A stretch of 64,000 nt of DNA from Candidatus Latescibacterota bacterium. GTDB taxonomy: Bacteria > Latescibacterota > UBA2968 > UBA8231. The first letter of the stretch is position 1, and every line of letters begins with the position of its first letter. The stretch spans positions 1,856,001-1,920,000 of the forward strand of contig CBDCXV010000010.1 of the NCBI GenBank assembly GCA_965223905.1. The letters run 5' to 3'. The notes beneath the pieces are model-generated. The model was not told the origin of the DNA and did no database searches. It saw only the letters and a program-made list of their open reading frames with translations. The translations under genes were made by a program, and so were the position numbers. Of the stretch, positions 1 to 64,000 are shown one piece after another.

Positions 1-318
1 ACAGTCGGGCTCGGAGACCCGACGAGATGTTGCGGAACAGAGCATTGCTCGGACCCGATCGGTCCTTGTAGATTTCGACGGTAGAGCCGTTGACGGCGAG
101 GAGCAGACCGCCGCACCGACACGGCCGACACGAAGGAGGGGGGACGAAAGGATGGACACTGGCTTGCTAAAGGCTCTGGCCGGCCCGCTCCTCGGGCTCG
201 GGGTTGTCACCGCTGCGGTGGCGGGCCCGGAGGCGAGCGCCTGGCCGTTGCGCCCGCCGCCCCCTCACGACCGTTGCCACCGCCGCCGCCTCGCGACGTA
301 CCACCAGCCACGCCCCCG

Positions 319-2283
319 ATGACGGCCCCTCCGCGGGGGGACCGACAGCACGAGCGGGATCTGCAGGGGATACCGCTGCGGGGCATCTTGATCGGGGCGG
401 TGCTGGCCCTGGTTCTCAGCATTTGCGATACCTACGCGACGAATGCGATCCAGGGCTCCTACCTGACCCTGAACTTCAGCACCCCGGCTGCCCTCTTCTT
501 CATCTTCTTCCTCGTCCTGGCCAGCGGCGCGGTCGGCCTCCTCCACCGATGGCTGACCCTGACCCGGGCAGAGCTGATCACGATCTACATCATGCTGGTG
601 GTGGCCTGCTGCATCCCCGGCATGGGCTTCACCCAGTTCATGATCCCCTGCCTCCTCGGGTCGACCTACTACGCCACGCCCGAGAACGACTGGGACGGAC
701 TCTACAACCAGTACATCCCCGAGTGGATGATCCCGCGCGGCGAGAACGTGGCGCGCTACTTCTTCGAGGGACTGCCCGAGGGAGCCTCGATCCCGTGGGG
801 AGCCTGGGTCGTTCCTCTGGGCCTGTGGTTCGGCTTCTTCCTCGCCCTCGGTTTGGCGATGATCTGCACGATGGTCATTCTTCGCAGGCAGTGGGTCGAC
901 AACGAAAAGCTCAGCTATGCCCTGGTGCAGGTGCCGATGGAGATGATCCAGCGGGAGGATGGCGGCGCCGTGGGTCGCTCGTTCTTCACCAACAAGACCA
1001 TGTGGTTGGGGTTTGCCTTCTCCTTCCTGCTGTTGAGCGTCAACGGGTTGCACTCCTACTACCCCGAGTTTCCCTATTTCACGCGCTGGTTCGGGCTGCC
1101 CCTGTTCGGCAACTCCTGGCTCAGCTTCTATTTCAGCCCACCGTGGACCGGGTTCTTCTATTTCGTCAACCTCGACATCCTGGCCTCGATCTGGGTCTTC
1201 TACGTCCTCCTCAGGCTGCAGAAGGGCATCTTCAACACGCTCGGCGTGCAGAGCACGCAGCGGGTCGACTTCTACTCAAGGGAAGACGCCTTCCTCGCCC
1301 ACCAGGGCTTCGGGGCGATGATCGCCTTCGTCGTCGTCGGTCTGTGGGTGGCGCGCCGGCATCTGCGCGACGTGGTGGCGAAGGCCGTCGGCGGGTTGCG
1401 GGAGGTCGATGACAGCGGCGAGATCCTCTCCTACAGGCAGGCGTTTTTCGGGCTGGTCGCGGGCCTGCTGGCCGTCGCCGTCTGGCTGTGGATGATCGGC
1501 CTGCCCTTTCCGGTGGCGGTGCTGTTCGTCTTCGGCGCCATGGTCCTGTTCCTGGGCCTGACCCGGGTGGTGGCCGAGGGCGGCATCCCGACTATGCGGC
1601 CGCCCTTGATGAGCTCGACCTTCGTCATCACGGCGGTGGGCACCGCCAACATCGGCGCCCCGGGGTTGGTGGCGCTCGGCTTCTCCTACGGCTGGCACGC
1701 CGAGGTTCGCTCCTTCGTAATGTCCTCGGTCGCCAACGGGCTGAAGATGAGCGAGATCATCCGCGGCCCGAAGCGCCGGTTGTTCTGGGCCATTGTGGTG
1801 GCCGTTCTGGTCACCCTGGCCGGCTCCTCCTACGTCACCCTGGTCATGGCCTACGAGCACGGCGGCATCAATCTCAACTCCCTGTTCTTCTCTTGGCAGT
1901 CCACCCATTTCGGACCCATGGACATGTCCCCGCGCATCGCCGCCGATCCCGAGGGCCCGCGCTGGGACGCCTGGCAGTTCATGGGCATCGGCGCGGGCGT
2001 GATGTCGGTGCTCATGTGGGCGCGCCACCAGTTCGTGTGGTGGCCCTTGAGCCCCCTCGGGTTCGCAATCGCCGCCAACTGGAAAACGGGCCACATCTTC
2101 TGCAGCGCCCTGCTGGCCTGGCTCCTGAAGCTTGGAATCCTGCGCTACGGCGGCGTGCGCCTGTATCGCAACCTGCGTCCCTTTTTCCTGGGCCTGATCC
2201 TGGGCGAAATCGTCGCCGCCGGTCTGTTCCTGATACTCGATTACTTCACCGGCCACACCGGCAGCTTTCTGACCCAGGTCTGA
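319..2283 (+). CDS. OPT-like multi-pass membrane transporter (DUF6785/DUF6784-type), copy 1
   Basis: ~655-aa hydrophobic ORF with family motifs YYATPEN, LSYALVQVP, WWPLSPLGF and RPFFLGLILG. Start placed at ATG 319; the ORF track starts at 274. Confidence 0.8.
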   Translation: MTAPPRGDRQHERDLQGIPLRGILIGAVLALVLSICDTYATNAIQGSYLTLNFSTPAALFFIFFLVLASGAVGLLHRWLTLTRAELITIYIMLVVACCIPGMGFTQFMIPCLLGSTYYATPENDWDGLYNQYIPEWMIPRGENVARYFFEGLPEGASIPWGAWVVPLGLWFGFFLALGLAMICTMVILRRQWVDNEKLSYALVQVPMEMIQREDGGAVGRSFFTNKTMWLGFAFSFLLLSVNGLHSYYPEFPYFTRWFGLPLFGNSWLSFYFSPPWTGFFYFVNLDILASIWVFYVLLRLQKGIFNTLGVQSTQRVDFYSREDAFLAHQGFGAMIAFVVVGLWVARRHLRDVVAKAVGGLREVDDSGEILSYRQAFFGLVAGLLAVAVWLWMIGLPFPVAVLFVFGAMVLFLGLTRVVAEGGIPTMRPPLMSSTFVITAVGTANIGAPGLVALGFSYGWHAEVRSFVMSSVANGLKMSEIIRGPKRRLFWAIVVAVLVTLAGSSYVTLVMAYEHGGINLNSLFFSWQSTHFGPMDMSPRIAADPEGPRWDAWQFMGIGAGVMSVLMWARHQFVWWPLSPLGFAIAANWKTGHIFCSALLAWLLKLGILRYGGVRLYRNLRPFFLGLILGEIVAAGLFLILDYFTGHTGSFLTQV

Positions 2284-2387
2284 GCGCCTTCCCTGTTCCG
2301 CTCAGCGACATTGGCCTATCGTTAGCCGCTCGCAGATGCCGGCACAGCTTGTCGGCTAGGTAACGCCCGAGTAAGGAAGGACTGGAA

Positions 2388-3878
2388 ATGGCCAAGAGAA
2401 AGACAGCGAAGGCGACTAAGAAGAAGAGGACGGCCAGCAAGGCCCGAGCGGGAGCAGTCCCAACGGGCGTCATCGAGCTGGGTGACCGGCGCGAGCTGTT
2501 CGTCGACGACTACCTGATCGAGAGGCTTCGCGGCGTCGAGCTGCGCCTGCAGAAGCCGGTGCCGCGGAACGTGGCGATCGAGCACGACGCGCCCTGGGAG
2601 GGCAACACCAGCGGCTACCACACCGTGTTCCAGGACGGCAACTTGTTTCGCATGTACTACCGCGGCTCGCATTACCACGACGGAGGCTACAGGCCGGTAG
2701 TCTGTTACGCCGAGAGCCGTGACGGTATCGAGTGGTACCGGCCGGAGCTGGGCCTGGTGAGTTACATGGGCTCGACGCGCAACAACATCATCTGGGACGG
2801 CCCCGCCTCGCTCAACTTCACCCCCTTTCGTGACCGCAACCCGGACTGCCGCAAGGGCGAGGAGTACAAGGCCCTGGGCAGCCCGTCCGCGGCCAATCAC
2901 GAGGAGCAGGCCCTCCTCGCCTTCAAATCGCCCGACGGCGTGCACTGGAGCCTGATATCCGACAAGCCGGTGATGGACCACACGATGGGTACCAACGTCT
3001 TCGACTCGCAGAACACGACCTTCTACGACCGGCGACGCGGCTGCTATGTCGGATTTTACCGCGACTCCATCTACCCCGACGGCGTGCGCTATCGCCAGAT
3101 CATGACGACGACCTCGAAGGACTACCGCCGCTGGACCAAGGGCCAGCTGCTCGACTACGGTGAGGCGCGCCTCGACCACCTCTACACCAACGCGGTGACA
3201 CCTTACTACCGGACTCCGCATATCTACGTCGGCTTCCCCAAGCGTCTCATGCCGGATCGCAGCGTCGTCGGCAACATGGCGATCGGCCTGTCGGACGGCG
3301 TGTTCATGAGCAGCCGCGACGGCCTGCATTTCAAGCGCTGGGACGAGGCCTTCGTGCGCCCCGGGCTTCAGCGGGAGCGCTGGGAGACCCGGAACAACAT
3401 GACGGCCTGGGGTATTCTGGAGACGAAGAATCACCTGGAGACAGCTCCCAAGGAGCTGTCCATTTTCACCAGCGAGTCGTATTACAGTAACGAAGTCGCC
3501 GGCCTGCGACGCTTCACGCTGCGCATGGACGGCTTCGTTGCCGCCAACGCGCCCCTCCGTGGGGGCGAGCTGATCACCCGGCCCTTCACCTTCTCGAGCC
3601 CGGCGAAGGCCCTGAGTCTGAACGTCAGCACCTCTGCCGCCGGCTCCGCCCGCGTCGAGATCCAGGACGCCGACGGCAAGGCACTGAAGGGGTACAGCCT
3701 CAGCGACTGCGACGAGATCTTCGGTGACTACCTGGACCACACCGTCACCTGGAACGGGGCCGGCGACGTCAGCGCTCTGATCGGTAAGCCCTTGCGCCTG
3801 CGCTTCGCACTGAGCGACGCCGACCTGTACAGCATGCAGTTCAGGCGGCTCCGAGGTAGAGATGAGTCCAAGGTGTAG
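2388..3878 (+). CDS. GH32/GH43-like beta-propeller protein with C-terminal beta-sandwich
   Basis: RRELFVDD, YAESRDGIEW, FDSQN, SRDGLHF, LRMDGF and ADLYSMQF motifs; AAGGA RBS upstream. Confidence 0.7.
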   Translation: MAKRKTAKATKKKRTASKARAGAVPTGVIELGDRRELFVDDYLIERLRGVELRLQKPVPRNVAIEHDAPWEGNTSGYHTVFQDGNLFRMYYRGSHYHDGGYRPVVCYAESRDGIEWYRPELGLVSYMGSTRNNIIWDGPASLNFTPFRDRNPDCRKGEEYKALGSPSAANHEEQALLAFKSPDGVHWSLISDKPVMDHTMGTNVFDSQNTTFYDRRRGCYVGFYRDSIYPDGVRYRQIMTTTSKDYRRWTKGQLLDYGEARLDHLYTNAVTPYYRTPHIYVGFPKRLMPDRSVVGNMAIGLSDGVFMSSRDGLHFKRWDEAFVRPGLQRERWETRNNMTAWGILETKNHLETAPKELSIFTSESYYSNEVAGLRRFTLRMDGFVAANAPLRGGELITRPFTFSSPAKALSLNVSTSAAGSARVEIQDADGKALKGYSLSDCDEIFGDYLDHTVTWNGAGDVSALIGKPLRLRFALSDADLYSMQFRRLRGRDESKV

Positions 3879-5235
3879 CACGCACATCTTCGCTGACGAT
3901 GCCATGGTCGCCCACACCGACAACGTCTGGCGTTCGCTCCATCACCCCGTCAAACACCGGGACAACCCGGTACTCGTCGCCGACCAGGACTGGGAGGGCT
4001 ATGTGGTCCTGCAGCCGGGAACGGTCGTCTATGACGAGGACAACGAGCGCTTCCAGATGTGGTACAACTCCCAGCCGAGTCGAGAGAAGCCGGACGCCGG
4101 GTATAACCTCTGCTACGCGACCTCGACCGACGGCCTCCATTGGGACAAACCGGAGCTGGGCTTCGTCGAATTCGAGGGCTCGACGGCGAACAACATCCAG
4201 CTCCAGAACGTGTCGTGGACCCATTGCGTCCTCAAGGACGATGCGGACGCCGACGCCGACAGGCGGTACAAGCTGCTCTACTGGCCAGTGGATGGGTCTG
4301 GGATCTACGCGGGCTTCTCACCCGACGGTGTGCATTGGAAGTTGTGCGAGGAAAACCCGGTAGTGCCGAGACGCGCCACCGGCGACACCTGCAGCGTCAT
4401 GCGGGATCCGGTGTCAGGCCAGTATTGGCTCTATCACAAGGTTCGCACACCGTCCCGGCCGATCCGCATGGTCGCCCGGATGGTGAGCGACGACTTCGTG
4501 CACTGGGAGCAGAGCCGCCTCGTACTGGCACCGGATGCATTCGACCCGCCAGACACCCAGTTCTATGGTATGTCGGCCTTTCCCAATGCGGGCCAGTACC
4601 TGGGTCTACTGTGGGTCTACCACACCTACCCGGGGACGTTGGATGTGCAGGTCGTGTCCAGTCGAGACGGCCTGAGCTGGGATCGGACGGCGGACCGCAA
4701 GCTGTTCATGCACCTGGTGCCGACCAACGAGTACCACGGTGGAGCGTTCGATTCAGCGCAGATCTATCCGTCGACAGTGCCGGTGGAAAGAGACGGCCGA
4801 CTCTGGCTGTACTACTGCGGTCTAACAGTGCCCCACAACGCGCTGGCCGTTGATCAGGACGGCCGCATCGGTCTGGCCACTTTCCGCCTTGATGGCTTCT
4901 GCTCGCTCGATGCCACGAGTCCGGGAACTGTCCTCACGCGTCCCTTTACGTGGAACGGGAGCCAGCTGCGGCTGAACGCCGCCACCAGTGGCCCGAATCC
5001 AGAGCTCTCGACTGGCGGTGGAGTCAGAGTGCAGATCGAGGATGAACGAGGCCAGTCCATTCCCGGGTTTGCCGCTGCAGACTGCACCCCTTTCTGCGGC
5101 GACGAGACGGACGCCCTCATCGATTGGGGCGGAAGAAGCGATCTGAGTGAACTCGTGGGGCGGGTCGTACAATTACGCTTCGAGATCGAGGCTACGAACC
5201 TGTATTCCTATCGCCTCTGCGACCAGCAGACCTAA
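3862..5235 (+). CDS. GH32/GH43-like beta-propeller protein
   Basis: YATSTDGLHWDKP, SRDGLSW, RLDGF and LYSYR motifs; paralog of 2388-3878. Confidence 0.7.
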   Translation: MSPRCSTHIFADDAMVAHTDNVWRSLHHPVKHRDNPVLVADQDWEGYVVLQPGTVVYDEDNERFQMWYNSQPSREKPDAGYNLCYATSTDGLHWDKPELGFVEFEGSTANNIQLQNVSWTHCVLKDDADADADRRYKLLYWPVDGSGIYAGFSPDGVHWKLCEENPVVPRRATGDTCSVMRDPVSGQYWLYHKVRTPSRPIRMVARMVSDDFVHWEQSRLVLAPDAFDPPDTQFYGMSAFPNAGQYLGLLWVYHTYPGTLDVQVVSSRDGLSWDRTADRKLFMHLVPTNEYHGGAFDSAQIYPSTVPVERDGRLWLYYCGLTVPHNALAVDQDGRIGLATFRLDGFCSLDATSPGTVLTRPFTWNGSQLRLNAATSGPNPELSTGGGVRVQIEDERGQSIPGFAAADCTPFCGDETDALIDWGGRSDLSELVGRVVQLRFEIEATNLYSYRLCDQQT

Positions 5236-5320
5236 GGAGCCCGTGGCCGAGGACATCCTGTCCTCCGTCCATTTGGGCTGAGACCGGCCATTGCACCACG
5301 GGCCCCTGGCGCCGACCCAC

Positions 5321-6778
5321 TCACGGAAATTGATAACCAGCGTTGTTGATGTTGAAAGGCCACAGCCTCAGCATCCTTCCGAGCCGGATTGTGCTAACTG
5401 CGCTCAGATCTATGCGCAATTCCCGTTTGAGTGATGGATCATCAAAATCCAGTCTCCTGTTCGCCAACAGATACCTCTCATCTAAAATGATGTTAGTCAG
5501 GTGGCTGGCGATCAGATAATCCCCTGGAACAGTTGGATGCAGGTGTTCGAAGAACACGGGCTTGCCCATCACAGAATCAGCATGGTGATCCTCGAACACC
5601 GCTTCGAAATCGGCTAATACGACGTCCGCTTCCTCAGCAACTCGCCTTATGGTTTCGTTGACCGCCGATGGGGCTCTGATCGGCAGGACATCCAGGTCCC
5701 TTGCTGTCCTGAAGGATCGTTCAGCCTGGTCTCGATGCCCCATGGCAAGGTAGACGTGACCCAGATCGAAATGAGTCTGGGCGTGATCCGGGAAAAGCTC
5801 GATCGCTGTCTGATAGATACGCTCCGACTCCTCCAGATGATTTCGCTCAAAGGCAGCCTTGCCGCTCTCCAGTAGCTGTTGCCATCGGGCGACATCGAGC
5901 GCATCGGGCGGTGGTTCTGAATCGAACGGGCGCCAATCTCGCAGGTTCGAAACGATCGTGCCTACGATCACGGGGATCTGATGATGGTCTGCGATGGAGA
6001 GAATTTCATGGAGATTGCCGGTAAAATTCTCGATAGCCTGCTCCCGCAACGGGTGACGAGGAGCGAGAGAGCTGTTGACCATCCTTTTGTATGGCGACCG
6101 TTCCTTTCCGGAATGTTCGACGGGAGAAGCTCTAAATGATGAGTAGAGGTTGTTTGCCAGCTGGAATATCTTGAACTCACGCAATCGCAAAACCAGGTTG
6201 ATCACATGGCGGGACGTGCCCAGCGCCACTTTCGATCCCACCCCGAGTGGTCCGTAGATTTCGTTGTGCCCCATATATATGACCAGGAGGTCCGGATCGT
6301 ATTGGGGAAGCTTTTTGGCGATGTCGAGGACCTGATAGCTGTTGAAGGTGGTTATTCCCAGGTTCACGACTTCTGCAACTTTATTCACTTCGGAGCGGAT
6401 CAATAGTTCGTTTAGTATTGCGGGGAATGGCCCTCCTGTCGTTGATCCTCCAAGGCAGAAAACGCGAAAGTCCTCGTCTGATTTCTGCTGCTTCATCCTG
6501 ATCCTGGGAATCAGGCCTTTGACCATCGGATCATCAGTCGGGTAATATTTGCGGTGCAACTCTTGATTGAGCTGGTAAGTTGCAGTGGAGCGTTGATGCC
6601 GGGTCTGGCCGGCAGGGATGAACAGCCTTTCATCGAGGCCGTACCCCGTGTGTCGCAAATAGATCTCGAGGCCTGTCAGCAGCAGAAAGGGGGTGACAAC
6701 CAGAAGGATGTCCACAAGTACTATGGTCTTTCTGGACCATCTCACGGTTTGTCCGGTTTGTGTCTGCATCATCCACAC
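5321..6778 (-). CDS. Membrane-anchored SGNH/GDSL hydrolase with TPR repeats
   Basis: N-terminal TM helix, GGSTT, GHNE, EHLHP and a TPR-like segment; lower GC than the flanks. Confidence 0.75.
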   Translation of the reverse strand: MWMMQTQTGQTVRWSRKTIVLVDILLVVTPFLLLTGLEIYLRHTGYGLDERLFIPAGQTRHQRSTATYQLNQELHRKYYPTDDPMVKGLIPRIRMKQQKSDEDFRVFCLGGSTTGGPFPAILNELLIRSEVNKVAEVVNLGITTFNSYQVLDIAKKLPQYDPDLLVIYMGHNEIYGPLGVGSKVALGTSRHVINLVLRLREFKIFQLANNLYSSFRASPVEHSGKERSPYKRMVNSSLAPRHPLREQAIENFTGNLHEILSIADHHQIPVIVGTIVSNLRDWRPFDSEPPPDALDVARWQQLLESGKAAFERNHLEESERIYQTAIELFPDHAQTHFDLGHVYLAMGHRDQAERSFRTARDLDVLPIRAPSAVNETIRRVAEEADVVLADFEAVFEDHHADSVMGKPVFFEHLHPTVPGDYLIASHLTNIILDERYLLANRRLDFDDPSLKRELRIDLSAVSTIRLGRMLRLWPFNINNAGYQFP

Positions 6779-6836
6779 CTTGCAGAAGAGCTACCCAAGT
6801 GCACGCCTTCGATCAACATATACGAGTGGGGATCGC

Positions 6837-6973
6837 ATGATCAAGCAAGTTTGTATAGCACTGATGGCCGGGTTGTTGACCACCTCATCGAGTCAGGCCC
6901 TGCAACGCACCGACACTGAGTTCAAGATCTTCCAGTTCCCCCATGACATGATTCCCCGCATCGACGGTAACAC
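6837..6973 (+). pseudogene. 5' fragment of a secreted PKD-domain family gene, cut by an IS110 end
   Basis: Signal peptide plus ALQRTDTEFKIFQFPHDMIPRIDG, matching the fragments at 23518 and 61345. Confidence 0.7.
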
Positions 6974-8172
6974 ATACTCTTAGGCGAACAAAGAGGGCTT
7001 CTCTTTCAGATATTCGGAGGTGTCCCAAAAAGACCCTCAAAGACGTGTACCCCACGTCTGTCTCTGATAGGAGAAGCCCGAGATGAAATCTACCAAGATG
7101 ACGACGGCCGTCCAACTCGATCAGGTCCTCGACCTGTGCGTCGATGTCAGCAAGAGCAAGCTCAATGTCTACTTCGAATTGGGCGACGAGGCCTTCGATG
7201 ACGAATGGCCCAATACGACCCGGCAGATCGAGAAGAAACTGCGCGCGTGTCGGCGTCTGGCAACCGAGCACGGTTTCAAAACTCTACGAGTCATCTGCGA
7301 GCCTTCCGGCGGTTACCAGCACAAGCTGTTGCACACCGCGCGACGACTTGGTCACCTCACCGCGTACGTCAGCGGAGAGGCTGTCGCCAAGTTTCGTGTC
7401 GTCGAGACCAACGACAACGGCAAGACGGATCTCAAAGATCCACACATCATGAATACGCTAGCGCGGCTCAACAAAGTCCTCCGGCACCGAGATCTGCCTG
7501 AGGAGTATCAGCTACTGCGCAAATGCGGCGTCCTTTACGATCGGGCCGACCGTGCGATCGTTGCGGTACGCGGCAGACTCTGCACCACGCGTTGCTGGAG
7601 CTGTTTTGCGACTACTCCTTCAAGAAGGACTTCCTCTACAGCATCTCGGGTCGCGCCTTGATGGACAAATACGGCTGCAACCCCTATCGCATCCTCCGCG
7701 CAGGCCGTACCCGCTTCGAGCGGGCCATGCGACGGCGAGCACCGCGTATCCGACAGCACTCGCTGGATCGGCTCTGGGAGGACGCCACCGCCTCGAGCCG
7801 TCATCAGTTTACCCCCGAATACGCCGAGCTGCTCGAGCTCGAGGTCTGCCAGCTGTGGGAGGAATTCCTGCTCCATGAGCAACGCAAGACCACCTTGGGA
7901 AAACGCTTGATGGCACTCTTGCGAGCCTTGCGAAAGAAGGAGCCGAGCGTACCCGCTCCGACGCCAGGCGTCATCAGTGCCAAGAATCTGGCTCGCCTCA
8001 TCGCTGAAATCGGACCGTTCAGCGACTTCACCAGCTGGCGCATGCTCCTGCGCTACGCCGGACTCAATATCCAGATGCGCCAGTCGGGCCAGTATCGAGG
8101 GCAAAACAGGATTTCCAAGAAGGGACGACCGCTACTGCGAAAAATTCTCGGCCAGGTTATTCTACCCCTGGT
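6974..8172 (+). mobile_element. IS110-family element remnant: structured left end plus frameshifted, 3'-truncated transposase (7083-8172)
   Basis: DEDD motifs VDVSK, CEPSGGY and KTDLKD; C-terminal LRYAGL..QSGQ..ISKKG; extra CT near 7578 shifts the frame; homology stops at GQVILPLV. Left boundary approximate. Confidence 0.8.
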
Positions 8173-8265
8173 AAGGCCTTTGTTTTCGGTATACGTGAGA
8201 GTGTCCATCAGCTCGCGGCGACGACCCGGTCGCCTTCGCGCGACGAGTATTCCGGAACGGGGTCC

Positions 8266-9384
8266 TCAACTCGCCGGAGGGTTGGCCAGAACCTCTCGCA
8301 GGCACCTGGCCACCGTCTCCAGCTCCGATTCGTCGAGCTGCGCGACATCGACCCGCAGGCCGCGATCTGATCCGGAAAGCGACACCGCTGGGCTCCCGGC
8401 TTCGAGAAGCTCGGCGATGCGATCTCCTCCGAGCGCAAAGTCCGGCGCCAGCTCGATGTAGACGCGGGGCAGCACCGGCCGCGTACGCGGATCGGCCATC
8501 CGCTTCTCAGCCGCTACTCCGCCGATGCCCTCCAGCGCGGCAACGATGAAGTCGGAACGCCGTCCCAGCTCCGCCGTCTCCTCCTCCTCATCGATCGCCA
8601 CGAATCGCTCCAGGGCCACCACCAGCGCCGCGATGTCCTCCTTGCCCACTTTCATGCCCCGAGCAATGGAGCTCACCGGGTTGCCGTTGATCCTGCAGGC
8701 GGCGATCAGGTCGGCGTCACCCAGTATCAGTCCGGTCGCCTGCGGGCCGCGAATCCCCTTGCCGCCGCTGAAGACCACTAGGTTGGCTCCGTCGGCGAGC
8801 GGCTGGGTCAGGTTGCGCCGCGGCGGGAGCTCCGCGGCGGCGTCGACGATGAGCGGGACGCCGGCCGGACGCGTGACGGCGGCGATCTCGGCCACCGTGG
8901 GAGCCTCGTGCATCAGGAAGATCTGCACCGCCGCGGTCTTCTCGCCGATCGCGCCGGCCACGTCCTCGGCCGTCAACGAGGAGTTCGACCTGACCTCGAC
9001 GATGTGGGCACCGGTCGCCCGCATGCCCTGGGTGATGTAGTTGCCGGGACCGGAGGCGCGGGCGATGATCTCGTTCTTCCAGCCTTCCGTCATCGGCAGC
9101 TGGCGCACCCTGTCCCCGTCGGTGCCGGTCAGGCAGGCGGCGGTCGCCTGCACCATGCCGCCGGCCGCGCCCGAGCAGATACAGCACGCCTCGACGCCCA
9201 CCAGCCGGGCGATGTGGGCGCCCGCCCTGTCGAGCAGCTCCTCCAGCTCCACGAAGCAGCGTCCGGCCTCGGCCATCGCCTCGTATGCTTCGGGCGGCAT
9301 CCGCGAGCCCCCCATGGTAGTCACGAAGCCATAGCTGTTGATGTACTTGCGGACGCCGAGCCGGTCGTAGATATCCATCGCCAT
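8266..9384 (-). CDS. SelA-like PLP-dependent enzyme (DgaE/D-glucosaminate-6-phosphate ammonia-lyase-like)
   Basis: TTMGGS, SGAAGG, VDAAAE, FSGGKGIRGPQ and RGMKVGKE motifs. Confidence 0.8.
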   Translation of the reverse strand: MAMDIYDRLGVRKYINSYGFVTTMGGSRMPPEAYEAMAEAGRCFVELEELLDRAGAHIARLVGVEACCICSGAAGGMVQATAACLTGTDGDRVRQLPMTEGWKNEIIARASGPGNYITQGMRATGAHIVEVRSNSSLTAEDVAGAIGEKTAAVQIFLMHEAPTVAEIAAVTRPAGVPLIVDAAAELPPRRNLTQPLADGANLVVFSGGKGIRGPQATGLILGDADLIAACRINGNPVSSIARGMKVGKEDIAALVVALERFVAIDEEEETAELGRRSDFIVAALEGIGGVAAEKRMADPRTRPVLPRVYIELAPDFALGGDRIAELLEAGSPAVSLSGSDRGLRVDVAQLDESELETVARCLREVLANPPAS

Positions 9385-9409
9385 TCTCCCGGTGGATCTG
9401 GGTAGGTCG

Positions 9410-10495
9410 CTACTTGGCGTAGCGGATCCAGATCCTCACCGACTGCAGTACCAACGCCGGCGCAGTTTCGCGACGCACCGGGCGCACCAGCAGTTCGTTG
9501 GAGCCTCTACAAAGACAGCTGGCCTCAAGCATGACTCCTTCGTATAAACCCCATTTTGAGGATGTTCAGCGATTCAGCACATTAGAGCGCCACTATATAT
9601 TGGCCAACTAAGACAAAGCATACACTATATGTTGTATGACAAACGGGCATTCTGAGCGACGTAGAGTTTTTACGAGAGAATCAAGCATGAATTCGACCGG
9701 ATCCCAATCCAGGGGCTCCGCGCGGGTTCTCGACGGGTAGAGATTCCACGCGCCGTCGTAGTGCTCCTCCGTCCACGGCTGGTCCGGAGTCCGGCGCTGA
9801 TCCCACGATAGCTCGATCCCGTTCAGCTGGACTTCGACCTCGTCCTCCTCGTCCAGCTCCGCGAAGGCCAACCCCAGCACGTAGCTCTCCAGCGCGGCCT
9901 CTGCCTCCGCCGCCGCGACATCGTCGGCCAAGTCGAAGGTGAGCCGGGCACCCTCGCCAGCGCGGGTCTCCTCCAAGCGGACCGGCAGCTGCTCCAGCGG
10001 CATGCAGTAGCGGAAGGCGTGGCCTATCTGGGAATCGACCGACGGCGGGTTCCCGTGGTCGATCTGGTACTGCTTGCTCAGCCGGGCGAGCTTCGCCGGA
10101 TCGGCCAGCTCTCCTATGGTATGCGTCTTCCAATCCGCCGACATATTGTAGAAGTTGAAGAAGTACAGCCCGTCGGCGCCGGGCGCAACCCCTCGAAGCA
10201 ACCCAGGACCTGGCATCCCGTCCCCTCGGCTACGGCCGCGAACTCGGCCACCTTGGCTTCGAACGGCCGGAATCCCAGTCCGGTGACCACGATGTCGACC
10301 AACCTCTCCTTTATCCAGCGCTCCGCCTCCATGCCCAGGCGCTCGGAGTCGTAGAGAGTCGAGGCGACGCGCACCTCCAGCTCCAGGGCGCGCCCCTTGG
10401 CCTTGCCGATCTCGTCCACCCGCGCCCGCAGCTGTCGCACCATGTCGGTGAGCAGATGGCGGTTGGCGTAACCCTGCTCCGGCCGGAAGACGCCG
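9410..10495 (-). pseudogene. Glycoside-hydrolase-like (GHL10/TIM-barrel-like) gene, 5'-truncated, frameshifted and MITE-interrupted
   Basis: LLTDMVRQLR..WIKERLVD..GADGLYFFNF; the reading continues across the MITE as EFMLEASCLCRGSNELL..IRYAK*. Confidence 0.6.
9533..9682. mobile_element. 150-bp AT-rich MITE
   Basis: Imperfect TIRs GACTCCTTCGTATAAAC / GATTCTCTCGTAAAAAC; flanking duplication AAGCAT (TCAAGCATGA at 9525-9534 and 9681-9690); removal restores the host frame locally. Confidence 0.75.
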
Positions 10496-10500
10496 TCCTA

Positions 10501-10562
10501 CTCGACACCAGACACCCAAGCGATTTAGACTATCTATAATGTCGCTTATCGTTCCTAACCGT
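10501..10562 (+). mobile_element. Isolated IS91/ISCR oriIS end (family A)
   Basis: CTCGACACCA..CGATTTAGACTATCTATAATGTCGCTTATCGTTCCTAACC aligns with 34335-34396; sits at the truncation point of the GH gene. Confidence 0.65.
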
Positions 10563-10687
10563 CCGCGGTGACGAGGGTTCGCTTGAAGTTCATGGCTTTG
10601 CTGAAGATTCTCTGTGACCGATGTGTTTACCTGCTCTGAAGTCTAGCGCAGTCTCCGTGCCCGCACAATCGCAAGGATCCGACTCAA

Positions 10688-12682
10688 ATGGCCGATGACC
10701 ACGAGCCGGCCGGCGAGCTCTCCACGGACTCGCGCGGCGTCAGTCTGCGTTCCGTCGCCATCGGCGGAGCGGCAGCCCTCTTCATCGGGGTGTCGCTGCC
10801 TTACACGAACATGGTCATCAAGGGCGGCCTCCTCGCCCACAACCACAACGCACCGGCAGCCCTGTTCGTGTTCTTTCTCTTCGTCGGCCTCGTGCACACG
10901 GCCACGGCCGCGATCAAGCGCGGCTGGTCTTACACGCGCTCGGAGCTCACGACCATCTACGTCATGGCCCTGGTGGCCACAGCGATTCCGACCATCGGCT
11001 TCTCCGAGTACCTCCTGCCCATCATCGCCGGTTTCACCTACTACGCCACGCCTGAGAACAACTGGCAGGCAACCTTCCAACCCCTGCTGCCGAGTTGGGC
11101 GGTGCCACAGGACGATGTCGCCGTGCGCCATTTCTTCGAGGGTCTGCCAGACGGCCTGCCCCTGCCCTGGGGCGCCTGGCTCGAACCCCTGCTCTGGTGG
11201 GTCGTCTTCATCCTCGCCGTCTACTGGACGTCGGCCTGCTTGATGGTGATCGTGCGCCGGCAGTGGATGGAACGGGAGAAGCTCCTCTATCCCCTCATCC
11301 AGGTTCCCCTGGAGATGATTCGCGACGAGCCCGGGCGCCCATCGCTGCTCAAGCCCTTCTTCCGGAACCCGGTGATGTGGATCGGCTTCGCCGTTCCGTT
11401 CTTGCTGGGGTCCTACCACTCTCTCAACGAGTACTTCCCTGCGCTGATGCCCGCCGCGGGCCAGGGATCGCTGACGACGTCCTACCAGCTCTTCCGCGGC
11501 ACCACACCGCTCGTCGTCATGCTCAATTTCGGCCTCATCGGCTTCGCCTTTCTGCTGCGCCGCGATCTCGCTCTGGGTCTGTGGGTGTTCTGTCTGCTCG
11601 CCGTGATCCAGCGCGGCACCTTCAACGTCCTCGGAATCGCCAGCACCGAGACCCTGAGCCGCTTCGCCAACCACAGCGGCCCCTACCTGGCCCATCAGGC
11701 CATGGGCGCGATGACGGTGCTGGTGCTGTCCGTTCTCTGGCACGGGCGAGCCCATCTGCTCGACGTCTGGCGCAAGGCCGTAGGCCGCGACAACGCCGTC
11801 GACGACAGTGACGAGATCCTCTCGTACCGCACCGCCGTAATCGGCCTGATCTTTGGCGTAACCGTCGTCGGCGTCTGGATGTGGCAGGCGGGACTGCCTG
11901 GGTGGCTCGTGCCCGTTTTTCTGTTCGCCGTGTTCATCGTCTTCATGGCGCTGACCCGAGCCGTAGTCGAGGGCGGCGTCGCCGTCATCCGCACGCCCCT
12001 TACTCCGGCCGACTTCGTCATATCCGGATTCGGCACGAACGCCGTCAGCGGCTTCGGCGTCGCCTCGCTGGGCCTGACGTACGTCTGGGCGGCCAACATC
12101 CGCATCTTCTTCATGCCGGCCTTCGCCAATCTCCTGCGCCTCGTTCACGGCATCGACCGCGGCAAGTCGCGCTTGAAATGGGCCGTCGGATTGGCCGTGA
12201 TCGCGGCCCTCAGCGGATCCCTGTGGAGTGTCTTCGTGCTCTCGTACGAGCACGGCGGCGTCAACCTGCACGGCTTCTGGTTCATCCAGGTGCCGCAGCT
12301 GGCGGGCAACTACATGGTGCAGTTCCTGGCCGACCCGATCCCACCCGATTGGGGGGGTTGGGGGTTCACTCTGATCGGGGGCCTCGTTCAGATGCTCCTC
12401 GTCGTCGCCCGCGCCCAGCTCGCCTGGTGGCCCCTGCACCCGCTCGGCTTCGCGGTCAGCACCTTCTTCATCATGACCTACGTGTGGTTCAGCGTCATGA
12501 TCGCCTGGGTGGTCAAGTCTGCCGTGCTGCGGTACGGTGGCCCCGCCCTCTACCGGAAAACGCGACCGTTCTTCCTGGGCTTGATCCTCGGACAGATCTC
12601 GGTGTCGGGAATGTGGCTCATCATCGACCACTTCACCGGAATGGTGGGCAATTCGCCCATCGGGGGGGGGTCGTTCGTTTGA
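10688..12682 (+). CDS. OPT-like membrane transporter (DUF6785/DUF6784-type), copy 2
   Basis: YYATPENNW, LLYPLIQVP, WWPLHPLGF and RPFFLGLILG motifs. Confidence 0.8.
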   Translation: MADDHEPAGELSTDSRGVSLRSVAIGGAAALFIGVSLPYTNMVIKGGLLAHNHNAPAALFVFFLFVGLVHTATAAIKRGWSYTRSELTTIYVMALVATAIPTIGFSEYLLPIIAGFTYYATPENNWQATFQPLLPSWAVPQDDVAVRHFFEGLPDGLPLPWGAWLEPLLWWVVFILAVYWTSACLMVIVRRQWMEREKLLYPLIQVPLEMIRDEPGRPSLLKPFFRNPVMWIGFAVPFLLGSYHSLNEYFPALMPAAGQGSLTTSYQLFRGTTPLVVMLNFGLIGFAFLLRRDLALGLWVFCLLAVIQRGTFNVLGIASTETLSRFANHSGPYLAHQAMGAMTVLVLSVLWHGRAHLLDVWRKAVGRDNAVDDSDEILSYRTAVIGLIFGVTVVGVWMWQAGLPGWLVPVFLFAVFIVFMALTRAVVEGGVAVIRTPLTPADFVISGFGTNAVSGFGVASLGLTYVWAANIRIFFMPAFANLLRLVHGIDRGKSRLKWAVGLAVIAALSGSLWSVFVLSYEHGGVNLHGFWFIQVPQLAGNYMVQFLADPIPPDWGGWGFTLIGGLVQMLLVVARAQLAWWPLHPLGFAVSTFFIMTYVWFSVMIAWVVKSAVLRYGGPALYRKTRPFFLGLILGQISVSGMWLIIDHFTGMVGNSPIGGGSFV

Positions 12683-12704
12683 CTCAGACCGAGACCTGCA
12701 TGCC

Positions 12705-12753
12705 GTCGTAGGCGAGCTCGAATCCGCGACGCGAATGCCGTGCCGCCTACGAC
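12705..12753. repeat. Inverted repeat between convergent genes (REP-like or terminator)
   Basis: GTCGTAGGCG ... CGCCTACGAC, perfect 10-bp arms. Confidence 0.4.
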
Positions 12754-12840
12754 ACCGCGGAACTCAGTGCCGGTCATGTTGATTGTGGACTGCTCCCTTG
12801 ACGCGCGCTCCGGGGGTGGAGCTGGGGAGCTCTGTCTGCC

Positions 12841-14874
12841 TCAATAGGCCACCGCGACGACGCCGCTGTTGGTCTCCTTACCTGACTGCACGTCCACCAC
12901 GAGCCGGTACAGATACAGCCCGGGCGGCACGAGCTCGTCCGAGTCGTCCCGGCCGTCCCACGCGTGGCTGTACTCACCGACCGGATCCTCCCCTTCGTAG
13001 ACCCTCCTCACCTGCCGGCCCGACAGATCGTAGATCTCGAGCGAAACCGGCACCGCCGAGGTCAACCGCAGCAGCTTGTAGGATATGTTCGCCGCCTCAT
13101 TCACCCCGTCGCCGTTCGGCGTAAACGGATTCGGCGAAATCTGAGGTGAAAACACCAGCGATTCGCTCAGAGCTGTTCTAACCGACAAACGATCACCTTC
13201 GATCTCATCGGTAGCATTGCCCGGCACAACCCGCTGCCTCACCTCGTGCGGCCTGGTCGTGTCGAACACTCTGCCTGCAAACTCGGTGCCCACTTCTCTC
13301 AGTACCGGAGCGGTGAACACCACCTCCACCAGCGCCCCGGTTTGGGTCGAATCCAGCCGGCTCGGGAGCAGGACTTCGAACCCCAGACTATCTTCGTGGA
13401 TGGTCGACGAGAAATCCTCCTGATCGACGCCGGCTATGCGCAGCGAATCGACCGACACCACCCCTGAAGGCGTCGCGATCTCCACCCCGTCAAAGCTTCT
13501 CTCGCCGGACCGGATCGTCGGACTGAGGTAATACGTAAACTGCGTCGCTTCGCCCACCCGGGTCTGGATCGGGTGAATCTCCCCTACCAGGCGGTGGACC
13601 AGCGGCGGTACCGATGCCTTGAACTCTATGTAGTCGAGCTTGCCCCCCTCCGCGACGGTGGTGGAGGCAAAATCCACTCTGATCTGGACGAACTTTCGAG
13701 GGCCGGGGGATACGATAGGGACCCCGGGATTCCCGAACCCATACGGACGCGAATAGAAGCTCCAGTGCTCCGTGTCGGGAGTAATCGGGTCCCCCCGTAC
13801 GCCGCCCACGTAGCCGCCGAGCTCCTTGGGCGGCTCGGGGTCCGGTTTGTCAGAATTTGGCAGTCTGTCATACTGGCTCTTGTACTCCGTCATACTCAGG
13901 TCGCCGCCCCCCAGCAGAAACCTGACGACGTCATGCTGCTCGTGGCGGACCTCCCAGAAAATGACCGGGTGCGGGTCGGCGCCTGCCCGGGTGCGGATGG
14001 CGACCCGGGCGCGGGGATCCTGCCGTCCAGACCAGCGGATCTCGCCCAGACTGGCGATGTCGTCCAGCTCGATGACGTCGGATTCATACGAGGCCTGCTT
14101 CGCGTACCCTCCTCCGTACAGCTCGAACGCAGCCAACCCGATCTCCTTGGGCGTCTCCCGCAGGATCAGCAACTGAACGAAGTTGGTCGTCACCGGAGGA
14201 TCGAGCTTCAAGCTGACGTCGGGTTCGGTGTTGTCTTTCACCTCCACAACAGGTGCGAGCTCCCCGGTCCAGTTACAGCATGGGATAACCTCGTCGCCGG
14301 CACCGAAGACGAATCGCTCCAGGAAGTGGCCCGTGCTGTCCGGCAGAGTCCGGAATCTCACTTCCCTGATGTGGAATCGCCCGCCCAAATTGAAATTCAC
14401 ATGCAACGCTGCAAAAGGGTCGTTACAACAGGAGGCGCGAAGGTCGAGGAACGCCTGAGTTTGGGCCGGCCACGAGTACCCCGTATTCGGATCCTGATCG
14501 ACCAGTGCATTTGCTTCCGTTTGGTCGAAGGTACCTTTGCCAGCCCGCCGCTGCGCGACCACCCAGCCGCCTCTGCTCAACATCGATGCGGCAATATCGT
14601 CGTCTCCCCCGATGAAATTGGGCTGCAGGATACCGACCTGTAGCGAGTCCGGATCGAGGGCATCCTCCAGCTGCGAGTTCTCCGACCACCCGAGCTCCCT
14701 GAGCTCAATGCCGATCCCCTCCAGGCTATCCCTTTCCGCCTCGGAAAAGGGCTGGCCGATGCGGTAGATGGTCACACCCGAAGCGACGCGCGCATTGAGA
14801 GCGAGGGCCATCGAGACAAGCAGGAGAATTCCCGTCGTCATCTGGCAGAGAGATTTGGAGGAGGTGGATAGCAT
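12841..14874 (-). CDS. Secreted protein with C-terminal FlgD-Ig/CHU_C-like domain
   Basis: Signal peptide; SPNPFTPNGDGVN, IYDLSGRQV and WDGRD..VPPGLYLY. Start uncertain (14874 or 14841). Confidence 0.75.
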   Translation of the reverse strand: MLSTSSKSLCQMTTGILLLVSMALALNARVASGVTIYRIGQPFSEAERDSLEGIGIELRELGWSENSQLEDALDPDSLQVGILQPNFIGGDDDIAASMLSRGGWVVAQRRAGKGTFDQTEANALVDQDPNTGYSWPAQTQAFLDLRASCCNDPFAALHVNFNLGGRFHIREVRFRTLPDSTGHFLERFVFGAGDEVIPCCNWTGELAPVVEVKDNTEPDVSLKLDPPVTTNFVQLLILRETPKEIGLAAFELYGGGYAKQASYESDVIELDDIASLGEIRWSGRQDPRARVAIRTRAGADPHPVIFWEVRHEQHDVVRFLLGGGDLSMTEYKSQYDRLPNSDKPDPEPPKELGGYVGGVRGDPITPDTEHWSFYSRPYGFGNPGVPIVSPGPRKFVQIRVDFASTTVAEGGKLDYIEFKASVPPLVHRLVGEIHPIQTRVGEATQFTYYLSPTIRSGERSFDGVEIATPSGVVSVDSLRIAGVDQEDFSSTIHEDSLGFEVLLPSRLDSTQTGALVEVVFTAPVLREVGTEFAGRVFDTTRPHEVRQRVVPGNATDEIEGDRLSVRTALSESLVFSPQISPNPFTPNGDGVNEAANISYKLLRLTSAVPVSLEIYDLSGRQVRRVYEGEDPVGEYSHAWDGRDDSDELVPPGLYLYRLVVDVQSGKETNSGVVAVAY

Positions 14875-15189
14875 CGAATACGTCAAGCGTCCTCGGATTG
14901 TGAATGTCCGGGCTGCGGCTTGCTGCGCGAGGATGGTCTGTTGATGCAGCCGAACGCACAATGAAAGTAAGCAATTGTCGGGGGAGGAACAAAGGGATGC
15001 GGTGCGATTAGCGTGGCAGGCTGTTGGGCGAGCTGTCGGTCGTTCTCCTCATCCAGTTGGCGGCCACGGGTCCAGACAGGCACCGGACGGTCGCGAACCT
15101 GTCGGCCTCCAGCGCAGCTCGTCGTACGACTCGTACGCCACGTCGAGCCAGTCGGTCTCGAGCTGACGGTGATTCTCGTAGCGCGACGT

Positions 15190-16012
15190 CAAGGTGGCCG
15201 CCCATACTGCCCTCCTGAATCAGCGTGTGTCCGGCGTCTTGCAGCGCGAACCACTCCGGATGCTGCTTGCCGAAGCGACTCGGCCAGTCGTTGAACGAGT
15301 GCATGCCGATCGGGCTGCCACCCGGCGCGCCCCAGCGCATGCGGCGCCACCAGGTCCAGATGTCGAGGTGGGTGAAATCCGCCTCGTCGTGATACGAGTT
15401 GAAGGCGAACCGCGTGTCGAAGGTCGGTGCGCCGCCCCAGCGTACTCCATCGACAGCCAGCGTCGCGTGTTCGGGCACAACCCTGCCCAGCTCGCCAGGC
15501 CAGTACCAACGCACACCGACGACGCGTTCGAGAAACTCATAGACCGCGTACAGTGTGCCGAAGGGGAGCAGAATGTTGGACGCTGGATCCGGGTCGAATT
15601 CCGAGTCGCCGCCGCTCACCACCAGGGCCTGACCGGCGCGCGACACGACCCAGTTGTCAGGCGCCAGATAGCGAGGTGCCAGCCCCAAGCGCTCCGTCAG
15701 CTCTGTCGTACCCACCTGGATCGTCGGTCCCGTGATCGGCTGGCCGTCCTCGGCCACGGGAAGCTCAGTGCCGGTACTGAGCTCGAGATGCTCGTTCAGC
15801 TCCTTCACTGCGTAGCGGACGGTGTGAGTGGCGTTCCTGCCGATCACGATGGTCGCGGCAGGCTCGCCGTCCCGGACCAGGACGAGGGTGCCGTTTGCCG
15901 GTTCCAGGCCGGCGACCCGGTTGGGCTGCTGTGGGGCCTCCTTCGAGAGCAAGGCGCCCGGACGGACGGCCAGGCAGCAGACGGCGAGTGCGATAAGGCG
16001 GAAGAATCGCAT
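15190..16012 (-). pseudogene. 5' part of a DUF4838-like secreted protein, truncated
   Basis: Signal peptide, GTLYAVYEFLER..GVRWYWPG and HPEWFAL; homology ends at GGHL and is followed by an unrelated fragment. Confidence 0.65.
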
Positions 16013-16024
16013 GTGTTGGCCTCC

Positions 16025-17098
16025 TTACTCTCTCAAGCTCAGCTCTGCCATGTAGATCGAACAGGGCGCGGCACCCGAGCGGCTGCCCTCGTGGCTGGAA
16101 TAGTACGAAAGCAGCCCTCTCGTGGGGCTGAGCTCGATGAACCCGGGATAGGAGTTGTCCCCGCCGCTGGGCAGTTCCGCGGCATCGACCAGACGCTCGC
16201 CATCCAACCAGTACAGGACCGTCCGGGGATCGTCCGGTGGGACGGCATCGGGCTCGGTGAAGAAGTTCAACGGATACCGGCCAGATACCGGCTCGAAGGG
16301 TTTGCGCCCCCCGACCAGGTACCGGGCACCCCATTTGACCAACAGCGGGCCGCCGATAAAGCAATCCAGGTCGGTTCGGACCCACTCGGAATACGGCGGT
16401 TTGGAGCGGCAGAGTTGTGAGCTATCCATAGTGCACCGGGCAACCGCCAACACGCTACCGTCCGGCTCGAACAGAAAAGCTGTCTCGTTTCCGTGCGTCG
16501 TTTGAAACAGGGCGTGCGTCCGCCAAATGAGCCCGTCGTCGCTTGCCAGCATAGCGGATTCGTGGAAGGATCGATCGTCGGCCTGCAGCTCGACGAACCC
16601 GCGCTTTCGCCGGCCACACAGGTACGCGGTCCCGCCGTGCGCCGCTGCTCGCCAGATGAAATGCCCGTAGGTTCCCTCCAGCGCGATCGGTTCGCTCCAC
16701 GAGCGGCCGTCGGCGCTCACAGCCGCATACCCAAGCTGCTGGTTCATCTCGGGGTGCCTCCAATTACCCTCTGGCGCCAAATCTCCGCAGTACGCCAAAT
16801 CTCCGCAGTACCAGGTGCCGGTGTAGACGAACAATTGGTCTTTGAAACTCAGGAAATGCGCATCGCGTACATCCCGATCAGGCACGCTGAACGCATGCAC
16901 CTGCTCCCACTCCACTCCATCGCCGCTGCAGAGGACGACGACGCGGGAGGTGGGGAACACCATGTGTCCGTCCGGACACGAGCGGAAGCACAGATACATC
17001 TTGCCGCCGAAACGGCACATGTCGGTAAATGCGTTGTGATTCCCGTCGTCGAAAATTTTGCGCACCGAATCGACGTGTATTTCTGGTAATTTGGTCAT
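16025..17098 (-). CDS. Exo-sialidase-like / BNR beta-propeller protein
   Basis: HNAFTD, RDVRD, SDDGLIW, GNET and LPSGGDNSYPG; paralog of 51351-52361. Confidence 0.7.
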   Translation of the reverse strand: MTKLPEIHVDSVRKIFDDGNHNAFTDMCRFGGKMYLCFRSCPDGHMVFPTSRVVVLCSGDGVEWEQVHAFSVPDRDVRDAHFLSFKDQLFVYTGTWYCGDLAYCGDLAPEGNWRHPEMNQQLGYAAVSADGRSWSEPIALEGTYGHFIWRAAAHGGTAYLCGRRKRGFVELQADDRSFHESAMLASDDGLIWRTHALFQTTHGNETAFLFEPDGSVLAVARCTMDSSQLCRSKPPYSEWVRTDLDCFIGGPLLVKWGARYLVGGRKPFEPVSGRYPLNFFTEPDAVPPDDPRTVLYWLDGERLVDAAELPSGGDNSYPGFIELSPTRGLLSYYSSHEGSRSGAAPCSIYMAELSLRE

Positions 17099-17821
17099 GC
17101 TCTGCCTTTCCGGTTGACCGGGATCTCCCATAGTGCCGCCGTCACCGCACGGCGTGCCGTTTCGCAGGCAGCGCCCGGGAATCGCAGTATGGATCTGACG
17201 GGCATTGAGAAAGAAAAGGAAGGTTCGATTGGTCTGGGCCGCAATTACCTGACTCGATCCCAACGCCAGATGTTGACGTAATCCTGTTCCGACGGACGAT
17301 CCTCCGGCGGCACCATAGTCAGCTGGTAGAGGTCTCCGGTTGAATCAGCGATGTAGAAATCGCCGGTTTCTGACCGGAGTCTCGCAGGCTCCGCCTACAT
17401 GTTACTGAGAATCCGCCCCCGCTCGCCAATCAGCGAGAAGATAACCCCCCATACCCCGTTCACGGTGACCTCCCCGAGGATGAGGCCGAGAAAAAAGGGC
17501 TTGAGGTTCTGATAGAGTCGGGCGCCGCCGTAGTGCATGATGGTAAGCTTGATGCCCCAGGCCACGAGGGAGGTGAACCAGATGTAGCCGGTGAGCCAGC
17601 CGACGCTGAGGGCGAATCCGAGGGGGTGGAAGGGCCACCAGGACCAGCGATACTGGGCCCACGAGAGAAATCCCGACCCGAGGCCGCCGATCGTCTTGAA
17701 GAGCCAGCCGCGCATGTTCGCCTCAGGCGTCCCGACGATCTCTCTGGCGATGCGCGGCCATCCGTGAGCGCCGGTCCAGCTGATGCCTTCTAGATTGATG
17801 GCGCCATAGGCGTAGCATAAG

Positions 17822-19491
17822 CCTGAATCCGTGATCACTTCTATAGCAAATGGTCAAGTTTGATATTTAGCATGATCAGGCACTTCTCAACAGAGGATTT
17901 GGGTGTCAACGACTCGCCATTACGGCTGATGCCGCTGTCGGTGGCTCTCGACGTCGGTGGGAGTCGCAAGAACGGGCATACGGGTGCCTTGCGTACGGCG
18001 GAGAGTCGAGTGCGGGTGAGATCGTCGCCTTCAGGTGCACACACGCAGGTAGGTCCGTCTCCAGACATCGAACCAGGGATTGAAACACCCGAAGCTGAGG
18101 CCGAAACGGCGCGCATGCCGGACCCAGCGGGCCGCTTGGTACATGAGATCGAGAAGGACGCTGCGGAGACGACGACGGCCGGCCTTTTTACGAAAAGCCA
18201 CGTGCTTTTCGGGGGGCAGATTGCCGGACTCGCGCAGACCGATTTGGCCGCACAGGCGCAGAGCGTTGTAGGCCATCATGGCCAGCAGCAGCAGGAGCGC
18301 GTTGGTGGCGAACTTGCCCGACGGCAGGCGTTCCAGATCCAGGTCCGTTTTCAACTCGGAGTGGAATTGCTCGCAGGTGCTGTGCTCGCGGTAGAGCCGG
18401 ATCACGTGCGCCGGCGGCGCCATCAGGTTGGTCCACCAGGTCTGCACCTCGATTTCGGGGATCAGCAGCGCCTGACCGTCGACGCTGATCGTGCGCCGCA
18501 CGACCTCGTAAACGACGCGTTCGAAGGTGTCCTTGCGCTCGCACACCAGCGAGCCGGTGAAGATCTCCTTGCCGGGCCGCGGACAGGTGCGCTCGCCCAG
18601 GGCTTCGGCGTCCTCCAGCCAGGTCTGTTTCGATTCGCTGCGCAGGTTGCGTTTGACGATGAAGTCGGTCTTGGGAGTGCGGCGCAACTGCTGTACGGTG
18701 GCGATGTCGTCATGGGCGCTGTCCATGCGCACCAGCAGCTTTTCCTTGGTGATGCGGCGCGCCAGCCGCAGCGTCTCTCGAATAAAGTCCGGGGCTCCTT
18801 CCTGGGAGTGCTGACTGCCTTCGCGCAGCTGGCAGTTGAGCAGATACCCTTCCTCGCCCAGGTAGGCGAAGATCGGGGCAAAGCCGTCGACCTTCTTGTA
18901 GGTCCACGACACCCCTTGTTTTTTGGTGTGGGAGTTGTCGAACACCGACACGTCGATATCCAGCGCGATCCAGGGACCGTAGCGCCCGTCGGCGACTTCG
19001 TAACAGGGGGTGAGCGGCGGCGCGTGACGGGCCACCATGTCGGCCGACTCCTCTCGAATGGCGGTCTCCCCCTGTGCGCCCAAGCCATCGAGCCGCTGCC
19101 GCAGCGTGGCCGCCGACGGCACCGCATCCAGGCCCAGGGCCTGGGCGAAGAAGGGATCGGTGCGAAACGCTTCCACCGCCTCGAAATCCGGCTTGCCCAG
19201 CGCCAGCAAGCCGATCATCGACGTCATCACGTCGCCGTGAGAAACCTCGGGGCAGGGTCGCTCCGGCAAGAGGATTTCATCCACCCGCGCGGCCAAGCGC
19301 GTGCGTCCCATCAAGGCCCCGATCAAGGCCAAGCCCGAATGCGAGGTCAGCGCTTCTTCGCCCTGCGTAACTTCATACGAAACCAGTCGCAATTCTTCAC
19401 CTCCAAGGTGAGTGGATATCCTCCTCTAAGATAGCCCACATTCCCCTCGGAAAACCACCGAAAATCAAGCTCTGGACTTCACGGATTCAGG
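17822..19491 (-). mobile_element. IS1380-family element (1670 bp)
   Basis: TIR CCTGAATCCGTGA; 5-bp target duplication ATAAG. Confidence 0.9.
18031..19392 (-). CDS. IS1380-family DDE transposase
   Basis: LDIDVSVFDNS, LREGSQH, VRMDS and EQFHSELKTDLDLERLPSGKF motifs. Confidence 0.9.
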   Translation of the reverse strand: MRLVSYEVTQGEEALTSHSGLALIGALMGRTRLAARVDEILLPERPCPEVSHGDVMTSMIGLLALGKPDFEAVEAFRTDPFFAQALGLDAVPSAATLRQRLDGLGAQGETAIREESADMVARHAPPLTPCYEVADGRYGPWIALDIDVSVFDNSHTKKQGVSWTYKKVDGFAPIFAYLGEEGYLLNCQLREGSQHSQEGAPDFIRETLRLARRITKEKLLVRMDSAHDDIATVQQLRRTPKTDFIVKRNLRSESKQTWLEDAEALGERTCPRPGKEIFTGSLVCERKDTFERVVYEVVRRTISVDGQALLIPEIEVQTWWTNLMAPPAHVIRLYREHSTCEQFHSELKTDLDLERLPSGKFATNALLLLLAMMAYNALRLCGQIGLRESGNLPPEKHVAFRKKAGRRRLRSVLLDLMYQAARWVRHARRFGLSFGCFNPWFDVWRRTYLRVCT

Positions 19492-20148
19492 ATAAGTAGA
19501 TGGTCATGAACGCGGCGCCTATGAAGCTGAGGGAAAGGGCGATCATCATGCCCCAGAAGAGACGCGTTTTTGAGCCCCTTATGGACTCAGCGAGCTTGAT
19601 ACCGTGGGCGCATGCCACCATGGGTGAGGTCCGCGACTGTCCCTGCCACACGAAGGTGAAACCGAGGGCCACCAGGCCTTTCGCGCCCAGTGCCGAGGTG
19701 CCGAACCCGGAAATGACGAAGTAAGCGGGCACGTGGGGGCTTCTCGCCGTGGCGACCCCCGCCGTGGTCACCGCGCGCGCCACCCAGATGAAGAAGATGA
19801 GGCTGACGATGACGAGAATCGGCACGAAAACGGCAGGCACCCCCGAGCGCCACAACCAGAAGGAGATGAACAGGAGGCTGGCGATGAAACCGATGACGGC
19901 TGTGCGGTAGCGCAGTAGCTCCTCGCTGTCGTCGACGCCGGAGTCGGGATTCCAGACCTTCTGCAGCACATCCACCAAGTGTTGGCGGGCGCTCCAGAGG
20001 CCGAAGAGGATGAAAACGATGACGGCGCCGGTGGCCTGGTGGGTCAAGTCCGCAGACTGGTGGTCGTCGTAGCCGCTCTGCAACTCCGTGCTCCTGATAC
20101 CGAGGAAAGTGAACAGGCCATCTTCGAGCTTGCAGAACAGGTAAAAGA

Positions 20149-21612
20149 GGCTATATACGGGTTTTTCAACGTGGTATTTATAGCGTTTCCCCAATGAGAT
20201 TTTTAGGGTTTCATACTGTACGGAATCGGGCCGGAATCTGCGCAGGGATATCGAGGTCTCCGACGCACAGGTAAATCAGGTCGGCAAAGGCATCCAGAGT
20301 TTTAAATCCACTGGCTCGATTCTTGACCATGCGGATAATGCGATTGAGCCCTTCGGCGGCGGCGTTGGTCAGGTGCGTGTCGACGAAGGCGGTGATGCCG
20401 GCCGCCTGCTTGCGCACCGTGTTGACGAACTTGCGCAGGGGCTGCAGGCGGCTGCGCAGGGCCGCCGTCGTCCACTTCTTGAGGAAGCGTTCGGCGGCCC
20501 AGCGCGCCTTGTAGCGCCAGAAGTGCTCGAACTCGTCCTTCAGGCGCCAGGCGCGGTAGATGCGGCGGTTGGCCTTCTCCAGGGTTTGGAGCGTGCGCCG
20601 GTCCTTTCGCGAGCGCTGGGCGGAGTGATGCAGCAGCACCCAGCGCAGGCCCTTGAGCAGCTTGCGGTCCTCGCCACAGGCTTGCCGCCACTGCTCCTTG
20701 CGCACCTCGTCGACGGCTTCGTTGAGGGCCTTGACGACGTGGAATCGGTCCAGGACCAACTCGGCGTTGGGACAATGCTGCCGGATGGCGCCGATGAAGG
20801 TCTCGCTCAGGTCGCAGCAGGCCCAGCGGATGCGGTCCTTCTGGAAGGCGCTGAGATGGTCCCGGAAAAACGCGTCGATGGTCTTCCGTGCCTTGCCCTT
20901 GCCGACCCAGACGACACGGGAGCGTTCCAGGTCGTAGACCAGGGTAGCGTATTTATGGCCCTTGGCGTAGGAGATCTCGTCGATGCCGAGGGTCTTCAGC
21001 CGGCGGATGCGGTGCCCCGTACGCCGGCGCTCGATGAGCCGGTGCAGCTGGTCGGACAGGGTCGACGGGGCCAGACCCAGCAGGCGCGCGGCGGCGGCCT
21101 GCGTCATCCACTGGCAGTACCTCAGCAGCAGGTATTCGAAGCGGTAGCTGACCTGGGCCGAGGGCGCCGCCCAGGGCACCTCCTCGACGCGACGGCCGTG
21201 GGTCGGGCAGCGGATCTCCCGAGGGGCGTGGTGCAACCAGAGGGTACGGCCGCAAACGCGGACGTCGCGCCAGCGGCGGAACTCCATGACCTGTACGATC
21301 TTGCCGCGGCGCCCACACTCGGGACACCGGCACCCGTTCCTTTGGGGCTTCACCGCGACCACGACGGCCGCTTCTTCCCCGTGTCCTTCGAACCACACGC
21401 CCACCGCGCGAAATCCCTTGAATTGGAACAGCTTGGAGACGAACTTCATAGCGGTCATAGGTCGCCTTCCCTTCCCTTTCTTGGGGAGTGCTTGATGGGG
21501 ATACACCAAGCATAGGGAACGACCTATGGCCTTGTCATGTACTCAGATGGACAGCAAGGGCTCAGGTACTTTCCGTACTTACGTTTCGGCGTTGAAAAAC
21601 CCGGATAGACCC
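20149..21612 (-). mobile_element. ISL3-family element
   Basis: TIRs GGCTATATACGGGTTTTTCAACG / GGGTCTATCCGGGTTTTTCAACG; duplicated target CAGGTAAAAGA. Confidence 0.85.
20211..21458 (-). CDS. ISL3-family transposase
   Basis: CPECG zinc finger, LGIDE, CDL, LDRFH and TNAAAEGLN motifs. Confidence 0.9.
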   Translation of the reverse strand: MTAMKFVSKLFQFKGFRAVGVWFEGHGEEAAVVVAVKPQRNGCRCPECGRRGKIVQVMEFRRWRDVRVCGRTLWLHHAPREIRCPTHGRRVEEVPWAAPSAQVSYRFEYLLLRYCQWMTQAAAARLLGLAPSTLSDQLHRLIERRRTGHRIRRLKTLGIDEISYAKGHKYATLVYDLERSRVVWVGKGKARKTIDAFFRDHLSAFQKDRIRWACCDLSETFIGAIRQHCPNAELVLDRFHVVKALNEAVDEVRKEQWRQACGEDRKLLKGLRWVLLHHSAQRSRKDRRTLQTLEKANRRIYRAWRLKDEFEHFWRYKARWAAERFLKKWTTAALRSRLQPLRKFVNTVRKQAAGITAFVDTHLTNAAAEGLNRIIRMVKNRASGFKTLDAFADLIYLCVGDLDIPAQIPARFRTV

Positions 21613-22497
21613 CAGGTAAAAGAACCAGATGCTGAAGGTGATCTGCAGATTGACCAGGTAGAAGAAACCGATCCAGGCGAAGCTGAAGGCCATGGGCAGG
21701 TGGATCATCCCGCGCCACAACCTGATCGGCTCCAGCCGGAAGTTGAACTCGGGCACGGCGGGAAAGAACTCGTGCAGTCCGGTACAGCTGAAGTAGACGA
21801 AGGGGATCGCGAAACCGACCCACATGATCGGGCTGCGGAAGAGGGGCGCGACAGCGCCGAGGGCCCCCTCGCCCTTCTCGATCATCCTGTTCGGCAGCTC
21901 CATCATGGGGTAGGAGAGGCGTTCGTGCACTGACCACTGGCGATGCAGGATGGAACTGACACAGACGAGCATGAAGCCCATGGCCATGATGAGGGAGAAC
22001 CAGTAGGCCAGTGGTTCGATCCACGCTGACCAGGCGATGGAGGCACCTCTTGGGAGGCCCTCGTAGAAGTGCATGATCGACTGCATGTCCTGCGGCACCA
22101 TCCAGGTGGGAATGTGATCGTGGATGAGCTCGGCGTAGCGGTTCTCGGGGGTGGCGTAGTAGTAGGGAAACACCATGGTGCCGAGGAGGAAGAACATGAG
22201 CCCCCAGGTCGGCGTGGTGACCGCCATCAGGAGCATGCAATAGACGAGCACGAGATCGGCCCGCGAGAGCGTGAAGTGACCCCGCACGAGGCTGCAGAGA
22301 ACGTTGACGACGAGGAGAAGGACGAGGAAAAGGAAGATGGCGCCCGGCGACGAGGGGTTGAACCCGATATGGAAATACGTGAAGGCGAGCCCATATGGAG
22401 CCACCAGCCCGACGGCGAGGCTCATGGCCGCTCCGATGAGGAGTCCCTTCAAGGAAAAAGGTGAAGGGGGGTTCATGAAACGCTCATGGGATTACCT

Positions 22498-23335
22498 TCA
22501 CGCGGCGGCCTCTTGCAGCAGCGCCATCAAGTTGCCTCCCGCGATGCGGTCGCGGTCGTCGTCGCGCAGGAAGGGCATCTTCCACAACAGCTCCAGGGTC
22601 TGCGGGTAGGTTTGAAAGTTGAGGCAGGGGGCGTAGTCCGACGCGAACAGCAGGCGCTCGACGCCAAACGCCTCGATCAGCGCTTCGACGTATGGCCATG
22701 CCAGCTCGTGAGGGTAGTCGTGACCGGGTTCGGTCAAGGCGTAGAAGCCGCTCAGCTTCACGCTTGTTTGGGGATAACGGGCGAGTGCGAGCACGTCGCT
22801 CAGCCTGTTGCGAGCCTCGGCCCCGTCGATCGGCTCGGTGACGCGATCGGGCAGCCCGAGATGGGACATGATCAGCCGCAGCTGCTTGTGGCGCTCGAGG
22901 ACCTCCTGCCAGACCGGCCAGGCCTCTATTTTCGCGTTGACGCTGAGCACCCAGCGGATGTCGGTCAGCCATTCCCAGATGGAGTCCGGGTAGGCGCGCA
23001 CGGCGTCATCACTCCTCGGGTACATCACCAGACCCACTACTCCCTGGTCGCGCCATGTCTCCAGCGTATCGGCATTTGGAGGATTGTCGGGCTTTATGTA
23101 GGTGGCGGGACGGACCCAGTCGTACTTCGATTGCAGACCAATGACGTATTCGTTGTTGCCGTCGTTGCCCTCGCAGTCTGTGTAGCAGACGATGAGGGCT
23201 GCGGCCACGTCGTTATCCCTGGCCAGAGAGTCGAAGCAGGCAGCTTCGTCTATGTGCACACCGGGCCGGGCGCTGAACGTTCCCTCCCAGGGGGTGCTCG
23301 AAAAGGTGGATGTGAGCATCGGCTCGTTGCGCCAT
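22498..23335 (-). pseudogene. Amidohydrolase_2 family protein with a +1 frameshift near the N-terminus
   Basis: Likely start MAQRADAHIHLF (ATG 23335, GGAGA RBS) is out of frame with WEGTF.. at a C5 run near 23290; SHLG, VKLSGF and FASDY motifs. Confidence 0.7.
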
Positions 23336-23517
23336 GAGTGGTCTCCGTCTGGCGAATTGATCGTTGGAGGCGGCTCGGTACTAAGCGGCGGTGGAAACGC
23401 CCGTTGAGGCTCGGTAATATAGAGCGCAGCCGAGGCAGCCACATCCCGCAACACCTTCAAAGAGCGGAGAATGTACTCGACCGGACAGACCTATCAGCTC
23501 AAAGATTGGGGGGACAC

Positions 23518-23826
23518 GTGATCAGATTTTGCATCGCACTGACGGTCGCGCTGCTCAGCCTGGCACCTTGCCGGGCCCTGCAGCGCACCGACACGGAATT
23601 CAAGATCTTCCAGTTTCCCGCCAACATGATTCCACGCATCGACGGTCAGACCGGAGATTGGGCGATGGTACCCGAAAGCTACGCCTACGGCACCGAGCAG
23701 CTTTCCGACACGGTGATGGGCAATTTCACCGACTACGATCGCGACGACCTGGACGTGAACGTGCGCGTCGGGTGGGTAAAAGGTCTGAACCGGCTCTACT
23801 TCCTCTACGAGGCGTACGACGACTAA
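23518..23826 (+). pseudogene. 5' fragment of a PKD-domain family gene
   Basis: ALQRTDTEFKIFQFP..RVGWVKGLNRLYFLYEAYDD, then an abrupt stop at a junction. Confidence 0.7.
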
Positions 23827-23856
23827 AGGAATGTCATCAAATTGCGAGGACAATCG

Positions 23857-26800
23857 ATGAAATGGACATGGGCAGCTGTCGCGTTGTTGACCGCAAAACT
23901 GGCCTTCGCCTTTTCGGTACTCATCGTCTGGTGCCTATCGCACGGCGTGTCGGCGGCTGACACACGCATTTCGCTTCGCGTCCCCGAGCTGGCCGGCGCC
24001 GACCGCGACGAGGAGATAGTCACCTCGGGCGTGCCGCTGAGCAGGGGCACGCTCACCGACGTGTCGCAGAGCCGGCTGCTGGACGCGGACGGCATTGAGG
24101 TGCCCTTCGTCAGCACCGTCCTGGCGCGCTGGCCGGACGAATCGGTGAAGTGGTTGTTGCTCGACTTCCGCGCCACCGTCGCCGCGCGCCAGACGGCCCG
24201 TTTCACGCTGGAATGCGGTTCCCCATCGACGGCGAAGCCGACCGGGCCGCAGGTGTCCGTCAGGGAAGGGGACCGCTTCATAGAGGTCACTACCGGGCCG
24301 CTGCGGTTCCGCGTGAGCCGCCACCGCTACACGTTCCTGGATGAGGTTTGGCTCGACGAGAACGACGACGGCGCCTTCTCACCGGCCGAGTCGGTGGTGA
24401 CCTCCGGCGCAGGCGACAGCCGCCTCGAGGTCGAGACCACGCCGCCCGGCCCTCCGCAGGAGGAGAACTGGCTTGTCGACGCGGCAGGCGGGCCGCGTCA
24501 GGGGTACGAGGCCGTCGTCACCGAGGCACGGGTCGAGTTCGCCAACCCGCTGCGCGCCGTGGTGCTGGTGCGGGGCGAGTATCGCGACGGTGCGGGTGGG
24601 AGCATCGGTCCGTTCTGGACGAGGTACACCGCATGGGCAGACGACACGACCATCGGGGTCGAGCACTTCTTCGCCTTCGACGCCGACGTGGAAAAGGCGT
24701 TCCTCAGGTCGCTGTCACTCGGACTGCCGTTTGCCGGCGATGGGCCGCTGGCGGCGACGTTCGGGCTCGGGGAAGGGGAGACCGCCGCGCCAGACGCGGG
24801 CCTCGCCGAGACGGCACTGGTCGAGGTGATGCCGGACCGGTTCTACCACCTGGTGCCGCTGACCGTCGACCGCCGGGTGCGGTATCAGGTGGTTGGCAAA
24901 GCGGCCAATGGCGGCGATCAGGTGCTCAAAGAAGGCGTCGAGGCCGCCGGCTGGGTTCGCCTGGAAGGGGACCGGGCGACGACGACCATCGCCTTGCGCG
25001 ACTTCCCGCGGCTGCACCCCAAAGAGATCCGAGTCGAGCCGGGCAAGCGCGCGTTGCGGTATTTCCTGTGGCCCGAGCGCGGCGGCAAGGTCCTGGACTT
25101 GCGCCGCCGCTACAAGGGACAACGGGTGGAGGACCACTACGATACCGGCGAGTACGAGCCCGCCGGCCGTGGTTTCGGAAAGACCCATCAGCTGCTCATC
25201 GACTTCAGTCCCACCCCACCGAGCGACACAGCGGCGTCGGCAGACGCAGCCTCGTCAGCGGACGCAAGGGCTTCTGCATTAGCCCGGCGCGCCGACGAGC
25301 CGTTGCGCGCGTTTTGCACCCCCCAGCACTACGCCGCGTGCGACGTCTGGAACCGCTTCCAGCCGGTCGACACCGAACACTTCCCACAGACCGAGGCGAT
25401 GATCCGCCTGGGAATCGAGTGGGCCCTTCGCCTGCCGCGGACCTTCCACTGGGACGGCCTCGTCGACTGGGGCGATACGTTCTTCTGGGGGTACGAAGGG
25501 GCCCCACACGGTCAGGTCGCCGAAGTGCCCAAGACGAGCTGGGTCGTGCGTGGATACGATGGCTGGCTCAACAACGACTGCAACGTGGCGCACGACTTCA
25601 TGGTCCTCTTCTTGCGCTCGGCCGACGACCGGATCTACCAGTACTGGGAGCGGATGGTCCAGCACGTCATGGACGTGGACACGATCCACGCCGCCGAAGA
25701 CCCGACCCACGTCGGCGGCGGCCGGCGACACGACCAGCAGCATTGGGGCGCGTCGTATACGGGCTATGGCACCGCTGCGGTCGAAGCGGGTGAGCTGTAC
25801 TACCTCACCGGTAGCCTGTGGGCGAAGGAGATGCTGGTCAAGTACGCCGACTGGTACATGGTGGGTGGTGGGGCGGAATGGGAGACGCGCTTGCCATGTC
25901 TCGTTCTGGCCTGGGAGGCTACCGGGGACGACAAGTACATGCGCTACATCGAGCGCCCCGAGATGCGGGAGGACGTCTATGGACTTGCGATGGGTATCCC
26001 CGGCGCCATCGACGTCCCGCACTTTCGCACCAACGGCGTCGAGGTCGGCGTCGACTTCCTATATCGGGCCACCGGCGACGCCCAGTGGCTCGACCATCTC
26101 ACTACAGCGGCGCGCCATATGATCGAGGTCAACCCGGGCAATAAGTACGGCCGGTCGCTCCTGGCGAAAGCCTACCTGGCCACCGGCGACCAGGAGGTGC
26201 TCGACTGGCTGCGACGACTCCTGGTCGTCGGCGACCCGTACAAACGCACAACTCAGGAGTCGTTCTTCCGGGAGAACCAGATTCAGGACGACGTCACCGA
26301 GCTGTCATTCGACGAGCTCTCCGAGCTGTTCAGGGCGGCGCCGATGGACGACGTGCGGAACATGATCTACATCTACCGGTACTATCCCTACGTGATGGCG
26401 GCGCTGAAAAAGGCGGGACTCGACGAGAGCCGGATGGAGCTGATCGACTTTGCCCTCGACCGGCGCGGCATGGGGCAGTATCACCTGCGTGGTCCCGACG
26501 TGCCAGCTCCCGTCGACGCGCACTTCGAGTCCGTGTCCCTCGCCGCCGTGGCGAACACCGATCCATTAGCGGACCCGTTCAGTCTATACAGACACTGGCA
26601 GCGGCATCCCCTCCAACACGGCGAAATCGGCTTCGACTTCGGCGAAAGGCAGGTCACTGTCGACGCGGGCGAGTGCGAGCCAGGTTACCTGCCCGTGCGC
26701 ACGGCCACTGCGTATCCGTACCGGGCGCCGATCCCACGCGCCGCGGAGCACGACGGCACGAACCTCATCGGCCTTCCCTTCGGCACGACCTGGCAGATCA

Positions 26801-28113
26801 ACAGCGTCCCCTTCGCCTTGCCCGACCCGGCGTCGGTCGCGGACGGGCGCACCATGCTGGTAGTCGGGAAGGGGGAGCGCGCTGTCATTCCCATCGGCCG
26901 GACCGTGCGCAAGCTCTACGCGCTCGGCCACGTGGTGCGGGCCCGCTCGAGCTGGAGGGAAACCGGCGCGCGCTACCACCTCAACTACGCCGACGGCACT
27001 ACGCGACGCATCGACCTGGACAATCTGATGGACTACGAGCACGTGTTTCAGTGGGGGTTCGCCGAGCGCTGCCTGTTCGCCCGCAACTGGAAGGTGCAGG
27101 GCAGCTGGGACGGCGGCGCACCGATCCTGAACAACTACCCGATCGAGTGCAAGGCGAAACCGCTCGAGGAGCTGGTCATCGAGGACGCGGGGAAGGGCAT
27201 CGGCTTCATGATTCTGGCGGTCACGGCAGAGCTCGACGGCGCCATGACGGAAGAGCCCGTGCTCGACGTGTCCTTCACCGCCCCCGGCGCGTCGAAGAAC
27301 CTCTGGCGCGAACGGTCAGACTCCGGCTGGCTCAACGTCGCGGGCGAGCTCACGGAGAGCACCGGCGTGTTGTCTGACGGCGCGGCGACGTTGCGGACAG
27401 CGCTGGGTGATGGTCAGTACGACGTAGAGTTGGAGCTGTCCGGCGTCGGCTGGGGTGGGCCGTTCAACGTCCGCGCGAACGGGCGCATGGTCGCTCGCGG
27501 CTACGTGGCCAGCAGCGGTGGCATTCCCGGCGTGACCAGCCGGCCCGAGCGCATCCGCTTTCCGGTGACCGTGACGGGCGGCCAGCTGGACCTCACGCTG
27601 GAAGCCGACCGCACCGTCGGCAACTGGTGGCATCCCAAGCGGCTGCACGGGGGGGCCTGGCATCTGACGCAAATGCGCGTATTCGCCTCGCAGCATCCGA
27701 CGCCGGCGCCACGAGAGGAGATCACCTACGGCTGGCTCGAGCCGGACCTGGCCGTCATTCCGCTGCCGCCGGACGAGCTCGGGAGCCTCCCTTACGCCCT
27801 CCTCCGCACCTGCATCCGCAGCAAGTCTCCGTCAGGCACGTTCCGCGCCGACCTCCCTCAGGGTGACTACGAAGCGGAGCTGACCTTCGCCCTTCGCGGT
27901 AGTGGCACGCGCGAGGGGCCGGTGAAGATGAACGTGACAGTGCAGGGCAAGCGCTTTCTCACGGACTTCGACGGCGGCTCGTACGACAAGCCTGTCGTGG
28001 AGAACTACCCTGTGCGAATCGAGCCCGACGGTCACCTGGAGGTCAGGCTGGAGAGCGCGGGCGGCGAGAACGAGTGGGGGATCAGCGCGCTGGTGGTGCG
28101 GCCGGCGAAGTAG
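23857..28113 (+). CDS. Large secreted protein, exo-rhamnogalacturonan lyase (PcRGLX/YetA)-like with C-terminal CBM-like domains
   Basis: TSGVPL..G, WPDESVKWLLLDF, GLVDWGD, HVMDVD and GRRHDQQHW motifs. Confidence 0.6.
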   Translation: MKWTWAAVALLTAKLAFAFSVLIVWCLSHGVSAADTRISLRVPELAGADRDEEIVTSGVPLSRGTLTDVSQSRLLDADGIEVPFVSTVLARWPDESVKWLLLDFRATVAARQTARFTLECGSPSTAKPTGPQVSVREGDRFIEVTTGPLRFRVSRHRYTFLDEVWLDENDDGAFSPAESVVTSGAGDSRLEVETTPPGPPQEENWLVDAAGGPRQGYEAVVTEARVEFANPLRAVVLVRGEYRDGAGGSIGPFWTRYTAWADDTTIGVEHFFAFDADVEKAFLRSLSLGLPFAGDGPLAATFGLGEGETAAPDAGLAETALVEVMPDRFYHLVPLTVDRRVRYQVVGKAANGGDQVLKEGVEAAGWVRLEGDRATTTIALRDFPRLHPKEIRVEPGKRALRYFLWPERGGKVLDLRRRYKGQRVEDHYDTGEYEPAGRGFGKTHQLLIDFSPTPPSDTAASADAASSADARASALARRADEPLRAFCTPQHYAACDVWNRFQPVDTEHFPQTEAMIRLGIEWALRLPRTFHWDGLVDWGDTFFWGYEGAPHGQVAEVPKTSWVVRGYDGWLNNDCNVAHDFMVLFLRSADDRIYQYWERMVQHVMDVDTIHAAEDPTHVGGGRRHDQQHWGASYTGYGTAAVEAGELYYLTGSLWAKEMLVKYADWYMVGGGAEWETRLPCLVLAWEATGDDKYMRYIERPEMREDVYGLAMGIPGAIDVPHFRTNGVEVGVDFLYRATGDAQWLDHLTTAARHMIEVNPGNKYGRSLLAKAYLATGDQEVLDWLRRLLVVGDPYKRTTQESFFRENQIQDDVTELSFDELSELFRAAPMDDVRNMIYIYRYYPYVMAALKKAGLDESRMELIDFALDRRGMGQYHLRGPDVPAPVDAHFESVSLAAVANTDPLADPFSLYRHWQRHPLQHGEIGFDFGERQVTVDAGECEPGYLPVRTATAYPYRAPIPRAAEHDGTNLIGLPFGTTWQINSVPFALPDPASVADGRTMLVVGKGERAVIPIGRTVRKLYALGHVVRARSSWRETGARYHLNYADGTTRRIDLDNLMDYEHVFQWGFAERCLFARNWKVQGSWDGGAPILNNYPIECKAKPLEELVIEDAGKGIGFMILAVTAELDGAMTEEPVLDVSFTAPGASKNLWRERSDSGWLNVAGELTESTGVLSDGAATLRTALGDGQYDVELELSGVGWGGPFNVRANGRMVARGYVASSGGIPGVTSRPERIRFPVTVTGGQLDLTLEADRTVGNWWHPKRLHGGAWHLTQMRVFASQHPTPAPREEITYGWLEPDLAVIPLPPDELGSLPYALLRTCIRSKSPSGTFRADLPQGDYEAELTFALRGSGTREGPVKMNVTVQGKRFLTDFDGGSYDKPVVENYPVRIEPDGHLEVRLESAGGENEWGISALVVRPAK

Positions 28114-28502
28114 GCCGATCAGGCGAAATGTAGGCGAGCGGTTTATTCTACCGCAGGCGACCAGTCGGCCCAGGAATCAGCTGGGTTGTTGGTGAGATTG
28201 ATGGGATCGGAGCCGTCGGCGTTCATCACGCGCCCCCGCTCGCCAATCAGCGAGAACCTCGTCAATCGTCTGCAGCAGGCGGCTAGCCCTCTGCAGCGTT
28301 ACCGAGATCGACGGATGTCTGTTGGAAATGGAGCAGCTGGGCGCCGACGAAAGCCGGCTGGCCTCGCGCCTCCGGGCCCTTCGTCAGAGCCACGATATGG
28401 AGGCGCTGGCCGCCGGGGTAGCCGCGCTTCGCCGGAGCTGACCCATGTGAGTGGCGGCCTCGATCTCATAGAGCCCAGACTCAACAGCGAGTTTCAGCCA
28501 CT

Positions 28503-28880
28503 CTACCACTCAAGACGACGGACGTCGTCGACCAGATCGAAGTGCTGGTCGCGGCTGAGCAGCGGCAGGCCATGCTGGCGAACGAGGGCTGCGATCCAGC
28601 AGTCGTTCGCCGGAATTGGTGTACCGGCTTGGCGCAGCTCGCCGCGCACTCTTGCGTAGTGCGGCACCGTCGCCATGTCCGGACAGAAGACCTCGGCCCG
28701 CTGCACAAATGCCTGCAGCCACTGTTGAAGCTCATTCTTGGACCGTGAATGGGCGATCCCGTACTCGTACTCACCGAGACTGATCAGGGTCACCGCCAGG
28801 CGGCGAGCGTCTCTCAGTTTCGCCAGAAGATCGCGATCCTTCCGAGCCAGCGCCGACAACGCATTGGTGTCCAGAATCAC
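28503..28880 (-). CDS. vapC: PIN-domain toxin
   Basis: VILDTNALSA..GEYEYG..IPANDCWIAA..LSRDQHF; GTG start overlaps the antitoxin stop. Confidence 0.9.
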   Translation of the reverse strand: MILDTNALSALARKDRDLLAKLRDARRLAVTLISLGEYEYGIAHSRSKNELQQWLQAFVQRAEVFCPDMATVPHYARVRGELRQAGTPIPANDCWIAALVRQHGLPLLSRDQHFDLVDDVRRLEW

Positions 28881-29131
28881 TGCCACATCTCCGCGTCGAC
28901 ACCTCGGAAGTCGGCCGCCTTGAGAACCGCCTCCAGATCCTCGACCGCCGTCGCCGAGACGGGCGGCAGGGCCTCTGCCCACTCCGCCCAGGAGCCCGTG
29001 TCAGGCTCTTCCTCCTGGAGCATGCGGTCAAGAGCCTCCTCCAGGTATCGGCTCAGTGGTTTACCCGCAAGCGCGGCTCGAGCCTTGGCCCTCCTGAAGA
29101 TGTCATCTCGAATGTTGACTGTCGTTTTCAT
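28877..29131 (-). CDS. vapB: RHH antitoxin
   Basis: MKTTVNIRDDIFRRAKARAA, directly upstream of vapC. Confidence 0.8.
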   Translation of the reverse strand: MKTTVNIRDDIFRRAKARAALAGKPLSRYLEEALDRMLQEEEPDTGSWAEWAEALPPVSATAVEDLEAVLKAADFRGVDAEMWQ

Positions 29132-29166
29132 GGAACATTTATACGGTTATTCCATAAAAATGTCAA
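29129..29166 (-). promoter_or_regulatory. sigma70 promoter and operator of vapBC
   Basis: TTGACA-17nt-TATAAA, 6 nt before the ATG; overlapping palindrome ATGGAA..TTCCAT. Confidence 0.7.
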
Positions 29167-29213
29167 GATGCGGCATGCTTAGGGTGCTCTGGCGCAGAAC
29201 GTCTTGGCATCGC

Positions 29214-31142
29214 CTACATGTTGCTGAGAAACCGCCCCCGCTCGCCAATCAGCGAGAAGATAATCCCCCATACCCCGTTCACGGTGACCTCCCCGAGGAT
29301 GAGGCCGAGAAAGAAGGGCTTGAGGCTCTGATACAGTCGGGCGCCACCGTAGTGCAGGATGGTGAGCTTGATGACCCAGGCCACGGGGCAGGTGAACCAG
29401 ATGTAGCCGGTGAGCCAGCCGACGCTGAGGCCGAAACCGAGGGGGTGGAAGGGCCACCAGGCCCAGCGGTGCTGGGCCAACGAGAGCAAGCCCGACGCGA
29501 GACCGCCGATCGCCTTGAACAACCACCCGCGCATGCTGGCGTCGGGCGGATCGAGAATCTCTCTGGCGATGCGCGGCCATCCGTGCGCGCCCGTCCAGCT
29601 GATGCCGTTGAGATTGATGGCGCCATAGATGTGGGACAGGTAGATGGTCATGAAGGCGGCGCCGATGAAGCTCAGCGAAAGGGCGATCATCATGCCCCAG
29701 AAGAGACGCGTCTTCGAGCCGACAATGGATTCGGCGAGCTTGATCCCGTGAGCGCAGGCCACCATGGGTGAGGTTCGCGACTCTCCCTGCCACACGAAGG
29801 TGAAGTCGAGGGCCACCAGGCCTTTCGCACCCAGCGCCGAGGTGCCGAATCCGGATATAATGAAATAAGCGGGCACGTGAGGGCTTCTGGCCGTGGCCAC
29901 ACCCGCCGTGGTCACCGCCCGCGCCACCCAGATGAAGAAGATGAGGCTGACGACGACGAGAATGGGCACGAAGACGGCGGGCACCCCCGAGCGCCACAGC
30001 CAGACGCAGACGAACAGGAGGCTGGCGACGAAGCCGATGACGGCCGTGCGGTAGCGCAGCAGCTCCTCGCTGTCGTCGACGGCTGACGCGGGATTCCAGA
30101 CCTTCCGTGCCACATCCACGAAGTGCTGGCGGGCGGTCCAGAGGCCGAGGAGGACGAAGACGATGACGGCGCCCGTGGACTGATGGGTCAGGTCCGCGGA
30201 CTGGTGGTCATCGTAGCCGCTCTGCAACTCCGTGCTCCTGATGCCGAGGAAGGTGAACACAGCGTCTTCGACTTTGCAGAACAGGTAGAAGAACCAGATG
30301 CTGAAAGTGATCTGCAGATTGACGAGGTAGAAGAAACCGATCCAGGCGAAACTGAAGGCCATGGACAGGTGGATCATTCTGCGCCACAACGTGATCGTTT
30401 CCAGCCAGAAAGTGAACTCGGGCACGGCGGGATAGAACTCGTGCAGTCCCGTACAGCTGAAGTAGATGACGGGGATCAGGAAGCCGACCTACATGATGCC
30501 GTTGCGGAAGAGGGGCGCCAGCGCGCCGAGAGCACCCTCGCCGCCTTCGATCATCCTGTTCGGCAGCTCCATCATGGGGTAGCTGAGGCGTTCGTGCACC
30601 GACCACTGGCGGTGCAGGATGGAACTGACGCAGACGAGCATGAATCCGATGGCGATGATGAGGGCGAACCAGTAGGCCAGCGGCTCGAGCCACACGGACC
30701 AGGCGATGGAGGCGCCTTTCGGGAGGCCCTCGTAGAAGTGCATGATCGACTGCAAGTCCTGCGGCACGATCCACGTGGGGATGTGATCGTGGATGAGCTC
30801 GGCGTAGCGGTTCTCGGGCGTGGCGTAGTAGTAGGGATACACCATGGTGCCGATGAGGAAGAACATGAGCCCCCAGGTCGGCGTAGTGACCGCCATCAGG
30901 AGCATGCAGTAGACGAGGACGAGATCCGCCCGCGACAGCGTGAAGTGACGCGCCACGAGGCTGCAGAGAACGTTGACGACGAGGAGGACGAGGAAGAAGA
31001 AGATGGCGCCCGGCGACGAGGGGTTGAAGCCGATCTGGAAATACGTGAAGGCGAGGCCGTACGGAGCCGCCAGCCCGACGGCGAGGCTCATGGCCGCTCC
31101 GATGAGGAGTCCCTTCGAGGAAAAGGGGGAAGGGCAATTCAT
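29214..31142 (-). pseudogene. DUF6785-type transporter copy 4 with a single in-frame TAG
   Basis: TAG at 30489-30491 where the paralog has TGG (IMWVGF); the frame is otherwise continuous. Confidence 0.8.
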
Positions 31143-31234
31143 GAGACGCCTGGGATATGGATCACGTCTTGGCCCTCACTCCGACGGGTTCGGAGGTGAG
31201 GCTGGGGGAACAAAGATGGGGTCGCCTGCCTTCT

Positions 31235-31613
31235 TCAGAGCGATTTCACAGCGACTTGAGTGCCCGCCATCTGCTGGACGACGTGGTCGAGGCAATCGGC
31301 GGCTGACTCGAAGGGGTGATCGGGGTAGGACTCGAGGCTGAAGTTCAGGTCGTTCTCTCCGAAGGCGAGCATGTCGACGCCGGGTTTCGCGAGCTTTCGG
31401 GCGTTCGTGACGGCATTCACGGACTCCAGCTGCAGGATCAGGATGCCGTTGTCATTCCACCACTCGGCGTACTCCAGACGTTCGCCTCTGCCCTCGATGC
31501 CGTACCCTGAGCTGGGTCCCCAGCTCCGTTCGCCCTTCGGCGGATAGTAGAAGGCGTCGACGGCCTCGTCTACGGTGGCCTCGTCTTCGACCTGCGGCAC
31601 CATGATGGCCAGC
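31235..31613 (-). pseudogene. 3' fragment of an HpcH/HpaI aldolase
   Basis: IMVPQVE..YYPPKGERSWG..QLESV..FGENDL; 5' part replaced by the mini-element. Confidence 0.75.
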
Positions 31614-31782
31614 GGCACGGTCTGTCCGTCGCGTGGAGATGCTCCATTGAATTCTGCGTGCTCATGCCGATTGACGCCATTCAGGTGGTGCGCGCTGTTC
31701 CGATGGGCTGAGAATCTGCACAGGTGCATACGTCCTTGGCCGCACGCAGGGCACACGCTTGGATCCACGCCCGTCACCTGAA

Positions 31783-33452
31783 CCTGAATCCGTGATCACT
31801 TCTATAGCAAATGGTCAAGTTTGATATTTAGCATGATCAGGCACTTCTCAACAGAGGATTTGGGTGTCAACGACTCGCCATTACGGCTGATGCCGCTGTC
31901 GGTGGCTCTCGACGTCGGTGGGAGTCGCAAGAACGGGCATACGGGTGCCTTGCGTACGGCGGAGAGTCGAGTGCGGGTGAGATCGTCGCCTTCAGGTGCA
32001 CACACGCAGGTAGGTCCGTCTCCAGACATCGAACCAGGGATTGAAACACCCGAAGCTGAGGCCGAAACGGCGCGCATGCCGGACCCAGCGGGCCGCTTGG
32101 TACATGAGATCGAGAAGGACGCTGCGGAGACGACGACGGCCGGCCTTTTTACGAAAAGCCACGTGCTTTTCGGGGGGCAGATTGCCGGACTCGCGCAGAC
32201 CGATTTGGCCGCACAGGCGCAGAGCGTTGTAGGCCATCATGGCCAGCAGCAGCAGGAGCGCGTTGGTGGCGAACTTGCCCGACGGCAGGCGTTCCAGATC
32301 CAGGTCCGTTTTCAACTCGGAGTGGAATTGCTCGCAGGTGCTGTGCTCGCGGTAGAGCCGGATCACGTGCGCCGGCGGCGCCATCAGGTTGGTCCACCAG
32401 GTCTGCACCTCGATTTCGGGGATCAGCAGCGCCTGACCGTCGACGCTGATCGTGCGCCGCACGACCTCGTAAACGACGCGTTCGAAGGTGTCCTTGCGCT
32501 CGCACACCAGCGAGCCGGTGAAGATCTCCTTGCCGGGCCGCGGACAGGTGCGCTCGCCCAGGGCTTCGGCGTCCTCCAGCCAGGTCTGTTTCGATTCGCT
32601 GCGCAGGTTGCGTTTGACGATGAAGTCGGTCTTGGGAGTGCGGCGCAACTGCTGTACGGTGGCGATGTCGTCATGGGCGCTGTCCATGCGCACCAGCAGC
32701 TTTTCCTTGGTGATGCGGCGCGCCAGCCGCAGCGTCTCTCGAATAAAGTCCGGGGCTCCTTCCTGGGAGTGCTGACTGCCTTCGCGCAGCTGGCAGTTGA
32801 GCAGATACCCTTCCTCGCCCAGGTAGGCGAAGATCGGGGCAAAGCCGTCGACCTTCTTGTAGGTCCACGACACCCCTTGTTTTTTGGTGTGGGAGTTGTC
32901 GAACACCGACACGTCGATATCCAGCGCGATCCAGGGACCGTAGCGCCCGTCGGCGACTTCGTAACAGGGGGTGAGCGGCGGCGCGTGACGGGCCACCATG
33001 TCGGCCGACTCCTCTCGAATGGCGGTCTCCCCCTGTGCGCCCAAGCCATCGAGCCGCTGCCGCAGCGTGGCCGCCGACGGCACCGCATCCAGGCCCAGGG
33101 CCTGGGCGAAGAAGGGATCGGTGCGAAACGCTTCCACCGCCTCGAAATCCGGCTTGCCCAGCGCCAGCAAGCCGATCATCGACGTCATCACGTCGCCGTG
33201 AGAAACCTCGGGGCAGGGTCGCTCCGGCAAGAGGATTTCATCCACCCGCGCGGCCAAGCGCGTGCGTCCCATCAAGGCCCCGATCAAGGCCAAGCCCGAA
33301 TGCGAGGTCAGCGCTTCTTCGCCCTGCGTAACTTCATACGAAACCAGTCGCAATTCTTCACCTCCAAGGTGAGTGGATATCCTCCTCTAAGATAGCCCAC
33401 ATTCCCCTCGGAAAACCACCGAAAATCAAGCTCTGGACTTCACGGATTCAGG
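31783..33452 (-). mobile_element. IS1380-family element, second copy
   Basis: Same length, TIRs and translated ORFs as 17822-19491; flanks CTGAA / CTGCA. Confidence 0.9.
31992..33353 (-). CDS. IS1380-family transposase
   Basis: Protein identical to 18031-19392. Confidence 0.9.
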   Translation of the reverse strand: MRLVSYEVTQGEEALTSHSGLALIGALMGRTRLAARVDEILLPERPCPEVSHGDVMTSMIGLLALGKPDFEAVEAFRTDPFFAQALGLDAVPSAATLRQRLDGLGAQGETAIREESADMVARHAPPLTPCYEVADGRYGPWIALDIDVSVFDNSHTKKQGVSWTYKKVDGFAPIFAYLGEEGYLLNCQLREGSQHSQEGAPDFIRETLRLARRITKEKLLVRMDSAHDDIATVQQLRRTPKTDFIVKRNLRSESKQTWLEDAEALGERTCPRPGKEIFTGSLVCERKDTFERVVYEVVRRTISVDGQALLIPEIEVQTWWTNLMAPPAHVIRLYREHSTCEQFHSELKTDLDLERLPSGKFATNALLLLLAMMAYNALRLCGQIGLRESGNLPPEKHVAFRKKAGRRRLRSVLLDLMYQAARWVRHARRFGLSFGCFNPWFDVWRRTYLRVCT

Positions 33453-33769
33453 CTGCAAGACCAAGAGGCATTATCGGACGACTGCACCTGCCGAGACCGC
33501 AGCTGAGAGCAGGAGATCCTCGGTCGAACCGTACGCCGAACACCACACTCGCGACGAGCAGGGCCTTGAAACGAAATCAGCAACAGACCGGCCGATTACG
33601 CAATACGCCGATTACGCAATACAGTGTAACCAATCCTACCCACTGTCGTTTTCAAGCCCGACCTGCCACATACCTCCGTCAGGAAAAAAGGGCCCTTGTA
33701 CGTCCTATACGTTGGTTGCAGGTCATCGGTGATCCGTCTTCGCCAAGGCTTCGCCGGACAGGTCAGTGA

Positions 33770-34396
33770 TCTGGTCAGACGGCACCACCCACCTCCTGCT
33801 CTCACCCGTGGAATTGCTCGAGAAACTGGCCGCCCTCGTACCGCCGCCGCGACTCAACCTGATACGGTACCACGGCGTTCTGGCCCCCAGCGCTCGCGAC
33901 CGCGCCAGTATCGTGCCCGGCCGCGAAAATGACCCTGCATCCGAGTCCGAATCGGCCCACGGGCCCTGTTCGCATCGTCTGTCCTGGTGCCAATTGCTGA
34001 CGCGCGTGTTTTCGATTGACGTTACCGAGTGCCCCGACTGCGGAGGGCACATGAAAATAGTGGCTGCTCTTACCGATCCCGCCTCGATTCGGTCATACCT
34101 CGAGGGGGTGGGCCTGCCTGCAAGGCCTCCGCCCATTGCTCCAGCAAGGCGCGATCAGCAGTCTGAGTTCGAATACGCCGCCTGATAGGAGCGCGCTTGG
34201 ATTGATGCGCCCCAAATGATCATCCAGGTCGCAAAAACGGGAAAAACCGATCTCAGCCCTGGATTCCTCGCCCCCGGCACGCAGCCGATTGTCCCAACCC
34301 CGCATTCCGCCGTTTAAAAAAGATCCCGGAGCCCCTCGACACCACGCCACGCAACGATCTAAACTCACCATAACGCCACTTATCCATCCTATACTC
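33770..34396 (+). mobile_element. IS91/ISCR element 3' remnant: transposase C-terminus (to 34185) plus oriIS end (family A)
   Basis: LEKLAALVPPPRLNLIRYHGVLAP, WCQLLTRVF..CPDCGG..RPPP; ends CTTATCCATCCTATACTC. Confidence 0.85.
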
Positions 34397-34717
34397 CGGG
34401 CGAAACGACCGCAGAGCAACGGTATCTGCGAGCGATTTCACAAGACCATGCAGGACGAATTCTACTCCATTGCGTTTCGCAAGAAGCTGTACTACACTCT
34501 GGACCAACTGCAGGACGATCTGGATGCGTGGCTCGAGGATTACAACACCGTCCGCACCCATTCCGGAAGGTACTGCTACGGCAAGACGCCGATGCAGACC
34601 ATGCAAGATGCGAAGCATTTGAGCCAGGAAAAGATCCTGGACAACCAGGCAGAGGACACCTTACAACCCGCTGCCGCCTGATGAGCCGATCTGTCAGATC
34701 AAGTTCTGGCTATCACA
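34397..34717 (+). mobile_element. IS481-family 3' remnant
   Basis: PQSNGICERFHKT..YNTVRTHSGRYCYGKTP; right end TGTCAGATCAAGTTCTGGCTATCACA. Confidence 0.8.
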
Positions 34718-36354
34718 CGGAAGACGACCGCGCCCCCACGCGCTCCGCTCTCAGGCTGCCCTTCCTCCTGACCCTGTTTCTGATCCTCCTGTCGTTCGAT
34801 GCGGACGTCTACGCGAACATCCGCCTGCGCTGGAGCTTCTGGGGGGTCGCTCTGGCGCTGCTCGCATGGCAGCTGATTCTGTGGTACCGCGCCGCTGCCG
34901 CTGGTCGCTCCATGGAAATCCAGCTCCGCATCACCCGGGCGCATTGGGTCCAGGCCATCGTGCAGCTGTGTATTTACCTGTACTGGGGATGGCATTGGCG
35001 CAACACCTACGATCAGGCGACGCTGATCCTTGCCCAACTGGTGTTCGCTTACGTATTCGATATTCTGCTCGTCTGGTCCAAAAGGAATCACTACTTCCTG
35101 GGTTTCGGGCAGTTTCCCATCGTCTTGAGTACGAACCTGTTCCTGTGGTTCAAGGACGACTGGTTTGTCTGGCAGTTCGCGATGATCGCGGTCGGGCAGA
35201 TGGGCAAGGAGCTCATCAGCTGGAACAAGGAGGGCCGGCGCACCCACATCTTCAACCCCTCCGGCTTTTCACTCACGGTCTTCTCCATCGCCCTGCTGGC
35301 GACGGGCAACACCGGCCTGACCTGGGGTGAAGAGATCGCCAGGACTTTGGTGAGGCCGGAGTTCATCTACGTCGAGATCTTCCTGCTGGGCCTGGTCGTT
35401 CAGTATTTCTTTTCCGTCACCCTGGTCACCCTGTCTGCCGTAGCCGCCCTTTACGTGCTGAACTCCATCTACAGCGGAGTGACCGGCGGCTACTGGTTCA
35501 TAGGTACCAACGTCCCCGTCGCCATCTTCCTCGGTCTTCATCTGCTGGTGACGGATCCTTCGACGTCACCGCGGTCCGGGTGGGGCCGAGTGATGTTCGG
35601 GGCCCTGTACGGAGCCGCCGTCTTGGCCCTGTACGGTCTGCTGGAGTCGCTGCAGATGCCGTCGCATTACGACAAGCTCCTTTGCGTGCCCTTTCTCAAT
35701 CTGTCGATTCAGCTACTCGATCGATGGGGCGGATCGTTCGAGAGGGGGTTTCGACGGTTCACCCGGTTAGACGGCTTTCGCAGCATTCTGCGGACCAATA
35801 TCGCCCACATGAGCATCTGGGTAGCGTTTTTTGCGTTCGTCCATTTGACGGGATTCATCGGCAAGCAGCACGAGGGGAAGAGCACTTCATTCTGGCGTCA
35901 AGCGTGCAAGGATGGAACGCGCAATGGTTGCCGCAATCTGATGACCACGCTCGCGGGTTGGTGCCATCAGGGCAAGGGCGGGGCTTGCAACGAGGTGGCC
36001 GTGAAGTTCGATGAAGGGAAAATCATCGCGAGGTCACCATCAGGTGCGGTAAGGTATTTTCAGAAGGCCTGCGAGCTCGGCCTCCACGTGGGCTGCACGA
36101 ATGCCGTCATCGCCTATCTGTTTCGCCCTGAAGACCAGCTACAAAAAAGGGACGTAGCCGATGCATACAAGAAGATCGAAGAGCTGTGCGACGGGGAAGA
36201 AGACGGGTTGAGTTGCCTTCTCATCGGCTACTCCCACGCGAGTGGGCGCGGCGCCCGGCAAGATGTCACTCGTGCCGTCGAGTACTACGAGCGCGCCTGT
36301 CATCTGGGAACCACCGCTGGCTGCAAGGAGCTGGCCAAGATACTCAATCGATAG
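34718..36354 (+). CDS. RnfD/UnbU-like membrane protein with Sel1-like repeats, probably 5'-clipped
   Basis: HIFNPS, LLVTDPSTSP and repeated KACELG/RACHLG; no clear native start, and the stop codon lies in the adjacent repeat. Confidence 0.6.
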
Positions 36355-36562
36355 GAGCGCGCTTGGATTGATGCGCCCCAAATGATCATCCAGGTCGCAA
36401 AAACGGGAAAAACCGATCTCAGCCCTGGATTCCTCGCCCCCGGCACGCAGCCGATTGTCCCAACCCCGCATTCCGCCGTTTAAAAAAGATCCCGGAGCCC
36501 CTCGACACCACGCCACGCAACGATCTAAACTCACCATAACGCCACTTATCCATCCTATACTC
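36350..36562 (+). repeat. 213-bp direct repeat of the ISCR 3' end (34184-34396)
   Basis: Matches from GATAGGAGCGCG to CATCCTATACTC. Confidence 0.9.
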
Positions 36563-37360
36563 TTCAAGCGGAAAGGCACCCCTGACGCTGGAGTCGAGTG
36601 CTACGCTGTCTTGCCGGACAAATCGGAGTGGGGGTGGCAAGCTAAGTTTTTTGATTCCCTCGGCGCATCGCAGTGGTCTCAAATTGATGACTCCGTCAAC
36701 ACCGCCCTGAAAAAGCACCCAAACCTTGTCCGGTACTTCGTATGTGTTCCATACGATCGGCCCGACGCTCGAGTTCAGGGGAAACAGTCCGCGATGGAGC
36801 GGTGGGACGAGCATGTTTCTGAGTGGACGAGATGGGCCAACGAGGGAACGACGGAGGTGGAATTTGTCTATTGGGGTAGCCACGAATTGCTCGATTTGCT
36901 GGTGCAACCGAGGCATGCTGGACGAGTCCGTTTCTGGTTTGAAACGAGCAGCTTCAACGATGCTTGGTTTGATGCCCGAATGGAAGAGGCCAGGAAGACC
37001 GTGGGACCACGTTACACGCCAGAAATACACGTCGACTTGCCTATCGCCGAGGATTTCGACGCGTTCGGCCGGACGGGGCAGTTGTTTGACAGCGTCAAGA
37101 AGCAAGCACGGACGATCCGTAGCGGGCTTCGGACTTTCGGATACCGCGACAACTCTACGTCCGGCGAGACAGCAGATGAAGCTACGGCGTCTCTGATCGC
37201 AAAAGTAAACGTGATTCTCGAAGAGTTGGCTTGCCTCGAGTACCAGCCTGTTGGTCCTCTCCCATTTTCAAGAATCGCAGAGCAAGTCGCCGACGCGGAG
37301 GATGCAGCAGAGGCAGTCGAACAACTGGTGTTTGATCAAGAAACGGCGCATGATGAAGAG
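36563..37360 (+). pseudogene. Internal fragment of a restriction-endonuclease-like N-terminus of a STAND NTPase (Avs-like)
   Basis: PDAGVEC..WGWQAKFF..QIDDSV..GPRYTPE; both ends cut by ISCR-type sequence. Confidence 0.55.
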
Positions 37361-37735
37361 GAAACCCCAGCGGGTGACACGTCAGGTAAGTGTCCAACAT
37401 CATCGCTGAGAATCTGCACAGGTGCATACGTCCTTGGCCGCACGCAGGGCACACGCTTGGATCCACGCCCGTCACCTGCAAGACCAAGAGGCATTATCGG
37501 ACGACTGCACCTGCCGAGACCGCAGCTGAGAGCAGGAGATCCTCGGTCGAACCGTACGCCGAACACCACACTCGCGACGAGCAGGGCCTTGAAACGAAAT
37601 CAGCAACAGACCGGCCGATTACGCAATACGCCGATTACGCAATACAGTGTAACCAATCCTACACACTGTCGTTTTCAAGCCCGACCTGCCACATACCTCC
37701 GTCAGGAAAAAAGGGCCCTTGTACGTCCTATACGT
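37361..37735 (+). mobile_element. IS91/ISCR mini-element copy B2 (375 bp)
   Basis: Direct repeat with 39496-39891; oriIS-like end. Confidence 0.85.
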
Positions 37736-37748
37736 TTAGGAGTTTATA

Positions 37749-38360
37749 TTGGAAGATATTCGTATCTACTTTGTCGGTGATTCGTTCATCAATGGCACCG
37801 GTGATCCCCAATATCTCGGCTGGCCAGGTCGCGTCTGCGCAGCATCGAGATCGGCGCAGGTGGGGATTACCTGCTATAACCTCGGCATCCGCGCGGACAC
37901 GAGTGCCGATATTTTGCGCCGCTGGGAGCGCGAGGTGGAAGCCCGGCTTCTGCGTCCCCACGATGCCCGCATCGTGTTCGGCTTTGGTGCCAACGACTGT
38001 TGGATCGAAGAGGGACGCACCCGCGTGACCCGTACGGATTCTGAGACAAATACCTATGACATCCTATCGCGTGCCAGCGCACGTTACCCCACTTTGATGA
38101 TCGGTCCGCCACCGGCACTCGATCCGGATGAAGACGCGCGTCGGCAAGATATGTCATCCCTATTGCAAGATATTGCGACGCGTGCCGGCGTGGCCTATCT
38201 GGAAGTCATTCATGCACTCCGCGAAGGCAGGATTTGGCAAGAGGAACAGGCTTTGGGTGATACCATCCATCCCGCAGCGGGCGGCTATGCGGCCTTGGCG
38301 CAACTGGTGCTCGAATGGCCGCAATGGTGGTTCCATTCGAGTGGTGACAGCACGGCTTAA
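37749..38360 (+). CDS. GDSL/SGNH esterase
   Basis: VGDSF, NLGI, GAND and DTIHP; AGGAG RBS with TTG start. Confidence 0.85.
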   Translation: MEDIRIYFVGDSFINGTGDPQYLGWPGRVCAASRSAQVGITCYNLGIRADTSADILRRWEREVEARLLRPHDARIVFGFGANDCWIEEGRTRVTRTDSETNTYDILSRASARYPTLMIGPPPALDPDEDARRQDMSSLLQDIATRAGVAYLEVIHALREGRIWQEEQALGDTIHPAAGGYAALAQLVLEWPQWWFHSSGDSTA

Positions 38361-38380
38361 GCAGATAAGGAGCAGGAGAG

Positions 38381-39133
38381 ATGGACCGTGAAGTATTCCG
38401 TTTTGCCTTTATCACGGATACGCAGATCGGCATGAATAGCCCATTCGGGTTACATGGGCCCGGATCCGATAAGGCGCGCTTGGATGCCGCCATCGCCTAC
38501 ATAAACGCGCAGGCGATCGACTTCGTCATCTTGGGTGGCGATCAGATCCATCAAATCGACGGTCCGGATACCGATGCGCAACTCGACATCCTGGAGACAT
38601 CGTTATCGGCGCTTACGATGCCCTACTATGGGGTTACGGGCAATCATGATCAGGGTGACCCGAGCAAAAGCTGGAAGTATATAGCGCGCGGCTTACCGGT
38701 TCGTTTTTCGTTTGTCCATAAAAACAGCTTCCTGGTAGGTGTCAACGCGGCGTGGCTCAGGGGTGACTTTGGCGATGCCTATCAGCAAGAGGCGTGGCAA
38801 AATCTGGTGAGCGCACTCACCGATAGTCCGGCCACTTGCAAACACCGCTTTGTCGTGATGCACTGGCCGCTTTTCACCGCTTACCCAGAGGAACCGGATG
38901 ATGGTTTTAATATGCCCAATAGGAGCCAGCTGATCGATCTATTGGCGCAACACAGCGTCTCCTGCGTGCTTGCCGGCCATTGGCATCAGGATATCGAGGC
39001 CCGTTGGCGTGGCGTCAGTCTGATCACCAGTGCCGGAACCTCGCGGGCGGTTCAATATCCGGAACAGCGCGCCTTCAAGGTGATCACCGTTTTTGATGAT
39101 GGTTGGTCGGTTCGGCGCGTATCCGTTGAGTAG
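38381..39133 (+). CDS. Calcineurin-like metallophosphoesterase
   Basis: DTQ, GGD, GNHD, HWP and GHWH motifs. Confidence 0.85.
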   Translation: MDREVFRFAFITDTQIGMNSPFGLHGPGSDKARLDAAIAYINAQAIDFVILGGDQIHQIDGPDTDAQLDILETSLSALTMPYYGVTGNHDQGDPSKSWKYIARGLPVRFSFVHKNSFLVGVNAAWLRGDFGDAYQQEAWQNLVSALTDSPATCKHRFVVMHWPLFTAYPEEPDDGFNMPNRSQLIDLLAQHSVSCVLAGHWHQDIEARWRGVSLITSAGTSRAVQYPEQRAFKVITVFDDGWSVRRVSVE

Positions 39134-39137
39134 TCTG

Positions 39138-39180
39138 AGAAGCGGTTTCGGACCACAACATAGGTTTTGAAACCACTTCT
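39138..39180. repeat. Short inverted-repeat element
   Basis: AGAAGCGGTTTC ... GAAACCACTTCT. Confidence 0.4.
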
Positions 39181-39197
39181 AATCATCTGAGGTCATT

Positions 39198-39495
39198 ATG
39201 GAACGGCATACCATTCACTATGAGGTGATGAACAGCCAGCAGCAGGCTGAAAGTGGCCGACATTGGGCCATCGATGTGCAGGCGACACCCAAGGAGCTAC
39301 AGACGTTCGCCGAAACGGGTTACCTGATTCGCGAAGGGTTGTTTGCCGGGGCGCTGCTGCAACAGCTGCGTGATGCGCTAGATCGACTGGAGGCGCGCGA
39401 ATCAGAAAAGCGCGATAGCGCCGTGCAAGGCGAGCGATCCTGGGGTTTTATCCCGCGCCATCTGATGGATAAGGACGAAGTATTTCTGGGGCTTC
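39198..39495 (+). pseudogene. 5' fragment of a PhyH-like dioxygenase
   Basis: FAETGYLIREGLF..HLMDKDEVF, cut by the mini-element. Confidence 0.65.
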
Positions 39496-39891
39496 GAAAC
39501 CCCAGCGGGTGACACGTCAGGTAAGTGTCCAACATCATCGCTGAGAATCTGCACAGGTGCATACGTCCTTGGCCGCACGCAGGGCACACGCTTGGATCCA
39601 CGCCCGTCACCTGCAAGACCAAGAGGCATTATCGGACGACTGCACCTGCCGAGACCGCAGCTGAGAGCAGGAGATCCTCGGTCGAACCGTACGCCGAACA
39701 CCACACTCGCGACGAGCAGGGCCTTGAAACGAAATCAGCAACAGACCGGCCGATTACGCAATACGCCGATTACGCAATACAGTGTAACCAATCCTACCCA
39801 CTGTCGTTTTCAAGCCCGACCTGCCACATACCTCCGTCAGGAAAAAAGGGCCCTTGTACGTCCTAAAAGGGCCCTTGTACGTCCTATACGT
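39496..39891 (+). mobile_element. IS91/ISCR mini-element copy B3 (396 bp)
   Basis: As B2 plus a 21-bp duplication AAAGGGCCCTTGTACGTCCTA at the oriIS end. Confidence 0.85.
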
Positions 39892-40030
39892 CGACCCGCT
39901 CAAGGGCGACCAGATCGCAAAGCTCGTCACCTGGAAGAGTGATGGGCAGGGTCCGTTTCCCGGAAGGCCAGTGCGGGTGCGGTTTGAGGTCAAAGACGCG
40001 GAGGTGTATTCGTTTCGGTTCAAGAATTGA
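39892..40030 (+). pseudogene. 3' fragment of a GH32-like propeller gene
   Basis: DPLKGDQIAKLVTWK..GRPVRVRFEVKDAEVYSFRFKN*. Confidence 0.65.
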
Positions 40031-40159
40031 GCGACGTATTACTACGCTATGCCGAAGACAGCCATTGACACGGCCTGCCGACCGCATAGAATGCACATCG
40101 AACGGCACGCCGTCTCGGTAACGGCGGCCCTACGGGAACCCCGGGAGAAGGAGAGGACC

Positions 40160-41719
40160 ATGGCACACGCAACTCAGGTATGGCCTGTCGGGACACGCAA
40201 ACAGCTTCTGTTTGACCGTCGCTTCGTCGAGTCTTCCGAGGGCCTGCAGTTCACGGTCAATCTCCCCCTTCAGCGTACACCAGTCAATCTGCCGTCCCTC
40301 CGCGGTCTGCAGCACGCCGGCGGTTTGACGGTACTCGACGTCGACGGACGTCTGTGGCTGTACTACCTCATGATGCCGATCGAGATGATGCCGAACGAGG
40401 CGTCTGATCAGCTAAATTGCATGTGCTGCCTGGCGTACTCGGGCGACGGCATCGACTGGGAACTGGCGCAGGTGGACCGGTTCGAGGTGGCGGGATTGGC
40501 TCAGAACAACGTGGTCATGCCCGGTGCGGTCGGCACGCCGTTCCTCGATCCCCGGGAGACATGCGGCTGCCGATTCTGGTTCGCGGGATCGCTGGGCGAG
40601 CGCACCGAGCCGCCCATCTGGGACGAAGCCCGGGAAACGTACTACGGCTATTTCGACGACGGCCGGAAAGTCCACGTCCACGGCGCGGTGTACCTGCTCC
40701 ATTCGGAGGATGGCATATCGTGGCGCCGACTGCGCAGCGGCGTCGTGGTTCCCTTCCGCTGCGACACGCAGAACCAGGTCCTCTACGATGCCGGCGCCGG
40801 CGCCTACGTTGCATATCTGCGCGGCGCGGCGGCCGCGGGTACGTGGGGCCCGGGCTGGGGGAGAAGGCGGACGGTCGCCCGCCTGACTTCGCCCGAGCTC
40901 ACGCAGTTGCCGTTCGACTTCCATGAGGACACGACGCTTCCCAGGAGCCCGGTCGGGCTTTACGACCGGCTGCCGCCGCAGTGCGCGCCGGTGGTCATGG
41001 CGGGTGACGAGCGTGATCCGCCGGCCACGGACGTCTACACGCCCTGCGTCAACCCGTACGTATGGGCGGACGACGCCATCTTTGCCTTCCCATCCATGTT
41101 CCGCCAATACGGCGAGCAGGACAGCCATGGGCGGGACCATCGAGGGCAGAACCCGAAAGACGGCCCAGTGGAGGTGCAGCTCGCCGTGAGCCGCGACGGC
41201 GTCACATTCGAACGGTTCCGCACGCCCTACGTTGGTCTTGGTCTGATAGACGAGTCGCACCTCGGAGGATCAGTCTACATGGGGGTGGGCCTGATCCGGC
41301 GAGGCAACTTCGTCTACCAGTACTACACCGAGGCAGCGACCACCCACGGAACCCCTGACACGGACGTGCGCATCTGGCAGGCCAAACAGCGTCTGGACGG
41401 TTTCGTCTCGGTAGATGCAGGGCCGGAGGACGGTTGGTTTGTGACGCCGCCGATCGAGTTCGCTGGGAGCCGTCTGCAGCTGAACATCGACTGCGGCGCG
41501 ACGGGCGAAGCGTGGGTCGAACTCCAGGACGAAACCGGGAAGCCGTTGCCCGGGTACACGTTCCAGGACGCCGTGTCGGTCGACCGGAACGGTGTCGCAC
41601 AGGAGGTCTGGTGGCGGGGCGGCCCGGACGTCGGCTCACTGAGTGGCCGGCCTGTCCGGATGCGCGTCACGATGCGCTCAGCGAAGCTCTACGCGTTCCA
41701 GTTTGTGGAGGCCGGCTGA
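40160..41719 (+). CDS. GH32/GH43-like beta-propeller protein
   Basis: KQLLFD, YSGDGIDW, CDTQN, SRDG, RLDGF and LYAFQF; AAGGAG RBS. Confidence 0.7.
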   Translation: MAHATQVWPVGTRKQLLFDRRFVESSEGLQFTVNLPLQRTPVNLPSLRGLQHAGGLTVLDVDGRLWLYYLMMPIEMMPNEASDQLNCMCCLAYSGDGIDWELAQVDRFEVAGLAQNNVVMPGAVGTPFLDPRETCGCRFWFAGSLGERTEPPIWDEARETYYGYFDDGRKVHVHGAVYLLHSEDGISWRRLRSGVVVPFRCDTQNQVLYDAGAGAYVAYLRGAAAAGTWGPGWGRRRTVARLTSPELTQLPFDFHEDTTLPRSPVGLYDRLPPQCAPVVMAGDERDPPATDVYTPCVNPYVWADDAIFAFPSMFRQYGEQDSHGRDHRGQNPKDGPVEVQLAVSRDGVTFERFRTPYVGLGLIDESHLGGSVYMGVGLIRRGNFVYQYYTEAATTHGTPDTDVRIWQAKQRLDGFVSVDAGPEDGWFVTPPIEFAGSRLQLNIDCGATGEAWVELQDETGKPLPGYTFQDAVSVDRNGVAQEVWWRGGPDVGSLSGRPVRMRVTMRSAKLYAFQFVEAG

Positions 41720-41927
41720 AGGGGGCGCGCCGAGCGGCGATCGAGGGCGCACCCGCTATCTTCGATCCATCAGGCGACCACGCCGGACGACCCTGAACAT
41801 CGGTGTCAAACCCATCGGCACTCGGGTGGCGGGTCAGATTCGTTGCGTCCTCCTTGTGGAATCATAGGCGATGTAATGAAGCGATTTCTGCCTATCGGAG
41901 GATTTGCGTCGCGTCAGTTTGGCAAAA

Positions 41928-42322
41928 TCACATAGAGCTGAGAATTCGTCCGCGCTCGCCCACGAGCCAGAAGATGACCCCCCAGACGCCGTTGAGCGTC
42001 ACCTCGCCGATGATGAGCCCGAGGAAGAAGGGCTTGAATGTCTGAAACAGCGAGCCGCCCCCGTAGCGTATGATGGTCAGCTTGAGCACCCAGGCGACCA
42101 GCGCGGGGAACCAAATGTGGCCGGCCAGCCAGCCGACGCTGATGGCGAAACCCAGCGGATGCAGAGGCCACCAGAACCAGCGGTGCTGCGCCAGCGATAG
42201 CAGACCCGAGCCCAACGCGCCGATCCCCTTGAACAACCAGCCGCGCATGTTGGCGTCGGGCGGATCGAGCACCAGGGGCGCGATATTGGGCCAGCCGTGC
42301 GCACCGACCCAGCTGATGTCGC
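41928..42322 (-). pseudogene. 3' fragment of a DUF6785-type transporter (copy 5)
   Basis: ISWVGAHGWP..WWPLHPLGF..KPFFLGL..GERGRILSSM. Confidence 0.8.
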
Positions 42323-42326
42323 CGAG

Positions 42327-42830
42327 TTTCAGCCGCCGCCTGGCGGCGTGTAGTCCATTGTTGACTGTTGTCTCAGGTACTTCCAAAAACGCAGCAATCT
42401 CCCTTTGCGTGAAACCACTGATGTATGACAGCGTGATGACGGCTCGTGCATGCCTCTGCAATCACCGGATCGCAATCTCCACTGCCTCCTGCTGCGCGGC
42501 TTGCTCCATTTGATCGATCGGCGTGGTCTCCTCAGTCTGCATGTGTTCATCTTGCAGTTCTACCAGCTTGACTCGCCGTTTCCGTCGGATGCGATCGCAG
42601 TGCTTGTAGACGATTTTGCGAAACCACCCCGGGAAAGCTGATGGATCTCTCAGTTGAGCCAGGTCGACGAAAGCCTGGAGAAAACTCTCCTGAGCGGCGT
42701 CTTCTGCCTGGTGAACATCACCCAGCTCCGAAAATGCGTAACCGACAGCCATGTCCTGGAAGTGAGTGATGATTTGGCCAAAGGCCTCGCGATCACCTCC
42801 TCGGACACGATGAGCAGCCGGTATCCTCTC
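42327..42830 (-). pseudogene. ECF sigma factor with internal TGA, fused to the transporter fragment
   Basis: GDREAF, AEDAAQE and FPGWF; stop at 42462-42464; EIAAFLEVPETTV..LHAARRRLK. Confidence 0.8.
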
Positions 42831-43259
42831 AAACCACATCATAAACAATCGGTTATGAGATCGACCAGGCGTCAGACGAGTACCGTCCCACACGGCTCCT
42901 CTTCAGATTGCGCTAGAATGGGCCGCGGGTGGCCAAGAGAGCATCGGAGGAATCGCTGACCATCACCGACAGAATCCGATGGGCGGGAGTGTAGGCCAGC
43001 TCTCCTGCAAGCCGTCCAGACCATGGCCAAGAGGACCTCTGACTGTCGCCGCAGTCCGCAGGCCCTTTCCGGCACCAGCACGGGGACGATGGCTGGTTTT
43101 TTGGTAGGAAAGCCCACCTCTGCGACGTGCCGTACACGCTGCCTTACACTGCATTGAAGCCGCGCGTCAGCAGCGCTGAATCTGATGTCGCCTCATGCTC
43201 ATCTTTCTCGCCACCATTAGCACCACGCGTGGCCTGGAACGCTCGCGTGTGCGCCGATG

Positions 43260-44843
43260 TCATTTTTCCATCAATCGGTAACGATCTACCTCACTACCCT
43301 GGGCATGCCAGATTTCGTTCGCTGTTCCGGGGGCAAAATCAAATCCTTCCAAATGCATCACTGGTTCGGCGATGTGCCAAACGCGCCTGGGATGTCGCCG
43401 TTGGTCGGTAAGTTTGTCAGGGATATCAAACTCGAAGAGACCATCCATGCTGCCAAACGTGTGAATCGAGTAGAGCTTTCGCCCAACGATCCGGATCCCC
43501 TGAGAGAAGTGCATTGCCTCTGGATATCGGAACACGCCATCGCGTTCGATCTTGTCGCCATCGATCCGATAACGATGGATGCCCAGATCGCTAAGGTCGC
43601 CGACCCAAACGTTGTCGCCATCGAAGCAAACAGGATCGATCCATGTGACGTCTTGCGTGATGTCCCAGGTGTTGACGACAATCAGATCGCTTGCGCGAAT
43701 CTTGGCGATGATCGAGCGGTTCAGCTTCGGATCGTGCTTGCCGTTCTCTGGGCCCTGCAAAAGCCCCGCCCACAGGAAGCCGTCGTGATAGTCGATCGCG
43801 CCGATGTGGTTCACACCTTCGATGTGAATCTCCTTTTCTTCGAGCAAGTTCCATTTGTTGTCGTAGCGGAAAATCGAGCGCGCGGTGCTGGTGAAATAGT
43901 GCTTGTCGGTAAGAGCCATACCTTGCTGAGCGGCGCCGTTGGCAAGTATGTGTTGCTCGAGCAAGACGGATTCCGGCCTCTCGAGGCCTGGCTGCTTCAA
44001 CCGTGAGCGATAGGTCGGCTTCAATCGCGGAATGCTTTGTTTATCTGCGACCCTCAACATCGCGGCGACTCGATCGACCAGAGGGAACTCGACTCCAACC
44101 TCGAACAGCGTGTTCACTTTGCCGGCTTCGTTCGCGCAACAGTGGTTGATGCGGATTCGATGCTGTTTGAGAACCGTCGAATGAGCCGGGTCGACCGACT
44201 TGGCACCGAGTAGTTGAATGAATTCCGCTTTCATGTCGATTGTTTCGTTGACATATTGCAGCGTGTTTGCCTGCCGTTCCATGTTGCAGATCATGATCCG
44301 GGGCTCAACACGCTTGGCGGCGCGAGCGGCAACGGCTCCGCACGCCAGAAACGCTTGATGCAATCGATCGTTGGCCATGATGCTCTTGGCGACTTCCGCA
44401 GCCAACTTCGCCTCGCCCTTGAGATGCACATTGAGCCACACGTTGTCCGGCATGACCGCGAGCGCTTCATCGAACGTGGGAATGCGCTCACCCTGGAACT
44501 GGTCATCCTTCCACCAACCGGCATCCAGCTCCTTCAGCTCTTCCAAAGTCAATTGCGAGACTGCCCCTTCCCCGTTTGTCGTGCGGTCGACCGTCGCGTC
44601 GTGCATCAGCACCAGCTTGCCGTCTTTGCTCATCGCGACATTAAGCTCGATCATCTGTGCGCCCAGGCGAATTGCCTCATGGAACGCGGCAAGCGTGTTT
44701 TCCGGGTGAGTGTCGCTCGCGCCGCGATGGGCGCAGATACCGCGCGTTGGCATCTCGATCTCACCTGATGCGCTTCGCCCCTGCATTATCGCCGCGGTGA
44801 TTATTGCGAGAAGAATCGCAGGCGTTTGATGTGACTTTTTCAA
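43260..44843 (-). CDS. Secreted glycerophosphodiester phosphodiesterase with extra C-terminal propeller-like domain
   Basis: AHRGAS..PENTLAAF and HDATVDRTTNG; GGAGG RBS with TTG start at 44843. Confidence 0.8.
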   Translation of the reverse strand: MKKSHQTPAILLAIITAAIMQGRSASGEIEMPTRGICAHRGASDTHPENTLAAFHEAIRLGAQMIELNVAMSKDGKLVLMHDATVDRTTNGEGAVSQLTLEELKELDAGWWKDDQFQGERIPTFDEALAVMPDNVWLNVHLKGEAKLAAEVAKSIMANDRLHQAFLACGAVAARAAKRVEPRIMICNMERQANTLQYVNETIDMKAEFIQLLGAKSVDPAHSTVLKQHRIRINHCCANEAGKVNTLFEVGVEFPLVDRVAAMLRVADKQSIPRLKPTYRSRLKQPGLERPESVLLEQHILANGAAQQGMALTDKHYFTSTARSIFRYDNKWNLLEEKEIHIEGVNHIGAIDYHDGFLWAGLLQGPENGKHDPKLNRSIIAKIRASDLIVVNTWDITQDVTWIDPVCFDGDNVWVGDLSDLGIHRYRIDGDKIERDGVFRYPEAMHFSQGIRIVGRKLYSIHTFGSMDGLFEFDIPDKLTDQRRHPRRVWHIAEPVMHLEGFDFAPGTANEIWHAQGSEVDRYRLMEK

Positions 44844-44930
44844 AGCGACCTCCAAGAAGTGCGGGCCCGAAACTGCGGGCACTATCTTAACGTGAAGAGC
44901 GCCCTGCGTGATCCGAGTACACAAGAAGGA

Positions 44931-45300
44931 AAGTTTAGGAGAAATAAACGGTGTTATGGATAGTTCAGACAGTAGCATGGATAGTTCAGACAGTAGCCTT
45001 GCGATTGGTTGGAGTGATTCTTAAGTGGTTTTTTTCGGAGGCTTTGGAGGAAAAGTTCGTTTTTCGATGCGGAGAGCTGCTCTTCGGCATTATTCGAAGT
45101 ACGGATGTGTGCCACTGGGCGCAGTTCACCGCCTCAACCTACCAAATCGAACCCCGTTTGCGGCTGTGGGTGGGCCGGCCCGATTGGGGGTGCGCGGGAA
45201 GGCAGGTCCATTGAATCCAGGCAGCTGATGATCGAACGCCGGTCCGTCAGCGCGGCGCTCTCCCGGATTTGGACTCGGGATCCTCCAGCGCCTGCAGCAG
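44931..45300 (-). mobile_element. Degenerate IS91/ISCR 3' remnant with oriIS (family A)
   Basis: AALTDRRSIISCLDSMDLPSRAPPIGPA resembles the 33770-34185 tail; the end reads CCATAACACCGTTTATTTCTCCTAAAC on the minus strand. Confidence 0.7.
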
Positions 45301-45752
45301 TGCCGGCAGTGCATCGCGCTTGGCGATCAACAACTCCTGCTTGGCCGAAGTCTCCAGTTAGGTGTTTGCGAGTGTAGTGATCGAGTGTTATTCGTGAAGA
45401 AAGGACCTGTCGCAATCGGTCGGCAAGAGAGAAGGGAGCTACGATCTTCCATCATCTGACAACGATCAGAAACAGCCGTCAGGCTTGCTGTCGCCGTCAG
45501 GACAATGGGCTGACGTCGTAGCGGTCCTACTCGGCCGCCGCCTTCTCCCTCCACTGCTCCCGGTACTCAGCCACGAAACGCTCGAAGAAGGCTCTGGTAT
45601 TACTCGCGAGACCATCGAGATAACCCGGGGTGTCGAACCAGGGCTGGTTCGAGAAGTAATCGAACCGAGGCATTGAGGCCTTGGTGTAGGTGAATAGGAG
45701 AGTGCGGCGCAGCTTGTCCGTGTGATAGCGCCCCCTGTGGAACCGCCTGACC

Positions 45753-48275
45753 TCAGCGCTCAGCCAGCTTCATCAACGCCGCCAACACTCGAATCCGCGC
45801 GCCGTCGGCCAACGTGCGATCCATTGTCTCGTCCAGCCACCACGTCGTCTCGGAGAACGCGGCCTCGCAGACACTCGCCGGCACGCTCTCCAGCAGCTGA
45901 CGCGCCTCCGCCACGTCCGGACCCGTCGCCCCCTGCGCAGACGCCTCCCGGATCGCCCGATCCAACATCACGAAATACTCGTAGTCCTCCACCCCTTCGC
46001 GCTGCGCCTCCAGGTGTTTGCCAGCCGTCACCGAGTCCTCGGCGATAAACAAAGGCGTGTACGCCGTCCCCTTGGCCAGATACTCGTTCCACGATGAGGC
46101 GCCGGCCGCGTCGGTCAGCGACCAGAAATACATCCCCGTGGCCCCATAGCGCCAACACCACCACGCCGTCAGCCGGTAGTAGGCGTACGGATCCAGAAGC
46201 CGCGCCGGGCCATCAGCATTGTAGAACTCCAGCTCGATCCCCTGATCGCGCTTCTTCAGGTAATACTCGCGAAACTCCTGGGCCGCGTCAGGAGACCGGA
46301 TAGGTGTAGAAGCATTCAGGAAGATCTTGAGGTGCGGGCACAACACATGGCACGCATCTATCATCGCCTCCGTCGCCTGGCTCATGTCCCGGTAGGTCGG
46401 ATCCTCCCAGATGCGGACCCCCGTATCCGCCTCCCGGATAGCCTTAGCCCACGCCAGAATGACCTGGTCAGCCTGCCGCACCTCGTTCGGCTCATCCACC
46501 AGCAGCAGCGCCAACTGTTCCGGCTTCAACCCCTTCTCCACTGCATGCCCCGCCCAGAACGTCACCCACGCCTTCACCGCCGTCGCGAATTCCGGTGTGT
46601 CCATGGCCCATGAGTACTTTTCGTCGCCCGCATACGTGAATCGATCGCCCACTCTCACGAACACGAGGTATTGGGCTGCACCCGGCCACAACTCGAGCCA
46701 CGCATCGAACTTGGCTGTGTTGGGTGGCGCCGTCATCGCTCCCTGCGCATCATACGTGCCCTGTACATCCGGGTAGCTCGGATTCAGCAGCCGGGGCGAG
46801 CCCCACGGCGAGTCCACGAAACGTTCGCGCAGGTGCTGAACGATCAGCGATTGGTTCTGCTCCGTCACCAACTTGGTCTTACTGATGGTCTCATGCGTAT
46901 AGTCCCATCCGCCCAGGTGAAGCGACTGCTTCTCCGGGAAATCCAGGGGATACAGGTGCATGCGCAACGGAAACCGCTTGCCCCCGGCCGCAGACTCCAC
47001 GAGGACCTCGCCCTCATACGTACCCGGCTCCACCTCCACCGGATGGAACGTCAGCCACACCTGCCGCGTCATCCCCGAGGGCACGGTCACCGTATACAGA
47101 TTGTCCTCAGCAGAAACCTGCGGCAGCGCCGCCGCCACCGGCACGCCAGATCTGGTATCCGTCCAGCCTACTTCGTGAACCGTTACATATTCCGGATTGT
47201 CGCCCCCGGGAAGCCCCCTCAACCGGAACCTCACCTGCGCCGACTCATCACTGCTGTTGCTCACGTTGAACGCTGCCGCGCGATATTCCTTCCGCATCAG
47301 GTGGACCTCGACGGACAGTTCCGGCGCCGTGTCCGGCATGCCGATGAGCGGAAGCGGATCCCACAGATCCGAACGCCAGAACGTGAGCGGCTCTAAACCC
47401 CTGGCGCGCCACAGCCACGCCTGCGTACGCAACACCCGTTCATGCCACGAATTCAGCGGCAGTACGGCCCGAAAATCTTCCCCGTACGCCCTGCACGCCT
47501 GCCCCAACTCCCCTTCCACGGCCGTCAACTCGTCGTGCACATCTTGCTGTGTCTGGACCGGGACCCCCTCCTCCTCCGTCGCCTTCTTCAGGGCTTGGAT
47601 GTCCTGCACAAACCGCCTCCGAATCGCCACCTGAATGGCGAGCTGGCCCGAATGCGCCTCCACGTCCGTAAAACCCGGGCCCGGCAGCGGCTCATTCACC
47701 CACTCCGGCTCTCCCGCGTAGACCTCGATTTCGTCGACGAACGCGTACCGCCCCACGGGCCACACAACCAGGCTGACATAGCGGCCGTGAGTCCTCAACT
47801 GGTCCGTCCAGTACCGATGCGTCCCATCCGTCCCATACTCCGTCGGTAAGGGGGGGCCGTGTGCGGCGCTCAACCCCACCAGCTCCCCGATCTCATGGAA
47901 TTTCTTGTCTTCACCCGCCGTGAAGACGAAGATCGCCTCCGGCCATTTCACGCTCGAAGCGCCGGCCGCCGTATGGAACGAAATACCCCGTATCGGCCTC
48001 ACCGTACCCAGGTCCAGCGTCAGGATAACGGGCTTCACTCTGACCCAGCCCACTGTCGACAGCTGTGTCCAAAGACTTTCCGCCGTTTGATCGTACACGC
48101 CATCCGTCAGTTGCGTGACATCAGCGGCGTCCGTGCAATGCTCATAATTCGGCGCCGGCTCCATCGTGTAGCTCGCCCCAAAGGCAATGTTCTCGCTCGG
48201 ACGATCCACCGCCGTGTCCTGCGCCCACGCCAGTCCCACTATCAACAACCCTATTGCTGCCAATGTCCGTTTCAT
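45753..48275 (-). CDS. Secreted protein, discoidin-like N-terminus plus DUF4091/GH123-like region (paralog A)
   Basis: Signal peptide, NIAFGASY..QLTDG, LVDEP and REGVEDYEY. Confidence 0.6.
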   Translation of the reverse strand: MKRTLAAIGLLIVGLAWAQDTAVDRPSENIAFGASYTMEPAPNYEHCTDAADVTQLTDGVYDQTAESLWTQLSTVGWVRVKPVILTLDLGTVRPIRGISFHTAAGASSVKWPEAIFVFTAGEDKKFHEIGELVGLSAAHGPPLPTEYGTDGTHRYWTDQLRTHGRYVSLVVWPVGRYAFVDEIEVYAGEPEWVNEPLPGPGFTDVEAHSGQLAIQVAIRRRFVQDIQALKKATEEEGVPVQTQQDVHDELTAVEGELGQACRAYGEDFRAVLPLNSWHERVLRTQAWLWRARGLEPLTFWRSDLWDPLPLIGMPDTAPELSVEVHLMRKEYRAAAFNVSNSSDESAQVRFRLRGLPGGDNPEYVTVHEVGWTDTRSGVPVAAALPQVSAEDNLYTVTVPSGMTRQVWLTFHPVEVEPGTYEGEVLVESAAGGKRFPLRMHLYPLDFPEKQSLHLGGWDYTHETISKTKLVTEQNQSLIVQHLRERFVDSPWGSPRLLNPSYPDVQGTYDAQGAMTAPPNTAKFDAWLELWPGAAQYLVFVRVGDRFTYAGDEKYSWAMDTPEFATAVKAWVTFWAGHAVEKGLKPEQLALLLVDEPNEVRQADQVILAWAKAIREADTGVRIWEDPTYRDMSQATEAMIDACHVLCPHLKIFLNASTPIRSPDAAQEFREYYLKKRDQGIELEFYNADGPARLLDPYAYYRLTAWWCWRYGATGMYFWSLTDAAGASSWNEYLAKGTAYTPLFIAEDSVTAGKHLEAQREGVEDYEYFVMLDRAIREASAQGATGPDVAEARQLLESVPASVCEAAFSETTWWLDETMDRTLADGARIRVLAALMKLAER

Positions 48276-48500
48276 CGCCTGTCTCTCACAGTCTGATTCT
48301 AGTGCCGTGTCCCGGAAGTATCAGCGCCGATCCATCCAGACTCGCGGCGTTGCTCTCACTTGCGATATGCTCCGCTACCCGTACCACAGTAACAAGATCC
48401 CGTAACCTGAGGAGAGCGCTTGCGTGAGGTAGAGGATTTCCAAATGCCAGCACCATCGGATTAGCGTTGAGAGAGGACGCCTGGAGGTCGGCGCCAGACC

Positions 48501-51116
48501 TCACCGCTGAGCCAGCGCCGTCAGAGCCGCCAACACCTGAATCCGGCCCTTGTCCGCCAGGGTGCGGTCTATCTTCTCGTTGAGCCAGTCGTGCCTCCCC
48601 GGGGACCTCGAATCCCCGATCTCGTGGCCCCCGGCCTGCAGGACGCTCAGCGGCAGGGTCGCCAACAAGCGACGCGCCTCCTCCACCTCCGGACCGATCA
48701 CCCCGGACGCCGAAGCTTCCTGAATCGCCCGATCGAGCATCGCCAAGTACTCGTAGTCCTGCACACCTTCCCGCGCCGCCTCGAGGTGTTTTCCGGCCGT
48801 CACCGAGGTCTCGTCGAGGAAGATGGGGGAGTAGGTATTGTTGAGGGAGAGGTATTCGTTCCACGATGAAGCGCCGCCCGTGTCCGTCAGCGACCACGTG
48901 TAGAAGCCATCGGCCCCGAAGCGCCAGCACGACCACGCGTTGAGCCGGCCCGAATACGGATCGGAATCCCGACCGCTACCCCCGTAGAATTCCAGCGCGA
49001 TGCCCTGGTCCCGCTTCGTCAGGAAGTAGTCGCGATACTCCGGGTCGCCCCTCAGGAAAGCCCCGTAATTGGGGGACAGTACGTGAACCAAATCGATCAT
49101 CTCCTGATCGGCCTGGCTCATGTCGCCGTGGGTCACGTCCTCCCAGATGCGGACCCCTGTGGCGGCCTGGCGGATCGGCTTCGACCATTCTAGTATGAGC
49201 TCGTCCTGGAATGGCTCGTCGGGCTCGTCCACCAGCAGCAGGGCCAACTGTTCGGGCTTGAACCCCTTCGACACCATGTACTCCGCCCAGAAGGTCACCC
49301 AGTCCCTGACCGCCGTCTCGAACTCCGGTGTGCCCATCTGCCATGACTGGAACTTGGGTTCCGCTTCGGCGAAGACCATGTACTGGGCCGCGTCCGGCCA
49401 CAACTCGATCCAGGCGTCGAAGATGTCGGTGGAGGGTGGCGCGATCATCGCTCCCCGTTCGTCGTGGGTGCCGCGCGGCAAGGCCAGGCTGAGGCCCCAG
49501 GGCGAGTCGACCCGGTGCTCGCGCAGGTGCTCGACGATCGACCTCCGGTTCTGCTCGGTGATGTAGGGAAAATGACCAATACGATCGGTGTAGTCCCAGC
49601 CGCCCATGTGCAGAGTCTGCTGCTCGGGAAAGTCCAGGGGATACAGGTGCAGGCGCAACGGAAACCGCACGCCACCGGGGGAGGGAACTACGACCTCGCC
49701 CTCGTACACACCCGGGGCCACGTCCACCGGGTGGAAGGTCATCCACACCTGCCGGGTCATTCCAGACGGCACGGTTACCGTGTACAGACCGTTCTCGGGA
49801 GCCACCTCTGGCAGCGCCGCTGCGACAGGCATCCCGTGCCGGGTGTCCGTCCAGAGCACCTCGTGAACGGTGACGTATTCGGGATTGTCGCCGCCCGGTA
49901 GCCCACTCAGGCGGAACGAGACCTCCTTCGGTTCGTCGGCGCTGTTGCTGACGTTGAAGGCGGCGGCGCGGTGTTCCTGCCGCATCAGGTGCACTTCGAC
50001 GGCCAGCTCGGCCTCGGCGGTTAGTACCGCCGCCGTGTCAGGCGCGCCGACGAGGGGGAGTGGATCCCACAGGTTTGAGTGCCAGAACGTGAGCGGTCTA
50101 AGACCGGCGGCGCGCCAGAGCAAGGCCTGGGTGCGCATCACCCGTTCGTGCCACGGATTCAACGGCAGTATGGCCTGGAAGTCATCGCCGGACTCGGTGG
50201 CCGGCCCCAGATTCGCTTCCACGTGTGCCAGCTCGCCGAGCACGTCAATTCGTACCTGAACCGGGACACCCTCTTCTTGGGCCGTCTGCCGTAAGGCCTC
50301 GATGTCCTGCGCGAGGCGCGCCCGAATTCCCTTCTGGATGGCCAGCCGCTTCGCGTACGCCTTCGGATTAGGGACGGCTGGTCCCGTCGGCGGCTCATCC
50401 AACCACGCGGGTTCGCCACCGTAGACCTCGATCTCGTCGACGAACGTGTACGGCTCGTTCCACACCATCAGACTGACGTAGCGTCCGTGCGTTCGAAGAC
50501 GGTCCGTCCAGTAGATGTAGGTCCCGTACCTGGCGGCGCGCTCCTCAATGGCATCGCGAAGCACCTGGGCACGCACTTCGGGGGTGAACTTCGGCCCGAA
50601 GCGGTCCTTGCGGAACGCGTAGTGATGGTGTACTTGAGCGTTGCTGAAACCCTCGTCGATCCAAATGTCAGGGTTCGCCCTCGTCGGAACGAGCGGTCCG
50701 TGCTGTTGTTCGCTCAATCGCACCAGGTCGCCGACCTCGTGGAACTGCTCGTCTTCATCGGCCACGAGGATGCGGATCGTCAGGGGCCACTCCACGTCCG
50801 CGAACCCTCCCGCCGTACTGAACGAGACGCCCCGGATCGGCTGTACCGCACCCAGGTCCAGCGTGAAGATCGAAGGGGCCTTTTCCTGCCAGCCCACCGT
50901 CGACTTGTTGACCCAGAAGTAACCCTCCGTGTAATCCCCGTCCGTCAGCTGCTCGAGATCACCGGGGTCGGAGCAGAGCCCGTAGTTGGGACCCGGGTCT
51001 AACGTGTAGCTCGCCCCGAGCGCGATGTTACCGCTTGGGCGGTCTGCGGACTCCGCGGCCTGTGCCCACGCCAGTGCAACTATCAGCGATGTCGCTGCCG
51101 CCAGCATCGGTCTCAT
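48501..51116 (-). CDS. Secreted DUF4091/GH123-like protein (paralog B)
   Basis: Same motifs as 45753-48275. Confidence 0.6.
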   Translation of the reverse strand: MRPMLAAATSLIVALAWAQAAESADRPSGNIALGASYTLDPGPNYGLCSDPGDLEQLTDGDYTEGYFWVNKSTVGWQEKAPSIFTLDLGAVQPIRGVSFSTAGGFADVEWPLTIRILVADEDEQFHEVGDLVRLSEQQHGPLVPTRANPDIWIDEGFSNAQVHHHYAFRKDRFGPKFTPEVRAQVLRDAIEERAARYGTYIYWTDRLRTHGRYVSLMVWNEPYTFVDEIEVYGGEPAWLDEPPTGPAVPNPKAYAKRLAIQKGIRARLAQDIEALRQTAQEEGVPVQVRIDVLGELAHVEANLGPATESGDDFQAILPLNPWHERVMRTQALLWRAAGLRPLTFWHSNLWDPLPLVGAPDTAAVLTAEAELAVEVHLMRQEHRAAAFNVSNSADEPKEVSFRLSGLPGGDNPEYVTVHEVLWTDTRHGMPVAAALPEVAPENGLYTVTVPSGMTRQVWMTFHPVDVAPGVYEGEVVVPSPGGVRFPLRLHLYPLDFPEQQTLHMGGWDYTDRIGHFPYITEQNRRSIVEHLREHRVDSPWGLSLALPRGTHDERGAMIAPPSTDIFDAWIELWPDAAQYMVFAEAEPKFQSWQMGTPEFETAVRDWVTFWAEYMVSKGFKPEQLALLLVDEPDEPFQDELILEWSKPIRQAATGVRIWEDVTHGDMSQADQEMIDLVHVLSPNYGAFLRGDPEYRDYFLTKRDQGIALEFYGGSGRDSDPYSGRLNAWSCWRFGADGFYTWSLTDTGGASSWNEYLSLNNTYSPIFLDETSVTAGKHLEAAREGVQDYEYLAMLDRAIQEASASGVIGPEVEEARRLLATLPLSVLQAGGHEIGDSRSPGRHDWLNEKIDRTLADKGRIQVLAALTALAQR

Positions 51117-51350
51117 GGCTTGTCCTTGCTATCTGATGAGCGCTTCTTCCTCGTACTCTCAAACTGCAAAAAGGCGGGCTGCAACGCGAACGATGGGTGG
51201 CCGCGTCATGCGCCCTCTCACTGGTTCTGGCTCGCTTTTGACGATGGCGATCGGTATCATCCTGCAGATCGACACCGGCCCCAATCATCAAAAACAGAGG
51301 TCGCCGGGCGAGAACCGATCATGACCTCTCGCGAACAAGGAGAAGACCGA

Positions 51351-52361
51351 ATGTCTGAACCTGCTGAAATCCGGGTGACGAACGTCCGCCGCGTCTTTCA
51401 CAACGGCGAGCACAATGCGTTCACGAGCCTGATACGTTTCCGTGACCGGTACTACCTGTCGTTTCGCAGCTGCCCCGATGGGCATTATGCCTATCCGACG
51501 TCGTCGCTCATCATTCTGGCCAGCGACGACGCCGAAACATGGGAACAGGTGCACAGCTTCAGCGTTCCGAAACGGGACGTGCGGGACGGGCACTTCCTGG
51601 TTTTCGAGGACAAGCTTTTCGTCTACACCGGCACGTGGTACTGCGGCGATTCCTCGCCCGACGCGGACCGGGGGCGCGGACACGCCTGCGAGATGAACCA
51701 GCAGCTCGGATATGGAGTTGTGACGGAGGACGGGCAGACGTGGAGCGACCCGATCATGCTGGAGGGGACCTACGGCCATTTCATCTGGCATGCCACCCAG
51801 CACGACGGCGGCGCCTATATGTGCGGGCGGCGCAAGCGTGAATTCGTCGCCTTGGAGGCGGACGATCGGTCGCTGCATGAATCGGCCATGCTGGAGAGCG
51901 ACGACGGGCTCGTCTGGCGGACGCGGGCCCTGTTTCAGACGACCCACGGCAACGAGACGTCGTTTCTGTTCGAGCCGGACAGCAGCGTGTTGGCGGTCTG
52001 CCGGTCCAGAATGTCCAGCTCACAGCTGTGCCGCTCGCAACCGCCGTACAGGGATTGGACCCGAACGGACATCAACCGCTTCATCGGTGGTCCGATGCTG
52101 GTGAAGTGGGGCGAGCGTTACCTGGTCGGCGGGCGCAAGGGCGATTACGATGAGGCACCGGAGACGGTGCTGTCCTGGCTGATTGACGAGCAACTGCACG
52201 ATGTTGCGGTGTTACCGAGCGCCGGCGACAACTCCTATCCCGGCTTCGTCGAGCTCAGCCCGACGCGCGGCGTGATCTCATGGTATTCGAGCCACGAGCA
52301 GGACGCCGCTGGCAAAGCCATGACCGCGATCTACCTGGCGGAACTGGAGATCTCCGAGTGA
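51351..52361 (+). CDS. Exo-sialidase-like / BNR protein
   Basis: HNAFT, SDDGLVW and LPSAGDNSYPG; AAGGAG RBS. Confidence 0.7.
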   Translation: MSEPAEIRVTNVRRVFHNGEHNAFTSLIRFRDRYYLSFRSCPDGHYAYPTSSLIILASDDAETWEQVHSFSVPKRDVRDGHFLVFEDKLFVYTGTWYCGDSSPDADRGRGHACEMNQQLGYGVVTEDGQTWSDPIMLEGTYGHFIWHATQHDGGAYMCGRRKREFVALEADDRSLHESAMLESDDGLVWRTRALFQTTHGNETSFLFEPDSSVLAVCRSRMSSSQLCRSQPPYRDWTRTDINRFIGGPMLVKWGERYLVGGRKGDYDEAPETVLSWLIDEQLHDVAVLPSAGDNSYPGFVELSPTRGVISWYSSHEQDAAGKAMTAIYLAELEISE

Positions 52362-52440
52362 GGTCGCACTCTAACGGAGACTCAGGCCAGTCGGCAGCCA
52401 TCGCGGTGACGCGTCCACACACCAGTCGCGGTCGACGGAA

Positions 52441-53250
52441 TCAGCCGTTGAGGACCTTCATCGTCCTCTCGACAGGCTCGCGGAACGCTTGAGGCAACGA
52501 CGCGAGGTACTGGGGATCGGCGTACTCCGGCTCCTGAGCCCAGGCGTTGATCACCGCATCCTTCGCGGAGTCGACATTGCCGTACACGATAAAGAGGGAT
52601 CGACGTTTCACGCCCCTCGGTGTGAGTCCACGGTGGATGCCGCGCGAGTCGAAGGGCACGGCGCTGCCGGCACGGACCTGCAACTGAATTGCCCCGGTGA
52701 ACATCTTGTCACCGGCCGTAGGTCCTTCCCCGAAACGAGCTTCCTCCTCCTCGGTGTTGGCGCGGTTGTGGGAGCCGGGAACGAACCAGAAGCTCGCATC
52801 GTCCTCGAGGGCCAGTAGAATCTGCGTCGCCGGGAGGGTCTCCATCTCCCTTATCTGTCGCTCAAAGGCCGAATCCTTGCCCCAGGCGAAATAGGAATCC
52901 CGATGCCAGGGACCGCGGTAGTCGTACTCCGGGTTTATGGCAAAAGCCGCAATGCCGTGCATGGTCGCATCATCGCCGAACAACGCCTGGACAACATCCA
53001 TGATGGCCGGCGCCGCCAGGGCTTCCATGACCGGATAGCGCGCGATCTCGGGGTGGTGTGGATCCTGGAATCGGTGTTTGCTGAGGAAGCCGGTCTCTTC
53101 ATCGCGTTCGGCCCGTCCCACGTTCATCGCAGCTTCGATGATCTCTTCGTAACTGTCCTGCACCGCTGCCAGACTGTCAGGCGCTACGGCATCCTCCAGA
53201 ACGACGTAGCCGTCGCGGTTGTATTGATCGATTGCCTGTTGTGTGTTCAC
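52441..53250 (-). CDS. PhyH-like Fe(II)/2OG dioxygenase
   Basis: YNRDGY, WHRD, VPGSH and IHRG motifs. Confidence 0.8.
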   Translation of the reverse strand: MNTQQAIDQYNRDGYVVLEDAVAPDSLAAVQDSYEEIIEAAMNVGRAERDEETGFLSKHRFQDPHHPEIARYPVMEALAAPAIMDVVQALFGDDATMHGIAAFAINPEYDYRGPWHRDSYFAWGKDSAFERQIREMETLPATQILLALEDDASFWFVPGSHNRANTEEEEARFGEGPTAGDKMFTGAIQLQVRAGSAVPFDSRGIHRGLTPRGVKRRSLFIVYGNVDSAKDAVINAWAQEPEYADPQYLASLPQAFREPVERTMKVLNG

Positions 53251-53464
53251 TCTTCGAGCTCCGGCCGGATAGATGATCTCCAGTTCGAGTCACGTTCTCT
53301 GGATAGCCTACGGTACGCCCCTCCCGATGGGCAAGACCACAGCAGGCGACCGAATCGTCGATGATAGTCATTGACCCGGCCTGCCGAACGCCTACGATAC
53401 ACATCGAACGGCACGCCGTGCGGTGGCGGCGGCCCTACGAGAACCCCGGGAGAAGGAGAGGACC

Positions 53465-54991
53465 ATGGCAGACGCAACTCAGGTATGGCCTGTAGGGATA
53501 CGCAAACAGCTGCTGTTTGACCGTCGCTTCGTCGACTCGTCCGCGGGCCTGCAGTTCACGGTCAATCCCCCCCTTCGCACACCCATCAATCTGCCATCGC
53601 TACGCGGTCTGCACGCCCGTCACTTCCTGACCGTGCTCGACGTCGACGATCGTTTCTGGATGTACTACCACCTGAGGCCTGACGAGACGCAAGAACGTGA
53701 TTGCGTGAATGGCATGTTCTGCCTGGCCTACTCGGACGACGGCATCGACTGGGAACTGGCGCCTGTGGACCAGTTCGAGGTGGAGGGATTGTCTCGGAAT
53801 AACGTGGTTATGCCCGGGGTGTTGGGAACGCCGTTCCTCGACCCCCAGGAGACCAGCGGTTGCAGATTCTGGTTTGCGGGAACAATGGGCGAGCGCACCG
53901 AGCCGCCGTTCTGGGACGAGGCCCGGGATACCTACTTCGGCGGTTACGACGCCCCCGACGGGCGCAGAGTCCACGCCGGGCTGTACCTGCTCCAATCCGA
54001 GGATGGCATTTCCTGGCGCCGGCAGCGCAGCGGAGTCATCGTGCCCTTTCGCTGCGACTCGCAGAACCAGGTCCTCTACGATGCCGGCGCCGGCGCCTAC
54101 GTCGCCTATGTGCGCGGCGCGTCCCCCGTGCCAGGAAGAAGGCGGACAGTTGCTCGTTTGACCTCCCCCGCGCTTACGGAGTTACCGTTTGATTTCGTTG
54201 AGGACACCACGTTACCCCGGAGCCCGGTCGGGCTGTACGACCGGTTGCCGCCGCAATGCGCCCCGTTCGTCATGGAGGGTGACGACCGTGATCCGCCGGC
54301 CACGGACGTCTACACGCCCTGCGTCAACCCGTACGCGTGGGCGGACGACGCTGTTTTTGCGTTCCCTACCGTGTTCCGCCATTACGAGGGGCAGGACAGC
54401 CATGGGCGGGACCAACGGGGGGAAAGCGCTAGCGACGGCCCGCTGGACGTGCAGCTTGCCGTGAGTCGCGATGGCGTCACATTCGAGCGGTTCCGTACGC
54501 CCTACGTTGGCCTTGGTCTGATGGAAGAGCCGCAGCTCGGGGGATCCGTGTACATGGGCGTAGGGCTGGTAAGGCGGGGGAACTTCATCTACCAGTACTA
54601 CGCCGAGGGAGCGCGCACCCATGTCCGTGAGGTCGACGTGAGCCTCTGGCAGGCCAAACAGCGCCTGGACGGTTTCGTCTCGGTGGATGCGGGGCCGGAT
54701 GGCGGGTGGTTCGTGACGCCGCCGATCGAGTTCGCAGGGAGCCGTCTGCTGCTGAACATCGACTGCGGCGCCATGGGCGAAGCGTGGGTCGGGCTCCAGG
54801 ACGAAACCGGCAAGCCGTTGCCCGGCTACACGTTCGAGGACGCCGTGTCGATCGACCGCAACGGTGTCGCGCAGGAGGTCTGGTGGCGGAGCGGCCCCGA
54901 TGTCGGCTCGCTGAGTGGTCGGCCTGTCCGGTTGAAGATTAAAATGCGTTCGGCGAAGCTCTACGCGTTCCAGTTCGTGGAGGCCAGCTGA
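53465..54991 (+). CDS. GH32/GH43-like beta-propeller protein, close paralog of 40160-41719
   Basis: High similarity including about 90 bp of upstream DNA. Confidence 0.7.
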   Translation: MADATQVWPVGIRKQLLFDRRFVDSSAGLQFTVNPPLRTPINLPSLRGLHARHFLTVLDVDDRFWMYYHLRPDETQERDCVNGMFCLAYSDDGIDWELAPVDQFEVEGLSRNNVVMPGVLGTPFLDPQETSGCRFWFAGTMGERTEPPFWDEARDTYFGGYDAPDGRRVHAGLYLLQSEDGISWRRQRSGVIVPFRCDSQNQVLYDAGAGAYVAYVRGASPVPGRRRTVARLTSPALTELPFDFVEDTTLPRSPVGLYDRLPPQCAPFVMEGDDRDPPATDVYTPCVNPYAWADDAVFAFPTVFRHYEGQDSHGRDQRGESASDGPLDVQLAVSRDGVTFERFRTPYVGLGLMEEPQLGGSVYMGVGLVRRGNFIYQYYAEGARTHVREVDVSLWQAKQRLDGFVSVDAGPDGGWFVTPPIEFAGSRLLLNIDCGAMGEAWVGLQDETGKPLPGYTFEDAVSIDRNGVAQEVWWRSGPDVGSLSGRPVRLKIKMRSAKLYAFQFVEAS

Positions 54992-55091
54992 TGCCCTTCC
55001 GTACCTGCGCCGGTCACAAGGCGCCCCCTGGCCTTCTCGGGAGAATGAGAATCTCGAGAAGGAGGGATTCATCAGATATGAGGGACAGGCG

Positions 55092-57770
55092 ATGAAGTGG
55101 GCATGGACAGCAGTAGCGTTGTTGATGGCGGGACAGGCGTGGGCGCAGGACTCGGAGCTTTCACCGACGGCACACCGGACGGTTCCGACTGAACGTCCGA
55201 GCGAGAACATCGCCCTCGGGGCGAGCTACACGATAGAGCCGAGTCCGAACTACAGGCTTTGCAGCGACCCCGGCGATTTCGAGCAACTGACCGATGGGGT
55301 CTACACGGAGGGCTATTTCTGGGCGCAGCTGTCGACCGTGGGCTACCAGGAAAGGACGCCCTCCATGGTGACGATTGACCTGGGCGAGGTGAAGCCGATA
55401 CGGGGGGTGTCCTACCACACCGCTGGGGGGTTTGCCGACGTGCTCTGGCCGCTGACGATCCGCATCCTCGTGGCGGGTGAAAATGAGGAGTTTCATGAGA
55501 TTGGCGACCTGGTCCAATTGAGCGAGGCACAGCACGGACCGCTCGCGCCGGTGAGGGCGACCGATGCCATGTGGGCGGTGGACACCGTCGGTTTCAGACA
55601 GGACCAGATCCACCATCACTACAACCTCAACCGGGATCGCTTCCCGGAGAAAATGACTCCCGAGGTTCGTGAGCAGGTCATCAAGGATGCCTACAAAACT
55701 CGAGCCGAGCAGTATGGGACGTACCGCTACTGGACAGACCGGCTGCGGACGCACGGGCGCTACGTCAGCCTGGTCGTGTGGAACGAGCCGTACACCTTCG
55801 TGGACGAGATCGAGGTCTACGCAGGAGAGCCGGGGTGGGTGGATGAGCCGCTGCCGGGACCGGCCTTCCCGGACGTTGAGACGTATGCGGTCAGGCTCGC
55901 CATCGAGAAAGGAATTCGGACCCGCCTGACGCAGGACATCGAGGCCTTGCGGCAGACGGCCGAAGACGGCATCCCGGCGCAGACACAGAGCGCTGTGATG
56001 GGCGAGCTGGCGACGGTGGAGGCGAATATGCGGCAGGCCAGCAGGTCCTTCGGCGATGACTTCGAGGCCGTGCTGCCGCTGAACTCGTGGCACGAACGGG
56101 TCCTGCAAACTCAAGCCCGACTCTGGCGCGCCAGGGGATTGGAGCCGCTCACGTTCTGGCGTTCAAATCTATGGGATCCCCTACCCCTGATCGGCACACC
56201 GGAAACGGCGGCCGAGCTGGCCGTCGAGGTGCACCTGATGCGGAATGAATACCGAGCGGCCGCCTTCAATGTCAGCAACAGTAGTGACGAGCCGATGCAG
56301 GTCGCCTTCCGCTTGAGCGGGCTTCCCGGGGGCGACAATCCGGAGTACGTGACCGTTCACGAGGTGATCTGGACGGACACGCGCAGCGGCGTGCCGGTGG
56401 CGGCGGCCCTGCCCGAGGTTGCCGCCGAGAGCGGTCTGTATGCGGTGACCGTGCCCGCTGGCATGACGCGACAGGTGTGGCTGACCTTCCATCCGGTCGA
56501 CGTAGAACCCGGCAACTACGAAGGTGAGGTGGTCGTAGAATTGACGCCCGGGGGCAAGCGGTTTCCCTTGCGCATGCACCTGTATCCGCTCGACTTCCCC
56601 AAGCAGCAGTCGCTTCACATGGGCGGCTGGGACTATACGGACGCGGTCGGTTGGCACCCCCTCGTGACGGAGCAGAACCGGTCGCTCATCATTCAGCACC
56701 TGCGCGAACGGTTCGTGGACTCGCCGTGGGGCTCGCCTCGGCTGCTGGATCCGAGCTACCCGGATGTGCAGGGCACACATGATGCGCAGGGGGTGATGAC
56801 GGCGCCCCCCAACACGACCAGGTTCGATGCATGGCTCGAGTTGTGGCCGGGTGCAGCCCAGTACCTCGTGTTCTGGCAAGTGGGCGATCGTTTCACTTCG
56901 ATGGGCGACAAGTACAGATGGGCCATGGGCACACCGGAGTTCGAGACGGCGGTCAGGGACTGGGTGACCTTCTGGGCCGAGTACATGGTGTCGAAAGGGT
57001 TGCAGCCCGAACAGCTGGCCCTGTTGCTGGTGGACGAGCCCGACGAGCCCTTCCAGGACGAGCTCATCCTGGCCTGGGCGAAGCCGATCCGCGAAGCGGA
57101 CACGGGAGTCCGCATCTGGGAGGATGTGACCCACGACGACATGGACGAGGCGAACCAGGAGATGATCGACGCGTGCCACGTGTTGTGCCCGAACTACCAG
57201 GCCTTCGTGAGCAAGGGCGAGGACTATCGCAAATACTACCTGACGAAGCGGGATCAGGGGATCGCGCTGGAATTCTACTCGTCATGGCCGAGTCGAATTT
57301 TCGATCCGTACGCGGGCCGGCTGAATGCTTGGTCATGCTGGCGCTACGGGGCCGATGCCTTCTACATGTGGTCGCTGACGGACACGGGCCACGCGTCATC
57401 GTGGAACGAATACCTGACTATCAAGAATGCCTACGCCCCCATCTTCATCGACGAGGAGTCGGTGACGGCCGGCAAACACCTCGAGGCAGCGCGGGAAGGG
57501 GTGGAGGACTACGAGTATTTCGCAATGCTGGACCGGGCGATCCAGGAAGCGTCTGCTCAGGGGATGACGGGTCCGGAGGTGGAGGAGGCGCGTCGGTTGC
57601 TGGAGAGCCTGCCGACCAGTGTCCTGGAGGCCGGGGGCCACGTGGATGGGCTCTACGACGACCAGCCGCTGAACGGCTTTCACTGGCTGAACGAGAAGGT
57701 GGACCGCACGTTGGCGGACGAGGCGCGGATTCAGGTGCTGGCGGCGTTGACGGCGCTGGCTGAGCTCTGA
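55092..57770 (+). CDS. Secreted DUF4091/GH123-like protein (paralog C, mosaic)
   Basis: Same family as 45753 and 48501. Confidence 0.6.
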   Translation: MKWAWTAVALLMAGQAWAQDSELSPTAHRTVPTERPSENIALGASYTIEPSPNYRLCSDPGDFEQLTDGVYTEGYFWAQLSTVGYQERTPSMVTIDLGEVKPIRGVSYHTAGGFADVLWPLTIRILVAGENEEFHEIGDLVQLSEAQHGPLAPVRATDAMWAVDTVGFRQDQIHHHYNLNRDRFPEKMTPEVREQVIKDAYKTRAEQYGTYRYWTDRLRTHGRYVSLVVWNEPYTFVDEIEVYAGEPGWVDEPLPGPAFPDVETYAVRLAIEKGIRTRLTQDIEALRQTAEDGIPAQTQSAVMGELATVEANMRQASRSFGDDFEAVLPLNSWHERVLQTQARLWRARGLEPLTFWRSNLWDPLPLIGTPETAAELAVEVHLMRNEYRAAAFNVSNSSDEPMQVAFRLSGLPGGDNPEYVTVHEVIWTDTRSGVPVAAALPEVAAESGLYAVTVPAGMTRQVWLTFHPVDVEPGNYEGEVVVELTPGGKRFPLRMHLYPLDFPKQQSLHMGGWDYTDAVGWHPLVTEQNRSLIIQHLRERFVDSPWGSPRLLDPSYPDVQGTHDAQGVMTAPPNTTRFDAWLELWPGAAQYLVFWQVGDRFTSMGDKYRWAMGTPEFETAVRDWVTFWAEYMVSKGLQPEQLALLLVDEPDEPFQDELILAWAKPIREADTGVRIWEDVTHDDMDEANQEMIDACHVLCPNYQAFVSKGEDYRKYYLTKRDQGIALEFYSSWPSRIFDPYAGRLNAWSCWRYGADAFYMWSLTDTGHASSWNEYLTIKNAYAPIFIDEESVTAGKHLEAAREGVEDYEYFAMLDRAIQEASAQGMTGPEVEEARRLLESLPTSVLEAGGHVDGLYDDQPLNGFHWLNEKVDRTLADEARIQVLAALTALAEL

Positions 57771-57939
57771 GGTCAGGCGGTTCGCCAGGGTGCGCGGTGC
57801 CCGACTGGACAAGACCGCTGATTTGGTCGCCCGGGGCGGGCCACCGATGGTTACAAACCTACCGTCAATTGTCGCTCCGTGACCCGCCAACCGCATCACT
57901 CGACGTGGTTCGACCGCTGAGGCTCGTGTTCGAGTGGGC

Positions 57940-57979
57940 TTGACAGTGTAACCCTGCTTCGTATATCCTAAGTATATAC
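57940..57979 (+). promoter_or_regulatory. mazEF promoter and operator
   Basis: TTGACA-18nt-TATCCT; palindrome GTATAT..ATATAC. Confidence 0.6.
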
Positions 57980-57996
57980 ATTCAAGGAGAGCCGAC

Positions 57997-58242
57997 ATGC
58001 CCAAAGTGCAGAAGTGGGGGAACAGTCAGGGACTGAGATTCCCCAAGGATGTTTTGGAACAAGCACGGATCGACGTTGGTGACGAAGTCGAAATCTCGGT
58101 CGAGAATCGTGCCATCGTTGTCCGTGCCAGGGGCCGAGCGGGAAGCAAGCACAACCTCGAGAAGCTTGTCGCCAAAATGCCAAAGCAGTACAAGCCGGTC
58201 GAAGAAGACTGGGGCGATGCGGTGGGAAAGGAAACCTGGTAG
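57997..58242 (+). CDS. mazE: AbrB/MazE antitoxin
   Basis: KVQKWGNSQGLRFPK..DWGDAVGKETW. Confidence 0.9.
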   Translation: MPKVQKWGNSQGLRFPKDVLEQARIDVGDEVEISVENRAIVVRARGRAGSKHNLEKLVAKMPKQYKPVEEDWGDAVGKETW

Positions 58243-58581
58243 GTGGCTGCGTACAAGCCCAAGCAAGGAGACTTTGTCGGACTGAGCTTCGACCCCCAAT
58301 CTGGCAATGAACAGAAGGGCCGCAGACCGGCCCTCGTGGTCAGCCGCGACCTCTTCAATCGACGCACGGGTCTGGCCATCGTCTGCCCCATCACCAAGAC
58401 CGACCGGCGAATGCCGTTTCATGTCGCCATTCCAGATGATCTACCGCTGACAGGCTTTGTGATGGTTGAGCAGGTCAAGTCGGTAGACTACTCCAGCCGG
58501 CGTGCCCACCGAATTGGACATGCGACACCCGACGTGATGGATGAGGTTCTGGCCATACTCGACTCCTGTATCTACGAATGA
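58243..58581 (+). CDS. mazF: PemK/MazF toxin
   Basis: FDPQSGNEQKGRRPALVVS..CPIT..QVKSVD. Confidence 0.9.
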   Translation: MAAYKPKQGDFVGLSFDPQSGNEQKGRRPALVVSRDLFNRRTGLAIVCPITKTDRRMPFHVAIPDDLPLTGFVMVEQVKSVDYSSRRAHRIGHATPDVMDEVLAILDSCIYE

Positions 58582-58768
58582 AAAGCGCCGCGAAGCCGAT
58601 CGCGACTCGTGGTGATGTGCGGCGAACTGGCTCATCTGCTCATCCGTCAGAATGCGTGATGGTGCACCCTGTTTCATGTAATGCTCCATTTACGCCTGGC
58701 GCGCGCTGATTTGGAGATCCCATGCCCGCCGGTAGTACTTCAGCGGGCCTGAGCTCTGAGGTCAGGCG

Positions 58769-59012
58769 TCCGGATCAGGATTTCATCGCCAGATACGCCG
58801 GTCAGTCTGAAGCGCGTCCCCTCGTCGCACCACCGCATTCCGTCCGGCGAAATCTGGACTCGCGCCTCCGCCGTTTCGACCGGCCCGCCCGACTCCAGTA
58901 CGCGGACGTAGAAGATGGCCTCCGATGCCCACGCCGCCTCGTAGGGCTCGGTCTCGAAGGCCCCGGCCCAGACGACATCGCGCTCCAACACCGTTGTGTG
59001 GCTCTGCCTCAT
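58769..59012 (-). pseudogene. Hypothetical protein, 3'-truncated
   Basis: TEPYEAAWASEAIF..QISPDGMRWCDEG, ending at the 20-bp repeat. Confidence 0.5.
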
Positions 59013-59062
59013 GTCACACCGAAACCTCGCTCAGAAGTCCCCCGACAGCGTCACCGAATCCG

Positions 59063-59461
59063 CGTACAAGGGCCCTTTTTTCCTGACGGAGGTATGTGGC
59101 AGGTCGGGCTTGAAAACGACAGTGGGTAGGATTGGTTACACTGTATCGCGTAATCGGCCGGTCTGTTGCTGATTTCGTTTCAAGGCCCTGCTCGTCGCGA
59201 GTGTGGTGTTCGGCGTACGGTTCGACCGAGGATCTCCTGCTCTCAGCTGCGGTCTCGGCAGGTACAGTCGTCCGATAATGCCTCTTGGTCTTGCAGGTGA
59301 CGGGCGTGGATCCAGGCGTGTGCCCTGCGTGCGGCCAAGGACGTATGCACACTGTGCAGATTCTCAGCCCATCGGAACAGCGCGCACCACCTGAATGGCG
59401 TCAATCGGCATGAGCACGCAGAATTCAATGGAACATCTCCACGCGACGGACAGACCGTGCC
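59063..59461 (-). mobile_element. IS91/ISCR mini-element copy B4 (long form, last ~10 nt of oriIS missing)
   Basis: Reverse match to B1; carries an in-frame IS91 tail [27 protein letters not shown] on the + strand. Confidence 0.8.
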
Positions 59462-59479
59462 TTCTTGCCTCTACACGGA

Positions 59480-59676
59480 GCGGTGTCGCTTTCAAAGACG
59501 AATCCCACGGCGAGATCACCTCGTGGTCATGGGACTTCGGCGACGAAACGACTTCGAACGAACAGCACCCGATACATCAGTACAGCGAAGCAGGAGAGTT
59601 TGTGGTGACCTTGCATGTCGAAGGTCCGAAGGGAAAGGCGCGTCGCGTCAAGGTGTATGAAGTGATGGTGAAGTGA
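59480..59676 (+). pseudogene. 3' fragment with PKD domain
   Basis: [25 protein letters not shown]. Confidence 0.75.
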
Positions 59677-59875
59677 TGCCGGCGAACCGGGAGTGCGTGC
59701 TGACGACGTCCAGACCACCTCGTTGCCACTACGGCAGCCTCGAGCAGACGATTCACGCCATCCGCGCCCACCGGCCGTTCGACCTAAATGCCGAGCGCTG
59801 GCGGGAGGCGCACCCAGGGGCCGACTTCGAGACGTGGCGCCGCCAGGCCCATGCATGTCTGCACGAGGGCCTCGG
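59676..59875 (+). pseudogene. 5' fragment of a probable alpha/beta hydrolase
   Basis: DFETWRRQAHACL resembles esterase N-termini; runs into an oriIS end. Confidence 0.4.
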
Positions 59876-59879
59876 CCCC

Positions 59880-59964
59880 TCAGACCAGCCTCAAATTTCT
59901 GACTCGACAGCATCTCCCAGCCGACATACACTACCCATAACGGCCGTCTATAATTCCTATACGT
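59880..59964 (+). mobile_element. Isolated IS91/ISCR oriIS end (family A)
   Basis: CTCGACAGCA..ACTACCCATAACGGCCGTCTATAATTCCTATACGT. Confidence 0.7.
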
Positions 59965-60060
59965 TCATAGAGCTGCCGGCAGTGATCCCCGTACTTGACG
60001 AAGCCCGGTAATGTTACCACTATCCGTGGCCCGTTCAAGACGGCAACGAGAGTTCTCGAC

Positions 60061-61269
60061 ATGAAACGTTCTAAGGCCGTGGGCTTGACCGTTGCAGTCG
60101 CCTCGGTTCTGGGCACCATAGCGCTGCTGTTTTTCATATACCTGGTCAACAGGGCCGTCGAGTCGCCTCACGCCTTTCAGGCCGCGGCGAGCACCAGTGA
60201 CGCCTGCCGACCCTGTCATCAGTCCCTATACGACAGCTACGTCAAAACGGGACACTACCTCACGTCCACTGTCGCTTCCGAAACGACCGTCATGGGCGAC
60301 TTCGGCGAAGGCCGCAATGTCGCGCGCACGCCGGTGCCCGAGCTGCAGTTCGTGATGGAGCGCAAGAGAGGCGGGTTTTATCAAACTGCCATGTACACCA
60401 AGGACTCGACACAGACATTCACCCGGCCTATGCAGATCGTGGTGGGCTCCGGAGAGCGGGCACAAACCTACACGTTCTGGGAGGGTGACAGACTGTTTCA
60501 ACTGCCCGGGATGTACTTCACGCCGGAAGCGACCTGGACCCTGGGTCCTGGTTATGAAAACTGGATCGCAACCTGGGAGGCTTTGCCGAAAAAGAGTCCG
60601 GGCATGCTGTACCAGCGACCGATCAGCGGACGCTGCATCGAGTGCCACGCCGCAACGGCAGTACCTGTTGGCGGCCCAGCAAGGTTCCGATTTCGGCCCG
60701 CCAGTTTCGAGGTAGGCATCAGCTGCGCGAACTGCCACGGTCCGGGCGCCCGACATATCGCCTTCCACGAGCAGAATTCGGAAGAGCAAGAGGGCCAACA
60801 CATCGTCAACCCGGCCAATCTCAGTCGATCGCAACAGATGTCTTCCTGCGCCCTGTGCCATGCCGGGCAGGGGATTCCAAAAACGCCGCCGCTGTCCTTC
60901 CGCCCGGGCGACGAAATCTCACAGCATCTCTTCTACCTGAAAGCGGAGCAGAAGAAGCTGTCCGTCCACGCCGGGCAGGTGCCATTCCTCCAGGAAAGTC
61001 GCTGTTTTGAAGAGTCGGGCGACATGACGTGTTCCACCTGCCACAATGTGCACGAAGACCAGACGGACCAGACCGCTATGTTTTCGCGCAAGTGCCTGAC
61101 CTGTCACGAACAATCCCACACTGAAGAGCCCGAACTGGCGCAGGGCGACCGCTGCACTCAATGCCACATGCCAGATCAGCAAGCGAGCAATCTGCCGGTG
61201 TTCCACGAGGGGGAGGAGTGGTTCCTGTCGATGGCCAATCACCGCATCGGGATCTTCGAGGACCAATAA
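60061..61269 (+). CDS. Multiheme c-type cytochrome (c554/c3-like), membrane-anchored
   Basis: Seven CxxCH motifs; N-terminal TM helix. Confidence 0.85.
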   Translation: MKRSKAVGLTVAVASVLGTIALLFFIYLVNRAVESPHAFQAAASTSDACRPCHQSLYDSYVKTGHYLTSTVASETTVMGDFGEGRNVARTPVPELQFVMERKRGGFYQTAMYTKDSTQTFTRPMQIVVGSGERAQTYTFWEGDRLFQLPGMYFTPEATWTLGPGYENWIATWEALPKKSPGMLYQRPISGRCIECHAATAVPVGGPARFRFRPASFEVGISCANCHGPGARHIAFHEQNSEEQEGQHIVNPANLSRSQQMSSCALCHAGQGIPKTPPLSFRPGDEISQHLFYLKAEQKKLSVHAGQVPFLQESRCFEESGDMTCSTCHNVHEDQTDQTAMFSRKCLTCHEQSHTEEPELAQGDRCTQCHMPDQQASNLPVFHEGEEWFLSMANHRIGIFEDQ

Positions 61270-61344
61270 CACACCCGAGCTCGTGTCAACGCTGCCGAGT
61301 CGGACTGCTCCCCACATGATCGCGAAATAGAGAGGGAAGCACTT

Positions 61345-61570
61345 GTGATCCACGCATGCGGAATCGCAGTGGCGGTGTTGCTGAGTATCTCACCTTCTCA
61401 TGCTCTGCAGCGGACCGATACGGAATTCAAGATCTTCCAGTTCCCCGCCGACATGATTCCCCGCATCGACGGCCAGACCGACGACTGGGCTATGGTGCCC
61501 GACAGGTACGCATATGGAACGGACCAGCTCTCCGACACAGTCAAGGGAAACTTCACCAACTACGACCCTC
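61345..61570 (+). pseudogene. 5' fragment of a PKD-domain family gene
   Basis: ALQRTDTEFKIFQFP..GNFTNYD, then diverges. Confidence 0.7.
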
Positions 61571-61598
61571 CCCGCGGGGCCGCCCTCAAACCCCTGCG

Positions 61599-63923
61599 AT
61601 GATAATTATTGAAAAACGAGTCCCGTTCCCGCGTCCCATTGTTTCGCTCCTGGGTATGTGTCCCCTCCTGCTGCTGCATTGCGGGCCTCCCGACGAACAG
61701 CAGGCGGCCGGTACCCGGCGCATGGCCGAGCGTCTCGAGGAGATCGCCCGGAACGCCGACCCGGCGACGCACGCTTATGTGAACGCCCGGCGGGTGAAGT
61801 ACTATCGCGATCGAGTCGAGCACCTGCGCGAGTCGGTGGCCGCCATGGATCCCCGCGGCAAGGTCCAGATCCTGAATGCCCGCTTCTCGTATGCCAGCGA
61901 ACTCCTGAGGGCCGGTCATTCCGAGGACGCAGTGAAAGAGTACCGGGAGCTTCTGGCAGTGAAAGAGTACCGGGAGCTTCGGACTGAGGCCGATCGCCGG
62001 TTCCGGCCGACTCTGCAGATGCTCGTCGGGGTGTCCTACCTCCGCCTCGGAGAACAGGAGAACTGCATCCTGCAACACACGATCGATTCCTGCCTGCTGC
62101 CGATTCGGGAGACCGGCGTCCACCAGGCCCAGCGCGGATCGCGGGCGGCCCTGAGGGAGTTTCTCGAAGTCCTGAGCGGGAATCCGCGGGACCTGTCGGC
62201 CCGCTGGCTGCTCAATATCGCCTACATGACGTTGGGCGAGTACCCCCGTGAGGTGCCCTCCAACTACCTGATTCCTCCCGAGCTGTTCGAATCCGACTAC
62301 GACATCGGGCATTTCGACGACGTCGCCCTTGCGCTGGGGCTCGACGTGGTGGGGCTTGCAGGTGGCGCCGTCATGGAAGACTTCGACGGTGACGGACACC
62401 TCGACATCATGGCCTCCTCGTCGGGACTGCGAGACCAGCTTCGCTACTTCCGCAACGGTGGAGACGGCACCTTTGCCGACCTCACCGAACAGGCCGGACT
62501 GGCCGGCATCGTCGGGGGGCTGAATGCCCTGCAGGCAGATTACGACAACAACGGTTTCGCCGACGTGCTGATTCTGCGCGGCGCCTGGCTCGGCGCCGAC
62601 GGTCACTATCCCAATTCACTGCTGTCCAATCTCGGGGATGGACGGTTCGTCGATGTTACCGAAGCGGCCGGCCTGCTCGCTGCGCACCCGACCCAAACGG
62701 CCGCCTGGGGCGACTACGACAACGACGGTTGGGTGGATCTGTTCGTGGGCAACGAATCCGTCGGCGAGGATACACTCGCATGCGAACTGTTCCGCAACGG
62801 GGGCGACGCCGATCGAGACCCGGTTCGCTTCAGCGATGTGGCCGAGGAAGCGGGAGTCGCGGTCGTCGGTTATGTAAAGGGGGTCGTTTGGGGCGACTAC
62901 GACAACGACGGACTCGTGGACTTGTACGTGTCGCGTCTATTCGCCGATCCCAACCTCCTCTTGCGCAACGAAGGGGAGGATGCCCATGGCCGGTGGCGTT
63001 TCACCGATGTGACGGCGACGGCAGGAGTTCCCGGACCGACCTACAGTTTTCCGACCTGGTTCTGGGACTACGACAACGATGGCTGGCAGGACATCTTCGT
63101 CGCCGGGTTCAAAGGCGATGTGGCTGACGTCGCCGCCGACTATCTCGGTCTGCCGCACAACGCCGAAGAACCGCGTCTCTACCGCAACAACGGAGACGGC
63201 ACATTTGCCGACGTGACACGCGAGGCCGGACTCGACGAGCCGCTGATAGCCATGGGCAGCAACTTCGGCGACCTCGATAACGACGGATTCCCCGACTGCT
63301 ACATCGGCACGGGCGACCCGTACATGGTGACCATCGTTCCCAACCGCATGTTTCGCAACGCCGCCGGCCGGTTCTTTCAGGACGTCACCACGTCAGGTGG
63401 GTTCGGGCATCTGCAGAAGGGTCACGGCGTCGCCTTCGGCGACATCGATCACGACGGCGATCAGGACGTCTTTGCCGTTATGGGTGGCGCGTACACGGGC
63501 GATGTCTATCAGAACGTCCTCTTCAGAAACCCCGGACACGGCAACCGCTGGATCAAGCTCAGACTCGAAGGCCGTCGCTCAAACCGCGCCGCGATCGGGG
63601 CGCGCGTCGTCGTGCGCGTGAATACGGCGGACGGAGTTCGCGAGATTCACTCGACGGTGAGCAGCGGGGGCAGTTTCGGCGCCTCGACCCTGCAGCGGGA
63701 AATCGGCCTGGGGCAGGCTACCTCCATTCGCGCAATCGAAGTTTTCTGGCCCGCCAGCGGTGACGTGCAGGTCTTTGAGAATGTCGAAATGGGCCAGACC
63801 CTCGTCATTCGCGAGGGGGACCCCCTTCCGACCGCGCTCAGGTTCGAGCCCTTCGAGATTCCTGGCATGGACGGGTCGGGGCAGCACGAGCACGCCCGCC
63901 ATGGGCCTGGCCACCAGGACTAG
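61599..63923 (+). CDS. CRTAC1 / FG-GAP repeat ASPIC-UnbV protein
   Basis: Repeated DYDNDG/DFDGDG, GHLQKGHG and SNRAAIGARV..GLG. Start uncertain. Confidence 0.85.
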   Translation: MIIIEKRVPFPRPIVSLLGMCPLLLLHCGPPDEQQAAGTRRMAERLEEIARNADPATHAYVNARRVKYYRDRVEHLRESVAAMDPRGKVQILNARFSYASELLRAGHSEDAVKEYRELLAVKEYRELRTEADRRFRPTLQMLVGVSYLRLGEQENCILQHTIDSCLLPIRETGVHQAQRGSRAALREFLEVLSGNPRDLSARWLLNIAYMTLGEYPREVPSNYLIPPELFESDYDIGHFDDVALALGLDVVGLAGGAVMEDFDGDGHLDIMASSSGLRDQLRYFRNGGDGTFADLTEQAGLAGIVGGLNALQADYDNNGFADVLILRGAWLGADGHYPNSLLSNLGDGRFVDVTEAAGLLAAHPTQTAAWGDYDNDGWVDLFVGNESVGEDTLACELFRNGGDADRDPVRFSDVAEEAGVAVVGYVKGVVWGDYDNDGLVDLYVSRLFADPNLLLRNEGEDAHGRWRFTDVTATAGVPGPTYSFPTWFWDYDNDGWQDIFVAGFKGDVADVAADYLGLPHNAEEPRLYRNNGDGTFADVTREAGLDEPLIAMGSNFGDLDNDGFPDCYIGTGDPYMVTIVPNRMFRNAAGRFFQDVTTSGGFGHLQKGHGVAFGDIDHDGDQDVFAVMGGAYTGDVYQNVLFRNPGHGNRWIKLRLEGRRSNRAAIGARVVVRVNTADGVREIHSTVSSGGSFGASTLQREIGLGQATSIRAIEVFWPASGDVQVFENVEMGQTLVIREGDPLPTALRFEPFEIPGMDGSGQHEHARHGPGHQD

Positions 63924-64000
63924 CCCGTGGCTGGAGCTGAAGTCCATTGCATTGTGAGCGAACCTTCGAGCTGTCCCACGGCCGTATGCACCATGGGCTC

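Follow-up and report, generated by a model that had tools for sequence, protein, structure and literature searches.

Broken and miniature IS91/ISCR-type rolling-circle ends at gene-truncation seams in a Candidatus Latescibacterota chromosome

The window, a 64,000-nt stretch of a Candidatus Latescibacterota genome (assembly GCA_965223905.1, here G000; contig CBDCXV010000010.1, positions 1,856,001 to 1,920,000), holds five co-oriented units lying head to tail between 31614 and 39891, with foreign gene pieces of lower GC content in between. All are on the plus strand. The stack opens with B2 (31614-33712), a 427-nt mini-element that has defined left and right ends, carries no transposase and is interrupted by an IS1380-like insertion (31783-33452); on the left it adjoins an HpcH-type aldolase gene missing the first 89 codons. 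Starting right after the B2 end is a 5′-truncated family A copy of IS91 type (33713-34396), which retains transposase residues ∼342-480 at 33772-34182 (Y2_Tnp match; 66% by tblastn to the intact copy described below) and a 213-nt non-coding tail with the terminus TCCTATAC. Segment S1 follows (34397-36349; 58.6% GC), composed of a C-terminal piece of an rve-type (IS481/IS3-like) transposase (rve_3, E 4.5e-14) and a 608-codon ORF with a Sel1 repeat, the stop codon of which falls within the next tail; no match to S1 was found in genomes G016, G001 or G002. That tail, the second of family A (36350-36562), starts at the point corresponding to the transposase stop codon, and its 213 nt are 100% identical to 34184-34396. 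Segment S2 (36563-37360) is a fragment of an Avs2 defence gene, cut at one end by the A end and at the other by a B1 tail, and covers positions 39-301 of the 1504 in the Avs2 profile (PADLOC PDLC02164, E 2.2e-78; NCBIfam Avs2). The B1 tail (37361-37735; 375 nt) consists of a 331-nt core in common with B2 and, to the left of it, 44 nt specific to B1. Segment S3 (37736-39495; 56% GC) encodes a GDSL lipase and a metallophosphatase, both identified with Pfam, and a 99-codon ORF (39198-39494) that runs into the following tail. For this ORF a PhyH N-terminus is a lead only, which comes from a language model and from a conserved neighbourhood, the pairing of metallophosphatase and PhyH genes on a metagenome contig; it had no Pfam match even at E up to 1, and BLASTP comparisons with the PhyH protein of the window and with the metagenome PhyH neighbour were not significant. 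A second B1 tail (39496-39891), 99.7% identical to the first over 375 nt and with its last 21-27 nt duplicated, is joined directly to the final 46 codons of a gene for a GH32-like glycoside hydrolase (39892-40037), for which an intact gene in G016 provides the uninterrupted site.

Single ends are scattered through the rest of the window. On the plus strand at 10496-10562 lies a family A oriIS remnant of ∼65 nt with the degenerate terminus TTCCTAAC (nhmmer E 1.6e-9). Its inner edge adjoins a gene on the minus strand that, by blastx against a 574-aa homologue, is cut at residue 229, and an intact DUF6785 gene (Pfam) begins 126 nt downstream; G016 has a matching end with a similar flank. A family A-like remnant on the minus strand (44931-45357) has its oriIS end at 44931 and keeps approximately the last 42 transposase codons at 45149-45268 (tnpA residues 459-500, E 1.3e-5), and its inner edge coincides with a break in synteny against G016 at 45357/45358. 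A further B2 copy (59063-59461, minus strand) lacks the terminal 10 nt, is 93-99% identical to the other copies and has a counterpart at the corresponding position of G016; on its oriIS side the flanking sequence is truncated relative to two paralogues in G016, where it continues. The last is a family A end of ∼90 nt (59872-59964, plus strand) with no transposase tail, followed by GTTC and lying 33 nt upstream of a multihaem cytochrome ORF, with a 5′-cut PKD fragment nearby at 59428-59670. Scans of the window for tRNAs and Rfam families found nothing.

A reading made from the sequence alone (hereafter the sequence-only reading) had taken these repeats for IS91/ISCR-type ends, and this identification stands: they are the replication-origin (oriIS, 3′) ends of IS91/ISCR-type rolling-circle elements, mostly broken or miniature copies. 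The assignment follows from the terminal TCCTATAC, common to the published oriIS of ISCR1 and ISCR27, and from the two ends that follow Y2-transposase tails. In the available part of PMC13023784 the ISCR1 oriIS terminus is ...CTTCCTATACCC, with the same terminal octamer as the window ends, and in that of PMC8894482 the ISCR27 terminus is ...CTTCCTATACC, 236 bp past the stop codon; reading of the sequence places the window family A end ∼210 nt past the transposase stop codon. Transposase tails had been claimed before two family A ends, and such tails do precede the end of the 33713-34396 copy (at 33772-34182) and the minus-strand end at 44931, but none was matched at 59903. CCTATAC occurs on the transposase strand at 30 of 80 loci of transposase relatives, mostly ∼250 nt after the transposase match. 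Within the window TCCTATAC occurs 6 times vs 0.47 expected; genome-wide the bare octamer is not enriched (55 observed vs ∼98 from base composition), so that the signal resides in the extended ends.

The family A ends that had been proposed at 10501-10562, 34335-34396, 36501-36562, 44931 (minus strand, distal half only) and 59903-59962 were recovered by nhmmer with an HMM built from 13 ends, just two of them from the window. Matches fell at 34328-34394, 36494-36560 and 59895-59962 (each E ∼1e-14), at 10496-10557 (E 1.6e-9) and, on the minus strand and for the distal half only, at 44936-44969 (E 1.3e-3). The proposed family B ends at 33712, 37735 and 39891 are the end positions of an exact 22-mer (33691-33712, 37714-37735 and 39870-39891) that had no match across 100 shuffles, and a partial copy with three mismatches lies at 39849-39870; the clipped minus-strand end at 59063 is also genuine. 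A 15/22 family B match at 8175-8196, noted as lying just where an IS110 element is truncated, was not confirmed and is at chance level: across 20 shuffles of the window, matches this good or better (at least 15/22) averaged 3.25 per shuffle, and alignment revealed no tail homology upstream.

Outer (oriIS) termini are exact and inner edges variable. B2 has no terminal inverted repeats, its two ends being unlike each other, and no repeated flank indicative of target-site duplication was seen at its two complete copies (31614-33712 in the window and one on G016 contig C1), a comparison that left out the copy at 59063-59461, clipped at its oriIS end. GTTC follows the end at 59962 and its G016 counterpart but no other family A or D end; B ends are followed by GTTG, GTTT, GTCG, GTCT, GTTC or GAGC. 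The next two bases track the sub-family (mostly GT after B, TC after A, TT after D), and the uninterrupted GH site suggests that GT may belong to the B end itself. DNA folds of six end segments gave z values of −0.7 to +1.4, none significant for subterminal hairpins or palindromes. At least four end sub-families coexist in this one genome, and the closest named relatives of the window elements are of ISVsa3/ISCR2 type.

Genome-wide, ∼40 such ends and 41 transposase fragments were found. The fragments comprise 27 that are 3′-only, one 5′-only, six of full-length span and seven internal, and the 27:1 asymmetry is that expected from origin-anchored copying. A replication-linked strand bias was considered and rejected: local GC skew around the 41 fragments (100-kb and 300-kb windows) bore no consistent relation to their orientation. 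The window itself keeps only C-terminal transposase tails, and in the loci examined no transposase lies upstream of any B end. The sole uninterrupted transposase gene in the assembly (C11:524224-525666) encodes Zn_Tnp_IS91 (PF14319, E 7.9e-21) and Y2_Tnp (PF04986, E 5.2e-29) domains, and an HLH triplet (H-hydrophobic-H pattern) is readable in its translation. The protein is 41-42% identical to plasmid IS91/ISVsa3-family transposases; a plasmid ISVsa3-type copy offered no intact end for comparison. Candidatus Latescibacterota MAGs encode the nearest transposases, at 83-88% identity. An intact IS91-family transposase gene, which the sequence-only reading proposed to search for together with matching ends, is thus present elsewhere in the genome, but no copy in the assembly combines an intact gene with a complete end, and since the oriIS of the element with the uninterrupted gene is clipped, any recent movement would have been in trans. 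As had been proposed, most ends are non-autonomous, surviving as 5′-truncated copies, short tails and the transposase-less B2.

Several comparisons point to mobility and recency. The same two B2 ends occur in three contexts, B2 is 98-99% identical between G000 and another genus, and its right end resembles the ISCR-type oriIS of relatives. G016 lacks the 14.2-kb array at the corresponding place, with a shared flank of 13.3 kb at 99.15% identity (syntenic block 45358-58639) and a 48-nt filler at the breakpoint that had no informative match. These data stand alongside the tail pairs of 100% (213 nt) and 99.7% (375 nt) identity. The comparison of related genomes thus yielded an array-free relative and an uninterrupted GH site but no empty site for B2: the flanks of the copy on G016 contig C1 are unmatched in G000, and the G016 paralogues of the 58796-59062 flank continue into unrelated sequence. 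A block of B tail, GH fragment and a 556-aa gene (39616-41741) recurs at 98.8% identity in a different context of G016, and because its oriIS is internal, movement of DNA leftward of oriIS fails to explain the G016 copy. Elsewhere in G000, C10:371064-372417 and C10:374212-375565 show no differences in 1354 nt spanning an oriIS end, tail, GNAT fragment and glyoxalase gene, the last being whole at one of the sites and truncated at the other. This pair does not count as a clean new insertion, since in G002, of the same genus, the junction between oriIS and flank seen at the 'copy' site is present at 95%; the pair would be explained equally well if gene conversion had acted through the tail.

Chimeric joins at repeats could in principle have created the seams, as G000 has the appearance of an assembly from metagenome data, with 93.6% completeness and 5.1% contamination, and short unitigs cannot check the order of units joined through repeats of 213-375 nt. 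However, unitigs from three runs under three organism labels contain S1, S2 and S3, reaching as far as 30 nt into the repeats on either side of each without any difference, and bridge 31087-31672 and 41712-45945, that is, the seams at 31614 and 45357/45358. G016 independently holds the seam between B and the GH fragment as well as the B2 copy at 59063-59461. At the k-mer level the seams are not assembly chimeras, and artefact is a highly improbable explanation for them. No circular junction was seen among contigs of public runs. In one seawater metagenome run parts of the array had no coverage, an observation that was not counted as evidence. A joint skipping 10411 has a shorter side of only 21 letters and lies within a multi-copy IS.

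A truncated gene adjoins one or both edges of seven of the nine real ends, the exceptions being 44931 and 59962; the sequence-only reading had spoken of almost every end. The predicted enrichment was borne out: of the 16 truncation points called automatically, four fall no more than 60 nt from an IS91-derived edge vs 0.46 expected (P ∼0.0007). The other 12, among them the seams at 15191/15198, 23850, 42353 and 61566, lie away from any IS91 end, which leaves the idea that the ends account for the whole mosaic unsupported. Complementary halves of the cut genes were not found from 20 kb before the start of the window to 140 kb past its end, which argues that the seams are not simple insertions. 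Many of the pseudogene seams here, those of the broken Avs2 defence gene among them, are accounted for by the ends.

Taken together, these data suggest that the window is probably a debris field of IS91/ISCR rolling-circle insertion sequences, in which oriIS-anchored events and recombination between tails built the stack and cut genes; such events best explain these seams. Transposition would start with a nick at the oriIS terminus and copying leftwards, and early termination would leave copies with an exact oriIS end and arbitrary inner edges. Loss of the terIS end could allow read-through to take along upstream DNA. Because the tails are alike, recombination and gene conversion may also use them as portable stretches of homology. 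Repeated events on one strand would give the co-oriented stack at 31614-39891 and the scattered single ends, with the cut genes at the seams left by the same processes. On this reading the stack is a by-product of selfish-element activity and not a dedicated gene-capture device, and the glycan and transport gene blocks did not arrive with it.

Two other accounts bear on how the pieces between the ends came to lie there. In one, a resident foreign island (rve transposase, Sel1, Avs2, GDSL, metallophosphatase and PhyH-like genes) was struck by IS91-type copies and trimmed in place, by deletions from oriIS termini (intramolecular transposition) and by tail recombination, and the elements brought nothing between the ends. 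The similar low GC of S1-S3 (55-59%) fits a single eroded island, the missing gene halves are what deletions predict, and tail-to-tail exchange is evident elsewhere in the genome. Consistent with it too, no second copy of any window unit (S1, S2 or S3 with its tail) was found anywhere searched; hence capture of those pieces is inferred, not demonstrated, and the same applies to their erosion in place. We nevertheless consider erosion rather unlikely: it needs at least five separate deletions, each keeping the terminus exactly; adjacent deletions by IS91-family elements are undocumented in the literature examined; the identical 44-nt non-core left part of both B1 tails lies beside two different cut genes, as fits a moved 375-nt unit; and the GH fragment is nearer to the gene of G016 (98.6%) than to G000's own copy (∼91%).

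Another account, that of the sequence-only reading, is an active integron-like capture platform at which non-autonomous ends driven in trans insert cargo at a fixed site and which brought together the region's transport and glycan genes. It draws on the five head-to-tail units, the truncated copy that starts right after the B2 end, the presence of the array in G000 and its absence from a close relative, and conserved outward promoter-like hexamers in family A (TCGACA, 18 nt, TAAACT), comparable to the outward promoters of ISCR1 described in the available text of PMC6218425. Promoter-like sites are, however, not in excess over shuffles (5 vs 3.1 ± 1.9). New units do not enter preferentially at resident ends, as IS91-derived sequence lies directly downstream of two of 40 ends genome-wide vs nine of 120 control windows, a result that fits erosion. 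The DUF6785, GH-like and 840-892-aa blocks contain no ends and have none at their borders, and the synteny of 45358-58639 with G016 suggests that the glycan genes of the region predate the elements. Together with the 12 truncation points away from ends, a cargo of mostly gene fragments rather than working genes, and the absence of an integrase or att-like recombination site among 40 ORFs scanned against Pfam, this makes a capture platform distinctly improbable.

Integron cassette arrays resemble the stack in having co-oriented units separated by a repeated element, whereas none of intI, attI or attC was seen here, most of the units are fragments of genes and the repeats are transposon ends. 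The window shows mobile-DNA debris and shuffled genes of a known type, in a marine host that is itself unusual, and not a new integron-like system. The likeness to ISCR elements (ISCR2/ISVsa3, ISCR1 and ISCR27, the 'common region' subgroup of IS91) extends to a Y2/HUH transposase with a Zn_Tnp_IS91 domain, an oriIS a little over 200 nt past the stop codon with its characteristic terminus, 5′-truncated copies retaining oriIS, variable DNA beside oriIS and direct end repeats bracketing cargo. The differences are the host, here the chromosome of an uncultured-type marine bacterium, a cargo of gene fragments and ordinary genes with no resistance genes, the number of end sub-families in one genome, and sub-family B, with its 427-nt mini-element and no known transposase. 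With IS91, IS801 and IS1294, for which the portion of PMC13181058 available describes movement of adjacent DNA upon termination failure, the window elements, known from sequence, have in common one-ended rolling-circle features: distinct oriIS and terIS ends and no target duplication, as at the B2 flanks. The GTTC/CTTG next to oriIS in those elements is not general in this genome, and hairpins predicted for the window ends are not significant. A non-exhaustive literature search returned no description of a miniature or non-autonomous IS91 derivative, the matches listed all concerning eukaryotic elements, nor of truncated or tandem ISCR.

Eukaryotic Helitrons and their non-autonomous derivatives are likewise rolling-circle HUH elements with one fixed end. 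According to the available sections of PMC4778049, their premature truncation and read-through make new ends and capture gene fragments, and elements are found end to end; the same sections call the evidence for IS91-like transduction of adjacent DNA 'circumstantial'. The fixed end of Helitrons is the 5′ end, their Rep/helicase fusion protein is absent here and the present host is bacterial, so that the likeness would be one of working and not of membership. We offer tentatively, as a doubtful but possible extension, that the tails are portable docking sites at which a trans-acting transposase and tail-to-tail recombination repeatedly move origin-anchored pieces with upstream gene fragments into co-oriented stacks, a bacterial counterpart of Helitron capture that would include a 427-nt miniature IS91-type element exchanged between genera. 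If so, environmental bacteria in general would still be shuffling gene fragments by way of such arrays. For annotation, the ends explain many pseudogene seams and not the origin of the surrounding polysaccharide-utilisation gene families. With its ∼40 origin ends, 27:1 excess of 3′-only fragments, identical tail pairs and cross-genus mini-element at 98-99% identity, the genome provides natural material for testing truncation, read-through and gene reshuffling by rolling-circle insertion sequences outside the antibiotic-resistance setting.

The repeated ends in the window are the oriIS (3′) ends of IS91/ISCR-type rolling-circle elements, as the sequence-only reading had proposed, since transposase tails lie upstream of two of them and their termini match both published ones and those at the loci of transposase relatives. 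The end at 34394 lies ~210 nt past the stop codon of a C-terminal Y2_Tnp transposase piece (33772-34182), and the minus-strand end at 44931 is preceded by approximately the last 42 codons of a Y2_Tnp-type transposase gene. The source genome (G000) contains 28 Y2_Tnp matches, including one uninterrupted 480-codon transposase gene with Zn_Tnp_IS91 and Y2_Tnp domains (C11:524224-525666), the product of which is 41-42% identical to plasmid-borne IS91/ISVsa3-family transposases and 83-88% identical to copies on Candidatus Latescibacterota MAG chromosomes. In the published descriptions, the oriIS of ISCR1 terminates ...CTTCCTATACCC (PMC13023784) and that of ISCR27 terminates ...CTTCCTATACC, 236 bp past the stop codon (PMC8894482). 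On the transposase strand, CCTATAC was found at 30 of 80 loci of transposase relatives, mostly ~250 nt past the gene and often as AAAAGGGCGTTTGAACTTCCTATAC, a form to which the family B end AAAAGGGCCCTTGTACGTCCTATAC is close. The whole is of a known kind, ISCR-like debris together with gene shuffling, here in the chromosome of a marine bacterium that probably belongs to the Latescibacterota, judging from its closest transposase relatives.

Exact copies of the family B 22-mer were located at 33691-33712, 37714-37735 and 39870-39891, with 0 matches in 100 shuffles, and a partial copy with 3 mismatches lies at 39849-39870; TCCTATAC occurs six times in the window versus 0.47 expected. In a profile search with 13 family A ends, of which 11 lie outside the window, all five places that had been named for this family were recovered, among them a degenerate one (10496-10557, E 1.6e-9) and a half end on the minus strand (44936-44969, E 1.3e-3). 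For family B, the copy on the minus strand (59063-59461) proved genuine except for its last 10 nt, which are absent. A 15/22 match at 8175-8196, also put forward as an end, is at chance level, with such matches occurring 3.25 times per shuffled window and nothing tail-like upstream. Short tandem duplications were seen within two tails: the last 21-27 nt are duplicated in the family B tail at 39849-39891, and a 21-nt unit is repeated inside the reverse A-like tail at 44940-44990.

Between 31614 and 39891, five units follow one another head to tail, all in plus-strand orientation. The first (31614-33712) is B2, a 427-nt transposase-less mini-element split by an IS1380-like insertion, and is followed by A1 (33713-34396), a truncated transposase with a 213-nt tail. 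Each of the remaining three consists of a gene-piece segment and a tail: S1 with a 213-nt A tail identical to that of A1 (34397-36562), S2 with a 375-nt family B tail termed B1 (36563-37735), and S3 with a second B1 tail (37736-39891). S1 opens on the tail of an rve_3 transposase (E 4.5e-14) and includes a Sel1-repeat ORF extending into the A tail; S2 is a fragment of Avs2 (profile positions 39-301 of 1504, E 2.2e-78); and S3 carries a GDSL gene, a metallophosphatase gene and an ORF of 99 codons that is truncated by the B1 tail and for which PhyH is a lead only. To the left of B2 an aldolase gene lacks 89 codons, and to the right of the last B end a GH32-like gene is reduced to its last 46 codons; the intact gene of G016, a relative placed in another genus, represents the uninterrupted site.

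The left (GGTCTGTCCGTCGCG...) and right ends of B2 are the same in three contexts (31614, 59461 on the reverse strand, and G016:C1), and no flank duplication was found at its two complete copies. The G000 and G016 versions of B2 share 98-99% identity, and a discrete 427-nt mini-element common to two genera is among the results that stand out. B1 shares a 331-nt core with B2, preceded on the left by 44 nt specific to B1; no transposase was found upstream of B ends at any locus examined.

Across G000, 42 end-like sites were recovered at E values up to 10 with a small profile, corresponding to 40 distinct ends once merged; they form at least four sub-families and the majority lie on contig C10. 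Among 41 transposase fragments, 6 span the full length, 27 are 3′-only, 1 is 5′-only and 7 are internal, the scale of the asymmetry between 3′-only and 5′-only fragments being a second outstanding feature. Copies inside each cluster share one orientation. Four further co-oriented arrays of 5′-truncated IS91-type copies, belonging to sub-families C and D and with cut genes at their inner edges (those away from the oriIS terminus), are located at C10:343-386 kb, 546-561 kb, 1464-1479 kb and 1601-1647 kb; the C10 arrays at 354-377 kb and 1603-1609 kb have stretches of 1.7-4.2 kb in common at 99.9-100% identity. A search for an intact IS91 transposase with matching ends was successful for the gene, the sole uninterrupted one, on C11, but not for its own oriIS, which is clipped by 14 nt (C11:525800-525920). 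Conversely, a copy at C1:929255-929345 has a complete oriIS, but around codon 456 its gene changes frame. Since no intact gene occurs together with a complete oriIS, any recent movement needed help in trans. IS91-derived sequence lay ≤200 nt downstream in 2 of 40 ends versus 9 of 120 controls, and preferred entry at resident ends is therefore unsupported.

The suggestion that almost every end abuts a truncated gene held for seven of the nine real ends, which are flanked by a cut gene on one side or on both, and failed for the other two. Automatic truncation calls, which were limited to genes having a genomic paralogue of ≥40% identity and left out six boundaries from two DDE-type IS insertions and one frameshift, placed 4 of 16 truncation points ≤60 nt from an IS91-derived edge compared with 0.46 expected (P ~0.0007), supporting the predicted enrichment at junctions. 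No other halves of the cut genes were found from 20 kb before the window start to 140 kb past its end, indicating that the seams are not simple insertions.

No IS91 end lies near the seams at 15191/15198, 23850, 42353 and 61566-61570. Two cut genes adjoin at 15191/15198, on the border of a 2628-nt duplication with 100% identity between 15194-17821 and C10:2002779-2005406; the match breaks off precisely where an IS1380-like insertion (17822-19491) begins. The paralogue at C10:2002779-2008552 is the uninterrupted version of the DUF6785/DUF6784 gene; within 15194-23832 of the window, the insertions that break up this gene are the IS1380-like element and an ISL3 copy (20149-21612) with ~20 near-identical copies in the genome. 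Besides the IS91-type elements, two DDE-type insertion sequences cut genes in the window. The seam at ~42353 lies within a chimeric minus-strand ORF (41928-42893) that combines ECF sigma factor (sigma-70) region 4 with a C-terminal DUF6784. Three 5′ fragments (46-115 codons) from one ~356-aa PKD protein family are found upstream of other genes at 6837-6974, 23506-23850 and 61336-61566, with no IS91 end at their seams. The last of these provides the first codons of an 855-aa FG-GAP/ASPIC ORF, and the 256 nt at 61314-61569 are missing from the G016 orthologue and, at another G016 locus, contiguous with the end of a cytochrome gene.

Each seam in the window may have arisen by early stop, read-through or tail recombination. 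Copying that begins at oriIS and stops early would leave an exact outer terminus and an arbitrary inner edge, and would also yield the 27:1 excess of 3′-only fragments. Read-through beyond a missing terIS, the opposite end, would carry upstream DNA along, and such movement of adjacent DNA is described in two reports (PMC13181058, PMC5737581). For Helitrons both outcomes have been shown experimentally (PMC4778049).

The third route is illustrated by two sites on C10 (371064-372417 and 374212-375565), a pair that at first resembles such origin-anchored copying. The two are identical across 1354 nt, a stretch that leads from an oriIS end across the tail and a GNAT fragment, whose reading frame continues into the transposase tail, to a glyoxalase gene; one site has this gene in full (profile 5-121 of 121), the other in a cut form (17-121). 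The fusion is a 251-codon ORF comprising the N-terminal part of a GNAT acetyltransferase and approximately the last 105 transposase codons, in two copies at 100% identity (C10:374437-375192 and 371289-372044). The pair does not count as a fresh insertion, because G002, a genome of the same genus, already possesses the junction between oriIS and flank seen at the "copy" site, at 95%. The event was thus a replacement via tail homology, from which it follows that tails also act as portable homology for recombination; this evidence for tails as recombination handles likewise stands out.

Identity with G016 is 99.15% over 45358-58639 and 94-99% in later blocks. In a comparison for an empty site, 31150-45357 proved absent from G016, which instead has 48 unrelated bases beside its DUF6785 gene; on its right, this 14.2-kb difference stops where the reverse A-like remnant has its inner edge. 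For S1, S2 and S3 there was no match in G016, G002 or a further comparison genome (G001). The seam between the B end and the GH fragment, with the following 556-aa gene, is also present in G016 (98.8%), elsewhere in its genome, with a shorter tail (255 nt) joined to different DNA. In the window, 9526-9685 is a 160-nt repeat with seven other genomic copies (91-98% identity), and 9681-9859 is 100% identical in G016, where it is joined directly to a 255-nt B tail. On contigs from three public runs, under three organism labels, S1, S2 and S3 recur without differences, each together with up to 30 nt of the repeat on either side; these contigs also span 31087-31672 and 41712-45945, and they bear on single junctions rather than on unit order across the 213-375-nt repeats. 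Three runs contain 93-96% of the sequence words sampled from the array. One seawater metagenome run matched 31087-31672 (1 difference) and 34554-36345 (11 differences).

The proposal that the ends stacked glycan and transport genes was not borne out: those blocks (DUF6785/DUF6784, GH-like genes of 496-556 aa, 840-892-aa proteins without any family, and BNR-like genes) contain no ends, and their gene order is common to G016. Likeness to an integron was not supported either: no counterpart of an integron integrase or of its sites was seen among the ORFs scanned. A 1.7-kb unit (40038-41741 and paralogues) with a 522-556-aa ORF is present in many copies in G000 and G016 at 79-96% identity; the ORF has no family match and is 25% identical to the GH32-like protein. 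In G000 this unit stands next after the intact GH gene, but it is missing behind the GH gene of G016; it is usually paired with the 840-892-aa proteins, likewise without a family match.

The two most conserved family A blocks, TCGACA and TAAACT with 18 nt between them (34336-34365, 36502-36531), can be read as a predicted outward sigma-70-like promoter ~30 nt inward of the terminus; the count of promoter-like sites in the region was not above that in shuffles. Intact ORFs begin 13-126 nt past three ends, at 10688, 37749 and 59995.
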